From contig JBKPCD010000175.1 in NCBI GenBank assembly GCA_046727175.1, positions 1,669-65,668 on the forward strand: 64,000 nucleotides of DNA, read 5' to 3'. Position numbers and translations under genes: made by a program. Below are positions 1-64,000 of the stretch, in pieces (within the stretch, counting starts at the first letter, position 1; each line of letters opens with the position of its first letter). The DNA comes from Acidobacteriota bacterium. Its GTDB lineage: Bacteria > Acidobacteriota > Vicinamibacteria > Vicinamibacterales > 2-12-FULL-66-21. The notes under the pieces are model-generated. The model saw only the letters and a program-made list of their open reading frames with translations. It searched no databases and was not told the DNA's origin.

Positions 1-462
1 GGAGGCCCCGTGAGCGCCGCGCCAAACAGTTACATCGATAAGGAACGCGCGGTGCGCGTTTGCGAGAACGTCTACGGCGTCGGTGATTCGGTAGGCATGT
101 GCCGGTTCACGACGAAGCTGTTCAACAGCCCGTCGCTGCCGGGCCTCGACGAGTTCTCCGCGCAGATCGCCAACGTCACCGGCATCGAGCTGTCGGTCGC
201 CGAACTGGATCGCATCGGTCTGAACATCACCGGCGTGGAGCGCTTGATCAATCAGCGTCTCGGCGTCGGGCGTGCCGATGACACGCTGCCTGCCCGCTGG
301 TTCGACGAGCCGATCAAAGTCGGCGCGTACGCAGGGGAGCGGATCGATCGCGCCGAGTTCGATGAAATGCTGTCGCGCTTCTACGAGCTCTCGGAGCTCA
401 CAGAGGAGGGAGTGCCGAAGCGCGAGTGGCGGAAAGAGCTGGAGCAGGTCTTAGCCGGCTGA
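1..462 (+). CDS. aldehyde:ferredoxin oxidoreductase (AOR family), C-terminal fragment; 5' end outside window
   Basis: Frame 1 is open from base 1 to the stop at 460-462. Translation (..VGMCRFTTKLFNSP.., ..DTLPARWFDEP..) reads like the C-terminal domain of tungsto/molybdopterin AOR enzymes. Confidence 0.75.
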   Translation, partial: GGPVSAAPNSYIDKERAVRVCENVYGVGDSVGMCRFTTKLFNSPSLPGLDEFSAQIANVTGIELSVAELDRIGLNITGVERLINQRLGVGRADDTLPARWFDEPIKVGAYAGERIDRAEFDEMLSRFYELSELTEEGVPKREWRKELEQVLAG

Positions 463-562
463 TAAAGCGCGCCACCTGGTGACGCGCACACAGGTTCCCG
501 GATTCCGGTGCGCCGGTTCGTGGTTCCGGGTTCGCGATTCGGTGTCGGAGTGCTGGTCTAAA

Positions 563-814
563 ATGGTGACGGTGCGACTTCCCTCGACGATGCGTGTGAG
601 CGCCAGCGACACGCTCGAGATTCACGAGCCGGTCACGAGCGTCGCAGAATTGATTGACGTGCTGGATCGGCGCATTCCCGGGTTTCGCGATCAGCTCGAC
701 GACTCGGTTTTCAATTTCGCCGTGAACGATGAAATGCTGCTGTATCGCGCGCGCGATCACGCCCTTCGCGACGGTGATGTCGTGGAAGTGGTCCCGACGA
801 TCTCCGGGGGATAG
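563..814 (+). CDS. MoaD/ThiS-family ubiquitin-like sulfur-carrier protein
   Basis: 83 aa from ATG 563 (ORF 479-814 trimmed to MVTVRLPS..). Ends ..VVPTISGG-stop, the Gly-Gly C-terminus typical of MoaD/ThiS carriers. Lies directly downstream of the AOR gene. Confidence 0.65.
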   Translation: MVTVRLPSTMRVSASDTLEIHEPVTSVAELIDVLDRRIPGFRDQLDDSVFNFAVNDEMLLYRARDHALRDGDVVEVVPTISGG

Positions 815-831
815 CCGCTCGACACCGCGGT

Positions 832-941
832 GAGTAGTGAATTACGAATTGTGAATTGACTCACGACTCGGGTCCAGCGCGTAACTCCGGACGACCTGCC
901 GCAGGTGCTGTCAATTCACGATTCGCAATTTCGTTCTACTC
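832..941. repeat. low-complexity inverted repeat (GAATT-rich arms)
   Basis: Left arm gagtagtgaattacgaattgtgaattgac (832-860) pairs imperfectly with gtcaattcacgattcgcaatttcgttctactc (910-941). The loop is about 49 nt. Confidence 0.7.
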
Positions 942-986
942 GCGAGCCTCTCCGCCGCACACGCTGGGCGCGACGGAGTCGTGCAC

Positions 987-1073
987 TTACACCAAGGCGA
1001 ACACGACGATCGCGCACACGAGCAGAAGCGCTACCAGAGCTTCCGCGTTGCTCGAAACATCCATATCGAACAT
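987..1073 (-). CDS. possible 28-aa hydrophobic micro-protein
   Basis: My own minus-strand translation gives MFDMDVSSNAEALVALLLVCAIVVFALV-stop. An AAGGA lies about 11 nt upstream of the ATG (1071-1073). It is below the ORF-track size cut-off and I make no homology claim. Confidence 0.2.
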   Translation of the reverse strand: MFDMDVSSNAEALVALLLVCAIVVFALV

Positions 1074-1225
1074 GAGGGTTTCCGTCCTTTCACTTGGTTA
1101 GACGCGCAACCCCCGGGCAAAGTTTAGCGATGTCGTGTTAACTCCATGTAATTTCTGTGACGGGCGAGTGACAGATCGATGCGGCGTCGTTTCCGGTTCG
1201 CGCCCGGCGTAAGTCGGAGTTGTGA

Positions 1226-2146
1226 CTACTTCTGTGTGGTCTCGACAGCGGTGGCGACGTAACTTTTGCGCGCACGAGGCGAGACGCCGGCCCGCTTGAC
1301 TTTGACGTCCAGCTTGTGGACCTTGCCATCAAGGACCGTGGGTGAGAAGCCCAGCAGGTACTGGCTGTGCAGTTCCTGGGCTACACGGGTGAAGGTCGAC
1401 CCGAGCTCGTCCTTTCGCTTCAGAAGAAAGAAGCCGCCGCCGGTTTCCTCCGACAGCCTTTTCAACCGCCGATCGGGGCTCGAACGCGTCTGCTTCGCCC
1501 CGTCGAAGTACTCGTTCTCCAACCCAATCGAATAGACCATCACGTCGTCCTGCCGCGCCCGATCGACGACCTCTCCGGATCCGATGCGGCTCGCGTTGTC
1601 ATCTCCATCGGTGAAAACGAGGATTACCTTGCGCCCTTCGACGGGATTGAGTTGCTCGATGCTCTGATCGATGGCGTCGAACAACCGGGTCGGATATCCG
1701 AAGTCCAGCTCTTTCAATGCTCGCACCAGTTGATCGCGGTTGTCGCTGAATGGCAAACCGGGTTGCGGAATGAACTGTATCTTGTCATTGAACGCACCGA
1801 CCTTGGCCTTGTCCTGCGGGAGCAACCGTAACAGGAATTGCTCCGCGCCTTCTTTCACGAAGTCGAGCGCGACGGTCATGCTGCCGCTCGTGTCGATCAT
1901 CACGATTGCCGTGATCGGCGTCGGCTCGTTATCGAAGTTCGTGATCGTCTGCAGCTTTCCGTTGTCGTAGACCTCGAAATCCTCCTGCACGAGATCCGAG
2001 ACGAGCCGCTTCTCCTGATCGGTGACGGTCGCGAAGAGCGGCACGACGATCGAAGGTCCGACCTTGATTCGCTGCGCGTGAACGGAGATGGACAGCACGG
2101 TCGCCGTGACGACCGTCGCAAGGCAGACGAGGACGCGAATTCGCAT
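1226..2146 (-). CDS. von Willebrand factor A (VWFA) domain protein, acidobacterial type, secreted
   Basis: MIDAS-like IVMIDTSGSM and ILVFTDGDDNAS. Signal peptide starts at MRIRVLVCLATVV, so the start is trimmed to 2146. Confidence 0.8.
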   Translation of the reverse strand: MRIRVLVCLATVVTATVLSISVHAQRIKVGPSIVVPLFATVTDQEKRLVSDLVQEDFEVYDNGKLQTITNFDNEPTPITAIVMIDTSGSMTVALDFVKEGAEQFLLRLLPQDKAKVGAFNDKIQFIPQPGLPFSDNRDQLVRALKELDFGYPTRLFDAIDQSIEQLNPVEGRKVILVFTDGDDNASRIGSGEVVDRARQDDVMVYSIGLENEYFDGAKQTRSSPDRRLKRLSEETGGGFFLLKRKDELGSTFTRVAQELHSQYLLGFSPTVLDGKVHKLDVKVKRAGVSPRARKSYVATAVETTQK

Positions 2147-2379
2147 AATGGTGATCGAAAGTAACTGCAGGATTTGTTCCACGGCCCGGGTTCGAGAAAC
2201 GGCGACCTGCAGCGATGCGTCTCGAACGATTGCCTCAATCTCGAAACATCCGCGCCACCCCCAAGAGACAGTCTAACAGCCTCCCGTGCTCCACCGAACC
2301 TTCGTGAGTCAAACCCGAACTCCGACGCGACGCGCAAGAGCGAGCTCCCGGGCTACCGCACTACCGGCGCGCCATTTTC

Positions 2380-3060
2380 TCATCGACCGCGGAGGAGCTG
2401 TTCGAGAACAGGCTGGATGGCTTCAGCCATCAGGCGGTATCCGGCAGGCGAGGGATGCAATGAATCAGCCGAGTCGATCAGCTTGTCGGGGTTGCCAGGA
2501 GCGGCGACCGCCCGGCGCGTGTCGACGAACGCGACATCGGAATCCGCGCGCGACCGAATCCACGCGTTGATTCGATGCATCTTGTCGTTCTGTTCAGGTG
2601 TGGCGGTGTTGTAGGGAACAATCGTTCCTGCCACGATCCGAATTCCGGCTCGCTTCGAGCGGTCGTACATGTCACGCAACTGCTCGATCACGTGTTCGAC
2701 GGGGCGTCCCTGATAAACGTCGTTCACCCCGGCGATGATGACGACGGCGGCTGGACGCAGGTCGAGGACATCGCGGTCGAAGCGGCGGCGGATCTCATCG
2801 CTCCGCTCGCCGTTGACGCCCCGGTTCAGCACCTCCCATTCTTGATGCGCCTGCATCAACCAGTAGGCATATTGACTTGTTTCGTCTCCCTGTCCTCGCG
2901 GCGGCGCCTCGAGCGGAGACTTCCATCCGGGCGTGCCGGCAGTGGTCGAGTCGCCCAGCGCGACGATACGCGTCTTGGGCGAGCCTTGAGGCGTTCGGCC
3001 GAGCGCCATGAGTGCGGCGAGAGCCATCATCGGTTGGAGGAGACGGAGATCACGGAACAA
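2380..3060 (-). CDS. SGNH/GDSL-family hydrolase
   Basis: Block I VALGDSTTAG, block III IIAGVNDV, block V DSLHPS, plus an N-terminal signal peptide. Confidence 0.8.
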   Translation of the reverse strand: MFRDLRLLQPMMALAALMALGRTPQGSPKTRIVALGDSTTAGTPGWKSPLEAPPRGQGDETSQYAYWLMQAHQEWEVLNRGVNGERSDEIRRRFDRDVLDLRPAAVVIIAGVNDVYQGRPVEHVIEQLRDMYDRSKRAGIRIVAGTIVPYNTATPEQNDKMHRINAWIRSRADSDVAFVDTRRAVAAPGNPDKLIDSADSLHPSPAGYRLMAEAIQPVLEQLLRGR

Positions 3061-3062
3061 GC

Positions 3063-3262
3063 ATTCACCACAGAGTCACGGGGTTCACGGAGGTTAATCA
3101 GGTTAATTCATGAATCCGGGGTACCACGCATCAGACATCCGGGGTGAGATGAGTACCGTCCACTCCCCGAAGTAAAGACGAAATAGAACCGAATATCCCC
3201 GTGAGCCCCGTGCCTCCGTGGTAAAGGCCTTGTCCGTGCCCTCCGCTCGCTCCGTGTCCTCC
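3063..3262. repeat. low-complexity inverted repeat (CACGGRG units) in a divergent promoter gap
   Basis: ttcaccacagagtcacgggg (3063-3083) is near-complementary to ccccgtgcctccgtggtaaa (3207-3226). Further CCGTG/CCTCC units run to 3262. Confidence 0.6.
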
Positions 3263-3343
3263 CGAAAGCGGACTTGACTGGTCGGACATCCCGGGATACG
3301 CTTGCAAAACGAGATCAGTCTCATTTTCCCGTCGGAGCGGTTC

Positions 3344-4114
3344 ATGTTGCAGTCGTTCGTGGTGACCCTGCGTGAGGGGCTCGAAGCGTTTCTGATTGTC
3401 GCAATCAGCCTGGCCTACCTGCGAAAAACCGGGCGAGATGCACTGATTCCGGCAGTCCACTGGGGCATCGTCGCGTCTGTTCTGCTGAGCATCGGCGCCG
3501 GTGTGCTGCTCGCTCAGGCGGCAAATCAGGCGTTGTGGGAGGCGCTCCTGGCCCTGGTCGCCGCCGTTCTGGTTGCATCGCTGACGATTCACATGTGGCG
3601 AGCGGGCCGGCACATGAAGCGCGACATCGAAGGGCGTCTGGAGACCTCCTCGGTCAAAACGGGAGCTGCGGCATTCCTCGGCGTTTTCGCGTTCACGCTG
3701 CTGATGATCACGCGCGAGGGCATGGAGACGGCGCTGCTCATGAACGCGCTCGTCTTTCAAGTTCGATCGCCGAACATCCTCACCGGTGCACTGGCCGGCA
3801 CGGCCGCTGCCGCCTCGGTCGCCTGGTTGTGGTCGCGTTACGGACATCGCGTTAACCTCGCGAGGTTCTTCCAGGTCACCGCTATCTTCCTGCTCGTCTT
3901 CGTCGTGCAACTCGTCATCTACGGCTTCCACGAGCTGACGGAGGCGAACATCTTCCCCGGCAGTCAACCCTGGCACGATGCGACGGAGCCGTATGGACCC
4001 GACGGCATCTATGGTCAGTATCTGACTTACCTCCTCGTGCTCTTGCCGCTCGGGTGGCTCGTGATCTCGAGTCTTCGACACCGGAGCCACGCGCAGCGGT
4101 CGCAGGCAGCGTAG
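3344..4114 (+). CDS. FTR1-family high-affinity iron permease
   Basis: Two REXXE motifs (TLREGLEAFLIV and ITREGMETALL) in a polytopic membrane protein. Start trimmed to ATG 3344. Confidence 0.8.
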   Translation: MLQSFVVTLREGLEAFLIVAISLAYLRKTGRDALIPAVHWGIVASVLLSIGAGVLLAQAANQALWEALLALVAAVLVASLTIHMWRAGRHMKRDIEGRLETSSVKTGAAAFLGVFAFTLLMITREGMETALLMNALVFQVRSPNILTGALAGTAAAASVAWLWSRYGHRVNLARFFQVTAIFLLVFVVQLVIYGFHELTEANIFPGSQPWHDATEPYGPDGIYGQYLTYLLVLLPLGWLVISSLRHRSHAQRSQAA

Positions 4115-4121
4115 CGAGCAA

Positions 4122-4180
4122 GAGGTTCCCGGTTCCCGGTTCCAGGTTCAGAAGGTTCGGAACCGGGAACGGTGAACCTC
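4122..4180. repeat. low-complexity hairpin (GGTTCCC units)
   Basis: gaggttcccggttcccggttcc (4122-4143) pairs with ggaaccgggaacggtgaacctc (4159-4180) at 20 of 22 positions. Lies just after the FTR1 stop. Confidence 0.8.
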
Positions 4181-4199
4181 GCTGGCGTAGAATCGGCGG

Positions 4200-4616
4200 A
4201 TGGTCCAGAAACCGCCGACACAAGTCCAGCTGATCTGGGAGCACGACCTCGTGGTCGGCGGGTCCATGGGTGATGTCAGGCTGACCTTCGACAGCGCCGG
4301 GATCGCAGGACCCTCGCCCGTGCAGACACTCGCGTTTGCGCTCGCGGCCTGCATGGCGATGGACGTCGTCCACATCCTGCGCAAAGGCCGGTACGATCTG
4401 CGCGGGCTCAAGGCGACCTTCACCGGCCATCGCGCGCCGGAGGCACCACGGCGGTTCACGTCGACCGAATTGCACTTCACAATCACCGGAAGCGTCCCCG
4501 ACGATCAAGTACAGCGCGCAATCGATCTTTCCCGCGAGAAATACTGCTCCGTCTGGCACTCAATGCGCCAGGACATCGCCTTCACGGTCACCTTCAAGGT
4601 CACGGGCGGACTCTAA
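4200..4616 (+). CDS. OsmC/Ohr-family peroxiredoxin-like protein
   Basis: 138 aa with the family size and the two conserved Cys contexts (..LAACMAMD.., ..KYCSVWHS..). Confidence 0.75.
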   Translation: MVQKPPTQVQLIWEHDLVVGGSMGDVRLTFDSAGIAGPSPVQTLAFALAACMAMDVVHILRKGRYDLRGLKATFTGHRAPEAPRRFTSTELHFTITGSVPDDQVQRAIDLSREKYCSVWHSMRQDIAFTVTFKVTGGL

Positions 4617-4650
4617 CGCCGTCCGCCCGCAGGCAGAAGGTAGAGTCGAG

Positions 4651-4732
4651 CAGGCCGCTGAAAAAGGCGGCCTGATCGAAAATGGCAAATGGGAGTGGCA
4701 AAATGCAGAGGTTTTTCCCATTTTCCATTTAC
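4651..4732 (+). repeat. composite intergenic element, copy 1: GC hairpin with CTGAAAAAG loop, then AAATGGCAAATGGGA / TCCCATTTCC inverted repeat
   Basis: caggccgc-tgaaaaag-gcggcctg (4651-4674) looks like a terminator stem. It is followed by aaaatggcaaatgggag ... ttcccattttccattt. About 80 percent identical to 37146-37218. Confidence 0.7.
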
Positions 4733-5890
4733 CATCTGCCGCGCGCAGACCTCGAGAAACCGCCAGCACGCCGCGGGTACCTGGATTGGATGCGGGGCCT
4801 CGCTGTCCTCATCATGATCGAGGCACACGTCATCGACAGCTGGACGGGGGGAGCGGATCGCGACAGCGTAGGGTTCAGGTGGTCGGCAACTCTCGGCGGT
4901 TTCGGTGCGCCGCTCTTTCTCTTTCTTGCCGGCGTGGCGGCTGTCCTCTCGGCTGGCGGGAAGTCGAGGCGCAACGGCAGCGCGTCGGATGCCTCGCGCG
5001 CCGTGGCGCGTCGGGGAGCCCAGATCTTCGGGCTCGCGTTTCTATTCCGCATTCAGGCGTGGATACTTGGCCGGGGACCCGCGTGGACGCTGCTCCGTGT
5101 CGACATCCTCAACATCATGGGACCGTCGATCGTGGCTGCGGCCGCACTGTGGCGCTCCAGCACGACATCGCGCAGCCGTTATCTCGCGTTCGCTGTCGCG
5201 ACGGTTGCCGTGCCGCTTGTGACACCAATCGTTCGCGGGCTTGACGCACTGGCCGTCCTTCCCGATCCATTGGAGGCGTACGTTCGCCCGACTTCGAGTT
5301 TGAACAACTTCATGCTGTTCCCGTGGTGCGGGTTCGTGTTCGCCGGCGGACTGCTTGGCCTGCTGATCGACGCGAACCGCAGCCGCGCGGACGAAGTGCG
5401 TCTCGCGTCGCGAGTCTCGGTCGGCGGGCTGATGATTTCAGCAAGTTCGTTCGGGCTCTCGTTTCTGCCGAGCCCGTACCCCTCGTCCTATTTCTGGACG
5501 ACGTCTCCGTGCTTTTTCTTTCTGCGCGCTGGTCTCATGGCCGCCAGTCTTGGCCTGGTCTCACTCGGGTATCTTCGCCGACGCGCGGTTGGTTCCTGGA
5601 ACCCCATCGAGCAGCTCGGACGCACGTCGCTGTTCATTTACTGGATTCACGTCGAGATGGTGTACGGCCTCGTTTCGAGATCGCTACACCAGTCGCTGAC
5701 TCTCGGACAGGCCTGGCTGGCCTGGGCGATCTTCAGCGGCTTCATGCTCGTATGCTCGATCGGCAGGGATCGTTTCGTCGCGTGGTGGCAGATGCGTCAA
5801 CCCGGCTCCGGCGACTTCGACACGACCGTTTATTCGGACCGAATCGCAGCGAGTGGGTCGACGCCAGCGGCGCGCCGGGCCGGCAGGTAG
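4703..5890 (+). CDS. DUF1624 / heparan-alpha-glucosaminide N-acetyltransferase-like polytopic membrane protein
   Basis: ..RRGYLDWMRGLAVLIMIEAH.. N-terminal signature followed by about 9-10 TM segments. Start is uncertain (ATG 4682 or 4703); both lie inside the repeat element. Confidence 0.6.
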   Translation: MQRFFPFSIYHLPRADLEKPPARRGYLDWMRGLAVLIMIEAHVIDSWTGGADRDSVGFRWSATLGGFGAPLFLFLAGVAAVLSAGGKSRRNGSASDASRAVARRGAQIFGLAFLFRIQAWILGRGPAWTLLRVDILNIMGPSIVAAAALWRSSTTSRSRYLAFAVATVAVPLVTPIVRGLDALAVLPDPLEAYVRPTSSLNNFMLFPWCGFVFAGGLLGLLIDANRSRADEVRLASRVSVGGLMISASSFGLSFLPSPYPSSYFWTTSPCFFFLRAGLMAASLGLVSLGYLRRRAVGSWNPIEQLGRTSLFIYWIHVEMVYGLVSRSLHQSLTLGQAWLAWAIFSGFMLVCSIGRDRFVAWWQMRQPGSGDFDTTVYSDRIAASGSTPAARRAGR

Positions 5891-8253
5891 CAGGCGACCG
5901 ACACCGCCAGTCCAAGCAAGGCCGCAGCGGTCACGAAGCTGATGATGTCGAGCGGCACGATGCCGAAGAGGAGTGTTCTCATCGAGCGTGCCGCGATCAG
6001 CGCGAGCGGAATGCCTGCGGCAATGCCGAACGCGGCGGTATCACCGATGCCGCGGAACACGACGAGGATGATGTCGCGCCGCGTGGCACCGAGCGCCATC
6101 CGGACACCGAACTCCTTGGTCCGGATGCTGACGGCGTACGCGACGAGGGCGTGCACGCCGCTCGCGGCAAGGAGCAGCGCAAGCGCCGCGAATGCGCTCA
6201 GAAGCGCGGACGTGAACGTCCAGGGTTTTCGCGCGTCCTCGACCAGGCCTTCCAACGTCGTGATCTCAATCGGCTGATTGGCATCGAGCTGGCGAATGGC
6301 GGTACGAACAGCACCGGCGATGCTTTCCGGGCGTGCGGTCGTTCTGACCGCCCACGTTTTCACCGACCAGGCGGGCGTGAACAAGTCGAGACGCGGTTCC
6401 GCGAGCTCACGATGGCGCAGGGTTGCAACGACACCCACAATCGTAGTGAAAGGATCGTTGTCCGATCCCCGAAATACTCGAAGCTTCCGGCCGACCACAT
6501 CGGTGCGGCCCCACAACCGCAGTGCGGTTATTTCCGTGACGATCGCAACCGGCGGCGCGACATCGATATCCGCCTCGGTAAACAGACGGCCGGCAAGAAG
6601 GCGCATGCCGATCGCGGAAAAGTATCCAGGCGTGACCCGCAGGTAGCTGAGGCCCGGATTTTGCTGGATGTCGGATCGTTGCTGCCCTTCCACCTGAAAT
6701 CTCGCGTCGTCGCCTATCGGTCCGAACGCGAGCGGTTTCAGCGATACGCCGCCGACTGCCTCCACTCCAGGGAGCGTTGCCAGGGTGGCGGCGATTTGGC
6801 GCGCGTACGCGGGCGTCTTGTCCACCGGCTGCGTTTCCGACCCGATCGGCACGTCGACGAGCAGCACTCGGGCCGCCGTGTAGCCGACGTCGAGCGCACG
6901 CAGGTTGAAGAAGCTTCGCGCCGCCAGGCTTGCTGCAGTCAGCACAGTTAACGTCAACGCGATCTCGGCAGCGATCAGAAATCGTCGCGTCGGTGTCGGC
7001 CCGGTGCTTTCTGCTCCGACGCGAAGCGAACCAGATCCTCCCGTTCTGTGCATGATCGGCCACATGCCTGCTACGACGGCGACGGCGATCGATACCGCGA
7101 TCAAGAACGACATCGCGCGGCCATCCAGCGCGACGTCGCTCACGTGGTCCAACACCGAAGGCGCGAGTGCCACGAACCCGCGGAGCCAGAACAACGCGGT
7201 GAGTATCGCGCCGACGACGGCCGCCGCGCACAACAGCAGCGACTCCGCCAGCAAAAGCGTCAGCAGATGGCCGGGCGATGCTCCAAGCGCCACGCGAATG
7301 CTCATCTCGCGCTCGCGCCCGGACGCGCGGACCAGGGCCATCCCCGCGACATTCGTGCAAGCCAAAAACAGCACGAGCGCGACCGCGGCGAACAGAAGCA
7401 AAAGCGCCGGTCGCGTGGGACCCAGAATGTGATCGACCAGCGGCGTCAGCGTCGCACGCTGCTCGCGCTGCCCGCCGAAGAAGCTCGGCGCGAGCGTTTT
7501 GATCCACTCGGTCGTCTCCACCTGCGCAGCCTCGATCGTGACGCCTGGAGCCAGACGCGCGAGGACATACAGGAACCCGATGTTTCGAAGATTGTCTCGC
7601 GCGTCCTGCGACAGGGTTTCCTCGAGGTGAGGCCCCAGCGCCATCCACAGCTGGGCGCCGCGTGGATAGTCGAAGGCCGGAGGCATGACACCAGCGATCG
7701 TGAACACTCGTCCGTCAAGGGACACGGGCCGTCCGATCGCCGCACGATCGCTGCCGAACCGTTCGCGCCACAGGCGATGGCTGAGTACCGCGACGCGCGG
7801 TGCCCCCGGTCGTTCGTCACTTCGGAACAGCCGCCGTCCGATCAACGGCGGAGTGCCGACGACCTCGAAGAATGACGACGAGACGGCTGAGAAGGGCAGA
7901 TTAACAGGCTCCCCGTAGCCGGTCATCACCGTATTCCAGTTCACGCTTCCGTACGCCGCAACGTGCGCGAACGCGCGCGTTTGGGTTTGCAGATCGAGGA
8001 AGTCGGGATACGACACTTCGATGAGCGGATTGTTTGGGGCGCTCCACCACAGCGTCACGAGACGCTGCTGGTCTCTGAAGGGCAGAGGACGAATGAGCGT
8101 TGCGTCGACGAGGTGAAACACCGCAGTCGCGGCCCCCGTCGCCAGGGCGAGGATTGCGGTTACAGCAAGCGCATACAAAGGCCGGCGTCTCAGCGACCGG
8201 ATCGAATAGCGCGCTTCCCGTACGAGAGCACTCGCGTGCAGCACAGCGCCCAT
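5830..8253 (-). CDS. ABC transporter permease, MacB/FtsX type with duplicated FtsX domains (ADOP-like)
   Basis: About 800 aa. N-terminal ..RYSIRSLRRRP.. motif, two MacB periplasmic plus FtsX 4-TM modules, C-terminus ..YLPARRAAGVDPLAAIRSE. Alternative start at 8313. Confidence 0.85.
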   Translation of the reverse strand: MGAVLHASALVREARYSIRSLRRRPLYALAVTAILALATGAATAVFHLVDATLIRPLPFRDQQRLVTLWWSAPNNPLIEVSYPDFLDLQTQTRAFAHVAAYGSVNWNTVMTGYGEPVNLPFSAVSSSFFEVVGTPPLIGRRLFRSDERPGAPRVAVLSHRLWRERFGSDRAAIGRPVSLDGRVFTIAGVMPPAFDYPRGAQLWMALGPHLEETLSQDARDNLRNIGFLYVLARLAPGVTIEAAQVETTEWIKTLAPSFFGGQREQRATLTPLVDHILGPTRPALLLLFAAVALVLFLACTNVAGMALVRASGREREMSIRVALGASPGHLLTLLLAESLLLCAAAVVGAILTALFWLRGFVALAPSVLDHVSDVALDGRAMSFLIAVSIAVAVVAGMWPIMHRTGGSGSLRVGAESTGPTPTRRFLIAAEIALTLTVLTAASLAARSFFNLRALDVGYTAARVLLVDVPIGSETQPVDKTPAYARQIAATLATLPGVEAVGGVSLKPLAFGPIGDDARFQVEGQQRSDIQQNPGLSYLRVTPGYFSAIGMRLLAGRLFTEADIDVAPPVAIVTEITALRLWGRTDVVGRKLRVFRGSDNDPFTTIVGVVATLRHRELAEPRLDLFTPAWSVKTWAVRTTARPESIAGAVRTAIRQLDANQPIEITTLEGLVEDARKPWTFTSALLSAFAALALLLAASGVHALVAYAVSIRTKEFGVRMALGATRRDIILVVFRGIGDTAAFGIAAGIPLALIAARSMRTLLFGIVPLDIISFVTAAALLGLAVSVACYLPARRAAGVDPLAAIRSE

Positions 8254-8452
8254 TGCAAGATCCTGCAACGAGTTACGGGATCCAACCGACGCGGTACCGG
8301 CCGCCTTGAGCATCTGCGCTCAAGCCAATGTAAAATCGGCGGACCAAAAGCGTCGGCTCGGCAACGCAAGCACTCGGGACGACGCGCCGCGATGGATTCC
8401 GGGGGTTATCACCAGCGAAACCGCAAGACGAACGGACAGGATACATCTGCAC

Positions 8453-9592
8453 ATGATCAGCGTTGCCGCGATTCGGATGCAGCAGTTCGGGGTCCAGTTC
8501 TACCAGGCATCTTTGACGGCGAGCGACATCGACAAGCTCGTCCGGTTCGAAGTGCTCAGTTACGGAGAGCAGTCGCAACCGGTTCGCGGTGGCCGGAAGA
8601 AAGCGCCCGCTGTTCCAAGCAAGGTGAACTGGGACCTTCTCGAACGCCGCATCGCCTCGAGCGAAAAGGCCTATCAGCGGCAGATCATTCGCCGAAAAAT
8701 CGACGAGCTCGTCCAGTACTACGAGCAGTGCCGTCAGGCGCGCGACCTGCCGTCGATTGCAGGCGCGGTGATCATCTCGTGCGACGAGCCGCTGCGCTTT
8801 GAGCCCGCCAGCGACGGCTCATCCGTAGGCACGCTGAGGGTACCCGAGCGTGAAGGCATCCTGCGGGCCATTGACGGGCAACACCGGTTGCTGGCGCTCC
8901 ACGCTGACATCGATCGATTCGGAGACGAGCAGTTCACGGTCCCTGCGGTCATTTTCGACCGTCTACCCGAGGACCACGTCGTTCAGATGTTCGTGACGAT
9001 CAACGCGAAGCACACGCGACTGAACGCCTCCCATCTTGTCTCGCTCTCCGGTCGACAGCTCTACCGCGACGAAGCCCTCGCTGCCGCACACGACATCGTC
9101 CGCGCGCTGAACGACCGCGAAGACTCGCCGCTGTATGGCGAGATCAAGCTGCTGGGAGTCGGCAGCGGCCGCGTTGCGCAGGCGCCGCTCGCGCAGGAGC
9201 TGAAAAAGCTGTTTGTCGCCGAGGCGTTCGGACCCGGCCGGAAGGGAGAACAGTTCCTGGAGGAGTCGAGGAAGTTCTATGTCAACTACCTGAAGCAGGT
9301 CGCCCAGGTCTTCAACGCCGCGTGGAACGGTCGCAAATACAGCATCAAGAGCGCCACCGCGCTGCGGGCGTTCATCAAGGTCGCTCCGGATGTCGTGCGG
9401 CGTCTCGATCAGGAGCATGCGGACCGCACGGACTTTCGTGCGATTGGCCGCGTCATCGCGCCGTGGGGTCGGAGGATCGGCGATTTGCGGTTCGAGACGG
9501 AGGGGGCGTGGAAGCGATCGGGGACGACGGTCGACCTGCTGGCAAAGGAACTGCGGTTGGCGCTGCAGTATCCTGAGGGTGCTGCTGTGTGA
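8453..9592 (+). CDS. DGQHR-domain protein (DndB-like, ParB-nuclease superfamily)
   Basis: Literal DGQHR motif (..LRAIDGQHRLLAL..) and the downstream QMFVTINAKHTRL motif typical of DndB-like proteins. Start trimmed to ATG 8453 (MISVAAIRMQQFG..). Confidence 0.75.
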   Translation: MISVAAIRMQQFGVQFYQASLTASDIDKLVRFEVLSYGEQSQPVRGGRKKAPAVPSKVNWDLLERRIASSEKAYQRQIIRRKIDELVQYYEQCRQARDLPSIAGAVIISCDEPLRFEPASDGSSVGTLRVPEREGILRAIDGQHRLLALHADIDRFGDEQFTVPAVIFDRLPEDHVVQMFVTINAKHTRLNASHLVSLSGRQLYRDEALAAAHDIVRALNDREDSPLYGEIKLLGVGSGRVAQAPLAQELKKLFVAEAFGPGRKGEQFLEESRKFYVNYLKQVAQVFNAAWNGRKYSIKSATALRAFIKVAPDVVRRLDQEHADRTDFRAIGRVIAPWGRRIGDLRFETEGAWKRSGTTVDLLAKELRLALQYPEGAAV

Positions 9593-9669
9593 ATCCGCGT
9601 CGTGAGAGATTTCGATCCGCGGACGTCCGTAAAACCCGCGTCTCGTTGTTCTCGATCCGCATAAGAAAA

Positions 9670-9704
9670 GGGCATCGCCACCATGACGATGCCCTCGGAT
9701 TTTG
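9670..9704 (+). terminator. rho-independent-like terminator after the DGQHR gene
   Basis: GGGCATCG (9670-9677), 9-nt loop, CGATGCCC (9687-9694), followed by tcggatttt. Confidence 0.5.
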
Positions 9705-10004
9705 CGGGCGACCCGGCTCCCCAGCAACTCACGGCTCCCTGCCGTAAATATTCAGGCCGCTCGCGCCCTCCCATTGAGCAAGCGTCGTACCGTGACGTTT
9801 TCAAGCACTTACGCGGATCACTCGCGAATCGCGCGTACGAAATCGTCACGTCGATTACGATTTTGATCTGGTCGGCGTTACTGTTTCTGCGAACCGTTGC
9901 GCGACGCGTCTCCGGGGTGAGAGCCCACATGAATGGGGTAAACACCCCGGACGTTGGTTTCGTACGGGGGCGGTTCGCGAAATGGGGGTCGGACCCTAAT
10001 CGCG

Positions 10005-12287
10005 ATGAGAGCCCGCTGCATGCGCGTCCTGTCCACGGTGGGGCTCACCACGACGCTGTTTGTCCTCGCCCCCCTGCGACTGAGCGGCCAGGGCGATGCG
10101 GATCTGGGCCGGCTCACGGGCTCGGTGGTCGACGCGTCGACGGGCGTTGGCCTCGCCGACATTCCTGTCGTCGACGAATCGAGCGGGGGATCAGCGACCA
10201 CCGATCGTGCGGGTCGATTCTCGCTCGCGCTCCCCGCAGGTCCCCGACGCCTCCACGTCTCGGTGATTGGCTACGTGCTGGTGCGACGTGACGTGAGGGT
10301 CGAGCCGGGGGCGACAACCGATGTGACAATCCCCCTCACGCGCGGCACCGGCACGTACACCGAGACGGTTACGGTTGTCGCGGATGGCTTTCACTCAGTG
10401 GACGCTGCGACTCCCGCGCAGCAGGTTCTGGACAGCGCGGATATTCAGAACCTGCGAGGTGTGCTCGCCGACGATCCCCTGCGCGCCGTTCAGGCACTCG
10501 GCGGCGTCGCCGCGAGCGACGATCTTCGCAGCGAGTTCAGCGTCCGCGGAAGCAATTTCGCACATCTCAACTTCACGGTGGACGGCTTCGCAACACCGTT
10601 TCTCCTCCACACGATTCGGGCGGTCGAGGACGGGACCAGTTCGGGCTCGATTGCGATGATCAACAGTGACGTGCTGGAAGGCGTCACCTTGCTCAACGGC
10701 GGATACGCGCAGCGAAACGGCAACCGCACCGGCGCGTCGCTGGACTTCAGGCTGCGCGACGGCTCGCGAGATCGGCGCCAGGTCAGGGCGGCCGTCAGCG
10801 GCACGGCGGCGTCGTTCGTTGCGGAGGGACCACTCGGTCGTTCGCGGCGCGGTTCGTGGCTCGTCTCGGGCCGGCAAAGTTATCTCGACCTGCTCATCGA
10901 TCGCATCACCGACGATCCGCTGCAGTTCGGATTCTCCGACGTGCAGGCCAGGCTCGTTTACGACATCTCTCCGCGGCAGCGCTTCGATTTCACGGTGATC
11001 GCAGGGCACTCGCGGTTGCGCGAGCCCGAGGCGGAGACAGACGAGGACGACTTGTTCGTTGCGAGGAACGCGACTGGGATTGGTATCGCGGGATGGCGAC
11101 TCGCGATGCCACGAGGCACCCTCTCGGCGCGCGTGCTTTCTGCCACGAATGATTTCCGAAACGACGGGTTGAACGACATCACCTTCGACAAAGGTTCTGA
11201 CGAGCAGCTGGCCGGCCGGATCGATTTCGCTTATCAACTCGTAAGTCGCCTCCGGTTCGAGGGCGGGGTAATTGCGGATCAGGCTCACGAGTCGCGGTGG
11301 CGGCAGCGGCCGATCTCGTCAGCCGCCTTCAGAGTCGTCAACGACTACGCAGGGACCGCGGTCCGATCGGGCGCCTACGGTCTCGCCACTCTGACGATCA
11401 CTCCGACATTCGCGATCGTGCCAGGTGTGCGGGTCGATCGCTGGTCGCTGACGGAGGCGACGACCGCGTCGCCGTGGATCCAATCGGCCTGGAATCTGCC
11501 CGGTGAGCTGACGATTCGAGCTGGCGCCGGCGTCTATCAGCAGTTCCCGGACTTCGAGCAGGTTCTCGGCTCCTGGGGATCGCCTGATGCCGCGCCGGAA
11601 CGTGCCACGCAGATCGATGTCGGCGTCGAGCGGATGCTTCGAAGGTCGGTTCGCCTGCAGCTCACGGTCTTCGATCGTGAAGATCGCGATTTTGCGCGAC
11701 GAGCCGACGCCGAGACGCACCTGAGCGGAACGCGCCTCGTGCGGGGAACCAGCGCAGCCCGCTACGCGAACCGTCTGGATGGATTCGCGCGTGGAGTGGA
11801 GGTGCTGATACAGCGCCGCAACGCGACCGGTTTGACTGGCTGGTTGTCGTACTCGTACGGGCGGAATCGGTATCACGATACGTTGACAGGCGAGACGTTC
11901 TGGGGTGATTTCGACGAGCGCCATGCGTTCAACCTGTACGCGCAGTACCGATTGAGCTCGCGCAGCAGTGTCTCTGGAACGCTTCGTGCCGGCAGCAATT
12001 TCCCTGCGCCCGGGTATTTCTCCGAGACCGGGGGGCGCTATTTTGTCGGCAATCGACGGAACGAGGTGCGCCTCCCGAATTATGCGCGGTTGGATCTGCG
12101 CGCGAACCGCACGTTCGCATGGTCGCAGCGGCGGCTGACGCTGTTCGCCGAAGTCATGAACGTGTTCAATCGCGCGAACGTGCGGTACAGTCCTCCGTCG
12201 ATCGACGGTCGAACGCGCGAAGTGAGCCGATTGTTCGAGCCGCTCATACCAATCGTCCCGTCGGCAGGAATCCTCGTTGAGTTCTGA
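10005..12287 (+). CDS. TonB-dependent receptor with N-terminal carboxypeptidase-regulatory-like domain
   Basis: Signal peptide, then ..GSVVDASTGVGLADIPVV..RAGRFSL.. (CarboxypepD_reg-like). Long beta-rich body ending in ..GILVEF (terminal aromatic residue). Confidence 0.8.
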   Translation: MRARCMRVLSTVGLTTTLFVLAPLRLSGQGDADLGRLTGSVVDASTGVGLADIPVVDESSGGSATTDRAGRFSLALPAGPRRLHVSVIGYVLVRRDVRVEPGATTDVTIPLTRGTGTYTETVTVVADGFHSVDAATPAQQVLDSADIQNLRGVLADDPLRAVQALGGVAASDDLRSEFSVRGSNFAHLNFTVDGFATPFLLHTIRAVEDGTSSGSIAMINSDVLEGVTLLNGGYAQRNGNRTGASLDFRLRDGSRDRRQVRAAVSGTAASFVAEGPLGRSRRGSWLVSGRQSYLDLLIDRITDDPLQFGFSDVQARLVYDISPRQRFDFTVIAGHSRLREPEAETDEDDLFVARNATGIGIAGWRLAMPRGTLSARVLSATNDFRNDGLNDITFDKGSDEQLAGRIDFAYQLVSRLRFEGGVIADQAHESRWRQRPISSAAFRVVNDYAGTAVRSGAYGLATLTITPTFAIVPGVRVDRWSLTEATTASPWIQSAWNLPGELTIRAGAGVYQQFPDFEQVLGSWGSPDAAPERATQIDVGVERMLRRSVRLQLTVFDREDRDFARRADAETHLSGTRLVRGTSAARYANRLDGFARGVEVLIQRRNATGLTGWLSYSYGRNRYHDTLTGETFWGDFDERHAFNLYAQYRLSSRSSVSGTLRAGSNFPAPGYFSETGGRYFVGNRRNEVRLPNYARLDLRANRTFAWSQRRLTLFAEVMNVFNRANVRYSPPSIDGRTREVSRLFEPLIPIVPSAGILVEF

Positions 12288-12290
12288 TAC

Positions 12291-12327
12291 GCGGATTCTC
12301 GCGGATTGCGCGGATTGCGCGGATTGA
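12291..12327. repeat. tandem direct repeat (GCGGATTSN) x4, one-armed member of the GATTGC family
   Basis: gcggattctc gcggattgc gcggattgc gcggattga read directly from the sequence. I found no complementary arm nearby. Confidence 0.7.
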
Positions 12328-12365
12328 AGTCACCGGATTACCCGACTTATACAGGTCATCCCAGA

Positions 12366-13883
12366 ATGCGTTATTTGATGTCGTTCGTCGGCCTCGCCAT
12401 TCTTCTGACCACTTCCGGCAATGCACAGGATCTGCGCGCGCGGGTTCGCAGCTTCGTCAGCGCGAACCAGCCGCAGATCGTCGGCGAGCTGCTGGAGCTT
12501 CTCGCGATCCCGAACGTCGCGTCGGATCGGCAGAACATCAGGCGCAACGCGGAACATCTTCAGAAGATGCTCGCCAAGCGGGGCTTCACGTCGGAACTGC
12601 TCGAGACGGACGGGAATCCGCTCGTCTACGCCGACATGCGCGTGCCAGCGGCGACCCGCACGTTGCTGTTGTACGCGCACTACGACGGCCAGCCCGTCGA
12701 TCCTCGTGCCTGGAAGCAGGATGATCCCTTCAAGCCTGTCCTTCGTACCGATCGAATGGACGCGGGAGGTGACGTCATCGCGACTCCAGCTCGTCTTCAG
12801 AAGTTCGAGGACAACTGGCGAATCTACGGACGATCCGCCTCCGACGATAAATCGCCAATCGTTGCCCTGTGCGCAGCGCTCGATGCGCTCAAGGCGGCGG
12901 ACCTCTCCCCGGCGTCGAACCTGAGGGTGATCCTCGACGGCGAAGAAGAGGCGAGCTCACCGAGCCTTGTTCCAGCTATCACGCGCTATCGGGACAAGCT
13001 GCGCGCAGACGCGATGATCATTTTCGACGGCCCGATTCACTCGAGCGGACGCCCGACGATCGTGTATGGCGCTCGCGGCATCATGACGGTCGATCTGACG
13101 GTCTTCGGGCCGAAGGCGGGCGTGCACAGCGGCAACTACGGAAACTGGATTCCGAATCCGGCGCAGCGCCTGTCCGCGCTCCTTGCCAGCATGAAAGACG
13201 AGGACGGGCGCGTGCTCGTGGGCGGGTTCTACGATGGCCTCGTTCCGTTGACGGCCGAGGAGCGCGCGCTCCTCGACGCGGTGCCGGATGATTCGGCGCG
13301 AATGCTGCAGGCGTTCGGGGTGGCCCGGCCGGAAAGGTCGTTCCTGAAGCTGCAGGATGCGTTTCAGTCGCCGACGCTGAACATCCGGGGGCTCGCGAGC
13401 GCCCACGTTGGCAGCGGCGCGCGGACGATCATTCCGGACCGCGCAACGGCCGCGATCGATGTCCGGCTCGTGAGGGAAACACCCGCGGCGGATTTGCTCG
13501 AGAAGATCCGCGCGCACGTTCGCGGTCAGGGGTACTTCCTCGTGGACGCCGAGCCCGACGACGCCGTGCGCGCGGAATATTCCAAGATTGCTCGGATCAG
13601 CGTTTCGGAGTCCGTGACGAATGCCTTCAGGACCTCGCCGTCGGATCCGCAGGCGCGTCGGATCGCGGAGGCCATCGGCCGCGCGTTCGGCACGGCGCCC
13701 GTGCAGATCCGTACGGCTGGCGGCACTGTCCCGATCGCTCCGTTCATCGAGGCGCTCGGCTTTCCAGCCGTCCTCGTGCCGATCGTGAATTTCGACAACA
13801 ACCAGCACGAGGAGAACGAGAACCTGCGGCTCGGGCATTTGTTCCAGGGGATCGAGATCGTTGGAGCAGTTTTGGCGAATTGA
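12366..13883 (+). CDS. M20-family metallopeptidase (dipeptidase-like), secreted
   Basis: ..LLLYAHYDGQPVD.. and ..DGEEEASSPSL.. motifs. Signal peptide starts at MRYLMSFVGLAILL. Confidence 0.85.
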   Translation: MRYLMSFVGLAILLTTSGNAQDLRARVRSFVSANQPQIVGELLELLAIPNVASDRQNIRRNAEHLQKMLAKRGFTSELLETDGNPLVYADMRVPAATRTLLLYAHYDGQPVDPRAWKQDDPFKPVLRTDRMDAGGDVIATPARLQKFEDNWRIYGRSASDDKSPIVALCAALDALKAADLSPASNLRVILDGEEEASSPSLVPAITRYRDKLRADAMIIFDGPIHSSGRPTIVYGARGIMTVDLTVFGPKAGVHSGNYGNWIPNPAQRLSALLASMKDEDGRVLVGGFYDGLVPLTAEERALLDAVPDDSARMLQAFGVARPERSFLKLQDAFQSPTLNIRGLASAHVGSGARTIIPDRATAAIDVRLVRETPAADLLEKIRAHVRGQGYFLVDAEPDDAVRAEYSKIARISVSESVTNAFRTSPSDPQARRIAEAIGRAFGTAPVQIRTAGGTVPIAPFIEALGFPAVLVPIVNFDNNQHEENENLRLGHLFQGIEIVGAVLAN

Positions 13884-13893
13884 GCCATGGAGC

Positions 13894-13955
13894 GGATAAC
13901 AGACGAAAGGGAGAAGATTGATTACAGAATTCTCTCTTCCTTTCTCCTGTTATTC
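13894..13955. repeat. low-complexity hairpin (GGAGAA / CTCCTGTT units)
   Basis: ggataacagacgaaagggagaag pairs imperfectly with cttcctttctcctgttatt. Confidence 0.65.
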
Positions 13956-13989
13956 TCTCCCTCGCGTTCGTCAAATACCGGAGGTCATC

Positions 13990-15516
13990 ATGACGCGGCT
14001 TCGTGCATGCGTCTGCGTCGTGCCTGCGTCACCAACCGTCAAAGAAGTCCAGTCGGCAGCCAACATCGCGGCCCGCATGGGCTACGAAACGAGCGCGCTG
14101 ACGCTTCCGCTGGTCGTGCACGATGCCGACCTGAAGGTGACGAATGCTGGGACCGATCGCGAATCGCCTCTTCTCATTCTCGTCGGCCGATCCAACACGC
14201 TGGTGTCGAAGCTGGTCGAGCGCGGCGCGATCGATTTGAACCGGCTCATCCCGGGACAGGGCGTAATTGCCGCAATTACCGCACCGTCGGGTGACGGCAT
14301 CGCCGTCGTGATTGCCGGCGCGGACGATCAAGGGACGCTTGCGGCGGCGAACGAGTTCGCGTCGCGATTGCCGCGCGCGTGGAACATGACGGGCATCACG
14401 TTGTCGGGCATCGAGGAACAGCTCGCGAAGTACCTGAAGGGCCACGGCGTCGAGGCGCCACGGCCAGTCGCGACGTCGATGGTCGTCGACGCAGATCGGC
14501 GCGGGCTCGCGTCCGTTTTGGTGCGTCTGACTCCTCCGGCCGGTCAGGGAGAGCGGGCGGTTCGCGCCCTCGCCGATCTCGACCAGGCGCACCGTCGCGG
14601 ACTCCAGCCCGAGACGCTGAACTGAGATCGTGCAGCGAGAGCTTGGCATCCCGAAGGAGCAGTTCAGCCTCGAGCTGATGGCTGTACCGAAGGAGATCTA
14701 CACGGTCGAAGCGGTGGATGGGTCCGGCGGCGTCCTCGAGCGCTTACGTTCTCGCCGAAATTCGCGGAGCGCGAGTACCTCGAGAAGTTTCCCGGTTGGT
14801 CACGCGTCGACGTGACCACGGGGTGGCTGCACGCGGAAGTGGATGGTCAGGTCGCCACCGATGTGCGGATCAAAACGGATCCCGAGCGCTTCTGGGATCA
14901 CTATCAGGCAGATGTGCTGCCGAAGATCTACGACCACGTGATGAAGATCACCGACAACCGGCCGCTGCCGGACAAGCAGCCGTTTCATCGCGACCTCGAC
15001 GTCGAGGTCTGGATGAGCGAGCCGGATTTCCGCATCGGCGTGGACGAGGAGCTCGTCTCCTCGCTCGAATCGCTTCATGAAGATCTCTATTTCGTGACGC
15101 TCGACTTCTTCGACGCGCTGGGTCGCACGACGACGCGCCGCCGGCTTGCCGCGCCGGGAAAGATCTTTCCGATCATTCATCCGGATCGACCGGATCAGGC
15201 GGGTCGGGCGCACATCCTGTTTGCCGGCAATGCCTCGACCAAGCCGAAGCTCGAGGTGACGTATCGCGAAAAGGGCGTCGAGAAGCCGACGCGCGTCAGC
15301 CGCGATCTCGGCAAGATCGAGACTTCGTCACCATCCGTGATGCACGCAGTCGTGCGCGCCGACCGCGTCGCCGAACTAGAGTACGAGGCGCAATCGGCTC
15401 GTGGACGAAGTGGTCAGCTCAAGCGAACGAGCGCAGCGAGTGGGCCGCCGGAGCGGGCAGAGGGGGTCCCCGCGAGCGATGACGCAAAGGGTCTGGAGGA
15501 CGAAGTCCCCCGGTGA
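13990..15516 (+). pseudogene. hypothetical ~508-codon gene interrupted by two compensating frameshifts
   Basis: Frame 1 (13990-14625) stops at TGA 14623. Frame 2 is open from 14621 and reads ..EIVQRELGIPKEQFSLELMAVPKEIYTVEAVDGSGGVLERL. Frame 1 is open again from about 14701 (coding-like from about 14745) and reads ..TFSPKFAEREYLEKFPGWSRVDVTTGWLHAEV.. to 15516. GGAGG lies upstream of ATG 13990. No family recognised. Confidence 0.45.
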
Positions 15517-15533
15517 AGATTGGAGGAGGCAGT

Positions 15534-18425
15534 ATGCGGAGATTCACAAGGCCCGTCGTGTTCTTTGTCGGACTCCTCGTTAGTGCCACTGCGTCTGCCC
15601 AGAACGCGCAGGTCACGGGCACGCTGAAAGATCAGAGCGGCGCGGTGCTGCCCGGCGTGACGGTCACCGCCAAGAACACCGCCACGGGCCTGACGCGGAC
15701 GGCGGTGACCGACGCGAGCGGTGAGTACCGTCTCGTATCGCTGACGCCAGGCAACTACAACGTTTCCGCCGAGCTGGCAGGCTTCGGCACGGAATCGCGT
15801 CCCGACATCGTGCTCGTGATCGATCAGACCGCGATCATCGACATCGTCCTGAAACCCGCGGCCGTCTCAGAGACGCTCACCGTGAGTGGGGAGACGCCGA
15901 TCGTCGACACCACGAAGTCGGATGTCTCCACGTCGATTTCGACCGATCAGATCCAGAACCTGCCGACGAGCTCGCGGCGCTGGATTGATCTCGCCATGTT
16001 GATACCGGGATCGTCGCAGGACAACATCCGCGGATTCTTTTACCGCGGCAACGTCAACCTCGGCGCCGGAGCCCGCGAATACTCGAATGGCGTGGTCGTG
16101 GATGGCGTGAACAACACCTGGGCGGAGATGGGGGAACCGCGTCAGAACTTCGCGATGGACGCGATTCAGGAGTTCAAAGTGTCGACGTCGAACTACAAGG
16201 CGGAGTACGGCCTCGCGACCGGTGGCATGCTCACCGTGGTCACGAAGTCCGGGACCAACCAGCTCCATGGGTCCGCCCTGCTCTTCATGCGAGACGATGC
16301 GATTACGGCGATCGAGTACTTCCAGAAGGCGAACAACATCGAGAAACCTGACTACCAGCGGTATCAGTACGGCGGCGCGGTGGGCGGGCCAATCATCAAG
16401 GATAAGACGCACTTCTTCGCGGCCTACGAGGGGACGAACGAGAATCAGTTTTTGAGCGTGAGCGCGCGCGGCCTCTGGCCGCAGTACGAGGGCACGTTCG
16501 AGAGCAAACAGGATCGCTGGACGTACAACACGAAGGTCGATCATCAGCTGAGTCCGAACCAGAGCTTGTTCTTCCGGTGGGGCGCGGAGGACGAGTACCG
16601 GCCGATCATCACGACAGCCGGCCGGATCACGCCGAGCAACAGCTTCGACTTCGCCGTCCCGCGGCAGTCCGCGGTATTGAGCCACACGTGGATCCTCAAT
16701 AGCGCCTCGCTGAACGACTTTCGGTTGCAGTACGCATACGCGAAATACGAAGTCTCCCCGCCATACAGCCATGGTGATTGGGACCCGGGCGACTTCACGG
16801 CACGGCTACCGTACTGCACGCCGATCTATACCTATCCTTCGATCGTCGTGGGCGGCTGCGGCAACGCCCAGATGGGACCTGAGCATCGGTGGCAAGTCAA
16901 AGATGACTTTTCCCATTTGATGCAGCGGTGGGGCGGGACGCACCAGTGGAAGGTCGGGTTCGATCTGAGCTACATCCCATTCGAAGGCGACAACACCCAA
17001 TCGCCGCTCGGCAGTTGGTCCTTCTCCAAGGACGCGGTCTATAACCAGGCCGATCCAACGACTTATCCGTCGACCTACACGGACTCGCTGCCCACGTACG
17101 CAAATATTCCGACGACGACGATGGCTTTTTACGTGCAAGACGACTGGCGCGTCCGTCCCGGCCTGACGTTGAACCTCGGACTACGCTACGACGTGCAGAA
17201 GGGTGCGTTCAACGAGGACGTTCCCGATCTTCTCGCGAAAATTCAGGACAAGCTGGGTCGGGGCGGCAGCTTCCCGGTTGACGTCTCCGTGGTGGCGCAG
17301 CCGAAGTCCGGGCGAGGCGACTACAACAACTTCGGACCGCGCGTCGGCTTCGCCTGGGATCCCCGGCACGATGGCATCACGAACGTCCACGGCGGGTACG
17401 GGCTCTACTACGACAACATGCGTACGCTCCAAAACTTCGGCGAGCTCACGTGGCCGCAGGCACAGCCGATCGTGATCAACAGCCCGACGTTCCCGGATCC
17501 GTTCGGCGGCCGTTCCCGTGAGTCGTTCCTGTCGACGGACCCGCCGAACATCACGGTGATGTCGAATGCGACCGTGAATCCCTACGCGCATCAGTTCAAC
17601 GTCGGCGTCAGTCGCGTCTTCGCCCGGGTGATTGCCCTGAGCGCCGACTTCACGATCGTGAACCGCTATGCCGATCGCGATACCGTCGACCCGAACCTTC
17701 CGGATCAGCTGACGCGCGTCAAGTTGTACCCGCAGTTCGGCCGTGTCAACTTCTGGCAATCCACCGCGGACAACACGTACCGAGCGCTGTTGGTGAAAGT
17801 CGAGAAGCGCATGACCCACAACTACCAGTATCTCGTGTCGTACACGCTGAGCAAGACGCGCGACAACAGTTTCGTCAACACGCTCGGTGACCAGTACGGT
17901 TGGGTCAAGTTGGACCGTTACGCCGTTGCGGATCGTCGTCATCGTCTGGTCGTCAGCGGCATCGTCACGCTGCCGGGGGAAACGCAGGTGTCGGCCATCG
18001 GCGATTTCAAGTCCAGCCTGCCGTTCAGCCCTACGAGCACCGTCAACCTGAACAACGATGGTTACAACGTCGATCTGTCGGCGGGTGTGTTGCCCTGGTC
18101 TGGCTGTCGATCGCTGAATCTCGAAGCATTGAATACCTTCAGATCCGGACGCGGTCTGACCGCCGTCTCGCAGGTGGATTGTCCAGGGTTCGTCAACATG
18201 GATCTGCGGATGTCGAAGTTCTTCCGGCTCGGGCCGCATCGGGTCGAGTTCATCGCACAGCTGTTCAATGTTTTCAACCGTGCAAACTTCGCAACGCCGA
18301 ACGGAAGCGTTACTGCCGGCAACGACACGAACGGCCGGCCGCTCTTCGGACAGTCGCAGTCGCTGCTGACGAACATCAACGCCCCGTCACGGCAGGCTGA
18401 GTTCGCCGTGCGATATCAGTTCTGA
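15534..18425 (+). CDS. TonB-dependent receptor-like outer-membrane protein with CarboxypepD_reg domain
   Basis: GGAGGAGG RBS. Signal peptide, then ..AQVTGTLKDQSGAVLPGVTVTAKNTATGLTR..SGEYRL... About 960 aa, beta-rich, ending ..FAVRYQF. Confidence 0.85.
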   Translation: MRRFTRPVVFFVGLLVSATASAQNAQVTGTLKDQSGAVLPGVTVTAKNTATGLTRTAVTDASGEYRLVSLTPGNYNVSAELAGFGTESRPDIVLVIDQTAIIDIVLKPAAVSETLTVSGETPIVDTTKSDVSTSISTDQIQNLPTSSRRWIDLAMLIPGSSQDNIRGFFYRGNVNLGAGAREYSNGVVVDGVNNTWAEMGEPRQNFAMDAIQEFKVSTSNYKAEYGLATGGMLTVVTKSGTNQLHGSALLFMRDDAITAIEYFQKANNIEKPDYQRYQYGGAVGGPIIKDKTHFFAAYEGTNENQFLSVSARGLWPQYEGTFESKQDRWTYNTKVDHQLSPNQSLFFRWGAEDEYRPIITTAGRITPSNSFDFAVPRQSAVLSHTWILNSASLNDFRLQYAYAKYEVSPPYSHGDWDPGDFTARLPYCTPIYTYPSIVVGGCGNAQMGPEHRWQVKDDFSHLMQRWGGTHQWKVGFDLSYIPFEGDNTQSPLGSWSFSKDAVYNQADPTTYPSTYTDSLPTYANIPTTTMAFYVQDDWRVRPGLTLNLGLRYDVQKGAFNEDVPDLLAKIQDKLGRGGSFPVDVSVVAQPKSGRGDYNNFGPRVGFAWDPRHDGITNVHGGYGLYYDNMRTLQNFGELTWPQAQPIVINSPTFPDPFGGRSRESFLSTDPPNITVMSNATVNPYAHQFNVGVSRVFARVIALSADFTIVNRYADRDTVDPNLPDQLTRVKLYPQFGRVNFWQSTADNTYRALLVKVEKRMTHNYQYLVSYTLSKTRDNSFVNTLGDQYGWVKLDRYAVADRRHRLVVSGIVTLPGETQVSAIGDFKSSLPFSPTSTVNLNNDGYNVDLSAGVLPWSGCRSLNLEALNTFRSGRGLTAVSQVDCPGFVNMDLRMSKFFRLGPHRVEFIAQLFNVFNRANFATPNGSVTAGNDTNGRPLFGQSQSLLTNINAPSRQAEFAVRYQF

Positions 18426-19183
18426 TGTCGTGGATCGATCTGAACTGCGACCTCGGTGAATCGTTTGGCCGCTGGTCGCTCGGTCATGACGCGGAGGTGA
18501 TGGAGAACATCACCTCCGCCAACGTCGCATGCGGATACCACGCGGGCGACCCGAATGTCATGCGGGACACCGTCCGCTTGGCACGCTCGAAGGGGGTCGC
18601 CGTCGGCGCACATCCCGGCTTTCCCGACCTCGTTGGATTCGGGCGACGAAACATGGCGGCGTCGCCGCGAGACGTCGAGGACTTCGTCCTTTATCAGATT
18701 GGCGCGCTCCACGCGATTGCCGTCGCGGAAGGCGTGAGGCTCCAGCACGTCAAGGCCCATGGCGCGCTCTACAACATGGCGATTCGCGACCGGGTGCTCG
18801 CCGACGCAATCGCGCGGGCGGTTTCCGCGTTCGACCGATCCCTCATTCTCTTTGGGTTGCCTGGTACCGAGCTTCTGCGCGCAGGGGAAGCCGCAGGCCT
18901 GCCCGTCGCGGCCGAAGGGTTTGCGGATCGCGCGTACGAGCCTGACGGTTCGCTGACGCCGCGGAGCCGTCAGGGCGCGGTCATCCACGATCCCGATGAA
19001 GTCGTCCGGCGCGCCGTCCGCATGGCGCGCGACGGCGTCGTCACGGCGACCAACGGACAAGACGTCCCGATGCGTGTTGCCACGATTTGCACGCATGGCG
19101 ACACGCCTGGCTCGCACGAGCTGACGCGGCTCCTGCGAGCCGGACTCGAGCGCGACGGAATCGTCGTAAAGAGGCTCGCGTGA
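18425..19183 (+). CDS. pxpA: 5-oxoprolinase subunit A (LamB/YcsF family)
   Basis: MSWIDLNCDLGESFG.. and ..ACGYHAGDP.. signatures. The ATG overlaps the upstream TGA by 1 nt (TGATG). Confidence 0.85.
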   Translation: MSWIDLNCDLGESFGRWSLGHDAEVMENITSANVACGYHAGDPNVMRDTVRLARSKGVAVGAHPGFPDLVGFGRRNMAASPRDVEDFVLYQIGALHAIAVAEGVRLQHVKAHGALYNMAIRDRVLADAIARAVSAFDRSLILFGLPGTELLRAGEAAGLPVAAEGFADRAYEPDGSLTPRSRQGAVIHDPDEVVRRAVRMARDGVVTATNGQDVPMRVATICTHGDTPGSHELTRLLRAGLERDGIVVKRLA

Positions 19184-19208
19184 CGACGAGCGCGCTCGGG
19201 CGATCGAC

Positions 19209-20429
19209 GTGACATCGTGGTGGAGCACCGGCACGCCAGACGCGCGTCGCGCGCTCTTCGCCGCGACGCTGGGGTGGATGCTCGATGCCTTCGACGTCAC
19301 GCTGTTCGCGATGACGCTCCCCTTTCTCAGCGCGGACCTCGGGCTCACATCGAAGGAGGGCGGTCTTCTCGGCTCGACGATGCTGGTGGTCGCTGCATTC
19401 GGCGGGTTCGCGTTCGGCTGGATTGCCGACCGGTTCGGCCGCACGCGTGCGTTGATGCTCAGCGTGCTCGTGTATTCAGTCTTCACGGCCGCGTGCGGTC
19501 TCGCGCAGAACTTCTGGCAGTTCGTCGTCTTTCGCGCCCTGCTTGGCTTCGGCATGGGCGGTGAGTGGGCGAGCGGTGCCGCGCTCGTGTCGGAAACGTG
19601 GCCCACCGAACATCGCGGCAAGGCCCTGGGGCTGATGCAGAGTGGATGGGCCGTTGGGTACGCGATCGCCGCCGGAGTGAATGCGCTCGTGCAGCCCGCG
19701 TTCGGCTGGCGGGCGGTGTTCTTCGTCGGGATTCTTCCCGCGCTCTTTACGATCTGGATTCGGCGCCGGGTGAAGGAGCCCGAAATCTGGATAAGACGAG
19801 CGGCGTCATCGACGCCGGCTGCCGGCCTCGCCGGGCTGTTTCGCGGAAGTCTCGCGCCGCTGACCGTCGCACTCACTCTGATGAACACCTGCACGCTCTT
19901 CGGATGGTGGGCTTTCTATCTCTGGCTTCCAAGCTTCCTGACGGCGCCTCCGGCTCGAGGCGGCGTGGGGCTTCAGCTCATTTCGAGCTCCGCGTTCATC
20001 ATCGTGATGCAGGCGGGCATGTGGTTCGGGTACGTCACGTTCGGCTTCATCAGCGATCGCGTCGGCCGCAAGCGGACGTACGTCGCATACCTCATTACTG
20101 CCGCGATCCTGGTGTTCGTCTACGTGTCGCTTCGCGCGCAGATGCTGCTGCTCGTCCTCGGGCCGTTCGTTGCATTTTTCGCGACCGGATATTTCAGCGG
20201 CTTCGGCGCTGTGACGGCCGAGATTTACCCGACGACAATCCGTGCGACCGCCCAGGGCTTCACATACAACACCGGGCGCATCGTCAGTGCGCTCGCGCCG
20301 TTGACCGTCGCCACCCTGGCGCAGACGCACGGTTTTGGGACTGCGTTGACTATCTCATCCGCGGCGTTTCTTCTCGCTGCAGTGATGTGGGTATGGATCC
20401 CTGAAACCAAAGGCAGAGCGCTCGCGTAG
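19209..20429 (+). CDS. MFS transporter
   Basis: 12 predicted TM segments and an MFS motif-A-like GWIADRFGRTRAL. Confidence 0.85.
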   Translation: MTSWWSTGTPDARRALFAATLGWMLDAFDVTLFAMTLPFLSADLGLTSKEGGLLGSTMLVVAAFGGFAFGWIADRFGRTRALMLSVLVYSVFTAACGLAQNFWQFVVFRALLGFGMGGEWASGAALVSETWPTEHRGKALGLMQSGWAVGYAIAAGVNALVQPAFGWRAVFFVGILPALFTIWIRRRVKEPEIWIRRAASSTPAAGLAGLFRGSLAPLTVALTLMNTCTLFGWWAFYLWLPSFLTAPPARGGVGLQLISSSAFIIVMQAGMWFGYVTFGFISDRVGRKRTYVAYLITAAILVFVYVSLRAQMLLLVLGPFVAFFATGYFSGFGAVTAEIYPTTIRATAQGFTYNTGRIVSALAPLTVATLAQTHGFGTALTISSAAFLLAAVMWVWIPETKGRALA

Positions 20430-20452
20430 CAGAATGCTGAAAAGGCATCTGC
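20429..20452 (+). terminator. short stop-proximal hairpin with CTGAAAAG loop
   Basis: gcagaatgc-tgaaaag-gcatctgc starts at the last base of the MFS stop codon. The string gaatgctgaaaag recurs after the stop at 25794. Confidence 0.4.
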
Positions 20453-20557
20453 GAGAGGTTCCCGGTTCACAGTTCCCGGTTCCCAGTTCTTGGTTCCTCG
20501 TTCGGACTACGATCTCGAACCAGCTTTGAACCGAGAACCGGGAACCGGGAACCTCGC
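20451..20557. repeat. low-complexity hairpin (GGTTCCC units)
   Basis: gcgagaggttcccggttcacagttcccggttccc... pairs with ...gaaccgagaaccgggaaccgggaacctcgc. Confidence 0.8.
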
Positions 20558-20647
20558 GGCGCGTTGTTGCGGCCCGGCATCCGCGCGGCCGAACGTGGTG
20601 TCCAATTACATGCGGAGGGACTGCGACCGCTTCGCCTCAGGAGCGTC

Positions 20648-21256
20648 ATGGCATTCCTTTCCGACTCATCCACACGATTCGCGCAAATCCTCCGAATCGC
20701 GCTGATCATCCTTTCGTCGAGCACCTCAGCCTGTCTCGTTCTGAGCATGAATCCCGCGTACGACGACGAGTCGTTGACTTGGGATCCGGCGCTGGTCGGA
20801 GAGTGGCAGGACGCCGACGACAATGCGTCGCTGGTGATCGAGCGCGCTGAATGGAAGTCGTATCGCGTGCACTACGTTCACCCGATCGAGACGGGTGACG
20901 TGACGGCGTATCTCACTTCGATCGGAGACCAGCGATACCTCGACGTGATGCCCGCCCGCGGCGAGGACCGCGGGTCGTTCCTGATCCCGGTGCACGCGAT
21001 TCTGAAAGTTCGCCTCGATCAGGATCGCCTCGAGCTGACGCCGCTGTCATACGACTGGTTCTACGATCACGTCCGGACGACCGATCAAGTCGCGCCGCTT
21101 TCGGTGACGCTCGATCAGAAGAGGAACGCGCTGCTGATTTCCCCGACCGCACGTCTGAGAACGTGGCTGCAAGCCCAGCCAGTGGATGGCCCGATGTTCG
21201 GTGCCGCCGCCGTGTTCGAAAGGGGAAAGGCAAAAGGGACAACGGAAAAGCGATAG
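20648..21256 (+). CDS. hypothetical lipoprotein
   Basis: Start trimmed to MAFLSDSS.. Lipobox-like ..SSSTSAC... Coding-like composition. No family recognised. Confidence 0.5.
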   Translation: MAFLSDSSTRFAQILRIALIILSSSTSACLVLSMNPAYDDESLTWDPALVGEWQDADDNASLVIERAEWKSYRVHYVHPIETGDVTAYLTSIGDQRYLDVMPARGEDRGSFLIPVHAILKVRLDQDRLELTPLSYDWFYDHVRTTDQVAPLSVTLDQKRNALLISPTARLRTWLQAQPVDGPMFGAAAVFERGKAKGTTEKR

Positions 21257-21310
21257 AGGCCCGTTTTCCTTTTGCCTTGTCCCTTTTGCCTTGTCCCTTT
21301 TCCCTTTTGC
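21218..21310. repeat. low-complexity hairpin (GGGAAAA / CTTTTCC units); left arm inside the CDS tail
   Basis: gaaaggggaaaggcaaaagggacaacggaaaagcg pairs with cgttttccttttgccttgtcccttttgcc... The left arm encodes the last residues, ..ERGKAKGTTEKR. Confidence 0.8.
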
Positions 21311-21333
21311 TGGCCCCGAGTAGACTGCGAACT

Positions 21334-21558
21334 GTGCTAAAGGGCGTTCGTGCCGCGCTCGTCAAGAAAGTTCAGCCGGTCAGCATCCACGGGCAGATCT
21401 CGCTCGACATTTATTTCGTAGATCCCGATGATCCGGAGGGGCAGGTCAGCCTGGCGCGAATTGGTCCCGAGGCAGTACCCCGGCATCTCGAGCCCGGCGA
21501 CAGGGTCGATCTGCACTACGTGCTGGGCGTCGTCACGAGCATTACCAGGGCCGAATGA
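21334..21558 (+). CDS. hypothetical small protein (~74 aa)
   Basis: GTG 21334 is the first start after the hairpin in the open frame. No motif recognised. Confidence 0.3.
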   Translation: MLKGVRAALVKKVQPVSIHGQISLDIYFVDPDDPEGQVSLARIGPEAVPRHLEPGDRVDLHYVLGVVTSITRAE

Positions 21559-21656
21559 GCGAATGAGATTGACGCGCGCAGAAATTTGCATTGGCCGTGG
21601 GTTTGCTTCAAACTTATAGAGCCCCCCGCGTCTCCTGAAGCAGGAGCTTCTCCTCC

Positions 21657-22487
21657 ATGCGAGTTCGTGTCCGGCCGGGCCGCGCCGCGGCGCTCCTCGT
21701 CGTCGTCGCCTCAGCGGTTTCGGTAGTTGCACAGACGGGTCAGGCGCCATCATCGGCAAAGGCTCCCAGCGCCACGCCAGCGGAGCTGCCGACGGCGCGG
21801 CAGATCATCGATCGACATGTCGCCGCTATCGGGGGAAGGGCGGCGATCCTGCGTCACACGTCGATGCACGCGATTGGGACGGTTGCCGTTCCGTCAGCGG
21901 GCATGGCCGGCACGTTCGAGGTATTCGCCGCGAAGCCCGACAAGACAGTGACGCGGATAACGCTCGGCGGCATCGGGGACGTCCAGGAAGGATTCGACGG
22001 ACGCAACGGCTGGTCGATATCGGCAATGACCGGTCCGACGCTGCTCCAAGGCAAGGAGCTCGAGCAGAGGAAGTTCGACGCCGACTACTACGGCGATCTG
22101 AAGGCGGACGACAAGTACGAATCAATGACCACGGTGGAGAAGGCCAACTGTCCGGGCGGTGAAAGCGCGCAGTCCGCCGCGCAAGGACGGGCGTGCTACA
22201 AAGTGCGGCTCGTTCGAAAGGGTGGCGGCGAGGACTTCGAGTTCTACGACGTCGAAACCGGCTTGAAAGCGGGTGGCATCGCGACGCGCGATACGCCAAT
22301 GGGTGCGTTCACGCAGACGACCATCGAGAGCGACTATCGACAATTCGGCGGCATTATGCAGCCTACGACGATCAGAAGCACGATCATGGGCCTTCAGCAG
22401 GTGATCACGATTGCATCCGTGGAGTTCGACAGAGTCGATCCGGTCGTGTTCGAGCCGCCGGCCCCGATCAAGGCGCTCTTGAAGTGA
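21657..22487 (+). CDS. hypothetical secreted protein
   Basis: Signal peptide ..ALLVVVASAVSVVAQ. AGGAG lies upstream of the ATG. Its stop overlaps the S41 peptidase start. My tentative impression is a LolA-like fold, which I cannot support from sequence. Confidence 0.5.
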   Translation: MRVRVRPGRAAALLVVVASAVSVVAQTGQAPSSAKAPSATPAELPTARQIIDRHVAAIGGRAAILRHTSMHAIGTVAVPSAGMAGTFEVFAAKPDKTVTRITLGGIGDVQEGFDGRNGWSISAMTGPTLLQGKELEQRKFDADYYGDLKADDKYESMTTVEKANCPGGESAQSAAQGRACYKVRLVRKGGGEDFEFYDVETGLKAGGIATRDTPMGAFTQTTIESDYRQFGGIMQPTTIRSTIMGLQQVITIASVEFDRVDPVVFEPPAPIKALLK

Positions 22488-23788
22488 CGAATCGAAAGAT
22501 CGCTCTCGCGCTTGCCTGCGCCTTGAGCGCGCCGATTGCCGCCGAGACTCCCCTCGCGGTCGAAACGTTCGACGCCGCCTGGAAGATCGTTCGGGACTCG
22601 CACTTCGATCCGCACATGAACGGTGTGGACTGGAATGCCGTTCGCAGCGAGCTGCGACCCCGCGCGGCAGCAGCGGCGACACCCGCCGAGCTTCGTGCGG
22701 TCATTCGCGAGATGTTAGGGCGTCTCGGGCAGTCGCATTTCGCCCTGATTCCGTCCGCGTCCGATACGTCCGGCGCCGACGCGGTGGACACACACGGCGA
22801 TCCCGGCTTCGATGTTCGGCTCGTGGGGCGTGACATGCTGGTCACCCACGTCGACGCGACTGGAGGAGCTGCCGATGCCGCCGTTCGGCCCGGGTGGCGA
22901 CTTTTGGCCGTCGGATCGAAGCCGGTGAGCGCTTTGATCGACGCGTTTCCTTCGGGCACACCGGACCGTCTGTTGCAAGTCGAGGCATGGCGCGCCATAG
23001 AGAATCGGTTGCGCGGGCCGGAGCATTCGGCGGTGACGGTCACGTTCGACGATGGAACCGGCAGGAGTGTTGCAAAGGCGATCGAGCGACGCCCCGAGCC
23101 TGGGGAGCCGGTCACCGTCGGTCACCTGCCGACGATGCACGTGAGAGTCGATGCCGAACGCCGGCGAACGTCGTCCGGCGCATCGGTGGGGGTGATTCGA
23201 TTCAACGTCTGGATGGCGGCGGTCGATGCGCAGTTTCAGGACGCCGTCGACGATTACCGTCAGGCCGATGGCATCGTGATCGACCTCCGGGGCAATCCCG
23301 GCGGCTTGGCGGCGATGCTGATGGGCATTTCGGGGCACTTCCTCGAGGAGCGAAAGCCGCTCGGCGTGATGAAGACGCGCGACAGCGAATTCCGGTTCGT
23401 CGCGAATCCGCGGCTGGTCAGCGCCACGGGCACAAAGGTCCGACCGTTTGCGGGTCCCGTCGCGATTCTGGTCGACGCGCTTACCGGCAGCGCATCGGAA
23501 TGCTTCACGGGCGGCATGCAGGCAATCGGGCGCGCCCGCGTGTTCGGTCAGCCCTCGATGGGGCAGGCACTACCCGCGCTGTTCGACAAGCTGCCGAACG
23601 GTGACGTGCTGATACACGCGTACGCCGACTTCGTAACCGCGGATGGTACGCGCCTCGAAGGGCGCGGCGTCATCCCCGACGAACAGGTGCCGCTCCGCCG
23701 CGAGGATCTCGTCGCGGGTCGTGATGCCCCGCTCCTGACGGCGCTCGAATGGATCGATCGGGCGCGGCGCGGACCCGCCGTGCAATAG
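22484..23788 (+). CDS. S41-family (tail-specific / C-terminal processing) peptidase
   Basis: ..VIDLRGNPGGL.. and ..LTGSASE.. motifs. Signal peptide starts at GTG 22484 (GTGA overlap with the upstream stop). Confidence 0.75.
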   Translation: MTNRKIALALACALSAPIAAETPLAVETFDAAWKIVRDSHFDPHMNGVDWNAVRSELRPRAAAAATPAELRAVIREMLGRLGQSHFALIPSASDTSGADAVDTHGDPGFDVRLVGRDMLVTHVDATGGAADAAVRPGWRLLAVGSKPVSALIDAFPSGTPDRLLQVEAWRAIENRLRGPEHSAVTVTFDDGTGRSVAKAIERRPEPGEPVTVGHLPTMHVRVDAERRRTSSGASVGVIRFNVWMAAVDAQFQDAVDDYRQADGIVIDLRGNPGGLAAMLMGISGHFLEERKPLGVMKTRDSEFRFVANPRLVSATGTKVRPFAGPVAILVDALTGSASECFTGGMQAIGRARVFGQPSMGQALPALFDKLPNGDVLIHAYADFVTADGTRLEGRGVIPDEQVPLRREDLVAGRDAPLLTALEWIDRARRGPAVQ

Positions 23789-23912
23789 CGTTGAAGAACG
23801 AAGGTTTTGTAGGCCGCTGTTGTTGCGCCTGCCGGATGCGCTCTGTTAGACTCATCTGGCCTGCGCCAGCAGTCTTTTCCAACTGACAATCGCGAGTAGT
23901 TCGGGGGAGTGA

Positions 23913-24716
23913 ATGGAGCAGCGTCGGCTGCGTCTCGGAGACATATTGGACGACTACTGTCCGCGCGAGCGTCGTGTAACGAACCATGCGATTGTCGCCA
24001 TGGTCGACGAGGACGTGAAGCAGACCCGCTGCACGACCTGCGACGCAGAGCACGCCTACAAGGGCGGTAAGGCGCCTCGGCGACGAAAGAAGGAAACGCC
24101 CGCGACGCTTTACAAAGAAGTGCTCGAGAGCATGCCCGACAGTGACGGGGCGATGCTCGTGAGCACTCCCGTCGCCGACGCGGCAGATACCGAGTCGACG
24201 AGCGTGACCCCGGACGACGACACCCCCCACGCGGCAGCAAGCCTTCCTGAAACTCACGACGACGTACAAAGTGAGCCAGAAAGCTCTGAGCCAGCGAGTG
24301 CCAGCGACAGTCCATCGGCTCTTGATGCCTCCGAAACCTCACTGCCCGCAGACACGGAGCCCGAGGAAGACGCGCAGCCCGAGGAAGACGCGCAGCCGCT
24401 CGCGGCGGCGGAAGACGGACCAGTGCATCGCCCGCTGATCCGCGCAACGTTGCCTCGTCCCGAGGGTCAGAAGGACACGCGGCCGTTGCCTGAATTCACC
24501 ATCCGTCACGCCGGGCCGCGCAACAACGGGAATTTCCGCGGCGATCAACGCATGAAGCCGCGTGGCGGCCAGGGACCCAACGGCGGTCGTGGACAGCGCT
24601 TCGGTGTGTCGCGTCCCGGAAGCGCGGGTCGAGGCATGCCCGGTCGCGGCCAAAGCGGCGGCGGGTTCCGCGCGTCCCAGCCCACACGTCGGGGCGGCAA
24701 GAAGCGTTCGAGATAG
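23913..24716 (+). CDS. hypothetical protein: N-terminal CxxC...CxxC zinc-ribbon-like motif, acidic disordered middle, RG/RGG-rich basic tail
   Basis: ..YCPRERR..(21 aa)..RCTTCDAEH.. Then a D/E/S/P-rich stretch, followed by ..GGRGQRFG..GRGMPGRGQSGGGFR... GGGGAG RBS. Confidence 0.55.
   Translation: MEQRRLRLGDILDDYCPRERRVTNHAIVAMVDEDVKQTRCTTCDAEHAYKGGKAPRRRKKETPATLYKEVLESMPDSDGAMLVSTPVADAADTESTSVTPDDDTPHAAASLPETHDDVQSEPESSEPASASDSPSALDASETSLPADTEPEEDAQPEEDAQPLAAAEDGPVHRPLIRATLPRPEGQKDTRPLPEFTIRHAGPRNNGNFRGDQRMKPRGGQGPNGGRGQRFGVSRPGSAGRGMPGRGQSGGGFRASQPTRRGGKKRSR
24360..24395 (+). repeat. exact 18-nt tandem duplication inside a CDS
   Basis: cccgaggaagacgcgcag x2, encoding PEEDAQ twice. Confidence 0.9.
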
Positions 24717-24774
24717 AATCCTCCGTCGATAGCCCTTCACCGAGTTCCGTCGTCCCTCTTCGCGGAGCGAGCCG

Positions 24775-25794
24775 ATGCACGTAGTGACTGCCGTGCTGTG
24801 GCTTGCCCTCTTGCACCCCAGCACGCTCGATTCGCGTGCGGCGGCATCAGGTCAGGCGCAGCAACCTCAGACGACGACCATCACCTTCGAGCCCACTCAA
24901 GGTGTACCGACATTCGCGGTACGCGAACCGGTCCTGCGCATCAAACCCGGCACGATCGTGCAATCGCGTACGTTTTCGCGCGGCGGCGATTATTACGAGA
25001 AAGCCGGTGCCGCGTGGCCCGGTGAGGTCGGACCGTTCTACATCGAAGGCGCAACACCCGACGACACGCTGGTCGTGCGCCTCCTGCGCGTGCGCCCGAA
25101 TCGCGACACCGCGGTGTCGGCGGTCAATCCAAATGGAATCAGCGCGGTCGCGGGAGATTCCCGCACGCGCATGCTGAACGATCCGTTACCCGCGCGCCGG
25201 TTCGTGTGGCATCTCGATCGTACGCGCAATGTCGGCACTCTCGATCTCCCCAACTCGGCATCGAAGTCGATCGAGATGCCGCTCCGGCCGATGCTCGGGC
25301 GTCTGGCTGTCGCTCCGGCTGGTGAAGAGGCGTATGGCGGCCTGTGGCCCGGCAACTTCGGCGGCAACATGGACGCGGCCGACGCGCGCGAGGGCACGAC
25401 GATGTACCTGCCGATCTTTCACGAGGGCGCGCTCTTTTATTTCGGCGACGGTCATGCGCTCCAGGGCGATGGCGAGATCTGCGGCTCCGGGCTCGAGACG
25501 ACGATGGACGTCACGTTCCAGTTCGATCTCGTGAAGGGTCGACGCATTCGCTGGCCACGGGCGGAAGACGCCGAGGACATCATGGTGCTCGGCAGCGGCC
25601 GCCCGCTCGTCGATGCGTTCCGCATCGCACAGGTCGAGCTCATCGACTGGCTCGTGGACGAGTACGGCTTCGAGCGCATGGAAGCGTATCAGGTCATCTC
25701 GCAAGGCGGCCACACGCGTGTGGCCAACGTCGTCGATCCCAACTACACGGTCGTTGCGAAGTTCCCGAAGAAGCTGCTGCCGCCTAAGCGCTGA
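24775..25794 (+). CDS. acetamidase/formamidase-family amidohydrolase, secreted
   Basis: ..GGNMDAADAREGTTMYLPIFHEGALFYFGDGHALQGDGE.. is the family core. An N-terminal signal peptide is present. Confidence 0.8.
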   Translation: MHVVTAVLWLALLHPSTLDSRAAASGQAQQPQTTTITFEPTQGVPTFAVREPVLRIKPGTIVQSRTFSRGGDYYEKAGAAWPGEVGPFYIEGATPDDTLVVRLLRVRPNRDTAVSAVNPNGISAVAGDSRTRMLNDPLPARRFVWHLDRTRNVGTLDLPNSASKSIEMPLRPMLGRLAVAPAGEEAYGGLWPGNFGGNMDAADAREGTTMYLPIFHEGALFYFGDGHALQGDGEICGSGLETTMDVTFQFDLVKGRRIRWPRAEDAEDIMVLGSGRPLVDAFRIAQVELIDWLVDEYGFERMEAYQVISQGGHTRVANVVDPNYTVVAKFPKKLLPPKR

Positions 25795-25830
25795 ATGCTG
25801 AAAAGAAGCTAGAATCCGAAGCGGGAGCAG

Positions 25831-25966
25831 CCGGCTTTCGGCTCAAGGCTTTGGGCCTACCCTGTTCTGTAGGTCCTGTCGGGCAAGGGGTTGATCCTTA
25901 CGCTCCGACTTCTTTGAGACGGCCCGCGCCCAAAGCCTGAAGCCCAGAGCCTAAAGCCGAGAGCCG
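25831..25966. repeat. low-complexity inverted repeat (GGCTTTGGGC / GCCCAAAGCC units) around a ~70-nt core
   Basis: ccggctttcggctcaaggctttgggc (25831-25856) pairs with gcccaaagcctgaagcccagagcctaaagccgagagccg (25928-25966). Confidence 0.75.
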
Positions 25967-25982
25967 TTTCGCACATCTTCTT

Positions 25983-26756
25983 ATGGCCGACCTGAGTGGC
26001 AAGACCGGACTGATCGTCGGCATTGCAAACAAGCGCTCCATTGCGTGGGCCATTGCGCAGGCCGCAACGGCTGCGGGCGCGCGGCTCGCGGTGACGTATC
26101 AAGGCGCGCGGCTCGAAGAGAACGTCCGCGAGTTGGCGAGCGAACTGAGGAATCCGCTCGTGCTCCCGTGCGATGTGACCGACGATCGGCAGATCGCGAG
26201 CGTATTCGAGTCGATCGATCGTGAGTTCGGTGGACTGGATTTTCTGGTCCACGGGGCGGCGTTTGCGCCGCCGGAGGCGCTATCGTCGCCATTCGTGGAG
26301 ACGACCCGTGAAGGGTTCCGCTTATCGCTCGACGTCAGCGCGTATTCTCTCGTTGCGCTGGCGCGCGGTGCGATGCCGCTGATGGAGCGGCGCGGCGGCG
26401 GGAGCATCCTCACGCTGACGTATCTGGGCAGTCAGCGCGTATTCCAGAACTACAACGTCATGGGCGTCGCGAAAGCGGCGCTCGAAGCCTGCGTGCGTTA
26501 CCTTGCCGCGGACCTCGGGCCGAAGGGAATTCGGGTCAACGCGATATCGGCCGGACCCATCAAGACGATCGCGGCCTCCGGCATTGCCGGATTCTCGCGT
26601 ATCCTGCAGCACTACCGCGACCGTTCCCCGCTGCGGCGAACGGTCGAGACGGCCGAGGTCGCCGATGCCGCCCTGTTCCTGCTCGGCCCGGGGGGTCGAG
26701 CCATCACCGCCGAAGTGCTGATGGTCGACAGCGGCTATCACGCCACGGGCATGTAG
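25983..26756 (+). CDS. fabI: enoyl-[acyl-carrier-protein] reductase (NADH)
   Basis: ..GKTGLIVGIANKRSIAW.., catalytic Y..MGVAKAALE, and SDR fold length (257 aa). Confidence 0.9.
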   Translation: MADLSGKTGLIVGIANKRSIAWAIAQAATAAGARLAVTYQGARLEENVRELASELRNPLVLPCDVTDDRQIASVFESIDREFGGLDFLVHGAAFAPPEALSSPFVETTREGFRLSLDVSAYSLVALARGAMPLMERRGGGSILTLTYLGSQRVFQNYNVMGVAKAALEACVRYLAADLGPKGIRVNAISAGPIKTIAASGIAGFSRILQHYRDRSPLRRTVETAEVADAALFLLGPGGRAITAEVLMVDSGYHATGM

Positions 26757-26767
26757 CTTGCACAAAT

Positions 26768-26870
26768 CAACAGGAGGAGAGAGAAGACAAACCAACAGGA
26801 GAAAGGGAGAAACCGTACTAGTTTTCTCTTTCCTTCTCCCGTTCTCCTGTTATTTCCCTTCTCCTGTTCG
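26768..26870. repeat. low-complexity hairpin (CAGGAGA / GGAGAA units)
   Basis: caacaggaggagagagaagacaaaccaacaggagaaagggagaaac pairs with gttttctctttccttctcccgttctcctgttatttcccttctcctgttcg. Confidence 0.75.
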
Positions 26871-26885
26871 TCGGAGGGCATTTCG

Positions 26886-27209
26886 ATGAAGAAGTACAGC
26901 CACGCTACGACGATGCTGCTGGCGTTGACGCTAATCGCTCCGCTCCTCGCCGCCGCATGCGGCAAGACGGCCGGCGAGACGATAGACGATGCAACCGTGA
27001 CGACGAGAGTGAAAACGGCCCTCCTCAACGATCCAGACGTCGGCGGCCTCCGCATCGATGTCGACACGTTCAAGGGGGTGGTGACGCTCTCGGGCGCGGT
27101 GAAGTCGCCGGCCGAGCGCGACAAGGCCGTTGCCATCGCACGCCAGATCGGCGGCGTAAAAGACGTCAAGTCGACTCTACAGGTACAGCAGGAAGAAAGT
27201 ACGAAGTAA
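26886..27209 (+). CDS. BON-domain (OsmY-like) lipoprotein
   Basis: ..TTRVKTALLNDPDVGGLRIDVDTFKGVVTLSGAV..A..IARQIGGVKDV.. Lipobox-like ..LLAAAC. Confidence 0.8.
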   Translation: MKKYSHATTMLLALTLIAPLLAAACGKTAGETIDDATVTTRVKTALLNDPDVGGLRIDVDTFKGVVTLSGAVKSPAERDKAVAIARQIGGVKDVKSTLQVQQEESTK

Positions 27210-27287
27210 GAAGTACGAAGTAAGAAGTTCGAGGTACGACCGAACGACGTTCTTAAACTTCTTACTTCGTACTTCTTACTTCGTACT
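27198..27287. repeat. perfect 32-bp inverted repeat (GTACGAAGTAAGAA units) between convergent genes
   Basis: agtacgaagtaagaagtacgaagtaagaagtt (27198-27229) is the exact reverse complement of 27256-27287. The loop is 26 nt. The BON stop codon (27207-27209) lies inside the left arm. Confidence 0.95.
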
Positions 27288-27290
27288 TTC

Positions 27291-27998
27291 CTACCACTCT
27301 TCCACTCGGATTTTGCTCTTCGGGATCCCAAGCCCTATCAACATCAGCGGCACTTCCGCCACCATCGTTGCCGGGCCGCAGACGAAGCAGAGCGTATCGC
27401 GACAATCGACGAGCGGCAAGAGGCGCGCCGCTGCAATGCGTCCGCGTCCGCCGCGCCAGCCGGTGCCGACTTCGCCCGTCGCGGTGAGCGTTAGCTCGAG
27501 GCGTCGGACGCGCGCGACCGCGCGCAGCTCGCGGACGTACGGAAACTCTCCGGGCGTTCTCGCGCTATAGAGAAGCCGCGCGCGGCCCGGCACGCTCGCG
27601 AGCTGCAAGTGGCGGATCATCGATCGAATGGGTGCGATGCCCGTGCCGCCGGCGATGAACAGAAAGTGACGATCGCGCGGCCGGGCCGGAAAGGTGAACG
27701 AGCCGAAAGGTCCGCGCAAGGCGATCCGCATGCCTCGCCCGATCCGATCGAACTTGTGTCCCCAGCGTCCGGAAGGCTCGACCTTGATGAGAAACTCGAG
27801 CCAGCCGAACCGGCGCGTTTCCTCGGGGCATGAGGCGATGGAGTAAGGAACGCGTTCCTCGCGTCCCGCGATCCCGATCATCACCATCTGACCGGATTCG
27901 TAGACGAACCGTTGGCCGTCAAGATCGAGCCGCACGATGCGTGTCGATGGCGTCTCGCGACGAACGCTGCTGACCCTCAAGACGAGGGAATCGGACAC
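27291..27998 (-). CDS. ferredoxin-NADP reductase-like FAD/NAD(P)-binding oxidoreductase
   Basis: RxYS FAD motif (..RVPYSIAS..) and NAD(P) motif ..FIAGGTGIAP... Confidence 0.75.
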   Translation of the reverse strand: MSDSLVLRVSSVRRETPSTRIVRLDLDGQRFVYESGQMVMIGIAGREERVPYSIASCPEETRRFGWLEFLIKVEPSGRWGHKFDRIGRGMRIALRGPFGSFTFPARPRDRHFLFIAGGTGIAPIRSMIRHLQLASVPGRARLLYSARTPGEFPYVRELRAVARVRRLELTLTATGEVGTGWRGGRGRIAAARLLPLVDCRDTLCFVCGPATMVAEVPLMLIGLGIPKSKIRVEEW

Positions 27999-28062
27999 TG
28001 TTGAATCTTACGCTGACCGGTCACTCGGTCGCCCCTTCAGTAGCTGGTAGATCGGTGCGCCG

Positions 28063-30492
28063 TCACCGTTCAGCGGCGGCGGGTGCCGCAGCAGCGCGCT
28101 TGCGCTCCGCCTTGTCGAGGTACATGCGCGTATCGGCGATCGCGACGATCTCTTCGTACGGTTCGCCGTCCCGCGGAAACACCGCCACGCCAACGCTGAT
28201 CCCGAGGCGCAGGCGTTTGCCGGGGCGCGCCTCGAAGTACACCTCGTCGACCTCTTTTTGCAGCTCGTGCCGCTTCTGGTTGGCCTCTTCGATATTGCAC
28301 CCCGAGAGGACGACGATGAACTCGTCGCCGGCGTAGCGGACGCAGATGTCGTACGGGCGAATTGCCGCGCGCAGGACACGCGCAACCTCACAAAGCGCGC
28401 GGTCGCCGGTGTGATGGCCGTGCTGATCGTTGATGTCCTTGAAGTTGTCGAGATCCATGACCATCAGCGCGACTTCGGAACCGAGCCGCTGCGCGCGCGC
28501 GAGCTCCCGCGTGAGGTGCATGAAGAGGAAGCGTGTGTTCGGGAGGCCTGTCAACGGATCGGTCAGCGAGTCTTCCTGGGTCTGCTCGAAGACCATCGAG
28601 TTGTTGATGACCGCGGCCGCCTGTTCCGAAACGCGGTCGAGCAGCCGCCGATGATCGTCGCGGTAGAAGTCGGGTTCGACGTGGTACACGGAGAGCGTGC
28701 CGATGAAGCGGCCATTGAACAGCAGCGGGCAGACGAGCGCGGACTGCAGCGTCGATGAGACGGCGTTCAGACCAGCCGCTTCGAAGTCGGCGCTGGGTCT
28801 CGCGTTCACGACCGGTTGGCGGTTGCGCGCGACCCACCCCGTGAGTCCTTCGCCGTTGGGCACCGCGACTTGCTGAATGATCTCCGCATCGGTCCCGGTC
28901 GCAAAGCGACAGCGCAGCACTTCGTGGTCCTCGTCGTAGACGAACAGCGCCGTGCACGAGAACGGGACGAGATTGCTCAATTTTGCGGAGATGAGGCCCA
29001 TGGTGTCCGAAACACCAAGGCTCGTACCCATCGCCTGCGCGATTTCGTACAGCGCGTAGATCTCGCGGTGCGCGAGGGCGATGTCATCGAACACACTTTT
29101 TTTCGTCGACTCTGCCACGATGCCGGTTGCGGGCCGCCCGTGTTGTGCCGCGGTGCTGTCTGCCGCCGGCTTCCGGAGCACGTGCTCGAGTCGCGCGGCT
29201 TCGGACTGAAGCGAGGGCAGCAAATCGATGAACGTCGAAACCACGACCGGGTCGAGCGCGGTGCCAGCCTCGCGCTGCAGCAACGTTACGGCTGCGTCGC
29301 TGTCCATCGCTCGATGGTATGCCCGCTCGGCTACGAGCGCATCGAAGTAGTCGACGACCGAGAGAATCCGTGCGCCCAGCGGAATCTCGGTCCCGCGAAG
29401 ACCCGCGGGGTATCCGGTCCCGTCCCACCGTTCGTGATGGCTCAGAATCAGCGGCGCGACGGGGTACGGAAACGGAACCGAGCTGACGATGTCGGCGCCG
29501 ACCTTGGGGTGCGCACGAATCTTGTCGAACTCCTCCGGCGTCAGCGGTCCCGGCTTCGAGAGGATGTGCTCGGGCACCGCGAGCTTCCCGATATCGTGCA
29601 GCAGTGCCGCCGTCTTCACGCCCTGGACTTCCTTGTCGCTCATCCCCATCGCGCGGGCAACCGACGCAGCGTACAGCTGGACCCGCCGGATGTGTGATTG
29701 CGACGTCTGATCCTTCGCGTCGATGGCGAGCGCAAGCGCTTCGATCGTCGCAAGGTGAAGGTCCGCCATCTCGCGGACGTGCCGTTGCTCGTCCTCGATC
29801 CGGCCCAGATACACCTTGTAGCTGCGATAGGTCAGGTACAACGGCGCGGCGGCCAGCGGCGCGAGCCACTTGCCCGGGAACTCCGCCGTGATCCACGCGG
29901 CGACTGCCGCGACGCTCGTCCCCACGAAGTAGCTCGGTGCGCTCCAGAGAAAATTCTCGTTCCAGACCTTCTTGACCGATTCGCCAGTCGACAGCGCAAT
30001 TGCTGTTGCGACGCCGACCGTGTTCACCATGAAATATGTCGTGGCGGCGCCGACGAGCGGTCGCCCGAGGGTCTGCAGGCCCAGGCTCCCCGGCACGCCA
30101 CCAAGCCAGACGTAAACGGCGCCGGCGGCCTGAACGGTCAGCACCAGGCACGCCATGCTGAAGAGCGTTCGGTGCGGAGGATTTGGTTCCTTGCTGCGGA
30201 ACGTGCACTGACTGAACGCGCTCGTTGCCGCCACGATCATGGTCGGTCCCGGTCCGATCAGCAGCAGCGAGGCGAAGTCAACCGCGTAGGAGACCGACAT
30301 CGTCGATCCGCTTCGCGTCAGCGGCAGGTTCAGTTTGTAGACGGATGTGGCCGACGAAAGGACGAGGAGGAGCAGAAACAGACCCGGCGAACCGCCGAGC
30401 GAGCGGAAGGGGAAAAAGGCGGCAAACACGACTACCCCTGTCCCAATCACAGCGGACACGTAAATGCGTGCGCCAATCGGGAGGGTCCTCAC
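28063..30492 (-). CDS. membrane-anchored HD-GYP / GAF / GGDEF (AGDEF variant) c-di-GMP signalling protein
   Basis: About 6-7 N-terminal TM segments. HD-GYP motifs ..LLHDIGK.. and ..HHERWDGTGYP... A GAF-like middle. C-terminal ..GLPN..MDLDNFKDINDQHGH..GD..RYAGDEF... Confidence 0.85.
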   Translation of the reverse strand: MRTLPIGARIYVSAVIGTGVVVFAAFFPFRSLGGSPGLFLLLLVLSSATSVYKLNLPLTRSGSTMSVSYAVDFASLLLIGPGPTMIVAATSAFSQCTFRSKEPNPPHRTLFSMACLVLTVQAAGAVYVWLGGVPGSLGLQTLGRPLVGAATTYFMVNTVGVATAIALSTGESVKKVWNENFLWSAPSYFVGTSVAAVAAWITAEFPGKWLAPLAAAPLYLTYRSYKVYLGRIEDEQRHVREMADLHLATIEALALAIDAKDQTSQSHIRRVQLYAASVARAMGMSDKEVQGVKTAALLHDIGKLAVPEHILSKPGPLTPEEFDKIRAHPKVGADIVSSVPFPYPVAPLILSHHERWDGTGYPAGLRGTEIPLGARILSVVDYFDALVAERAYHRAMDSDAAVTLLQREAGTALDPVVVSTFIDLLPSLQSEAARLEHVLRKPAADSTAAQHGRPATGIVAESTKKSVFDDIALAHREIYALYEIAQAMGTSLGVSDTMGLISAKLSNLVPFSCTALFVYDEDHEVLRCRFATGTDAEIIQQVAVPNGEGLTGWVARNRQPVVNARPSADFEAAGLNAVSSTLQSALVCPLLFNGRFIGTLSVYHVEPDFYRDDHRRLLDRVSEQAAAVINNSMVFEQTQEDSLTDPLTGLPNTRFLFMHLTRELARAQRLGSEVALMVMDLDNFKDINDQHGHHTGDRALCEVARVLRAAIRPYDICVRYAGDEFIVVLSGCNIEEANQKRHELQKEVDEVYFEARPGKRLRLGISVGVAVFPRDGEPYEEIVAIADTRMYLDKAERKRAAAAPAAAER

Positions 30493-31958
30493 CGGCCCGC
30501 CCCGCCGTAGCTCGCGTCAGGTTGCTCTGCGCGCGAAGGAGGACTCGTCTCGCCGTCGCTCGCCTCACGATTCACGCCGAGCGAAGAGGAGCCCGTCATG
30601 CCATACCTCGCGTCCCGGTCCGACGCGATCGAAGGGGAAAAATGCTGCGCAAGCTGCACGGCAGCGCGCGCATCGAGAAAGCCGGCGCCCTGCGTGAATT
30701 GATCGTAGCGGCTCTTTTTCTCTGCGCTCGTCTGGAGAATGTACTTGACGGCCCCCGGATCCAGCGTCGGGTTCGCCTGCAGCATCAAGGCGATCGTTCC
30801 GGTCACGACCGGCGCCGCCATGCTCGTCCCGCTCAGTCGCAGATGCGGCGCTCCGACGCCGTCCCCGCCGCCTCCATCCTGCGAGCGTCCATGCAGCGCG
30901 AACAGGGCACTCGCCGGATCCGCGATGGATTCGATGCCGACACCGGGAGCGACCAGATCCGGCTTCGCCTCGCCATCGATCGACGACGGACCGCGCGAGC
31001 TGAATGGCGCCACGACGTCATCGTTCCGATCCGCGGTGCCCATATCGTTGCAGGCGCCAACCGTCAGCACCCACGGCGCGTTCCCCGGTGATGTGATTCC
31101 GCCGGACTGCGGAGCTCCCTGCGCGTTCAGCCCCAGGTTTCCGGCAGCAGCGACGACGACGATGCCGGCGTCGACCGCGCGTTTTGCGGCGAGCGCGAGC
31201 GGATCGGTGTTGTACGACTCGTAGACGCCGGCCGCGACCGAGAGATTGATTACGCGGATGTTGTAGATGTCGCGCTTGGCAATCGCGTAGTCCACGGCCG
31301 CGATCACGTTGCTCGTGTACCCGCCGCCGCCGGCATTGAGTGCCTTCAGCACGATCAGATTGGCGCGGGGCGCGATGCCGTGTGGACCGCCGTTCGTGTC
31401 GTCGCTCTTGCCAGCAATGATCCCCGCGACGTGGGTGCCGTGACCGTAATCGTCGTAGGTCGCCGGCAGGAAGTTGACGAAATCCGCGAAGTGAACCACC
31501 CGTCGCTCGAGCAGATCTTCATGAGAGGGCGTAATGCCGGAATCGATCAGCGCAACCCCCACGCCCGATCCATCGAAGCCGAGATTCTCCTGCACCCACC
31601 GGGCGCCGGTCGTCGTGGCGGTTCGATCGATCGTCCCGACGACGGGCCTGTCGAGACTGACGCTCAAGACTTCGGGTATCGACGCGAGGGCGCGGAGCGC
31701 CCGGTCCGGGACAACAGCCATCAGCGTGTTGTCCCGAGACAGGTTGCCCGCGAACGTGGCGCCGAGACTGCGGACCGCGAAGTCGATCGAACACCCCGCA
31801 CAGGTGCGCACGATGACGCGCGACGTGCTCCGCGCTTCGTGAGCGCGCCGCACAAGTGCTGCATCGAGCTTGGCGTCCGCGACGTGGCCCTGCGGGACCG
31901 GCGAGGACACCACAACGAACGCGACGAGTACGCAGTGACGAAGTCGCGAACGCACCAT
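30489..31958 (-). CDS. S8-family (subtilisin-like) serine peptidase, secreted
   Basis: Catalytic triad contexts ..VALIDSGI.., ..HGTHVAGIIAG.., ..SGTSMAAPVVTG... Start trimmed to MVRSRLRHCVLVAF.. (signal peptide). 4-nt overlap with the downstream gene. Confidence 0.85.
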   Translation of the reverse strand: MVRSRLRHCVLVAFVVVSSPVPQGHVADAKLDAALVRRAHEARSTSRVIVRTCAGCSIDFAVRSLGATFAGNLSRDNTLMAVVPDRALRALASIPEVLSVSLDRPVVGTIDRTATTTGARWVQENLGFDGSGVGVALIDSGITPSHEDLLERRVVHFADFVNFLPATYDDYGHGTHVAGIIAGKSDDTNGGPHGIAPRANLIVLKALNAGGGGYTSNVIAAVDYAIAKRDIYNIRVINLSVAAGVYESYNTDPLALAAKRAVDAGIVVVAAAGNLGLNAQGAPQSGGITSPGNAPWVLTVGACNDMGTADRNDDVVAPFSSRGPSSIDGEAKPDLVAPGVGIESIADPASALFALHGRSQDGGGGDGVGAPHLRLSGTSMAAPVVTGTIALMLQANPTLDPGAVKYILQTSAEKKSRYDQFTQGAGFLDARAAVQLAQHFSPSIASDRDARYGMTGSSSLGVNREASDGETSPPSRAEQPDASYGGAGR

Positions 31959-31998
31959 CGTACAGAGCACCGTCCTTTTTGGGGGACCGGTGCGAAAC

Positions 31999-32014
31999 TG
32001 CAATTGATCTGCCC
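31999..32014 (-). promoter_or_regulatory. candidate sigma54 -24/-12 promoter
   Basis: The minus strand reads GGGCAGATCAATTGCA, giving GG-N10-GC spacing with an exact TTGCA -12 element. About 40 nt upstream of the S8 start codon and next to a sigma54 activator gene. Confidence 0.35.
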
Positions 32015-32247
32015 GGAACACCACGGCCGGGGTGAGTGGCGTAAACGATAGAGGAAAAGGAGATTACTGGCAAGCCTCAACCGGCCGCTGGCGCGGGGCA
32101 GGCGCCTGGTTGTCCAGTTTCAGCACACCAGATGTCGCATCGAGCCGTAAACGTCTGCGAACACGCGAGTACCGTCGCAGCCGCCCTGCGCCCGCGAGTG
32201 ATGGGTCGTCAGGCCAAAGCACACCGGCCTGATGAGCCTTTCTCCGG

Positions 32248-33582
32248 CTATTCGTCGGGCCTGGATGTCTTGTTTCGGACTGCCTTCGGTTCGCTTTCGA
32301 GCCCGTACTCGAGGATTTTTCGATACAGCGTTCCTCGGCTGATCTCGAGGACCGAAGCCGCCTGCTTCTTGTTCCAGTTGACGCTCTCGAGCACTCGAAC
32401 GATGTGGGCGCGCTCCGCCTCCGCGAGCGAGGGCAGCCGCTCGCGCGGCGTGTCGACGGGAGCCTCGCTGGCGTGCAGGAATTCGATGTCACCCGGGCGA
32501 ATCACCCTTCCCGGCGAGGAGAGCGCGGCACGCGAGACCGTGCTCTCCAGCTCACGGATGTTTCCGGGCCAGTGATACTGCATCAGCAAATCGATGGCTT
32601 CCTTCGAGAAGCTCTTGCCATCGAGCTGGAGACCATTTGCCGCGCAGTATCGAGCGAGGAACCGCTGGCCGAGCACGGGAATGTCGCTGGCGCGCTCGCG
32701 TAGCGACGGCAGACGGATGGAGAAGGCGTTCACGCGATAGTACAGGTCTTCGCGGAACCGCGAGTCGCGCACGAATTGATCGAGCGGGCGATTCGTCGCG
32801 GAGATCAGCCGGAAGTTGACTTCGATCGACGTGTTGCCGCCGAGCCGCTCGAACCGGTGCTCCTCGAGGACGCGCAGCAGCTTGGCTTGCGCGATCATCG
32901 AGAGATCGCCGATCTCATCGAGGAAGAGTGTGCCGTTGTTCGCGAGCTCGAGCCGTCCGGGCTTGCGATCGTGCGCGCCGGTGAACGCGCCCTTCTCGTA
33001 TCCGAAGATCTCCGATTCGAAGAGCGTGTCCGGAAGGGCCGCGCAGTTGACAGCCTGGAACTTGTTGTTGGCGCGACGACTCAGCTCGTGAATCATCCGC
33101 GCGACGACTTCTTTACCCGATCCTGTCGGCCCGAGGATCAGTACCGAGATGTCCGATTTGGCGGCGGTGCGGATCCACTCGAACACGACGAGCATCTTCT
33201 CGTCACGGCCGATCATCTCGCGGAAGCGCTGAACGGCAGGGGACCGATCCTCGTGGCTGACGGTCGCGCGTCGCTCGAGGAACTGATCGAGCAGATCACG
33301 AATCGCTTCCTGCTCCGGCTGCACGAACGAATACCGGGGCACACCGCTGCCCGCGACACGCTGCGCGACGCCGAACGCGACCAGCTCGCGGATGCAGTTC
33401 TCGACGTCGAGCCGCATGCGGCCGAACGTCTGCATCAAGGCTTCGACATCGAACGCTTCCTCGGGCCGGGCGCACAGGAAGCGCAGCAGCGCCGCGCGAA
33501 GCGGCGATTGGACCAGCGCCTGAAAACGCGTCTCGATTTCGGTGGGCTCTACGCGCCGGCCGGCGGCGGAAACATTCTCCAC
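32248..33582 (-). CDS. sigma54-dependent transcriptional activator (bEBP) with a non-canonical N-terminal domain
   Basis: AAA+ core: Walker A GPTGSGKE, GAFTGA loop (..EKGAFTGA..), Walker B ..LFLDEIGDL... C-terminal Fis-type HTH ..AASVLEISRGTLYRKI... The first ~125 aa show no receiver/PAS/GAF motif that I recognise. Confidence 0.85.
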   Translation of the reverse strand: MENVSAAGRRVEPTEIETRFQALVQSPLRAALLRFLCARPEEAFDVEALMQTFGRMRLDVENCIRELVAFGVAQRVAGSGVPRYSFVQPEQEAIRDLLDQFLERRATVSHEDRSPAVQRFREMIGRDEKMLVVFEWIRTAAKSDISVLILGPTGSGKEVVARMIHELSRRANNKFQAVNCAALPDTLFESEIFGYEKGAFTGAHDRKPGRLELANNGTLFLDEIGDLSMIAQAKLLRVLEEHRFERLGGNTSIEVNFRLISATNRPLDQFVRDSRFREDLYYRVNAFSIRLPSLRERASDIPVLGQRFLARYCAANGLQLDGKSFSKEAIDLLMQYHWPGNIRELESTVSRAALSSPGRVIRPGDIEFLHASEAPVDTPRERLPSLAEAERAHIVRVLESVNWNKKQAASVLEISRGTLYRKILEYGLESEPKAVRNKTSRPDE

Positions 33583-33592
33583 AGGGCTTCCC

Positions 33593-34051
33593 CTAGGTCC
33601 GGCCCTCGCCCGGGCCAGGCGTGGCGGACGAGCGACCGCGATAATACTCCGATTGAAAGCGCTCGATCAGCCGCTTCATCTCGACGGCGTCTCCCTTCCG
33701 GTGGCCGTGGCAGCGCACGGGGCTGGCCCCGCCGGAGCTCTCGATCAGCACGTCCGAGAAGAACATGTTGCGATCGATCAGGACCGACGCAACGTGCGCG
33801 ATGTGCATCGACTGCTCGCGCGCGCCGAACCATTCCGGTGTGAAGTGCACAACCGAGGTTGGCGTCACCGCGACCTGGGTCGGGAACAGCCGGTTGCCAC
33901 GACTCAGACGGCTCGCGCGGAAGACGTGCGGCCCGGGCATCTTGCGACCCTTCGCCCACAAGAACACGATGGCTGCGATGACCAGGACTGCCGCGAACAG
34001 CGCGACGATCCAGAGAAGGTCAGTGCCGGAGCCAGCGGTGGAATCGGGCAT
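33593..34051 (-). CDS. hypothetical single-pass membrane protein, bacterial PH-like (YdbT/bPH_2-like) domain
   Basis: TM ..LLWIVALFAAVLVIAAIVFLW.. The remaining ~100 aa resemble bPH domains (tentative). Ends 10 nt upstream of the bEBP start. Confidence 0.45.
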   Translation of the reverse strand: MPDSTAGSGTDLLWIVALFAAVLVIAAIVFLWAKGRKMPGPHVFRASRLSRGNRLFPTQVAVTPTSVVHFTPEWFGAREQSMHIAHVASVLIDRNMFFSDVLIESSGGASPVRCHGHRKGDAVEMKRLIERFQSEYYRGRSSATPGPGEGRT

Positions 34052-34120
34052 GCGTCGAATCGGATGCGGAAGACAAGCCGGCGGGCGACTAAACTTCGCT
34101 CCGCGAGCGGCCCCGTGTCA

Positions 34121-34194
34121 AGCGTTTTCGGCTGTTCGCGGAGTTATCTGTATTCGACCCTTCTCAAACCCGCCAAATTGAGCGTTTTCGCTGT
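34121..34194. promoter_or_regulatory. two copies of AGCGTTTTCG(G)CTGT exactly 60 nt apart in a divergent promoter gap
   Basis: 34121-34135 agcgttttcggctgt and 34181-34194 agcgttttcgctgt. The second copy contains the palindrome AGCG-TTTT-CGCT. Confidence 0.3.
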
Positions 34195-34220
34195 CACGGC
34201 GCCGACGGCGTCCTCACAAC

Positions 34221-34297
34221 GATCACGAGGGTACGAAGACCACGAGAGCGCATTTCATGTCTTTGAGCTTACATCGTGGTCTTCGGATCTTCGTGAT
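34221..34297. repeat. low-complexity hairpin (CACGA/GAAGA units) in a divergent promoter gap
   Basis: gatcacgagggtacgaagaccacgag pairs with atcgtggtcttcggatcttcgtgatt at about 21 of 26 positions. Confidence 0.7.
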
Positions 34298-34391
34298 TTT
34301 CGCGAGAAGCCCGTGGACTGTTTCCTCGACGCAATCCGGCAAAGTGGTCGTGGCGGGGTGATGCTAAGCTAGACGGCCGGAGGTCTTCGTC

Positions 34392-35546
34392 GTGCCGCAC
34401 CGAGCGCCTGGCGCCCCGGATCACGGTCATCATTACTTGAGCGGCCAGGCCATCACCTACTACCGCCCCCGTGGCAGCGCAGATGTCCGACAGCTCATCG
34501 ACGACGGGTTTCAGGCGTTCAACGCCGGCCGACTCTCCGAAGCGTGCCACATCTTCACGGAGAAGATGCTCGATCCGGCGAACGACACGACGATCGGATT
34601 GACGATCGCCGGCGCGATGACTCCCGCCGGGCTCGGCGGATGCGTCATCGAGCTAATGGATCGCGGTCTCGTGGACTTCATCATCAGCACCGGGGCCAAT
34701 CTTTATCACGACCTCCACTATGCGTTGAATTTCACGCTCCACCGCGGTTCTCCGTTTCTCGACGACGTCGAGCTCTACGAGCAGGGGATCATCCGGATCT
34801 ACGACGTTCTCTTCCCGGCGAGCGTGCTCCTCGAAACGGACGCGTACATTCGGGATTTTCTTCAACGCACGACGCTTTCCGGTCCGATCTCGTCGTCCCA
34901 GCTCCACTACGCGCTGGGACAGGATCTGCTCGGCCACCATCCAGGCTGCGGGGAATACTCGGTCGTCGCGCGCGCATCCCTCGCGGGCGTTCCGATCTAC
35001 ACGTCGTCTCCGGGAGATAGCTCGATCGGGATGAACATCGCATACCACGAGCTGATCAACGGCGGCACGCTCATGATCGACCCGAATCGCGACGTGAATG
35101 AAGTGTGCGCGATCATCCTTGCGGGACGGCAGAACGGATGCGTCATCCTGGGCGGCGGCTCGCCGAAGAATTTCTATCTACAGGGACAGCCCACACTCTG
35201 GGAGGTCTATGGCATCCCGAAAGGTGGGAACGACTACTTCATTCAGATCACGACGGATCAGGTCGTGTGGGGCGGCCTGTCGGGTGCAACGCCGGCCGAG
35301 GCGGTGAGCTGGGGCAAGGTCAATCCGGGCGTGCTGCCGGATACCGTAGTCGCGTACTGTGATTCGACGATCGCCTTTCCGCTCTTTTGCGAGTATGTCA
35401 TCGGCTCGAAGCACGGTCGGCGCACGCGTCGCGAGCTGGTGCACAAACGCGACGTGCTCGTCGCGGACCTGTTGCGCCAGGCGAAGGACGCGCGCGCGTC
35501 GAAACCGATTACTTCCGAGCCCGCTGAAATCGACAGGCACAGGTGA
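34392..35546 (+). CDS. deoxyhypusine synthase-family protein (bacterial DHS-like)
   Basis: ..DFIISTGANLYHDLHYAL.. and overall DHS-like length. GGAGG lies 7 nt upstream of GTG 34392. Confidence 0.75.
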   Translation: MPHRAPGAPDHGHHYLSGQAITYYRPRGSADVRQLIDDGFQAFNAGRLSEACHIFTEKMLDPANDTTIGLTIAGAMTPAGLGGCVIELMDRGLVDFIISTGANLYHDLHYALNFTLHRGSPFLDDVELYEQGIIRIYDVLFPASVLLETDAYIRDFLQRTTLSGPISSSQLHYALGQDLLGHHPGCGEYSVVARASLAGVPIYTSSPGDSSIGMNIAYHELINGGTLMIDPNRDVNEVCAIILAGRQNGCVILGGGSPKNFYLQGQPTLWEVYGIPKGGNDYFIQITTDQVVWGGLSGATPAEAVSWGKVNPGVLPDTVVAYCDSTIAFPLFCEYVIGSKHGRRTRRELVHKRDVLVADLLRQAKDARASKPITSEPAEIDRHR

Positions 35547-35950
35547 TGGGGACGCTCTCCTCAGAGCTCACGCCGTACATCACTGGTTCGGCTCCGCAGC
35601 CGCGCGTCTACGTCGACGCGAATATTCCGAACGGTGTCGTCGAATACATGCGCGTCACTCTGCGCTGGGACGTCTTCTTCGTGCTCGAGCACGACAATCT
35701 CAGGCGCGCGCCGGACGTCGAGCACTATCGGCTGGCGCGACAGCTCGGCCGCACACTCGTCACGCTCGATCGTGACTACGTCGATGACGAGCGGTTCCCG
35801 CCCGAACAGGGCGCAGGACTCATCGTGTTCTCTGCGCCTGACGAGCGGCGATTGCGAAAACTGATGCAGCGAGTCGACCGCGAGCTGTTCAGAGCTCCAG
35901 GCGCGACGGCGCTCCCGCTCGAGGGGCGGAAGCTCCAGTGGAACACATGA
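35546..35950 (+). CDS. DUF5615-like (PIN-like, Mut7-C-related) domain protein
   Basis: ..RVYVDANIPNGVVEYM...DVFFV..E.....APDVEHYRLARQLGRTLVTLDRDY.. matches my memory of the DUF5615 pattern. Start and stop overlap both neighbours. Confidence 0.55.
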   Translation: MGTLSSELTPYITGSAPQPRVYVDANIPNGVVEYMRVTLRWDVFFVLEHDNLRRAPDVEHYRLARQLGRTLVTLDRDYVDDERFPPEQGAGLIVFSAPDERRLRKLMQRVDRELFRAPGATALPLEGRKLQWNT

Positions 35951-37128
35951 TTCTGCTCTCCGGTGCAACCGTCGTCCTCCCCGATCGACTGCTCGGCCCG
36001 GCGACGGTCGTGATCGAAGGCGACACGATCGTAGAGGTCGTCGGAGGGACGCGCGCTGGTGGACCTGACGCGACCATCGTCGACTGCACCGATCGATACG
36101 TTGTTCCCGGCTTCATCGACGTTCACGTGCACGGCGTCGAGGGAACGGATACGCTCGATGGTCCTGCCGCGATTGCACGGGTTGCCGAGCGGCTCCCTCG
36201 TTACGGCGTGACGGCGTTCTGCCCGACCTCCCTCGCGTGCACGCCGGGGAAATTGCGGACGATGCTGGAAGCCGTTCGGGCGGCGCGCGGGACGACGCCC
36301 GCGAACCACGCGCGGGTGCTCCCGGCACACCTCGAAAGCAATTTCATCAGCCCGGAGTTTTGCGGCGCCCAGCCGCTCGAGTGCTTGAGACTGCCGTATC
36401 GAAGTGGCGGCGAAGGAGAGTTCTCGGGGGCGGAGATTCTCGACGAAATCGCTGCGGCGCGGCCGGACGTCGGTATTCTCACGATCGCTCCGGAAATCGA
36501 GGGCGCGCTCGAGCTGATTCGCGATCTCGTCTCGAACGGTCACACCGTGTCACTCGGACACTCCGGTGCATCGTACGAACAGGCGATCGCCGGAATCGAC
36601 GCGGGGGCGCGGCATGCGACGCATCTCTACAACCGCATGACTCCGATCTCGCATCGATCGCCGGGTCTGGCCGCGGCGGTGCTGGAGCACGAGGACGTCA
36701 CCGCGGAGTTGATCTGCGACGGCGTTCACGTACATCCATCGATGGTGCGGATCGCTCTTTCGGCAAAGCAGCCGTCGGGGATCATGGCAATCACCGACGG
36801 GACCGCAGGCGCCGGGCTGCCGCGAGGCGCCCGCGCGACGATTGGCGGCCGCAACATCACCGTTGGCGACGCGGCCTACCTCGATGATGGCACTCTGGCT
36901 GGCAGCGTTCTGACCATGGACCGCGCGTTCGTCCGTCTCGTGACGAGCATGGGCGTCTGTCTCGTCGACGCCGTAACGATCTGTGCAACGACGCCAGCGC
37001 GATCGCTGGGTCTGCAGGGGTTCGGAGTCATCGCTTCGGGTGCGACGGCGGACGTCGTGGTCCTCGATCGAAGTCTGTCGGTCGTCCGGACTTATATCGG
37101 CGGTAGACAGGTGTGGGCCCGCGGATGA
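35947..37128 (+). CDS. nagA: N-acetylglucosamine-6-phosphate deacetylase
   Basis: ..VVPGFIDVHVHG.. metal-binding motif and amidohydrolase fold length. ATGA overlap with the upstream stop. Confidence 0.85.
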   Translation: MILLSGATVVLPDRLLGPATVVIEGDTIVEVVGGTRAGGPDATIVDCTDRYVVPGFIDVHVHGVEGTDTLDGPAAIARVAERLPRYGVTAFCPTSLACTPGKLRTMLEAVRAARGTTPANHARVLPAHLESNFISPEFCGAQPLECLRLPYRSGGEGEFSGAEILDEIAAARPDVGILTIAPEIEGALELIRDLVSNGHTVSLGHSGASYEQAIAGIDAGARHATHLYNRMTPISHRSPGLAAAVLEHEDVTAELICDGVHVHPSMVRIALSAKQPSGIMAITDGTAGAGLPRGARATIGGRNITVGDAAYLDDGTLAGSVLTMDRAFVRLVTSMGVCLVDAVTICATTPARSLGLQGFGVIASGATADVVVLDRSLSVVRTYIGGRQVWARG

Positions 37129-37145
37129 AGAGCGGCGGGGTCTAA

Positions 37146-37218
37146 CAGGCCTGAAAAAGACGGCCTGATGGGAAATGGCAAATGGGAAATGCAGGATGTA
37201 TAAGGGTTTCCCATTTCC
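37146..37218 (+). repeat. composite intergenic element, copy 2
   Basis: caggcc-tgaaaaag-acggcctg, then gatgggaaatggcaaatgggaaatgcagga...gggtttcccatttcc. Aligns with 4651-4732. Confidence 0.7.
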
Positions 37219-37292
37219 AGACCCCCCGGTTTTCAGATCGGAAATTGGGCGACGAGGGGAACGCCGAGTTGATCAATCCCGTCTATGGCCAT

Positions 37293-38183
37293 ATGAGGTG
37301 TGCTGTTATGACAGGTGCGCTGATCTTTGCCCTCGCCTTCGGGTCCGCCTGCATGGTCAGCGTCGATTCCCAGGCCGAGGTGGTCCGCGAGGAACGGCGA
37401 TTCACTGTCTCGGGCACGCCTGAGCTTCGGCTCGCCACGTTCGATGGGGCCATCGAGATCCAGTCTTGGGACAAGCCGGACGTGTTCGTCGAAATCGAGA
37501 AACGCGGAGCGACGCGCGAAGCGGTGGCGGAGCTCGAAGTCCGCGTCAATCAGAGTGGCAACCGGATCGAGCTCGAGGTCAAGCGTCCGCGATCCGAGGG
37601 GTTCGGCAGGATTGGTCTTCACCACTCGGCGTCAGCGAAGCTGATCGTCTCCGTTCCGCCTCGCGCGGATATCTGGGCCCGCAGCGGCGACGGATCGATC
37701 CGGATCGAGCGCGTCACAGGAACGATGGAGCTTCGAACCGGTGACGGGAGTATTCATGCGACCGACGTCAACGGGCAGCTCACATTGAACACGGGGGACG
37801 GCTCGATCAATGTTGATCGGGCAGAGGGACGGCTGGATCTGAACACCGGCGATGGCGGCGTGAACGTTTCGGGCAAGCTCACCGCCGTGAAGCTCCACAC
37901 TGGTGATGGCTCGATTGTTTACCGCGCGGAACAGGGCACCGCGATGTCCGACGACTGGGAGATCACGACCGGCGATGGCGGCGTCACCCTATACCTGCCG
38001 CGAGAGTTCAGCGCGGAGCTCGACGCACACACGGGCGATGGCGGCATCAGCAACGAACTGAATGTCTCGGCTGCCGGCGGGGGGGAGGTCAGCCGCCGTA
38101 CCGTGCGCGGCCGCATCGGCGACGGAGGCAAACTCCTTCGCATACGCACCGGGGATGGGTCGATACGGTTGCACGTGTCGTGA
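37293..38183 (+). CDS. DUF4097-type putative adhesin / beta-helix repeat protein
   Basis: Eight (S/T)GDG(S/G)(I/V) repeats at about 20-aa spacing (SGDGSIRIE, TGDGSIHAT, TGDGSINVD ...). Signal peptide/lipobox ..LAFGSAC. Confidence 0.7.
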   Translation: MRCAVMTGALIFALAFGSACMVSVDSQAEVVREERRFTVSGTPELRLATFDGAIEIQSWDKPDVFVEIEKRGATREAVAELEVRVNQSGNRIELEVKRPRSEGFGRIGLHHSASAKLIVSVPPRADIWARSGDGSIRIERVTGTMELRTGDGSIHATDVNGQLTLNTGDGSINVDRAEGRLDLNTGDGGVNVSGKLTAVKLHTGDGSIVYRAEQGTAMSDDWEITTGDGGVTLYLPREFSAELDAHTGDGGISNELNVSAAGGGEVSRRTVRGRIGDGGKLLRIRTGDGSIRLHVS

Positions 38184-38397
38184 TCTCAATCCCTGGTCAC
38201 TAATCCCTGATCGTGAATCCTTAATCCTCGACTCTTCGGATCGTTGAATCGGTGAAAACGGTTCGCGACCCCTTGCAGAATCCGCCCTATTGATCGACGC
38301 ACCTACCGAGCTCCGGAGTGACCGAGCGACCGAGCTACTTTTCTCAGCCCGCGCGGGGCCCCATCCCCACGCGCTGCGGCTCGACTCGCTACGAGCA

Positions 38398-38425
38398 CCC
38401 CAACGCGCACAAACGCGCGTTGGGG
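38398..38425. terminator. perfect 11-bp GC-rich hairpin between convergent genes
   Basis: CCCCAACGCGC-acaaac-GCGCGTTGGGG. Confidence 0.5.
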
Positions 38426-38469
38426 ACCCCGCTCGCTCGCCGCGGCCGCAGGCGCTGCCACCGAGCCAC

Positions 38470-39141
38470 CTATCGGACTGGCTTGACCGCATAGGCGGTC
38501 GGGTCTTCCACTTCTGCTTCGATGAAGGCATCGCGGCGCTCGCGGCACTTGCTGCACTGGCCGCAGTGAAGTCCGTTCGCGGGGCGCATGCAGGACAGCG
38601 TGAGCTCGAAGGGCACGTTCAGCGCACGCCCGCGCTTTATGACGTCGGCCTTGTGCAACGTCGAGAACGGCGTTTCGATCGTCATCGGCGCACCAAGCCC
38701 GATCGAGAGCGATCGCTCCATCGCTCGAAGGAACTCGGGACTCGCGTCGGGGAACGGGTTTCCTGCCAGCAGTCCAATCAGGACGTGCGACAGGCTCGCA
38801 CGCGCCATGAACACGGCCGCCTTCGTCAACAGGATGATGTTCCGTCCTTCCAGGTACACATCTTCGTCCGGCGTATCGAACCCGGGAGGCTCACCCCTGA
38901 TCGCCCAATGCGACGGCGGATACACGTCACGCATGTCGAGGTGCAGCGTGACAATCGGCAGCACCTTGCCGGCAAGACCTGGCGCATCGAGCAGGCGCGC
39001 CGCCATCGCGAGCTCTTCGGCCTCCCACGCGAGGCCGACCGAGACGTAGATCGGCTGGACGACTCCCTGCTGCGCCGCGTGTGCGAGAAGCACCGCGCTG
39101 TCGAGACCGCTCGAAAAGAGGACGGCTGTGACCGGAATCAT
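38470..39141 (-). CDS. queC: 7-cyano-7-deazaguanine synthase
   Basis: N-terminal ..AVLFSSGLDSAV.. PP-loop and C-terminal Zn-Cys cluster ..SCMRP..GLHCGQCSKCRER... Confidence 0.9.
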   Translation of the reverse strand: MIPVTAVLFSSGLDSAVLLAHAAQQGVVQPIYVSVGLAWEAEELAMAARLLDAPGLAGKVLPIVTLHLDMRDVYPPSHWAIRGEPPGFDTPDEDVYLEGRNIILLTKAAVFMARASLSHVLIGLLAGNPFPDASPEFLRAMERSLSIGLGAPMTIETPFSTLHKADVIKRGRALNVPFELTLSCMRPANGLHCGQCSKCRERRDAFIEAEVEDPTAYAVKPVR

Positions 39142-39166
39142 GAAAGGAAGAAGTTAGAATTTCAGT

Positions 39167-39574
39167 ATGTACCTCGTCACCAAACGCATCGAATTCTGCT
39201 ACGGGCATCGCCTTCTCGATTACGACGGCGTGTGCAAGCATCCGCACGGTCACAACGCCAGCGCCGAGATCGACGTGCGCACCGATCGGCTCGACTCGCG
39301 CAACATGGTCGCCGACTTCAGCGACATCAAACGCGTGGTGAAAGGCTGGATCGACCGCGAGCTGGATCACAAGATGATTCTCCGCCACGACGACCCGCTC
39401 GTCTCGCCGCTGCGCGAGCTCGGTGAGCCCATGTATCTGCTGGAGAGCAACCCGACCGTCGAACGGATCGCGAGGCTGATCTTCGAGAAAGGCCGCGAGC
39501 TCGGCGTCGATATCGTCACCGTTCGCGTGTGGGAGACGCCGACGTCTTTCGCCACTTACAGCGCGTCAGAGTGA
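39167..39574 (+). CDS. queD: 6-carboxy-5,6,7,8-tetrahydropterin synthase
   Basis: ..FCYGHRL.. and ..HPHGHN.. motifs. Divergent from queC with a 25-nt gap. Confidence 0.85.
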   Translation: MYLVTKRIEFCYGHRLLDYDGVCKHPHGHNASAEIDVRTDRLDSRNMVADFSDIKRVVKGWIDRELDHKMILRHDDPLVSPLRELGEPMYLLESNPTVERIARLIFEKGRELGVDIVTVRVWETPTSFATYSASE

Positions 39575-39585
39575 GCGACAGCCGC

Positions 39586-39666
39586 TCGGAGGAGACGGGG
39601 GTCACGGAAGGATCTCTCACCGCGGAGCCACGAAGCACCTGGAATCCGTGCCCTCCGTCTCCTCAG
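39586..39666. repeat. low-complexity hairpin (CACGGRG / GGAGAC units) between convergent genes
   Basis: gaggagacgggggtcacgg pairs with ccgtgccctccgtctcctc. Same motif family as 3063-3262. Confidence 0.75.
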
Positions 39667-39685
39667 GCGCGCGGACGCGGGCTCC

Positions 39686-41161
39686 CTAGCGCTGAAACGG
39701 CAACTCGTAGGACAGATAGAGAAACACGCCGGTATTCGCGTCGGATTCCCTCCAGGTGACCGGTACCGCCGCGCCGAGAATCAGCTGACGGTCGGCGAAA
39801 TTCCAGCCGCCGCGGACGCCCGGCGACAGCGTAAAGAGCGTGTGGCGCGAAGTGGTGCCGGCGTCCACCGATTCTTCGAAGAGCACTACGGACTCGATCA
39901 TGAGATGGAGCATCGATCGAAGGCGGTAGATGCCGCTGCCGGCCAGCGACGGTAAGAACAGATCGACGCGCCGCTCCTCAGAAACTCCTGGGACGGCGGG
40001 TGCGTCCGCGCGCGGCAGCCACGTGAAGCCGCCGTTCCAATGCCAATACCAGTACCCCCGTCGTTTGCTGAACGGAAGATTGATTTGCAGCCCCCCTGAT
40101 CCTGATCCGAGCCTGGTACTCACGCGTCCAGTCGGCAGGATGAGACTTGCGCGAGGCGCAAACGCCGGCCTGCCCGGTCCTTCAACCAGCGCCTGGTATC
40201 GATAGTTGATCAGCGTGTCACCGACGCCTGACTCGATCCCGGAGTCCAGGAACGACAGCGTGTACGAGAACTGGTGGGTCTGCGACCCGATCGGCCACTC
40301 CTGTGTGAAGGCTCCGGCCCACCTGCCATCGACTCTGATCGCACCGAAAATGTTCTGAAAGACCCCGCGCTCCTGGTTGAAGGCCTCTTCGACCAAAAAC
40401 GAATTATCCATGATGCCGAACGGAGGAAGGGCGGCCGACGAAGGATCCTGCGCGTGCGCAGAACCGGCCAGCAGCAGAAAGAACAGCACGACGCGTCCCG
40501 CGGAGACCAGCACCTTCGAAGCGGCCCGGGAGCCGATCGTGAAAACGCGATCGTTGCGGCCGCGAAGCCGAACGCTGTCGGCGGCATCGTCGCGTCCCTC
40601 CACCGAGACGACCTGGCCTGGCTTCAGGTCGTGTTTCTCCGCAAATCTGAGGAAGTCGCTGTCTTGATCGCTCACCCGACGAACTGTCACAGGGGCGTTC
40701 AAGGGGCACGTCAGCAGTGTGTCGTAATGCTGACGGCTGACGGTGCCCTCGGGATCCGGGATTGGATCACCGTGCGGATCCGCTGACGGGTGCCCGAGCA
40801 TCTCGTCGATACGCTCGATGAGCCGGTCGGAGACCGCGTGCTCGAGATGCTCGGCTTCTTCGTGAACCTCCGTCCAGCTCATCCCCATCACCTGCACGAG
40901 AAAGAGTTCAATCAATCTGTGCCGACGCAGCACCAGGGCGGCAAGCTTCTCTCCTGCCGGCGTCAGGCGGACACCCGCATACGGCTCGTATCTCACGAGA
41001 CCCGACTCCGACAGCGCCTTCACCATCGTCGTGGCGGTTCCCGGAACGACGCCGAGGGCGGACGCCAGGTGTCCCATTGGAACCAGCTCGTCCGGCGGCG
41101 CAGCCGTCTGCGCCTGGAGAATTGCCTTCAGATAGTTCTCGACCGTGTGTGACTGAAACAT
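39686..41161 (-). CDS. DtxR/MntR-family metalloregulator (HTH + dimerisation + FeoA/SH3-like) continuing in frame into a signal-peptide-like segment and a ~250-aa beta-rich domain
   Basis: Residues 1-~220 carry DtxR hallmarks (..ENYLKAI.., ..RRHRLIELFL.., a FeoA-like domain ending ..ASKVLV). Then ..GRVVLFFLLLAGSAHA/QDP.. follows, and a Gly/aromatic-rich alternating sequence ending ..VFLYLSYELPFQR. There is no stop codon between the two parts. Confidence 0.7.
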   Translation of the reverse strand: MFQSHTVENYLKAILQAQTAAPPDELVPMGHLASALGVVPGTATTMVKALSESGLVRYEPYAGVRLTPAGEKLAALVLRRHRLIELFLVQVMGMSWTEVHEEAEHLEHAVSDRLIERIDEMLGHPSADPHGDPIPDPEGTVSRQHYDTLLTCPLNAPVTVRRVSDQDSDFLRFAEKHDLKPGQVVSVEGRDDAADSVRLRGRNDRVFTIGSRAASKVLVSAGRVVLFFLLLAGSAHAQDPSSAALPPFGIMDNSFLVEEAFNQERGVFQNIFGAIRVDGRWAGAFTQEWPIGSQTHQFSYTLSFLDSGIESGVGDTLINYRYQALVEGPGRPAFAPRASLILPTGRVSTRLGSGSGGLQINLPFSKRRGYWYWHWNGGFTWLPRADAPAVPGVSEERRVDLFLPSLAGSGIYRLRSMLHLMIESVVLFEESVDAGTTSRHTLFTLSPGVRGGWNFADRQLILGAAVPVTWRESDANTGVFLYLSYELPFQR

Positions 41162-41189
41162 TGACTTTTATGAGACATTATTCTATATT
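41161..41189 (+). promoter_or_regulatory. near-consensus sigma70-type promoter for the MCO-ZIP operon
   Basis: TTGACT (41161-41166), 17-nt spacer, TATATT (41184-41189), within the most AT-rich stretch of the window. Confidence 0.5.
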
Positions 41190-41205
41190 TCGTGTCATCA
41201 AAAAA

Positions 41206-41223
41206 TTGTATTGAAGCATACAA
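41206..41223. promoter_or_regulatory. perfect 6-6 palindrome TTGTAT-N6-ATACAA immediately upstream of the MCO start codon
   Basis: Read directly from the sequence. A candidate operator or translation-control site next to the DtxR-family gene. Confidence 0.35.
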
Positions 41224-41224
41224 A

Positions 41225-42271
41225 ATGTCGCTGTCGCGTCGAGCTCTCCTTCGTCTCACGACTTTCGCCTCCAGCGTTGGGGCAGCGGCCCTGAGCGCCC
41301 GGAGTCTTTCGGGTCAGTCGCCTCAGTCCTCGTACCGTGTAACGGGCCATGCCGCTCACGCGATGGGGCCGGTCGGCCGAGTGTCCACCGAAGTGTTCGA
41401 CCCGGGCGCATTTCTTCGAACCTGGAACTTTTCCGACCTTCCGCCGGATAAACGCGCGCGGCACTATCGCGAGACGGCGAGGCCCGACGGCACGTACTTG
41501 CGCGAGTACGAGATTGTTGCCGTCGATCGGGAGATCGAAATCGCCCCGGGTGTGTTCTTTCCTGCGTGGACGTTCAACGGACAGGTTCCAGGTCCGACAC
41601 TGCGAGCGACCGAGGGCGATCACGTTCGCGTGACGTTCGTCAATCAAGGATCCCACCCGCATACGATTCACTTCCACGGCTGGCATCCACCGGCGATGGA
41701 CGGGTCGCTGCCGGAACACCAGGTCATGCCTGGCGAGCGGTTCCTGTACGAGTTCGACGCGGATCCATTGGGCCTGCATCTGTATCACTGCCACGCGGTG
41801 CCGCTCAAGCGACATATTCACAAGGGTCTCTACGGCGTCTTCATCGTCGATCCGAAGAATGCGCGGCCGCCGGCCGACGAGCTCGTGATGGTCATGAACG
41901 GGTTCGACACGAACTTCGATGCGGATAACGAGGTCTACGCCGTCAACACGATCGCGCATCACTTCATGCACGAGCCCATTCGCGTCGAAGTCGGACGGCT
42001 CGTTCGCATGTATCTCGTCAATGTGACCGAATTCGATCTGATCAACAGCCTGCACCTGCACGGGATGTTCTTCGACGTCTTTCGCACCGGAACGTCGACG
42101 GCGCCGGGCGAGCGCACCGACACGATCATGCTCTGCCAGGGAGAGCGCGCGATTCTCGAAACACGGTTCCGCTATCCCGGACGTTTCATGTTCCACGCCC
42201 ATCAAAGCGAGTTTGCGGAGCTCGGATGGATGGGCGCGTTCGAGGCGGTGGAGGCACGTCGTGACACGTGA
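41225..42271 (+). CDS. multicopper-oxidase-domain protein with Tat signal
   Basis: Twin-arginine MSLSRRALLRL.. Copper-site motifs ..HTIHFHGWH.., ..HLYHCH..HIHKGLYG.., ..LHLHG.., ..FHAHQSEFAELGWMG... Confidence 0.8.
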   Translation: MSLSRRALLRLTTFASSVGAAALSARSLSGQSPQSSYRVTGHAAHAMGPVGRVSTEVFDPGAFLRTWNFSDLPPDKRARHYRETARPDGTYLREYEIVAVDREIEIAPGVFFPAWTFNGQVPGPTLRATEGDHVRVTFVNQGSHPHTIHFHGWHPPAMDGSLPEHQVMPGERFLYEFDADPLGLHLYHCHAVPLKRHIHKGLYGVFIVDPKNARPPADELVMVMNGFDTNFDADNEVYAVNTIAHHFMHEPIRVEVGRLVRMYLVNVTEFDLINSLHLHGMFFDVFRTGTSTAPGERTDTIMLCQGERAILETRFRYPGRFMFHAHQSEFAELGWMGAFEAVEARRDT

Positions 42272-43469
42272 TCTCGCCGCGCACTCGGCGTCGCGTACTG
42301 GCTTCTGGCTCACTGCGCTCGTGCCTCTCGGCCTGCTCGCCGCCCTGATCGTCGTCATTCTGCGAACCGGTCCAGCGGAGCAACTCCGCGGAGAAGACGT
42401 GCCGCCTGTCGAGCGCCTGGCGATCGAACGCGCAGTGTTGCGCAGCGATGGCATCGTGCTCACGGTGCTGAACGACGGCCCCGACCCGGTCACGATCGCC
42501 CAGGTGACGGTTGACGATGCGTACTGGTCGTTCAGCGCGGCTCCGGGCCACGTTCTCAATCACCTGGGGCGAACGACGCTCTGGATCCCGTACCCTTGGG
42601 TCAAAGGCGAGGCGCACGTCGTGAAGGTCATGACATCCACGGGAACGACCTTCGAGCACGACATTCCGGTGGCCGTGAGGTCGCCGGAGCCGAACCTGCG
42701 ATCGCTCGGCGTTTTCACGCTGATTGGCCTCTACGTTGGTGTCATTCCGGTCGCGCTCGGTCTGCTGTGGTGGCCGCTGATGGCCAGGCTCGGCGACAAG
42801 GCGCTCGACGCACTCCTGGCGCTCACGATTGGTCTGCTCGCGTTCCTGTTCGTCGATGCGGTTCACGAGGGGATCGAAAAGGCCGGCGAGATGCCTGCCT
42901 CGTACCAGGGTCTGGCGCTGTTCGTCGCCGCCGCAGTCTCCGTGTATCTCGCGCTGGAGTCCCTGAGTACGTGGCTGCAAGGACGACGCTCCAGCGCGCG
43001 CGAGGCAGGATCGCCGGGGCTCGTGCTCGCGCTCCTCGTGGCTGTGGGTATCGGACTGCACAACCTTGGCGAGGGCCTCGCGATCGGCGCCGCTTTTGCG
43101 CTCGGCGAAGCCGCCCTCGGCACACTTCTCATTGTCGGTTTCACGCTTCACAACACGACCGAAGGTCTCGCGATCGTGGCGCCGCTTGCCAGGGAGCGGC
43201 CATCGGTCATGACCTTGGCGAAGCTCGGACTCCTTGGCGGCGTCCCGACGATAGCGGGCGCCTGGCTCGGTGGTCTCGTGTACTCGCCCGTGATCGCCGT
43301 CGCGTGTCTCGGATTCGGCGCCGGGGCGATCGCGCAGGTCATCATCCAGATCGCGAGGCAGATGGCCGGAAGTCAATCAGTCCTTCAGCGATTCGCGTCA
43401 GGACCAATCCTCACTGGCCTGCTCGTGGGGTTTGGTCTGATGTACGCGACGGGGCTGCTGGTCGGCTAG
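42261..43469 (+). CDS. ZIP-family metal transporter with ~130-aa N-terminal extension
   Basis: ..GLHNLGEGLAIG.. and ..HNTTEGLAIV.. ZIP signatures. GTG 42261 overlaps the MCO gene by 11 nt. Confidence 0.8.
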   Translation: MTRDLAAHSASRTGFWLTALVPLGLLAALIVVILRTGPAEQLRGEDVPPVERLAIERAVLRSDGIVLTVLNDGPDPVTIAQVTVDDAYWSFSAAPGHVLNHLGRTTLWIPYPWVKGEAHVVKVMTSTGTTFEHDIPVAVRSPEPNLRSLGVFTLIGLYVGVIPVALGLLWWPLMARLGDKALDALLALTIGLLAFLFVDAVHEGIEKAGEMPASYQGLALFVAAAVSVYLALESLSTWLQGRRSSAREAGSPGLVLALLVAVGIGLHNLGEGLAIGAAFALGEAALGTLLIVGFTLHNTTEGLAIVAPLARERPSVMTLAKLGLLGGVPTIAGAWLGGLVYSPVIAVACLGFGAGAIAQVIIQIARQMAGSQSVLQRFASGPILTGLLVGFGLMYATGLLVG

Positions 43470-43473
43470 GAAC

Positions 43474-43504
43474 GGGAAAAGGGAAAAGGGAAAAGGGAAA
43501 GGGA
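43474..43504. repeat. (GGGAAAA)n purine tract, one-armed, immediately upstream of a start codon
   Basis: gggaaaa gggaaaa gggaaaa gggaaa ggga, then cagaATG (43509). Confidence 0.8.
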
Positions 43505-43508
43505 CAGA

Positions 43509-43916
43509 ATGGGCCATTCAGTGCATAGACGGATTCGGGTCGGTCTCGTGATTCTGGCGATGGCGCTTTCGGCGGTGTTGCCGCGTGTGACGGCTCGGGT
43601 GCAGCCACGTGCGGATGGCACCGTGCGCGAGATTCGCATGAACGTACGCGACATGACGTATTTCCTCGAGGGGATTCCCGAACCTAATCCAACGCTTCGC
43701 GTCAGCGCAGGTCAACGCGTCCGAATCATGCTCAGCAATGACGATGCCGGAATGTCGCACGACTTGCAGATTCCCTCATGGACCGTGGGCACCAGACTCC
43801 TGAAGGGCAGGGGCTCGGATACGATCGACTTCACCGCACCAGCCGCCCGCGGCACGTATTCCTACAAGTGCACTCCACATTCCGAGATGATGCAGGGAAC
43901 CATCGAAGTGGAATAG
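43509..43916 (+). CDS. cupredoxin (plastocyanin/azurin-like blue copper protein)
   Basis: Type-1 copper ligands in ..YSYKCTPHSEMMQGTIEV and an upstream His (..MSHDL..). Signal peptide present. Confidence 0.75.
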   Translation: MGHSVHRRIRVGLVILAMALSAVLPRVTARVQPRADGTVREIRMNVRDMTYFLEGIPEPNPTLRVSAGQRVRIMLSNDDAGMSHDLQIPSWTVGTRLLKGRGSDTIDFTAPAARGTYSYKCTPHSEMMQGTIEVE

Positions 43917-43918
43917 CT

Positions 43919-44020
43919 CAATTGCGGATTGCTGATTGTAGATTGGTGGACTCGAGCGTGTCCGCTGCTGGTTGCCTTGTGGTCAATCAGCAATCAGCAA
44001 TCAACAATCAGCAATCTGTA
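43919..44020. repeat. low-complexity inverted repeat (GATTGC / CAATCAG units)
   Basis: attgcggattgctgattgtagattgg pairs with caatcagcaatcagcaatcaacaatcagcaatctg at about 22 of 26 positions. Confidence 0.75.
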
Positions 44021-44026
44021 GTCCCT

Positions 44027-44740
44027 ATGTCCCGCTTGGGGACGGCTCTCGCGACTCCCGACGCGAAGGGCCGCTACGTCCGCCGGTTGTTCTCGACGAT
44101 TGCCGATCGCTATGACTTGATCACGGTCCTGCTCTCGTACGGGCAGGATCGCCGTTGGAAACGCAGGCTGGCAGCGCTGGCGTCGATTTCGGCGGGCATG
44201 CGGGTACTCGATCTCGCGTGCGGAACCGGCGACATCACGTTCGAGCTGACTGCGCGCGGCGCGCACACGGTCGGGCTCGACATCACGCCGCGGATGCTCG
44301 AGCTCGCGAACGCAAAACGGCAGGACCCGACCAATCCGAAGTTCGTCGCGGCCGACATGATGGCGCTACCGTTTGCGCCCACCCAGTTCGACGTGGTGAC
44401 GGCCGGATACGGCATCAGGAACGTCCCCGTTCTCCGGCCGGCAATTGCCGAGATCTATCGTGTTCTGAAGCCGGGCGGCTTGTTCCTCTCTCTTGATTTC
44501 AACCGTCCGTCGAGCGCGCTGGTTCGCGCGGTCTATCTCTCGTACCTCACGATCGTGGGTTCCGCGCTTGGACTTGTGCTCCACCGCGATCCGGACACGT
44601 ATCGCTACATTCCTGAATCGATTCGGCGCTACCCGGGGGCCCTCGCCGTCTGCGACATCGTCTGCGAGGAAGGATTTTCGTCCTGCGAGTATCTGCCGGT
44701 CCTCGGCGGGTTGATGGCGATCCACCGCGCAGCGCGCTGA
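44027..44740 (+). CDS. ubiE: demethylmenaquinone/ubiquinone C-methyltransferase (UbiE/MenG)
   Basis: ..FSTIADRYDLITVLLSYGQDRRWKR.. and SAM motif ..VLDLACGTGDI... Start trimmed to ATG 44027. Confidence 0.85.
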   Translation: MSRLGTALATPDAKGRYVRRLFSTIADRYDLITVLLSYGQDRRWKRRLAALASISAGMRVLDLACGTGDITFELTARGAHTVGLDITPRMLELANAKRQDPTNPKFVAADMMALPFAPTQFDVVTAGYGIRNVPVLRPAIAEIYRVLKPGGLFLSLDFNRPSSALVRAVYLSYLTIVGSALGLVLHRDPDTYRYIPESIRRYPGALAVCDIVCEEGFSSCEYLPVLGGLMAIHRAAR

Positions 44741-44891
44741 GTCGAGACCCGACGCCCGTCGTTCGGTGGCTCGGTAGTTGGTGGTTGTTCAGAAATCCAC
44801 GTCGTGGCAGGTAAACAGGAGGCAGGAGACCAGAAGGTTGGTTTCCAGGAATGCTCCTGGCCGCTGGCTCGCGCGCAGTTCGGGTCTTGTG

Positions 44892-44917
44892 GGGCGCGGT
44901 CTTTAGAGACCGCGCCC
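44892..44917. repeat. GC-rich REP-like palindrome
   Basis: GGGCGCGGTCT-ttag-AGACCGCGCCC (11-bp stem), preceded by tgt. Related to 50259-50281 and 55233-55254. Confidence 0.8.
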
Positions 44918-45035
44918 ACGCGAACGGCGCTCGACCGCCTTCGCCAAGCCTGCGGCGAGAAGCGTCGCGGCGGCAAAGGCCCGCCTGCCGCCGTGCCGTC
45001 TCCGTCGGGTTCAGCTCTGTTACCATCCAAACATC

Positions 45036-45395
45036 ATGGAGCTCGACGCCTCCGGCTGGTCGGGCGACGGGGAATTCACTCAGGTGCTCGTCGAAGCGCT
45101 GAAGAACGTTCCCGCGATTGCCTTCGTCAAGGTCGAGGATGCGCCGGCGTCGCGATCCGACCCGTCGTTCAGCTTCATCAGCAACGAAGTGTACGTGTCG
45201 TTCGCGAGAAACCAGCGAGAGCTGATGACCATCGACTCGCTTTCAACAGTCCTCGGGGAACTTCCCGACATCGGCGCACCGGATTACGCAGACGAGGGGA
45301 TGCTCCAGTACCTCCGAACCGAGCGGGTCGTGCCGCCGTATCAGACGCGGGGATATAAGCTGGTCGAAATGGTGCGCGTGTATCGCGCGGGGTGA
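45036..45395 (+). CDS. hypothetical protein
   Basis: Coding-like 119-aa ORF. No motif recognised. 6 nt upstream of the next ORF. Confidence 0.45.
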   Translation: MELDASGWSGDGEFTQVLVEALKNVPAIAFVKVEDAPASRSDPSFSFISNEVYVSFARNQRELMTIDSLSTVLGELPDIGAPDYADEGMLQYLRTERVVPPYQTRGYKLVEMVRVYRAG

Positions 45396-45401
45396 GTCGC
45401 G

Positions 45402-45830
45402 ATGGATGTTTCCGACGTGCGCCGGCGGCTGCGCGGCGCCATCGATGCCGCACGGCGCGAGGCTGCCGCGCGACGTGAGCGATCCGACGCCGCTCACCGC
45501 GACTACGAGACGTTTCTCGCGCAGCGCGCGACTCCGACGTTTCGTCTGCTCGCCTCGGCGCTCGCGGGCGACGGTCACCGGTTCACGATCTTCACGCCGG
45601 CTGATTCCGTCCGTCTCGTGTCCGAGAGCTCCAGCGACGACTTCATCGAACTGGCGCTCGATACGAGCCTGGACCCGCCTGGGGTCGTCGGCCGGACGAG
45701 TCGCGGACGTGGCCGTCGCAACGTGTCGTCGGAACGCGTCATCCGCGAGGGCACATCCATCGGCGATCTCACGGACGAGGACGTCCTCGAATTCCTGCTC
45801 CCCGGAATCGTGTCGCTGATCGAGCGATAA
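45402..45830 (+). CDS. hypothetical protein (Arg-rich helical N-terminus)
   Basis: 142-aa ORF. No motif recognised. Confidence 0.45.
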   Translation: MDVSDVRRRLRGAIDAARREAAARRERSDAAHRDYETFLAQRATPTFRLLASALAGDGHRFTIFTPADSVRLVSESSSDDFIELALDTSLDPPGVVGRTSRGRGRRNVSSERVIREGTSIGDLTDEDVLEFLLPGIVSLIER

Positions 45831-45852
45831 GGGACCGGAGTGGGTATCCCCT

Positions 45853-47058
45853 TCAAATGGTTTGCGAAGCGCGAAGCTCGGCGATCTCGGCGCCGCTCAT
45901 CCCCAGATCATCACGAAGAATCCGATCGGTGTGCTCACCCAGGACGGGCGGCGCACTCTCGATTCGACCAGGCGTATCAGACAGCTTGATCGGAACACCG
46001 AGAACGCGGACCGCGCCGAGGACCGCATGCTCTGCGGAAGCAATCATGTCCCGCGCGTGCAGGTGCGGATCCTCGAGGACCTCGGCGACGTCGCGGACGG
46101 CGCCGCACGGGATCCCCGCTGCCGTCAATGCCGCAATCCACTCCGCACGCGTGCGAGTCCGCAGATGGCTTGCAAGCAGCGGACGCAACGTTTCGTACCA
46201 CTCCACGCGATCGCGGTTGGTCGCGAACCGCACGTCCTCGGCCAGCGCACCGAGGCCGGCGACCCGGCAGAACGATTGCCACAGCCGATCGTTGCCCACT
46301 GCCAGGACGAAGTCGCCGTCACGTGCCGAGAATGTTTCGTACGGCACGATCGTCGGGTGACGATTGCCCATGCGCACGGGAGCGCTGCCCGTCGCGAAGT
46401 ACGCGCCCGCCTGATACGTCAGCAGCGCCGTCGTGGCGTCCAGCATCCCGATGTCCACATGCTGGCCGCGGTTCGTGCGAACCCGAGCGAGCAAAGCCAT
46501 CGCAATTCCCTGCGCGGCGAACATGCCGCTGACAATGTCCGAGATGGCGACGCCGAGACGGAAGGGCGCGCCGTCCGCCTCCCCGGTGATGCTCATCAGA
46601 CCGCCTTCGGCCTGCACGACCGCGTCGTATCCCGGCTGACTGCGCCGCGGACCCGTCTGACCGAATCCCGAAATCGAGCAGTAGACGACGCGTGGCCAGC
46701 GAGCGGCGACGGTGTCGTAGCCGAAGCCGAACCGCTGCATCGTGCCTGGCCTGAAGTTCTCGACGACCACGTCTGCGCGATCGAGCAGCCGTTCGAGAAT
46801 CTGACGGCCCGCCGCGTGTTTCAGGTCGAGAGTGAGGCTTTCCTTGTTCCGGTTGATGCTCAGGAAGTACGCGCTCTCGCCGTCTACGAACGGCGGACCC
46901 CATGCGCGGGTGTCGTCTCCACGCCCCGGCTGCTCGATCTTGATCACGCGCGCGCCCATGTCGGCGAGGAGCATCGTGCAATACGGGCCGGAGAGGACCC
47001 GGGTGAGGTCGACGACGGTCAAGCCGGCGAGAGGGGGAATGTTCGAGTCCGACGACAT
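45853..47058 (-). CDS. family III CoA-transferase (CaiB/BaiF)
   Basis: ..LAGLTVVDLTRVLSGPYCTMLLADMGARVIKIE.. N-terminal signature; about 400 aa. Confidence 0.85.
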   Translation of the reverse strand: MSSDSNIPPLAGLTVVDLTRVLSGPYCTMLLADMGARVIKIEQPGRGDDTRAWGPPFVDGESAYFLSINRNKESLTLDLKHAAGRQILERLLDRADVVVENFRPGTMQRFGFGYDTVAARWPRVVYCSISGFGQTGPRRSQPGYDAVVQAEGGLMSITGEADGAPFRLGVAISDIVSGMFAAQGIAMALLARVRTNRGQHVDIGMLDATTALLTYQAGAYFATGSAPVRMGNRHPTIVPYETFSARDGDFVLAVGNDRLWQSFCRVAGLGALAEDVRFATNRDRVEWYETLRPLLASHLRTRTRAEWIAALTAAGIPCGAVRDVAEVLEDPHLHARDMIASAEHAVLGAVRVLGVPIKLSDTPGRIESAPPVLGEHTDRILRDDLGMSGAEIAELRASQTI

Positions 47059-47097
47059 AGATGCTCAGGGTCCTGCGTTCCAGGTTGTGTCCCGGAT

Positions 47098-48132
47098 TCA
47101 GTGTCGGCGACGGATTGTAACCAAGTCGCTCAAGAGCGCGTAGGCCGTGTGGATCAGGCCGCCATCGAGCTGATGAATCGCGATCTTTCCGAGGACATCC
47201 GTCTCGAGCACCAGCGCATTCGACGTGCCCCGCAGGCCGGCAAGCAGATCGTCGGACGGAAGCTCTGTGGGTTCGACCATCGGCGTGTCGCCGCGGCGCG
47301 CCGACGCGACGAGCCGGAGACGCCGTCCGCGTTCCTTTGCCGCGCGCGCGCGCGGCCCTGTGGTCGGTCCGATGCCGATGCGGCGCACGGCGTGCGGGGT
47401 GGTGCGCGCGTCCATGAGCACGTTCGCCAGCGCGGCGGCTTTTGCAGCCGCGTCCCACCCGTCGATGTCCAGCGTCGCGTCGGCTTCCGCGATGCCGTCG
47501 GCTTGCATGCGCGCCAGCGCTGGCTCGAACGCCTCTCCGTCTTCGAGCGCCGTCAGGATGTGGTTCGTCGTGCTGTTCACCACTCCCCGAAACCCGCGAA
47601 CCTCGATGGCCGGGAGCGTCTCGCGCACGAGGTTGAACACCGGGACGCCATCCATTACGGCGCCTTCGAACAGAAACGACAGACCAGCACGCATCGCCTC
47701 TGAGCGCAGCTCGTGGTACGCGAACGCGGCGGGTCCCTTGTTGGCGGTCACGACGTGGCAGCCGGAAGAAAGGGCGGTGCGGACGTGATCGAGAGCGGGT
47801 TGGCCCGCGGTGATATCCAGCGTCGTGGTTTCGATCACGACACGCAGAGGCGCGTTCGATCGTCCAAGCAATCGGATGGCTTCGTAGCTGTTCGCGACGG
47901 TCGGTCCTGCATCGTGAATCTTTGACAGTGTCGCCCCCTGCTCGACTGACCGTGCGGCAGCGAGAGCGTCGACACCGCGCGCATCGAATGCCGCTCCGTG
48001 CCGTCGTGTGGCAATCGCGACAACCCTGCACTCCAGATCGCAACTCGTCAGCTGATCGCGTCGCTCCTCGAGGAGCTTGACGAACCGACGCGCGACGTTG
48101 CCGAATCCGATCAGCGCCAGATCAGCGCGCAT
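47098..48132 (-). CDS. hom: homoserine dehydrogenase (short form without ACT domain)
   Basis: ..ALIGFGNVAR.., ..VVTANKG.., ..FEGAVMDGVP.., ..VNSTTNHIL.., ..DIDGWDAAAKAA... Confidence 0.7.
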   Translation of the reverse strand: MRADLALIGFGNVARRFVKLLEERRDQLTSCDLECRVVAIATRRHGAAFDARGVDALAAARSVEQGATLSKIHDAGPTVANSYEAIRLLGRSNAPLRVVIETTTLDITAGQPALDHVRTALSSGCHVVTANKGPAAFAYHELRSEAMRAGLSFLFEGAVMDGVPVFNLVRETLPAIEVRGFRGVVNSTTNHILTALEDGEAFEPALARMQADGIAEADATLDIDGWDAAAKAAALANVLMDARTTPHAVRRIGIGPTTGPRARAAKERGRRLRLVASARRGDTPMVEPTELPSDDLLAGLRGTSNALVLETDVLGKIAIHQLDGGLIHTAYALLSDLVTIRRRH

Positions 48133-49276
48133 CGGAAACGGTCGCGACCGGAATCGTGTCGAGCAGCTCGCCGACTTTCTGAAGGCTGCCGGTCAGATGC
48201 AAAGGATCCGGACCGAACCCGATTCGGATGTACCCGTCCATCTCGAAGTGATCACCGGGCACGACCAGGACGCTCTGTTCGTCGCGCAGCCGCTCGATGA
48301 GCGCCGTGGAATTGATCGCGTGATGGTAGCGGACGAATACGATCGCGCCCGCGTCCGGGGGGACGTGCGACAGCGCGGGCGCTCTCCGCTCGATCCAGTG
48401 TCTGACAATCGGGTAGTTCGTGCGAACGATTTGTCGAGTGCGCGCGAGGAGCCGTTCGCGGCGTCCGGGTGCGAGCGCGATGCGGCCAAGACGATCGTTG
48501 ACGGCGCCAGGCGCAATCGTCGTGTAGTCGTGGATGCCCCAGAGGGCCTCGATGACGTCCGGCGGCCCGACCACCCAGCCAATCCGCAGTCCGGGAAGGC
48601 CGTACGCTTTCGACAACCCGCTCGTGACGATCGCGCGCTCGTGGCGTCCCCAGACTGTTGGCGTGTCCTGTCCATCGAGCTCGGCGCCGCAGTAGATCTC
48701 GTCGGACAACACCCAGGCGCCGGTGCGTGAGGCAATTGCGCAGACGGCATCGAGCTCCTCCGCGCTTACCCGGCTGCCGGTCGGGTTGTTGGGATTGCAG
48801 ATGAGAATCAGACGCGTCTTCGGCGTGACGAGTCGCGAAAGCATATCGATGTCGATCCGCCATCGCGGCGTGCTGCTTCTCGCGTCGTGTACGAGCGGCC
48901 AGGGCTTGACGATCGCGCCGAAGCCTCGCGCGAGCCCTCGCGCCTGCATGTAATTCGGCACCATCATCACGACCTCGTCACCCGGTTGAACGAGGTGCCA
49001 GATGCTGATGCAATTCGCTTCCGAGCCTCCGTTGGTGACCTGCACGTGACTCGAGGTCGCGTCCGGATACAGATGCGCAATCAGCGATCGCAGCTCCGGC
49101 GTGCCGTTGGTCTGCGGATAACCGAGCGACTGGCCCAGAATGGCAACTTGATCCTCCGTCGTGTCGGCCAATTCCTCGACACGCAGTGGATGCACCCCGC
49201 TTTCGGCGAGGTTCCAGGCGACGCGGTTCTCCCACGTCGACTGCAGCCGTTCCATCTCGAACGTTTCGAGTTGCAT
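48122..49276 (-). CDS. class I/II pyridoxal-phosphate-dependent aminotransferase
   Basis: PLP-lysine context ..SGLSKAYGLPGLRIGW... Start trimmed to MQLETFEMERLQS... 11-nt overlap with hom. Confidence 0.8.
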   Translation of the reverse strand: MQLETFEMERLQSTWENRVAWNLAESGVHPLRVEELADTTEDQVAILGQSLGYPQTNGTPELRSLIAHLYPDATSSHVQVTNGGSEANCISIWHLVQPGDEVVMMVPNYMQARGLARGFGAIVKPWPLVHDARSSTPRWRIDIDMLSRLVTPKTRLILICNPNNPTGSRVSAEELDAVCAIASRTGAWVLSDEIYCGAELDGQDTPTVWGRHERAIVTSGLSKAYGLPGLRIGWVVGPPDVIEALWGIHDYTTIAPGAVNDRLGRIALAPGRRERLLARTRQIVRTNYPIVRHWIERRAPALSHVPPDAGAIVFVRYHHAINSTALIERLRDEQSVLVVPGDHFEMDGYIRIGFGPDPLHLTGSLQKVGELLDTIPVATVSDAR

Positions 49277-49447
49277 CAACGCCTCTCGTTGCGGGCGACC
49301 GAGCCACCGAACCACGGAATTCCCGAGCTGCCGGCGCGCTTTCTCCGTCCTAGAGTAATGGAAGAATGAGAACTATTCTGAAGCGATCTCGTCCATTCCT
49401 CCCGCCCCGCAAGATTCGCGCGGTGGGAACGCCAGTTGGAGGCTCAC

Positions 49448-50158
49448 GTGTTTCGAACGACAGTCGTCGCGCTCACTTTACTCGCCTCCGGCGCTGGAGC
49501 GCCTGCACAGTCGACGTCCTCGTCAACGTACGACGTCCCCGTCGTCGTCGCTTCAGGTGAAGGGACGGTCAAGCGTGCGCCCGATCGCGCCTGGGTCACG
49601 ATCGCCGCGGAATCGCGCGCGAAGACGTCGCGAGAGGCGCAGCGCATGAACGCGGAAGCGATGTCAGCGGTGATGACGAAGTTGAAGAGCAGCGGCCTTG
49701 CGGGCGACGCCATCCAGACCTCCGCCATCGACCTGCAACCCGAGTTCGATTACGCGAACGGACGGCAGACGCTGCGCGGATACGTCGCACGGAACTCGGT
49801 ACAGGTGCGCGTGGACGACCTGCCCAAGCTGGGCGAGATCCTCGATGCCGCCGTGGGCGCGGGTGCGACGTCGGTCACCGGCGTCAGATTCGATCTGCGC
49901 GACCGCGCAGCGGCGGAGCGCGAGGCGCTGCAGCACGCGGTCGAAGATGCGCGCGCGCGCGCCAATGCCGCCGCTGCCGGCGCAGGAATGCGTGTAGATC
50001 GTGTCGTGAAAATCGAAGAGCACCGCGTCGAGACCGGTCCTCCACCGCGACCCATGGTGATGACAATGCGCGCCGAAGCAGCCGCGCCGCAGACTCCTGT
50101 CGCGCCCGGGGAGTTGGAGATCAAATCGATGGTGACGCTGACGGCGGCGATCAAGTGA
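49448..50158 (+). CDS. SIMPL / DUF541 periplasmic protein
   Basis: ..GYVARNSVQVRVDDLPKLGEILDAAVGAGATSVTGVRFDL.. GGAGG lies 5 nt upstream of GTG 49448. Signal peptide present. Confidence 0.75.
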   Translation: MFRTTVVALTLLASGAGAPAQSTSSSTYDVPVVVASGEGTVKRAPDRAWVTIAAESRAKTSREAQRMNAEAMSAVMTKLKSSGLAGDAIQTSAIDLQPEFDYANGRQTLRGYVARNSVQVRVDDLPKLGEILDAAVGAGATSVTGVRFDLRDRAAAEREALQHAVEDARARANAAAAGAGMRVDRVVKIEEHRVETGPPPRPMVMTMRAEAAAPQTPVAPGELEIKSMVTLTAAIK

Positions 50159-50170
50159 TCGAGATCATCT

Positions 50171-50337
50171 CTGGACTCAGGGCTCTTGGCTCTTGGCCGG
50201 CCCTGGCCCGCCATCATTTGTGTTTGCATGTAGGAGCGGGCCTTTTCAGGCCCGTCAAGGGGGGGTCTGAAGACCCCGCCCATAGCAACACAAGTGAACT
50301 TTGGGGATAGAGCCGAGCGCCCTGTGCCAAGAGCCAG
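50171..50337. repeat. nested palindrome cluster between convergent genes
   Basis: Outer arms ttggctcttggc / gccaagagccag. Inner catttgtgtttgc / gcaacacaagtg. Core hairpins agcgggcc-ttttca-ggcccgtc (50234-50255) and ggggggtct-gaa-gaccccgccc (50259-50281). Confidence 0.8.
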
Positions 50338-51792
50338 TCACAGCGGCTCTTTCACAATGACCCCATCCACCGCGTCATCATCGAACAACCCGGTGAGCTC
50401 AGGGGCGCCGAGAGGGCGGGCCGTTTGATCGATCGTCTCGAGCTCCGGCAGCTCCTCGGGTGCGGCAATCCCCTTGTCTTTCAGCCGGCGGGCCGTGACC
50501 AGCACGCGGCTTTCGAGCGAGCCGATGGCCTTGTTGTAGGCGTCGACGGATCGCATCAGGCCTCGCGCGACCTCCTCGAAGTGTAGCGCCATGACGCGGA
50601 TTCGGTCGTAGAGCTGGCGTCCGAGGTCGCTGATCTCCTGGGCATTCCGCGCGATCTTCTCCTGCTGCCAGCCGTAAGCAACGGCGCGCAGCAGCGCCAT
50701 CAGCGTGAGCGGGCTTGCGAGCATCACTCCGCGCGCGAGGCTGAAGTCGAGCAGCGCGGGATCGCGTTGGAGAGCGGTGCTGAGCAGCGTCTCCCCTGGA
50801 ACGAACATGATCACCAGGTCCGGTGCAGGCTGGAAGTGCTGCCAGTAGGTCTTGTTCCCGAGCCTCACGATGTGCTCGCGAACCTGACGCGCGTGATCGC
50901 GAAGCTTTCCGTCGCGCACCGACTCGTCATCCGTCTCCATGGCATCGAGGTAAGCCGACGACGGCACCTTGGCGTCGACGACGACGTTCTTGCCGCCGGG
51001 CAGGCGGACAATCATGTCCGGCGTCAACCGGGTGCCATCGACGGCAATCGATGCCTTCAGATCGAAGTCGCAGTACTCGAGCATGCCCGCCGCTTCGACC
51101 ACGCGACGAAGCTGGAGCTCGCCCCACTGGCCTCGGACGTTCGGCGATCGGAGAGCCTGAACGAGCCGGCCAGTCTCGGTCTGCAGCGTCTGCTGCGCTT
51201 GTTGAAGCGCGCGCAGTTGTTCGGTGATCGCCGAGTGCGTGCCGATTCGACCCTGCTCGACCTGCTGCAGCTTCCCGTCGACGTTGTTCAGCGACTCCTT
51301 GAGAGGTTGAATCAGCTCTTCGATCGCCTTCTGCCGGCCATCCAGATCGAGCTTCGCGGTCTGCTGGAATTCTCCAAGTGACGCCTTCGCGAGCTCGATG
51401 AACGAATGATTGTTCTGCCGGAGCGCTTCGGACGAGAGAGCTGCGAACGCCTCGCGCAGCTTCGCTTCGGCCTGATGGAGAAGCTCCAGTTTCTCCACTG
51501 CTGTCCGTCGTTCCGCGCTGAGCTCCGCCTCGAGCCGGGCGCGCTCCTGCGAAATTGCGGCAACGTCTTCGGCCAGTCGAACGACGTGCGTGTCGCGAGC
51601 CGCGAGTTGTCGTTGCAGTTCCTCTGCTCGACGTGCCGTTTCCTCGGCGCGAGCCTGCGCAGACGCGAGACTCGTGCTGAGCTGAGCCTTCAGCACCGCC
51701 GATTCGCGTTCGGCCCACGCCTTGAGCACCAACCAGGCCGCGGTCGCCACGATCAGGGCGACCGCGATCGCCAGGACCAGCGTGATTGTCAC
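50338..51792 (-). CDS. rmuC: DNA recombination protein RmuC
   Basis: N-terminal TM, long coiled coil, and a C-terminal RmuC nuclease-like domain. Confidence 0.8.
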   Translation of the reverse strand: MTITLVLAIAVALIVATAAWLVLKAWAERESAVLKAQLSTSLASAQARAEETARRAEELQRQLAARDTHVVRLAEDVAAISQERARLEAELSAERRTAVEKLELLHQAEAKLREAFAALSSEALRQNNHSFIELAKASLGEFQQTAKLDLDGRQKAIEELIQPLKESLNNVDGKLQQVEQGRIGTHSAITEQLRALQQAQQTLQTETGRLVQALRSPNVRGQWGELQLRRVVEAAGMLEYCDFDLKASIAVDGTRLTPDMIVRLPGGKNVVVDAKVPSSAYLDAMETDDESVRDGKLRDHARQVREHIVRLGNKTYWQHFQPAPDLVIMFVPGETLLSTALQRDPALLDFSLARGVMLASPLTLMALLRAVAYGWQQEKIARNAQEISDLGRQLYDRIRVMALHFEEVARGLMRSVDAYNKAIGSLESRVLVTARRLKDKGIAAPEELPELETIDQTARPLGAPELTGLFDDDAVDGVIVKEPL

Positions 51793-51869
51793 GTCAGACG
51801 AAGTTTAGGCGAAAGCGTGGAGGGTGCCAAGATCCGATCGATCAGGTTGATCGGCTGCCGCCGAAAGAC

Positions 51870-51897
51870 TAAACTAGGACTGTTCTGGTCGTAGTTA
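51870..51897. promoter_or_regulatory. imperfect palindrome upstream of sufA, candidate Rrf2/IscR-type operator
   Basis: TAAACTAGGAC-tgttctg-GTCGTAGTTA, 43 nt upstream of the sufA ATG. Confidence 0.25.
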
Positions 51898-51939
51898 CCG
51901 CTCCACAGAGGAGACAGACTACGCGAAGGGCGCCGAAAC

Positions 51940-52266
51940 ATGTTGGAAATCAGTGAGAACGCGGGAAAGCTCATCCACAAGATGACCACCCGCCACGGGA
52001 TTCCTGCTGGCGGTCTCCGTATCGGAATCAAGGCCGGCGGGTGTTCCGGGCTCAGCTACACCTTCGCCTGGGAAGCCACCCCGCGGCAAGGCGATCACGT
52101 TTTCGAGGGCCCCGAAGGGTCGAAAGTCTTCATCGACTCGAAGAGTTACCGGTTCATCGACGGAACGACGCTCGATTACGACACGAGCCTCGTCAGCCGC
52201 GGTTTCGTCTTCAACAACCCGAACGCGAAGAGCACGTGCGGGTGCGGGACGTCCTTCAGCGTGTAA
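51940..52266 (+). CDS. sufA: A-type Fe-S cluster carrier (HesB/IscA/SufA family)
   Basis: ..GGCSGLSY.. and C-terminal ..CGCGTSF..; 108 aa. Confidence 0.85.
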   Translation: MLEISENAGKLIHKMTTRHGIPAGGLRIGIKAGGCSGLSYTFAWEATPRQGDHVFEGPEGSKVFIDSKSYRFIDGTTLDYDTSLVSRGFVFNNPNAKSTCGCGTSFSV

Positions 52267-52268
52267 AC

Positions 52269-52318
52269 GGGTTCCAAGTTCACAGGTTCCAGGTTCCAGG
52301 AACCCGGAACCCGCGAAC
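52269..52318. repeat. low-complexity hairpin (GGTTCC units) between sufA and sufB
   Basis: gttcacaggttccaggttcc (52278-52297), a, ggaacccggaacccgcgaac (52299-52318); 17 of 20 paired. Confidence 0.85.
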
Positions 52319-52339
52319 GCTTAAGCTTTGAGCGACATC

Positions 52340-53785
<1,446 letters not shown>

Positions 53786-53805
53786 CGACCACGACCGAGA
53801 TCTTC

Positions 53806-53884
53806 ACAGGGGACCAGGAGTTCAGGAGTGATTTCGGTCAAGATTCAAAGCGTTTTCTTCTGATCTCCTGATCTCCTGTTATCG
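53806..53884. repeat. low-complexity hairpin (CAGGAGWT units) between sufB and sufC
   Basis: accaggagttcaggagtgat (53813-53832) pairs with ctgatctcctgatctcctgt (53860-53879). Confidence 0.7.
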
Positions 53885-53924
53885 ACGACAGTGAATGCGT
53901 TTTTGACAGGTGAGTGCCGCATCT

Positions 53925-54699
<775 letters not shown>

Positions 54700-54716
<17 letters not shown>

Positions 54717-56145
54717 GAAGCTTCAACCCTGGCTTGCCGCGCTCGAGACGCGGCCGCAGCGAGGCGCCCGCTGGCTGCAGGATCTTCGGGATCGTGGAGC
54801 GGCGAAGTTCGCGGCGCTCGGGTTCCCGACTACGCGCGAGGAAGAGTGGCGGTTCACGAGCGTTGCGCCGATCGCGAACGCCGAGTTTCGACTGGCGTCG
54901 GCACCGCAGGCTCTGACCGAGGATCAATTGAACGGCTTCGTGTACGCCAGCGCTGCTCATCGCCTCGTCATCGTCAACGGTCGCTTTGCACCGGCGTTAT
55001 CGCGGGTCTCGGGTCTTCCCAAAGGGGTTCGGTTTGGTTCCCTCGCGACGGCGATGTTGGAGCAGGCTGATACCGTCGCGCGGTACTTCGGCCGCCTTGC
55101 GGAGTTCGGGACGCGGGCGTTCACCGCGCTGAACACCGCGTTCGCGCATGACGGCGCGTTCGTCGTGATCCCGGACGGGTTGGTGCTCGAAGAGCCGCTG
55201 CAGATTCTTTTTGTTTCAACAGGATCCACAGCGGCGGGGTCTAAAGACCCCGCCCTACAACTGTCCCACCGTGGCGCCTCGCTTTCTTCGCATCGTAGCG
55301 CCCGGTCTTCAGACCACGCGGCACTGCGGTCTTCAGACCGCGCGGCTCTACCCGCGACAATGTCGCATCCGCGGAGTCTGATTGTTGCCGGCGATCGCAG
55401 CCAGTCCCGTATCGTCGAGACGTACGTCGGGATCCGCGGGGAAACGTATTTCTCGAACGCCGTGACCGAGATCGTCGCGGGCGAGAACGCGGTCCTCGAT
55501 CACTACCGCGTCCAGGAGGAAAGCCGCGAGGCGTACCACATCGGCAGCCTCCACGTGCACGCGGCGCGCAGCGCCACGTTCTCGTCGCACTCGTTCGCGA
55601 TCGGGGGCAGGCTCGTGCGCAACGACGTGTTTGCGCTGCTCGACGGCGAAGGCGCGGAGTGCACGCTCAACGGTTTGTATCTGGCCGACGGCGAGCGCCT
55701 GATCGACAACCACACCACGATCGATCACGCGAAACCCCATTGCCCCAGCCACGAGGTCTACAAAGGGATTCTCGGGGGCAAGGCGAAAGCCGTCTTCAAC
55801 GGGAAGATCATCGTCAGGCCGGACGCGCAGAAGACGGATGCGAAGCAGACGAATCGCGCGCTGCTGCTCACCAATGACGCGACGATCAACACGAAGCCCC
55901 AGCTGGAGATTTTTGCCGACGACGTGAAGTGTACGCACGGCGCGGCAATCGGTCAGCTCGACGACGACGCGCTGTTCTACCTGCGCGCGCGCGGCCTGAC
56001 GTTCGCAGAAGCCCGCGACATGCTCATCCATGCATTCGCGGGAGAGATTCTCGACCGCGTGCAGATTCCCGATCTGCGCAGCGGGCTCGAGGACGAGTTG
56101 TACTCCCAACTGGCGAAAGATCTCGCCGAGGTCGATGCCGCATGA
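54700..56145 (+). CDS. sufD: Fe-S cluster assembly protein SufD, carrying a ~43-codon low-complexity insert
   Basis: The C-terminal two thirds are clearly SufD-like (..TIDH..P...S....KGIL.G.A..VF.GKI.V...AQKTDA.Q.N..LLL..). Position between sufC and sufS fits. Confidence 0.85.
55222..55350 (+). repeat. in-frame cluster of REP-like palindromes inside sufD
   Basis: GGCGGGGTCT-aa-AGACCCCGCC (55233-55254), then two cggtcttcagacc(r)cgcgg units. Translates to GSTAAGSKDPALQLSHRGASLSSHRSARSSDHAALRSSDRAAL with no stop codon. Confidence 0.7.
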
Positions 56146-57389
56146 CTTCCAGCGTGGCCGCACGGCGTGTTGCGTTCGATATCGAGCGCATTCGAGCCGA
56201 CTTCCCGATTCTGCGTCGCGAGGTGAGGGGGCACCCGCTCGTGTACCTCGACAATGCCGCGACAACGCAGAAACCGCAGGCCGTCCTCGACGCCCTCACG
56301 AGCTATTACACCGACATCAACGCGAACGTTCATCGCGGAGTCCATCAACTCAGCGAGCTCGCGACCGAAGCGTACGAGGGGTCGCGCGAGAAGATCCGTC
56401 GCTTCTTCAATGCCGCGAGCACACGCGAAATCGTGTTCACGAGAAACGCGACCGAAAGCATCAACCTGGTCGCCAACGTATTCGGGCGATGGAAGCTCGC
56501 AGCCGGCGACGAGGTGGTCATCTCGGCGATGGAGCACCACTCGAACATCGTTCCCTGGCAGCTGATCTGCGAGGAACGGAACGCCCGCCTCCGGGTGGCG
56601 CCCATCGAGGATCGCGGCGAGCTGATTCTCGAGGAGCTCGATCGTCTGATCGGCCCGCGAACGAAGCTGGTCTCGATTGCGCACATGTCGAACGCGCTCG
56701 GAACCATCAACCCGGTGAAGGAAATCGTCCGCATGGCCCACGCGCGCGGCGTGCCAGTGATGTTCGACGGCTCGCAAGCCGCATATCACATGCGCGTCGA
56801 CGTTCAGGCGCTCGACTGTGATTTCTACGCCGCCACGGGTCACAAGATCTACGGGCCGACAGGAATTGGAATCCTGTACGCCAAGGAGCGGTGGCTGGAG
56901 GCGATGCCGCCGTTCATGGGTGGCGGCGACATGATTCGGACCGTCGCGTTCGAGAAGTCGACCTGGAACGACCTGCCCCACAAGTTCGAGGCGGGGACAC
57001 CGGATATTGCGGGAGCCATCGGCCTCGGCGCCGCGATCGATTACGTCCAGGGGGTTGGCCTCGACGCGATCGAATCGCACGAGCGCGATCTCCTCGAATA
57101 CGGGACGGCCGCGCTCGCATCGGTTCCCGGGCTGCGAATCATCGGAACCGCGAGGCGGAAGGCGAGCATCCTGTCGTTCGTGATGGATGGAGTTCATCCG
57201 CACGACATCGGCACAATCGTGGACCGCGAGGGAGTGGCGATTCGAACGGGCCATCATTGCGCGCAGCCGCTGATGGACCGCTTCGGCATCCCTGGCACGG
57301 CGCGGGCCTCGCTCGCGATGTACAACACGCGCGAGGATCTGGACGCGCTGGTGCGTGGGCTGAAACAGGTTCGGACGCTGTTCGCGTAG
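56142..57389 (+). CDS. sufS: cysteine desulfurase SufS (class II)
   Basis: ..LDNAATTQKP.., PLP lysine ..ATGHKIYGPTGIG.., active-site ..RTGHHCAQP... ATGA overlap with the sufD stop. Confidence 0.9.
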   Translation: MTSSVAARRVAFDIERIRADFPILRREVRGHPLVYLDNAATTQKPQAVLDALTSYYTDINANVHRGVHQLSELATEAYEGSREKIRRFFNAASTREIVFTRNATESINLVANVFGRWKLAAGDEVVISAMEHHSNIVPWQLICEERNARLRVAPIEDRGELILEELDRLIGPRTKLVSIAHMSNALGTINPVKEIVRMAHARGVPVMFDGSQAAYHMRVDVQALDCDFYAATGHKIYGPTGIGILYAKERWLEAMPPFMGGGDMIRTVAFEKSTWNDLPHKFEAGTPDIAGAIGLGAAIDYVQGVGLDAIESHERDLLEYGTAALASVPGLRIIGTARRKASILSFVMDGVHPHDIGTIVDREGVAIRTGHHCAQPLMDRFGIPGTARASLAMYNTREDLDALVRGLKQVRTLFA

Positions 57390-57419
57390 AGAGAAAGGGA
57401 GAAAGAGCGAGAACGGGAG

Positions 57420-57887
57420 ATGGACTCCCGTCCTCCCATACCCATGTCGGACCTCACCGACCTCTATCAGGAGGTGATCCTCGACCACAACAAGCGGCCG
57501 AGGAATTTCGGCGTACTCGCCGACGCGAACCACTCGGCGGATGGTTACAATCCGCTCTGCGGCGACAAGGTGCACCTCTCTCTGCGCGTTGACGACGACA
57601 TCGTGACGAACGTCGCGTTCCAGGGTTCGGGCTGCGCCATCTCGAAGGCGTCAGCGTCGATGATGACCGACTCCATCAAGGGCCGGTCGGTAGCGGAGGC
57701 ACGCGATCTGTTCGCCCGCTTCCACCGGATGGTCACCACGCCGCCGGATCAGCCGACCGAGGATCTAGGGAAACTGTCGGCGCTCTCGGGTGTGCGTGAA
57801 TTCCCGGTCCGCGTCAAGTGCGCGAGCCTCGCCTGGCACACGTTGAAGGCGGCGCTCGACCGGGAGCCGATCACGTCTACTGAGTGA
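57420..57887 (+). CDS. sufU: SUF-system Fe-S scaffold / sulfur acceptor SufU (NifU/IscU-like)
   Basis: ..NPLCGD.., ..GSGCAISKASASMM.., ..RVKCASLAW... Alternative start at ATG 57444. Confidence 0.85.
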   Translation: MDSRPPIPMSDLTDLYQEVILDHNKRPRNFGVLADANHSADGYNPLCGDKVHLSLRVDDDIVTNVAFQGSGCAISKASASMMTDSIKGRSVAEARDLFARFHRMVTTPPDQPTEDLGKLSALSGVREFPVRVKCASLAWHTLKAALDREPITSTE

Positions 57888-57910
57888 GTGGGAAACGTTC
57901 TGCATGAGAC

Positions 57911-57971
57911 AGAAGTGAGAAGCGAGAAGTTAGCGTGAACTGTGTCACGATCGATCTAGCTTCTAGCTTCT
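57911..57971. repeat. low-complexity hairpin (AGAAGY units) between sufU and sufT
   Basis: agaagtgagaagcgagaagttagc pairs with ctagcttctagcttct. Confidence 0.6.
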
Positions 57972-57983
57972 GACCTGATCAAC

Positions 57984-58379
57984 ATGAAGTCTTTACCGAT
58001 GATGCCGCAACCGTCGCCCGAGCCGCCGCCGTCGACGACCGAGACAGCCGCGCTGGTTCCGGACGCCGCCAAGACCGCGGAGCTGAAGCCGGGGATCATC
58101 GATGCGATTCGGACGATCTTCGACCCTGAGATTCCCGTGAACATCTGGGAGCTGGGTCTCGTGTACGACATCGTCGTGGATTCGACCGGCATCGCGGGCG
58201 TCCGGATGACGCTTACCGCACCTGGATGCCCGGCGGCGCAGTCATTGCCGGTGGAAGTCGCGACGAAGGTGAAGGCCGTCCCGGGCGTGACTGACGCGAA
58301 GGTGGACATCGTGTGGGAGCCTGCGTGGAGCAAGGACAGGATGTCCGATGCCGCGAAGCTCCAGTTGGGACTCTGGTAA
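57984..58379 (+). CDS. sufT: DUF59 / MIP18-family Fe-S assembly protein (SufT-like)
   Basis: ..IFDPEIPVNIWELGLVYDI.. and ..LTAPGCP... Confidence 0.7.
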   Translation: MKSLPMMPQPSPEPPPSTTETAALVPDAAKTAELKPGIIDAIRTIFDPEIPVNIWELGLVYDIVVDSTGIAGVRMTLTAPGCPAAQSLPVEVATKVKAVPGVTDAKVDIVWEPAWSKDRMSDAAKLQLGLW

Positions 58380-58840
58380 TGCTGCGCCTTTCAAAGAAGG
58401 CCGACTACGCGCTGATCGCGATGAAGCACCTGGCGACCCGTCCGGGTGCAGCGTCGGCGAGCGCACGCGAGATCGCCGAGCAGTACGACATCCCGATTGA
58501 GCTGATGGCAAAGGTGCTGCAGCGACTCGTTCGTCGCGGTCTCCTGTCCTCGCACCAGGGCACCAGGGGCGGATACCGCCTGTCCAAGCCGACGACCTCG
58601 ATTTCGGTGGCCGATATCATCCAGGCGATCGACGGCCCGTTCACGGTCACGGCGTGTTCGACCGACGCGGCGAATTGCGGGCAGTTCGCGAAGTGCAGCG
58701 TCCGCGATCCGCTGTGGCGGATCAAGGATCGAATTCTCGCCGCTCTCGCCACGTGCTCGCTCGAGGAAATCTCGGCCGAGGCGCCGGTCGAGGAAGTGGC
58801 CACGCCGCTCGCCTTCACGCGCATCGCGAAAAGCCAGTGA
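58379..58840 (+). CDS. Rrf2-family transcriptional regulator (IscR-like, Cys-ligand type)
   Basis: MLRLSKKADYALIAM.. wHTH and a three-Cys pattern ..ACSTDAANCGQFAKCS... TAATG overlap with the upstream stop. Confidence 0.85.
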   Translation: MLRLSKKADYALIAMKHLATRPGAASASAREIAEQYDIPIELMAKVLQRLVRRGLLSSHQGTRGGYRLSKPTTSISVADIIQAIDGPFTVTACSTDAANCGQFAKCSVRDPLWRIKDRILAALATCSLEEISAEAPVEEVATPLAFTRIAKSQ

Positions 58841-58841
58841 T

Positions 58842-58966
58842 CAGGCTCTGGGCTCACGGCTTTTGCCTTTCGGCTTTGGGCTCATGGAGTCTGAACGGAG
58901 CTGTTCATTGCCCAAGAGCCGCAATTCGGCAGGCACGCCTAAAGCCCCTGAGCCCTGAGCCCAGAG
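58842..58966. repeat. low-complexity inverted repeat (GGCTCTGGGCT / AGCCCAGAG units) between rrf2 and the second cysteine desulfurase
   Basis: caggctctgggctcacggc... pairs with ...gagccctgagcccagag. Confidence 0.75.
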
Positions 58967-58982
58967 ACGATTCTTAGCAGCG

Positions 58983-60140
58983 ATGAAGCGCCCGGTTTAT
59001 CTCGACTATCACGCCACTACGCCCGTCGATCCTCGCGTTCTGGAGGCGATGCTGCCGTACTTCAGCGAGGAGTTCGGGAATCCTGCGAGCCGGCAGCATG
59101 CCTACGGCTGGCGGGCGCAGGATGCCGTGGATCGCGCTCGCGAGCAGGTTGCGGAACTGATCGGCGCGTCGTCCAGGGAAATCGTGTTCACGAGTGGCGC
59201 GACCGAGTCCAACAACCTTGCGATCAAAGGCGCCGCCCACGCGCTGCGCGGCCGAGGCGATCACCTTGTCAGCGTTCAAACGGAACACAAGTCGGTGCTG
59301 GACTGCTTCAAGCGGCTCCAGACGGAAGGCTGGCGCGTGACGTTCGTACGTGTGAACACGGACGGCCTGGTGGATCTCGACGAGCTGCGTGCCGCGGTGG
59401 CCGATCGCGCGGTGCTCGTGTCGGTGATGGCCGCGAACAACGAAATCGGTGTCCTTCAGCCGCTCGATGAAATGGGGGCGATCGCACATGCCGCCGGCGC
59501 GCTGCTGCACACGGACGCCGCGCAGGCCGCGGGCAAGATTCCAATCGACGTGCAGCAAATGGGGATCGATCTCCTGTCGGTGACGGGCCACAAGTACTAT
59601 GGCCCGAAAGGCGCTGGCGCGCTGTACGTGAAGCGGCGGAAGCCACGGCTGCAGCTCGCGTGTCTGCTCGATGGCGGCGGTCAGGAGAACGGGCTCCGCT
59701 CGGGCACGTTGAACGTTCCGGGGATCGTCGGACTTGGCGAGGCGGCCGAAATCTGCCGCAAGGAGATGTCGAGCGAGCGCGCACGACTTTCCGCGCTGCG
59801 CGATCGCCTGCTCGAGGGTCTGCAACGAAATCTCGACGAGGTCCGCGTCAACGGATCGATGACCCACAGACTCCCTCACAACCTTCACGTCAGCTTCGAT
59901 CACGTCGAGGGCGAGAAGCTGCTGATGGCGCTTGGCGACCTTGCGGTATCAACCGGATCCGCATGCAGCTCGGGAAGCCATGCGCCGTCGCACGTCTTGC
60001 AGGCGATTGGCGCCGTCAGCGAACGCGCCGGAGCCTCTATTCGTTTCGGCCTTGGACGTGCGACGACGACCGCCGATATCGATTTCGCCATTGATCGCGT
60101 CAGCACTGTTGTCCAGAGCTTGCACCGCGCACCGGTGTAA
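58983..60140 (+). CDS. class I cysteine desulfurase (IscS/NifS type)
   Basis: ..YLDYHATTPVD.., PLP lysine ..SVTGHKYYGPKG.., active-site loop ..STGSACSSGS... Confidence 0.85.
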   Translation: MKRPVYLDYHATTPVDPRVLEAMLPYFSEEFGNPASRQHAYGWRAQDAVDRAREQVAELIGASSREIVFTSGATESNNLAIKGAAHALRGRGDHLVSVQTEHKSVLDCFKRLQTEGWRVTFVRVNTDGLVDLDELRAAVADRAVLVSVMAANNEIGVLQPLDEMGAIAHAAGALLHTDAAQAAGKIPIDVQQMGIDLLSVTGHKYYGPKGAGALYVKRRKPRLQLACLLDGGGQENGLRSGTLNVPGIVGLGEAAEICRKEMSSERARLSALRDRLLEGLQRNLDEVRVNGSMTHRLPHNLHVSFDHVEGEKLLMALGDLAVSTGSACSSGSHAPSHVLQAIGAVSERAGASIRFGLGRATTTADIDFAIDRVSTVVQSLHRAPV

Positions 60141-60491
60141 GCTTTTCGCGTTCCGCTGACGGGATTCCGCGCCGTCGCGTAATTGCTTCCACTCGGGCTC
60201 GCAATCGTACGCCTGGGCACGCGAGCGGTATCTTCCACTGACGTTTTTGTCCTTCGTATTCGTGTTCAACCGGCGTTCTCAAGGGCCAGCCATTCTGCGC
60301 GCTCACAGTTCAGTCGAACAGCGGAAGCAGTCGCGGCACAACGAGTTGCGTCGGCCGGTCGATTGGCCTCATCCGCCCGTCAGCATCGACAGATAGACCC
60401 CGTTCACGCAATTGTAAGTTGGTCTACCCAAACCACTGAGTACGGACGAGCAAACGCGCGTCGTGGCAACAAGGTTGCTCGCATTACCGCG

Positions 60492-62042
60492 ATGCCACAC
60501 CTCAAGCCCGACAGTAGGTGTCGACCGCTGGTCGTCGTCTCGAATCGCGAGCCCTACGTGCACTCGTACAGCCACAACGGGCCGATTGTCGCGACGGCAA
60601 CAACCGGCGGTCTGGCAGTCGCTCTGGACTCTTTGATGCGCGAGCGTGGTGGCACCTGGATCGCTCACGGCGCCGGCGAAGCGGACCGCGCAGTCGTCGA
60701 CAGGAACAGCCGAGTCGCCGTGCCGAGTGACGCGCCTGCATACACGCTGCGTCGGGTCTGGCTCTCTCCTGATGAGGAACGACGCTACTACCACGGCTTC
60801 GCAAACGAAGGCCTGTGGCCGATGTGTCACACCGTCGATGTTAGGCCTCTGTTCAGATCCGAAGATTGGGCCGAATACAGCCGCGTGAACGCTCGGTTCG
60901 CCGAAGCAATCGCGGCCGAGCTTTGGGACCCTGCTGTTCCGGTCTTCATTCACGATTACCACCTCGCGCTGACGGCGGCCGCCCTTCGGACACGCCATCC
61001 ACGCGCGCGTACCGCATTGTTCTGGCATATCCCGTGGCCTCATCCCGACCGCCTGCGGATCTGCCCATGGCGGCGGGAGATCATGATTGGCCTTCTCGCC
61101 AACAACCTGCTCGCCTTTCAGCTCGAGCGAGACCGACGCAACTTTCTCTTGTGCGTACGCGACGAGCTGCCGTCGGCAATCGTCGAATCGGGGCAGGTGA
61201 TGCTGAACGGGCGCGTAACGGAAGTGATCGCTGCTCCGATTGGCGTCGACGCCGCTCGGATTCATCGGACGACCCTGGATCCGCAACTCCCAGCTGAAAC
61301 GGCACGCCTGCGAAAAGAGCTCGCGCTCGACGATCCACGCGTGAGCGTCATCGGTGTGGGTGTCGATCGGCTGGATTACACCAAAGGTATTCCGGAGCGT
61401 CTCGACGCGATCGAGCGCCTGCTCTGGTTGCGTCCCGATCTCCGCGATCGGCTCGCATTCGTCCAGGTCGGAGTGCCGTCACGATCGAAGATCTCGACCT
61501 ATGCGGAAATCGAACGCCGGGTCGACGCAAGGGTTGCGGAGATCAATACGCTGTACGGCGAGGGCCCCGAGCGTGGTCCGATTCGCCTGCGAAAATCGGC
61601 TCTGACGCTGCGCCCGCTCGTCGCCCTGTATCGCCTCGCCGACTTCTGCATCGTCAGTTCGCTGCACGATGGAATGAACCTCGTGGCCAAAGAGTTCGTC
61701 GCGTCGCGAGACGACGGGGATGGCGTGCTGGTTCTGAGCGAGATGACCGGCGCCGCGCAGGAGCTTACGGAAGCGCTTCTGATCAACCCATATCACGTCG
61801 ACGGGTTTGCGCTGGCCATCGAGCGCGCGATAGCGATGCCGGCTTCGGAGCGCGCGTATCGCATGCGCGCGCTGCACCGCGTCGTCGCGGCGCGTGACAT
61901 TTCACAGTGGGCGTCTGGAATACTCGATCGTCTGGGAAAGGCGCAGCCGGTGTTCAGGGAAGTACGGTCGAGAGCGCAGCGGAGCACGGGCCGACTCCGC
62001 ATCAGCGCTGTGGCGGACCGCGTGAGATCAAATGTCAGTTGA
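60492..62042 (+). CDS. otsA: alpha,alpha-trehalose-phosphate synthase (GT20)
   Basis: ..[10 protein letters not shown].., ..GGLAVAL.., ..[10 protein letters not shown].., ..DYHL.., ..[11 protein letters not shown].., ..[13 protein letters not shown]... Start trimmed to ATG 60492. Confidence 0.8.
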
Positions 62043-62061
62043 CGACATACGAAGCGCTGCC

Positions 62062-62267
62062 ATTGCAGATTGCGGATTGAAGAGTGCGGCTTGCCGGATT
62101 GCTGCTTGCAGATTCTGATTGCCGACTTGTAGATTGGTCGGCGTCGATCGTCGGTTGGACAATCAGCAATCCGTCAATCAGCAGTCAACAATTCCGTTAA
62201 TCCAGGAATCACTACTCCGTCAATCCGCAATCGGCAATCCGTAAATCTGCAATCCGCAATCTGCAAT
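62062..62267. repeat. 206-nt low-complexity inverted repeat (GATTGC / GCAATC units) with a perfect 18-bp outer stem
   Basis: attgcagattgcggattg (62062-62079) is the exact reverse complement of caatccgcaatctgcaat (62250-62267). The interior is built from the same units. Confidence 0.85.
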
Positions 62268-62279
62268 CTTCAATTGTCT

Positions 62280-63125
62280 ATGCCTCCGACCACTATCACC
62301 GTCGCGCATAGTTCCGATTCCGATGATGCGTTCATGTTCTACGGGCTGGCGAGCGGCAACGTGGACACCAACGGCGTTGTTGTCGAGCAGGTTCTCGCCG
62401 ACATCGAGACGCTGAACCGCGCCGCGTTCGAAGGGCGGTACGAGGTGACGGCGGTCTCGTTTCACGCTTACGCGCACCTGGCCGACAAGTACGCGCTCCT
62501 GCCGCACGGCGCGAGCATGGGCGACCGCTACGGGCCGATTGTCGTCGCGCGTCAGAACGGTCCGACAACGGTGAAGGACGCGCGCATCGCGATTCCCGGC
62601 ACGCTGACGACCGCGTATCTCGCGCTGCGAATGTACGAGCCTTCGTTCGATTACGTCGTGCTGCCGTTCGACGAGATTCAACCGGCGGTCGTCGACGGCC
62701 GCGTCGAGGCAGGGCTGCTGATTCACGAAGGCCAGCTGACGTACGCCGACGAAGGGCTTCTCAAGATCGTAGATCTGGGCGAGTGGTGGGCCGAGCGAAC
62801 CGCCGGCCTGCCGCTGCCCCTCGGCGGCAACATCATCCGCCGCGATCTCGGGCCGGCGCTGATGAACACGGTGTCGAAGATGCTGCACGACAGCATCGCC
62901 TACGCACTCTCGCACCGCCCAGAGGCTGTCGAATACGCGCTGCAGTTCGGGCGCGGCCTCGATCGCGCCCGAGCCGATCGCTTCGTCGGCATGTACGTGA
63001 ACGACTTGACGCTGTCGTACGGCGACCGGGGCAAATGTGCTGTCGAGCGGCTGATGGCCGATGCATTCGAGCGAGGGCTGATCCCGCAGCGGGTGGCTGT
63101 GGAATTCGTCACCGCAGAAGAATGA
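62280..63125 (+). CDS. MqnA/MqnD-family menaquinone (futalosine pathway) biosynthesis protein
   Basis: ..[16 protein letters not shown].. N-terminal motif and periplasmic-binding-protein-like length. I cannot separate MqnA from MqnD by eye. Confidence 0.65.
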
Positions 63126-63187
63126 CAGGAGATCAGGAGGTGAGGAGAAACAGCAAATGGTTTTCCTCCTTATCTCGTGATCTCCTG
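63126..63187. repeat. low-complexity hairpin (CAGGAGAT units) between convergent genes; right arm inside a CDS tail
   Basis: caggagatcaggaggtgaggagaaac pairs with gttttcctccttatctcgtgatctcctg. The right arm encodes ..SQEITR-stop of the minus-strand gene. Confidence 0.8.
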
Positions 63188-63868
63188 AGATAACGCATGT
63201 CGGGGTCCTGATCTCAGCGTCAAATCGGCAAATACGAATCCCTCCCTTTCCACCTTTTCTCCAACTTCAACATCGAGCTTCTTCGAGAACATCGGGCCGG
63301 CTATCACGCACGAGTGAAACTCGCCGCGTTCGCCGCAGGGGTCGGTCGCCGAAGGAAGATCACCGAGCAACGCCTGGTCGAAGCGTCGGCCGGCGAACGC
63401 CGGCGAAAGGACGCGGGAATCCACGCACGTGACGATTGCTTCGAGTCCGCCTTCGATCATGTCTCGCGCGAGCTGTGCGGTGGGGCGTTGCCACAACGGA
63501 AAGATAGGCGTGAGACCTGTTCCCGCCAGCCGTTCCTCGCGATACCGACGCACGTCCTCGAGGAAGAGGTCACCGAATGCGACGTGCGTGAAGCCGTCGG
63601 CAGCGGCCTGACGGAGGACAGCGGCCATTCTCGTTTCGTAGACCTCGTTCGGACAAGGCGAAGGAATCGGAACGGTGACGAGCGGCAATCCAAGGGCTGC
63701 GGCTTGCGCGCGAAGGACTTCGCTGCGTACGCCGTGCATCGCGACGCGATCGTGTACTTCGTTGACCGACGTGAGAAGAGCCGCGGGCGTGCCGATTCTC
63801 TCGGTCCGGAGCACGTGGACCATCCAGGCGCTGTCCTTTCCACTGCTCCACGAGATCAGAATCTTCAT
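63170..63868 (-). CDS. Dph6-related ATP pyrophosphatase (MJ0570-type adenine-nucleotide alpha-hydrolase)
   Basis: MKILISWSSGKDSAW.. PP-loop-like start and ..FGDLFLEDVRRYRE.. core. Confidence 0.7.
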   Translation of the reverse strand: MKILISWSSGKDSAWMVHVLRTERIGTPAALLTSVNEVHDRVAMHGVRSEVLRAQAAALGLPLVTVPIPSPCPNEVYETRMAAVLRQAAADGFTHVAFGDLFLEDVRRYREERLAGTGLTPIFPLWQRPTAQLARDMIEGGLEAIVTCVDSRVLSPAFAGRRFDQALLGDLPSATDPCGERGEFHSCVIAGPMFSKKLDVEVGEKVEREGFVFADLTLRSGPRHALSQEITR

Positions 63869-64000
63869 CTGAACGCCTCCGGGTGCAGCGCCCGCGCGAT
63901 CAGCTCGGTCCCTTCCGCGACGCGCGGGCCTGGCACGACGGTCCTCGGATCGACGATGAAATAGATTCGGTTCGAGCGGACGGCAGGCAGCGCCGTCAGG
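63865..64000 (-). CDS. periplasmic substrate-binding protein, BtuF/siderophore-binding (type III PBP) C-terminal fragment; rest outside window
   Basis: My own minus-strand translation gives ..LTALPAVRSNRIYFIVDPRTVVPGPRVAEGTELIARALHPEAFR-stop. The ..PGPR..EG.E.LA..LHPE.F ending is typical of BtuF-like proteins. ATGA overlap with the downstream gene. Confidence 0.5.
   Translation of the reverse strand, partial: LTALPAVRSNRIYFIVDPRTVVPGPRVAEGTELIARALHPEAFR

Follow-up and report, generated by a model that had tools for sequence, protein, structure and literature searches.

What are the long hairpins that fill about half of the intergenic gaps in this DNA, how did they arise, and what might they do? 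The window, meaning the whole stretch of 64,000 nucleotides that was analyzed, comes from a soil-dwelling uncultured Vicinamibacterales bacterium (Acidobacteriota).

Periodic hairpins in intergenic DNA

All 23 intervals named in an earlier note on this DNA were located where it had placed them (Table 1). The note held that each two-armed locus joins a repeat tract to its own reverse complement and can therefore fold as a hairpin. Indeed, 21 of 21 such loci formed long stems, with minimum free energy (MFE) z scores of −2.8 to −10.6 against dinucleotide-shuffled controls, and both arms generally consist of a repeated 7-base unit. Neither of the loci described as one-armed, 12291–12327 and 43474–43504, folds; both are direct arrays.

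These repeat hairpins are real and lie far above chance expectation. Within the window, where intergenic DNA is 11% of the sequence, tandem scanning, autocorrelation, and inverted-repeat density all confirmed that the tracts are enriched between genes. A strict tandem-tract scan returned nine tracts, all intergenic and eight with period 7. Self-match over all intergenic DNA was 0.320 at lag 7 and 0.306 at lag 14 (baseline, ~0.256), with autocorrelation peaks at lags 7, 14, 21, and 28; coding DNA gave a lag-3 signal only. Ungapped inverted repeats with a score of at least 13 were ~9 times denser in intergenic DNA than in coding sequences (CDS) (2.6 versus 0.28 per kb), and periodic arms were confined to the intergenic ones. 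Whole gaps folded with a mean z of −2.0, versus −0.13 for length-matched CDS pieces, and z was below −3 in 32% of gaps versus 1% of those pieces.

Some details of the earlier description required revision. Arm periods do span 7 to 9 nt: most families repeat every 7 nt, the CAGGAGAT family every 8 nt, and the CACGGRG and CGCGGATTG families every ~9 nt. The hairpins at 13894–13955 and 3063–3262 are present, but their arm periodicity is weak. Some arms run into gene ends (e.g., 21218–21256 and 63170–63187). The intervals 4651–4732 and 37146–37218 are two copies of one dispersed element of ~85 nt. A one-armed 8-nt array (57391–57420) and AATCC tracts (38184–38260) had been missed. The assertion that different loci use unrelated motif alphabets was not supported: unit families recur within the window (GGTTCCC, GGCTNNN, and ATTGCNG three times each, CAGGAG four times), orthologous hairpins of relatives have a drifting core in common, and other soil genomes contain several of the families in great numbers.

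Table 1. Repeat features of the window (z, MFE z score against dinucleotide shuffles; "tandem scan," recovered by the strict tandem-tract scan)
Positions	Strand	Feature	Measures	Context
832–941		GTGAATT/ACGAATT (7-nt) hairpin	z −4.2; arm lag-7 self-match 0.73	Behind ThiS-like gene (stop at 814), convergent with candidate small ORF 987–1073 (−)
3044–3245		Long-loop hairpin, CACGGRG (~9-nt) units	z −2.8; 51-nt arms, lag-9 0.40	Divergent gap, GDSL lipase (−)/FTR1 iron permease (+); arms weakly periodic
4122–4180		GGTTCCC x3/GGGAACC hairpin	z −5.5; tandem scan	FTR1 stop 7 nt before, OsmC start 19 nt after
4640–4745		Dispersed ~85-nt element, copy 1: plain GC hairpin 4651–4673, then AAATGGC/AAATGGG periodic hairpin 4680–4730	83% identical to 37135–37235	
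12291–12327	+	One-armed direct array (CGCGGATTG)x4	No fold; tandem scan	Sense strand G-rich; stop codon 4 nt before
13889–13960		Hairpin, 5′ arm purine-rich, 3′ arm pyrimidine-rich, little periodicity	z −5.2	
20451–20557		GGTTCCC-family hairpin	z −5.9	
21218–21310		GAAAGGG/GCAAAAG hairpin	z −4.9	5′ arm covers final codons of ORF 20648–21256
25831–25966		GGCTTTN/GGCTCNN hairpin	z −4.5	
26768–26870		GGAGAA/AGGAGAA hairpin, purine arm first	z −4.7	Separates enoyl-ACP reductase and BON-domain genes
27195–27290		Near-perfect hairpin, 40-nt arms, (AAGTACG AAGTAAG)n/(CTTACTT CGTACTT)n	z −10.6	Fills convergent gap; arm contains BON gene stop TAA (27207–27209)
34205–34314		CACGAAGA/CACGAGG-type hairpin	z −7.1	Divergent gap, upstream of deoxyhypusine synthase gene
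37135–37235		Dispersed ~85-nt element, copy 2: GC hairpin, then AAATGGC/AAATGGG hairpin		
39586–39666		CACGGRG/GGAGACGGG hairpin	z −3.4	Convergent gap
43474–43504	+	One-armed array (GGGAAAA)x4.6	Tandem scan	Fills 39-nt spacer from stop at 43469 to ATG at 43509; sense strand purine-rich
43919–44022		ATTGCNG/CAATCAG hairpin	z −8.7; tandem scan	Stop 2 nt before, UbiE start 4 nt after
50169–50337		GGCTCTT-armed outer hairpin around inner hairpin	z −4.8	Fills SIMPL/RmuC convergent gap
52269–52318		GGTTCCA/AGGTTCC hairpin	z −3.3	sufA/sufB gap
53806–53884		CAGGAGTN (8-nt) hairpin	z −4.6	sufB/sufC gap
57391–57420	+	One-armed purine array (GAGAAAGG, 8 nt)		Directly upstream of sufU-like start
57911–57974		AGAAGYG/CTAGCTT hairpin	z −3.2	Behind sufU-like gene
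58842–58966		GGCTCTG/GGCTTTN hairpin	z −4.8	Rrf2 regulator stop 1 nt before; next start 16 nt after
62062–62274		Largest hairpin, ~10 ATTGCNG units versus CAATCNG units	z −10.6	GT20 gene stop 19 nt before, MqnA start 5 nt after
63126–63187		CAGGAGAT (8-nt) hairpin	z −7.4	0 nt from MqnA stop; 3′ arm overlaps convergent gene's end

Placement, polarity, and strand bias

In the window, a periodic hairpin is present in 5 of 6 convergent gaps, 13 of 29 tandem gaps, and 2 of 6 divergent gaps. In an independent set of 41 loci with the AAGTACG unit, 19 had a convergent context, 21 a tandem context, and 1 a divergent context; the two divergent-gap loci pointed out earlier are thus real but atypical. The upstream stop codon marks where arrays begin (median offset, −2 nt; 82% within −21 to +20 nt). 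In tandem gaps, the median distance from the stop to the stem base is ~11 nt, and that from the end of the stem to the following start is ~19 nt, sometimes just 4 to 9 nt.

The G-rich arm comes first, by 33:0 in one data set, 20:3 across phyla, and 13:5 in the window (G = 179 versus C = 96). In single arrays, the G/A-rich strand is the sense strand (28:4). Since an inverted repeat is identical on both strands, a transcript from either side would meet the G-rich arm, then the loop, and then the C-rich arm. Sense and antisense folds were about equally stable (8:5), so that no strand-specific selection on RNA is visible in the stems. The polarity, the sense-strand bias, the start at the stop codon, the convergent preference, and, as described below, the whole-unit differences between strains and the abundance of several unit families in soil metagenomes are new here, and such strict rules of placement and orientation make a function of the hairpins testable.

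Inspection of all window hairpins found no T-run (U-tract) behind any of them, and canonical terminators in the window did not exceed shuffle expectation. Identity with U-tract terminators was therefore rejected, in agreement with the earlier opinion that a plain terminator role is insufficient.

Turnover, abundance, and assembly support

Indels of exactly 7 nt, at 20465, 20535, and 43920, distinguish strains that are ~1% diverged. At 20451–20557, each arm is shorter by one 7-nt unit in other strains (at 20465 and 20535), both in one contig. At 43919–44022, the 5′ arm of other strains is longer by one ATTGCGG unit, so that the arms are even at 5:5 units. A strain variant of 25831–25966 differs by 6 inserted nt in the 5′ arm and by two substitutions in the 3′ arm, and one strain has a 10-nt arm insertion at 26768–26870.

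Relative to a syntenic genome whose genes are 70 to 80% nucleotide-identical, hairpins have been both gained and lost. Comparison of orthologous sufA-sufB gaps, a check that the earlier note had suggested, found the hairpin in three genomes, including L001 and L003, with units drifting about an (A/G)GTTCC core. Many of the window's hairpins are absent from the orthologous sites of L001, and the gaps of high-GC relatives are compact and lack hairpins, indicating that individual elements are dispensable.

Soil metagenomes contain several of the unit families in enormous numbers. Word depth was 226 to 1113 in the arms of 21218–21310 (flanks, ~7), 256 to 1426 in the array at 43474–43504 (flanks, ~5), and 805 to 10255 in the arms of 62062–62274 (flanks, ~5 to 8). 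Among 80 comparison loci, 23 of 46 strict tracts had period 7, across phyla and unrelated unit sequences. The density that had been called unusual is ~9 times the mean of these loci, but three other lineages have a similar density.

The chance that the hairpins are assembly artifacts, a concern raised by the earlier note, is negligible. De Bruijn contigs do break within the near-perfect hairpin at 27198–27287. However, independently assembled contigs from several samples of soil and rhizosphere span six hairpins (20451–20557, 25831–25966, 26768–26870, 43919–44022, 62062–62274, and 63126–63187), and a 50.7-kb contig of another metagenome reproduces 22116–30654 at 98.96% identity, hairpins included.

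Origin and possible function

We favor, with a probability of about 0.5, a model in which arrays remodeled by slippage form RNA stem-loops that set or shield the 3′ ends of mRNAs and segment operons. The arrays, whose short units are mostly of 7 nt (8 to 9 nt in a few families), lie in transcribed spacer right behind stop codons, that is, in 3′ untranslated regions, intra-operon spacers, and convergent gaps, and most are inverted pairs of a G-rich, C-poor arm followed by its C-rich complement. They would be made and reshaped in place by replication slippage that gains or loses whole units, one arm probably being re-templated from the other (quasipalindrome correction), and transposition would play no part. 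Confinement of period-7 arrays to intergenic DNA is consistent with an origin in place, and the 7-nt indels at 20465 and 20535, on opposite arms of one hairpin, are consistent with slippage and re-templating, as is the extra unit that evens the arms at 43919–44022. Gain and loss of hairpins between relatives, the drifting units of the sufA-sufB hairpin, and the lack of transposase, RAYT, and integrase genes in the window also fit this origin. The RNA would form a long stem-loop lacking a U-tract, whose likeliest role would be 3′-end definition and protection after Rho-dependent or read-through termination, together with the splitting of operon mRNAs into segments differing in stability. The scarcity of canonical terminators, the occupancy of convergent gaps, the start of arrays at stop codons, the sense-strand bias of single arrays, and the G-first polarity speak for an association with transcripts and their 3′ ends. 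Single arrays may be hairpins in formation or decay, or they may act as leaders for the gene that follows. Against the 3′-end role, sense and antisense folds do not differ in stability, individual elements are dispensable, arms of 20 to 50 bp are far longer than is required to stop an exonuclease and would be targets of RNase III, the hairpins at 43919–44022 and 62062–62274, 4 to 5 nt from starts, would hinder initiation if stable in vivo, and two hairpins lie in divergent gaps.

It is possible, although we doubt it, that the arrays are a functionless by-product, in which slippage-prone heptamer arrays and arm-to-arm template switching spread through unconstrained DNA until expansion halts at a stop codon or ribosome-binding site. 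The orientation rules would then stem from transcription-associated mutation bias, e.g., a G-rich nontemplate strand that may favor R-loops and expansion. Turnover among relatives is fast, with loss without replacement; arrays extend from the stop almost as far as the following start and in places continue into genes; arms are well beyond any known functional need in length; strain differences are dominated by unit indels; and folds lack sense-antisense asymmetry, all as a by-product would have it. Yet strand-symmetric mutation predicts no polarity, contrary to the 33:0, 20:3, and 28:4 observed, and convergent gaps are preferred over divergent ones by 19:1 even though divergent gaps are usually longer. 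Retention of the sufA-sufB hairpin across genomes at 85 to 93% SufB identity and one unit change matched in both arms also argue against it. Bidirectional intrinsic termination without a U-tract is unlikely. The pyrimidine-rich second arm would form a weak RNA:DNA hybrid while the G-rich first arm captures it, and periodic arms would allow the stem to nucleate in many registers. Consistent with this, rY:dR is the least stable hybrid type, the window is essentially devoid of canonical terminators, most convergent gaps (5/6) hold a periodic hairpin, and polarity is G-first in both reading directions. However, many hairpins lie within clear operons (sufA, sufB, sufC) with no room for a new promoter, and mycobacterial RNA polymerase reportedly requires a U-tract at intrinsic terminators, which counts against U-less termination generally.

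Translational coupling or occlusion, in which the stem pairs the post-stop region with that before the next start so that only a ribosome terminating upstream opens the downstream start, is improbable. The tandem-gap geometry fits, and coupling was suggested earlier for STRR hairpins (PMC2670836), but simple gap-filling predicts identical geometry and coupling is inapplicable to convergent gaps, the most consistently occupied class. Equally improbable, and speculative, is that the arrays cooperatively bind a protein that recognizes single strands and covers ~7 nt (e.g., an OB fold of the cold-shock-domain or S1 type), whose binding would melt or prevent the hairpin and make termination, stability, or translation condition dependent. 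Period 7 across phyla and unrelated units (23/46 strict tracts) and the strand specificity of single arrays relative to mRNA would suit such binding, as would the example of CspB, of which one molecule occupies each heptamer with little dependence on sequence (PMC4679880). Units of 8 and 9 nt do not, and a 7-nt preference of polymerase slippage was proposed instead by Mrazek 2007, as cited in PMC4679880.

Relationship to known repeat systems

The earlier note had set the repeats apart from CRISPR, transposase-bounded elements, and REP/BIME sequences, and rightly so. CRISPR identity was rejected because no Cas gene is present among the window's 59 genes, and REP/BIME identity was rejected because GTAG/CGTC tags mark just 6 of 21 hairpin feet, versus 35% at random. 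It is highly improbable that the repeats are REP/REPIN or MITE mobile elements, or relics of such elements, spread by a transposase whose gene lies outside the window. Within the window, unit families do recur, the ~85-nt element occurs twice, and identical units are present at very many soil-metagenome loci; nevertheless, family members have no loops or flanks in common, such tags are not enriched, the 64-kb window holds no transposase, RAYT, or integrase gene, variation is in unit number rather than in presence or absence of a fixed element, and orthologous hairpins drift gradually.

The repeats, which the earlier note could not place in a named family, are heptanucleotide simple-sequence-repeat (SSR) arrays set as inverted pairs and belong to a known but barely studied bacterial class (long SSR or STRR type). 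The role that we propose for the hairpins is that of enterobacterial REP/BIME elements, which protect mRNA 3′ ends and split operon mRNAs into segments of unequal stability. The closest known systems are cyanobacterial STRR hairpins and the GGGAATC inverted pairs of Xanthomonas (PMC4692102, PMC2670836, PMC4679880). The hupS-hupL STRR hairpins have been proposed to increase transcript stability or couple translation (PMC2670836), and the heptamer pairs of Xanthomonas, which are transcribed, invariably have a convergent orientation (PMC4692102).

Heptanucleotide arrays and hairpins in the intergenic DNA

The window has a G+C content of 63% and is coding dense, with 59 genes from a codon-model gene list making up 89% of its DNA. 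By Pfam these are housekeeping genes only. They include the suf Fe-S cluster operon, genes for TonB-type outer-membrane proteins with CarboxypepD_reg domains, and iron and copper genes; none of the 59 encodes a transposase, integrase, reverse transcriptase or Cas protein. The nearest SufB match, at 93% amino acid identity, was in L001, a Vicinamibacterales metagenome-assembled genome, and the remaining near SufB relatives were Acidobacteriota. Public runs that contain the window sequence are soil and rhizosphere metagenomes, and at most 12% of the sampled window words were present in metatranscriptome runs. The suf stretch (51900-58000) was matched mostly by human-derived runs, presumably owing to the strong conservation of SufB and SufC.

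The intervals named in the earlier note (21 two-armed and 2 one-armed loci) were all recovered. When folded against dinucleotide shuffles, the 21 two-armed loci formed long hairpins, with z scores of -2.8 to -10.6; the two one-armed loci gave no fold. Under strict criteria, nine tandem tracts of period 4 to 12 were found, all of them within the 11% of the window that is intergenic, and eight had a period of 7 (TRF and our own scan). A minority of families have 8- to 9-nt units. Intergenic self-match was 0.320 at lag 7 and 0.306 at lag 14 over a baseline near 0.256, with further peaks at lags 21 and 28, and coding DNA showed the lag-3 signal alone. Ungapped inverted repeats were nine times as frequent in intergenic DNA (2.6/kb) as in coding DNA (0.28/kb), and the arms of the intergenic ones, but not those of the coding ones, had a lag-7/8 self-match of 0.63 to 0.87. 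Whole-gap folds had a mean z of -2.0, compared with -0.13 for matched coding pieces. The arrays exist and are highly non-random.

Of the 6.9 kb of intergenic DNA, ~2.1 kb is hairpin sequence. Among the 41 gaps that are 35 nt or longer, 20 contain a periodic hairpin: five of the six convergent gaps, 13 of the 29 tandem ones and two of the six divergent ones. Apart from the tips of arms, which reach into genes, the arrays lie outside coding DNA. About 10 unit families occur within 64 kb, several of them repeatedly (GGTTCCC, GGCTNNN and ATTGCNG three times each, CAGGAG four times). This recurrence far exceeds uniform choice among about a thousand unit classes.

The loci are true DNA and not the assembly artefacts that the earlier note had allowed for. 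Logan contigs from four independent soil or rhizosphere runs cross six of the hairpins, and L095, a 50.7-kb contig from another metagenome, is 98.96% identical to window positions 22116-30654 and keeps all three hairpins there. Short-read contigs break in the near-perfect hairpin at 27198-27287, as expected of a long inverted repeat.

Coordinates of individual features (window positions unless a comparison locus is named)
Feature	Position	Remarks
Candidate small ORF	987-1073 (-)	28 aa, hydrophobic, MFDMDVSSNAEALVALLLVCAIVVFALV; read by eye; purine-rich run directly 5' of start; between hairpin 832-941 and VWA-domain gene
~85-nt element, two copies	4640-4745; 37135-37235	83% identical
DndB-like gene	8453-9592	DNA-sulfur-modification-associated homologue; no dnd partner genes visible nearby
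Canonical terminator	9657-9707	consensus hit at 9668-9696; stem GGGCATCG...CGATGCCC, then T-rich tail
One-armed loci	12291-12327; 43474-43504	
ORF ending in an array	20648-21256	final ~13 codons (21218-21256) are array sequence
TAA stop of BON-domain gene	27207-27209	inside first arm of hairpin 27198-27287
Weakly periodic tracts	38184-38335; 44770-44850	not listed in the earlier note; AATCC-containing units, CGACCGAG 8-mers, GGTGGTT/CAGGAG runs
Plain G+C hairpins	~38398-38425; 44892-44919	adjoin the weakly periodic tracts
suf operon	51940-58840	
AGAAGYNAG-type array	57911-57971	3' of sufU/NifU-like gene
AGAAGYNAG-type array, planctomycete L032	15350-15566	3' of sufU/NifU-like gene
GT20 gene	60492-62042	trehalose-6-phosphate-synthase-like
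Hairpin	63126-63187	3' arm (63170-63187) overlaps end of convergent gene
Extra gene, L001	6137-7248	sulfatase-modifying-factor (FGE)-like by sequence alone; absent from window
Arrays within an ORF, verrucomicrobial L024	7183-7700	

Repeat and terminator classes excluded

The view that the elements are neither CRISPR nor REP/BIME stood. Their units are contiguous, without spacers, and there is no cas gene among the 59 genes; a conserved 20- to 40-bp palindrome is missing, and arms and loops vary by locus. REP tags (GTAG/CGTC) stood at the stem feet of 6 of the 21 hairpins, with no enrichment over random positions (35%), and no RAYT (Y1) transposase was found among the 59 genes of the 64-kb window. 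MITEs were rejected as well, since a conserved core is missing and copies vary in unit number, not in presence or absence. Neither strand of the 64 kb had an Rfam match at gathering score, and a tRNA scan of the window found none.

A plain terminator role had been judged unable to explain all of the loci, and none of the 21 hairpins has a T-run 3' of the stem. Consensus hairpin-plus-T terminators occurred in the window at shuffle level (20 versus 14.4±4.5 and 11 versus 13.8±3.5), nearly all of them within genes. The sole convincing canonical terminator lies 3' of the DndB-like gene.

Several common denominators for the units were also rejected. No universal unit motif emerged: 52 arrays fell into 46 families whose sole common trait was A+T enrichment. 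Stops in all three frames, as a reason for a length of 7 nt, are true of AAGTAAG but fail for GGTTCCC, GGCTCTG and CAGGAGA. CsrA GGA sites fit some families only, and so do G-quadruplexes, G3 runs being confined to the GGGAAAA/GAAAGGGG loci.

Loops and flanks are not common to loci of one unit family, with the exception of the ~85-nt element. Within it a plain GC hairpin (CAGGCC...GGCCTG) precedes a periodic one with AAATGGC/AAATGGG units, and its copies lie upstream of unrelated genes (acyltransferase-3 family; DUF4097). Its core, AAATGGCAAATGGGA, had no match in 200 comparison loci. The element could be a small dispersed repeat, a shared leader or an sRNA-like module.

Arrays change in whole units

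Between the window and L095, which are ~1% diverged, the difference rate was 1.8% in intergenic DNA and 0.97% in genes. In its hairpins, L095 has 6 nt inserted in one arm, two substitutions in the arm opposite and 1 nt deleted from a loop. Compensatory change in hairpin 25831-25966 was rejected, since the substituted bases of the 3' arm do not form Watson-Crick pairs with the 5'-arm insertion and the MFE stays the same.

In other soil strains, hairpin 20451-20557 is shorter by exactly 7 nt in each arm, at 20465 in the 5' one and at 20535 in the 3' one. Both losses were found in the same contigs in two samples, and a third sample had the window form. In hairpin 43919-44022, two samples carry one more ATTGCGG unit in the 5' arm (at 43920), which takes the arms from 4:5 to 5:5 units. 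Indels of genes in those stretches were of 1 or 3 nt. The arrays thus change in whole units, and the changes can match between arms. Such change fits slipped-strand mispairing with, as a second step, either selection for pairing or correction of one arm on the template of the other; quasipalindrome template switching in E. coli is a correction of the latter kind.

L001 is syntenic with the window over 45.9-63.9 kb, with genes at 70-80% nucleotide identity. Hairpins between sufA and sufB and in the convergent gap on the MqnA side are present in both, with different sequences. Between sufB and sufC the window has a periodic hairpin and L001 a plain G+C one, and the hairpins 3' of sufU and of the Rrf2 gene are found in the window and not in L001. 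Loci had been said to use unrelated motif alphabets, and here that claim failed. At sufA-sufB the window has the units GGTTCCA/AGGTTCC, L001 has AGTTCCC/AGTTGCC/AGTGGCC, and L003, another comparison locus, has AAGTTCC/AAGTTGC/GAGTTAC; they are a single family that drifts through point change and homogenisation. In relatives with 69-73% G+C the gaps are short and the hairpin is missing.

Two further differences from L001 were seen. The GT20 gene and a 213-nt hairpin are missing at the syntenic site (window 60141-62279 compared with L001 17392-17488), where L001 has a one-armed (GGAAGCT)x4 array abutting the MqnA start codon. The extra FGE-like gene of L001 is followed by a ~40-nt tandem duplication (CATTTTCCTCTT.GYGGCTTCCGCCTT.AGGCGG) that is likewise absent from the window.

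Polarity, strand, context and position

An inverted repeat is identical on both strands, so a G-rich, C-poor arm in first place is an intrinsic property of the element. In the intergenic inverted repeats of the window, the 5' arms contain 179 G, 96 C, 143 A and 96 T; G exceeded C in 13 loci, and C exceeded G, by 1-2 nt, in 5. Chance inverted repeats within the window's genes had no G/C skew. The same order prevailed among the 26 periodic hairpins of 80 SufB comparison loci (5' arms with 281 G and 123 C; G>C in 20, G<C in 3; p = 5e-4). Among 117 distinct metagenome loci with the AAGTACG units of hairpin 27198-27287, the reverse-complement arm was downstream in 33, upstream only in none and on both sides in 1, and 83 arrays were single, a polarity of 33:0 (p = 2e-10).

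Naive gene orientation from ORFs around these arrays proved too noisy at high G+C and was discarded. The strand of flanking genes was instead taken from the G+C phase at codon positions, which in a trial on window genes gave 30 correct, 0 wrong and 14 undecided calls. Single AAGTACG arrays were purine-rich on the sense strand of neighbours that are co-directional (28:4), and the gene upstream of them was directed into the array (32:4). Singles and hairpins together were found between convergent genes 19 times, between tandem genes 21 times and between divergent genes once. In the AAGTACG set, the median array start lay at -2 nt relative to the end of the preceding stop codon, 82% of starts falling within -21 to +20 nt, and in more than half the stop codon was inside the array, as it is for the BON-domain gene of the window. 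Stems in the window's tandem gaps start at a median of ~11 nt past the stop codon and end at a median of ~19 nt short of the next start.

A full-text literature search found no description of Acidobacteria arrays and none of the polarity, strand or stop-codon rules. The rules of polarity, strand, context and position are new here. Those of strand, context and position show a process or selection oriented by the transcription or translation of the upstream gene, and so argue against a purely DNA-level, strand-symmetric origin. Polarity may be a consequence of them: an array that arises next to a stop codon, with its G-rich strand in sense, leaves room for a templated second arm on the downstream side only.

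Occurrence beyond this genome

The 80 SufB loci cover 1.36 Mb from many phyla. Period 7 accounted for 23 of their 46 strict tracts, and their periodic-arm hairpins amount to 1 per ~50 kb, compared with 11 in the 64 kb of the window by the same criteria. Hairpin density in three loci (L023, L003 and L024) was about equal to that of the window. Hosts of periodic-arm hairpins include Acidobacteriota, Thermoanaerobaculia, Verrucomicrobiota, Planctomycetota, Bacteroidota, Abditibacteriota and others.

The exact 21-mer AAGTACGAAGTAAGAAGTACG, from the arm at 27197, was present in >120 metagenome contigs, although recurrence of a single 21-mer in so large a collection is by itself no proof of a universal preference. 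The 45 listed loci with this 21-mer range from 36 to 68% G+C and have unrelated flanks. Word depth, which is 5-8 for the host genome, was 805-10255 in the CGCAATC arm at 62229-62275, 256-1426 in the (GGGAAAA)n array, 226-1113 in the arm at 21250-21321 and 41-294 in a GGTTCCC arm; the CAGGAGAT arm had no excess over the host genome. Some unit families are therefore common to very many loci and organisms.

Heptamer arrays were seen inside ORFs too, in two metagenome contigs with 36% G+C (L099 and L104) and in L024, where several arrays and a hairpin interrupt a membrane-protein ORF. A pyrD-like gene contains three AAGTACG/AAGTAAG units (21 nt) in frame, read as KYEVRST, and then a second heptamer family. 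Three heptamers make seven codons, so arrays in ORFs can be tolerated as loop insertions. The AGAAGYNAG-type arrays of the window and L032 may reflect convergence or a widely shared family.

Possible function and origin

That the elements are heptanucleotide SSR arrays, remodelled in place by whole units and arranged as inverted pairs, is well supported. As to function, we favour definition and protection of mRNA 3' ends and segmentation of operons. RNA stem-loops without a U-tract would define and protect 3' ends, divide operon transcripts into segments and, in convergent gaps, act in both directions. The missing canonical terminators and the REP-like placement match a 3'-end role, as does the behavior of Rho-dependent transcripts in E. 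coli, which are reportedly trimmed back to stem-loops. Counting against it are arms longer than such a role needs, the dispensability of many elements over evolutionary time and the lack of asymmetry between sense and antisense MFE (8:5), although for stems this last comparison is uninformative. The main rival is that the arrays are a largely neutral, self-perpetuating product of slippage, shaped by a transcription-linked bias. The hairpins may also be terminators that work without a U-tract or devices for translational coupling, and the arrays may be sites for a protein with a 7-nt footprint.

A broader reading makes the arrays and G-first hairpins a widespread class of polar cis-elements that lie at the 3' ends of genes across phyla and are recognised by conserved machinery working in 7-nt steps. 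Cold-shock-domain or S1 OB folds might bind them cooperatively, for instance, or they might act in U-tract-independent bidirectional termination or insulation. We consider this reading unlikely; if true, many soil bacteria would have a layer of 3'-end control that has gone unrecognised. More remote, and a lead only, is the variant in which the arrays could be seeded by telomerase-like reverse transcriptases, where snap-back second-strand synthesis would yield the observed order of first-strand repeats and then their complement. The defence reverse transcriptase DRT10/UG17 makes telomerase-like tandem cDNA of the 7-nt unit AGTAATA on both strands (bioRxiv 10.64898/2026.04.29.721553). AGTAATA differs at one position from AGTAAGA, which is the AAGTAAG unit of the window in rotated form. 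Given ~15 families, we put the probability of so close a match to one of them by chance at about a quarter. DRT10 is rare and has been reported mainly from other phyla.

Among the long simple repeats of bacteria, those with heptanucleotide units are the most common, and the window shows an extreme density of them in an abundant, uncultured soil lineage without canonical terminators. The placement rules turn a vague repeat class into testable predictions on how mRNA 3' ends are made and protected in high-G+C bacteria. The arrays also break short-read assemblies, reach word depths in soil metagenomes 100-1000 times that of the host genome, and overrun gene ends, which affects gene calling.

Comparison with known systems

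The window arrays share with heptanucleotide long simple sequence repeats (LSSR) and STRR-type elements the head-to-tail 7-nt units (three or more copies; units of 8-9 nt in a minority of families), a non-coding location and a unit number that varies among strains. STRR (short tandemly repeated repetitive) sequences are known from cyanobacteria (Mazel 1990 and Vioque 1997, as cited elsewhere). The STRR hairpin of hupS-hupL (PMC2670836) resembles the window elements in its tandem 7-bp units, intergenic and often intra-operon location, hairpin formation and strain variation; transcript stability or translational coupling has been proposed as its role. STRRs belong to heterocystous cyanobacteria, with a few genome-wide consensus heptamers (STRR1-3), whereas the window is from a 63% G+C acidobacterium with ~10 families per 64 kb, mostly in inverted pairs that fill about half of the gaps. 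The number of families and the Vicinamibacterales host therefore exclude the strict name STRR but not the kind of element.

In Mrazek's 2007 survey of LSSRs (5- to 11-nt units), as relayed in PMC4679880 and PMC4692102, heptamers are the most abundant long-unit SSRs, phylogenetic distribution is patchy, coding DNA is avoided and polymerase slippage is proposed, all as for the kind of array described here. The arrays of that survey, so relayed, are direct, and inverted pairs, polarity, stop-codon adjacency and strand bias form no part of the account. Heptamer arrays of Xanthomonas (GGGAATC/GGGGAYT, also in Nostoc) are mostly intergenic and transcribed, with 70-75 pairs per genome, always convergently oriented inverted pairs; related species differ in repeat length but not in whether the array is a single one or an inverted pair (Rehm et al. 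2015, PMC4692102). We read this convergent orientation as the G-rich arm coming first, the same rule as here, where arrays on opposite strands have the G-rich one first (13:5, 20:3 and 33:0). Xanthomonas and Nostoc have one dominant G3-4 unit that forms G-quadruplexes; most window units (GGTTCCC, ATTGCNG, AAGTACG, GGCTCTG) lack a G3 run, so the quadruplex reading cannot be transferred.

TAACTGA direct repeats of Beggiatoaceae, cyanobacteria and Bacteroidetes, which lie upstream of start codons in Beggiatoaceae (PMC4679880), are intergenic, strand-specific to genes and often abut start codons, as do the one-armed window arrays at 43474-43504 and 57391-57420. They are a single motif, direct apart from one reported inverted case, whereas the window has many motifs, mostly as inverted pairs behind stop codons. 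REP/BIME (REPIN) elements are also extragenic palindromes between co-directional or convergent genes, with proposed roles in mRNA 3'-end stabilisation and differing expression levels within operons. REPs are 20- to 40-bp units with a family-wide sequence and a GTAG/CGTC tag, moved by RAYT transposases (PMC3733652); the window elements have periodic arms and no shared sequence, tag enrichment or transposase in the window. Like intrinsic terminators, the hairpins are stable stem-loops just 3' of a gene and bidirectional in convergent gaps, but they lack a U-tract, have 20- to 50-bp stems with periodic arms, and are often intra-operon. Heptanucleotide repeats have been noted as lacking any detailed study (PMC4692102), and the arrays described here are a variant, with notable density, many families and rules of placement, of this known but neglected kind of bacterial repeat.
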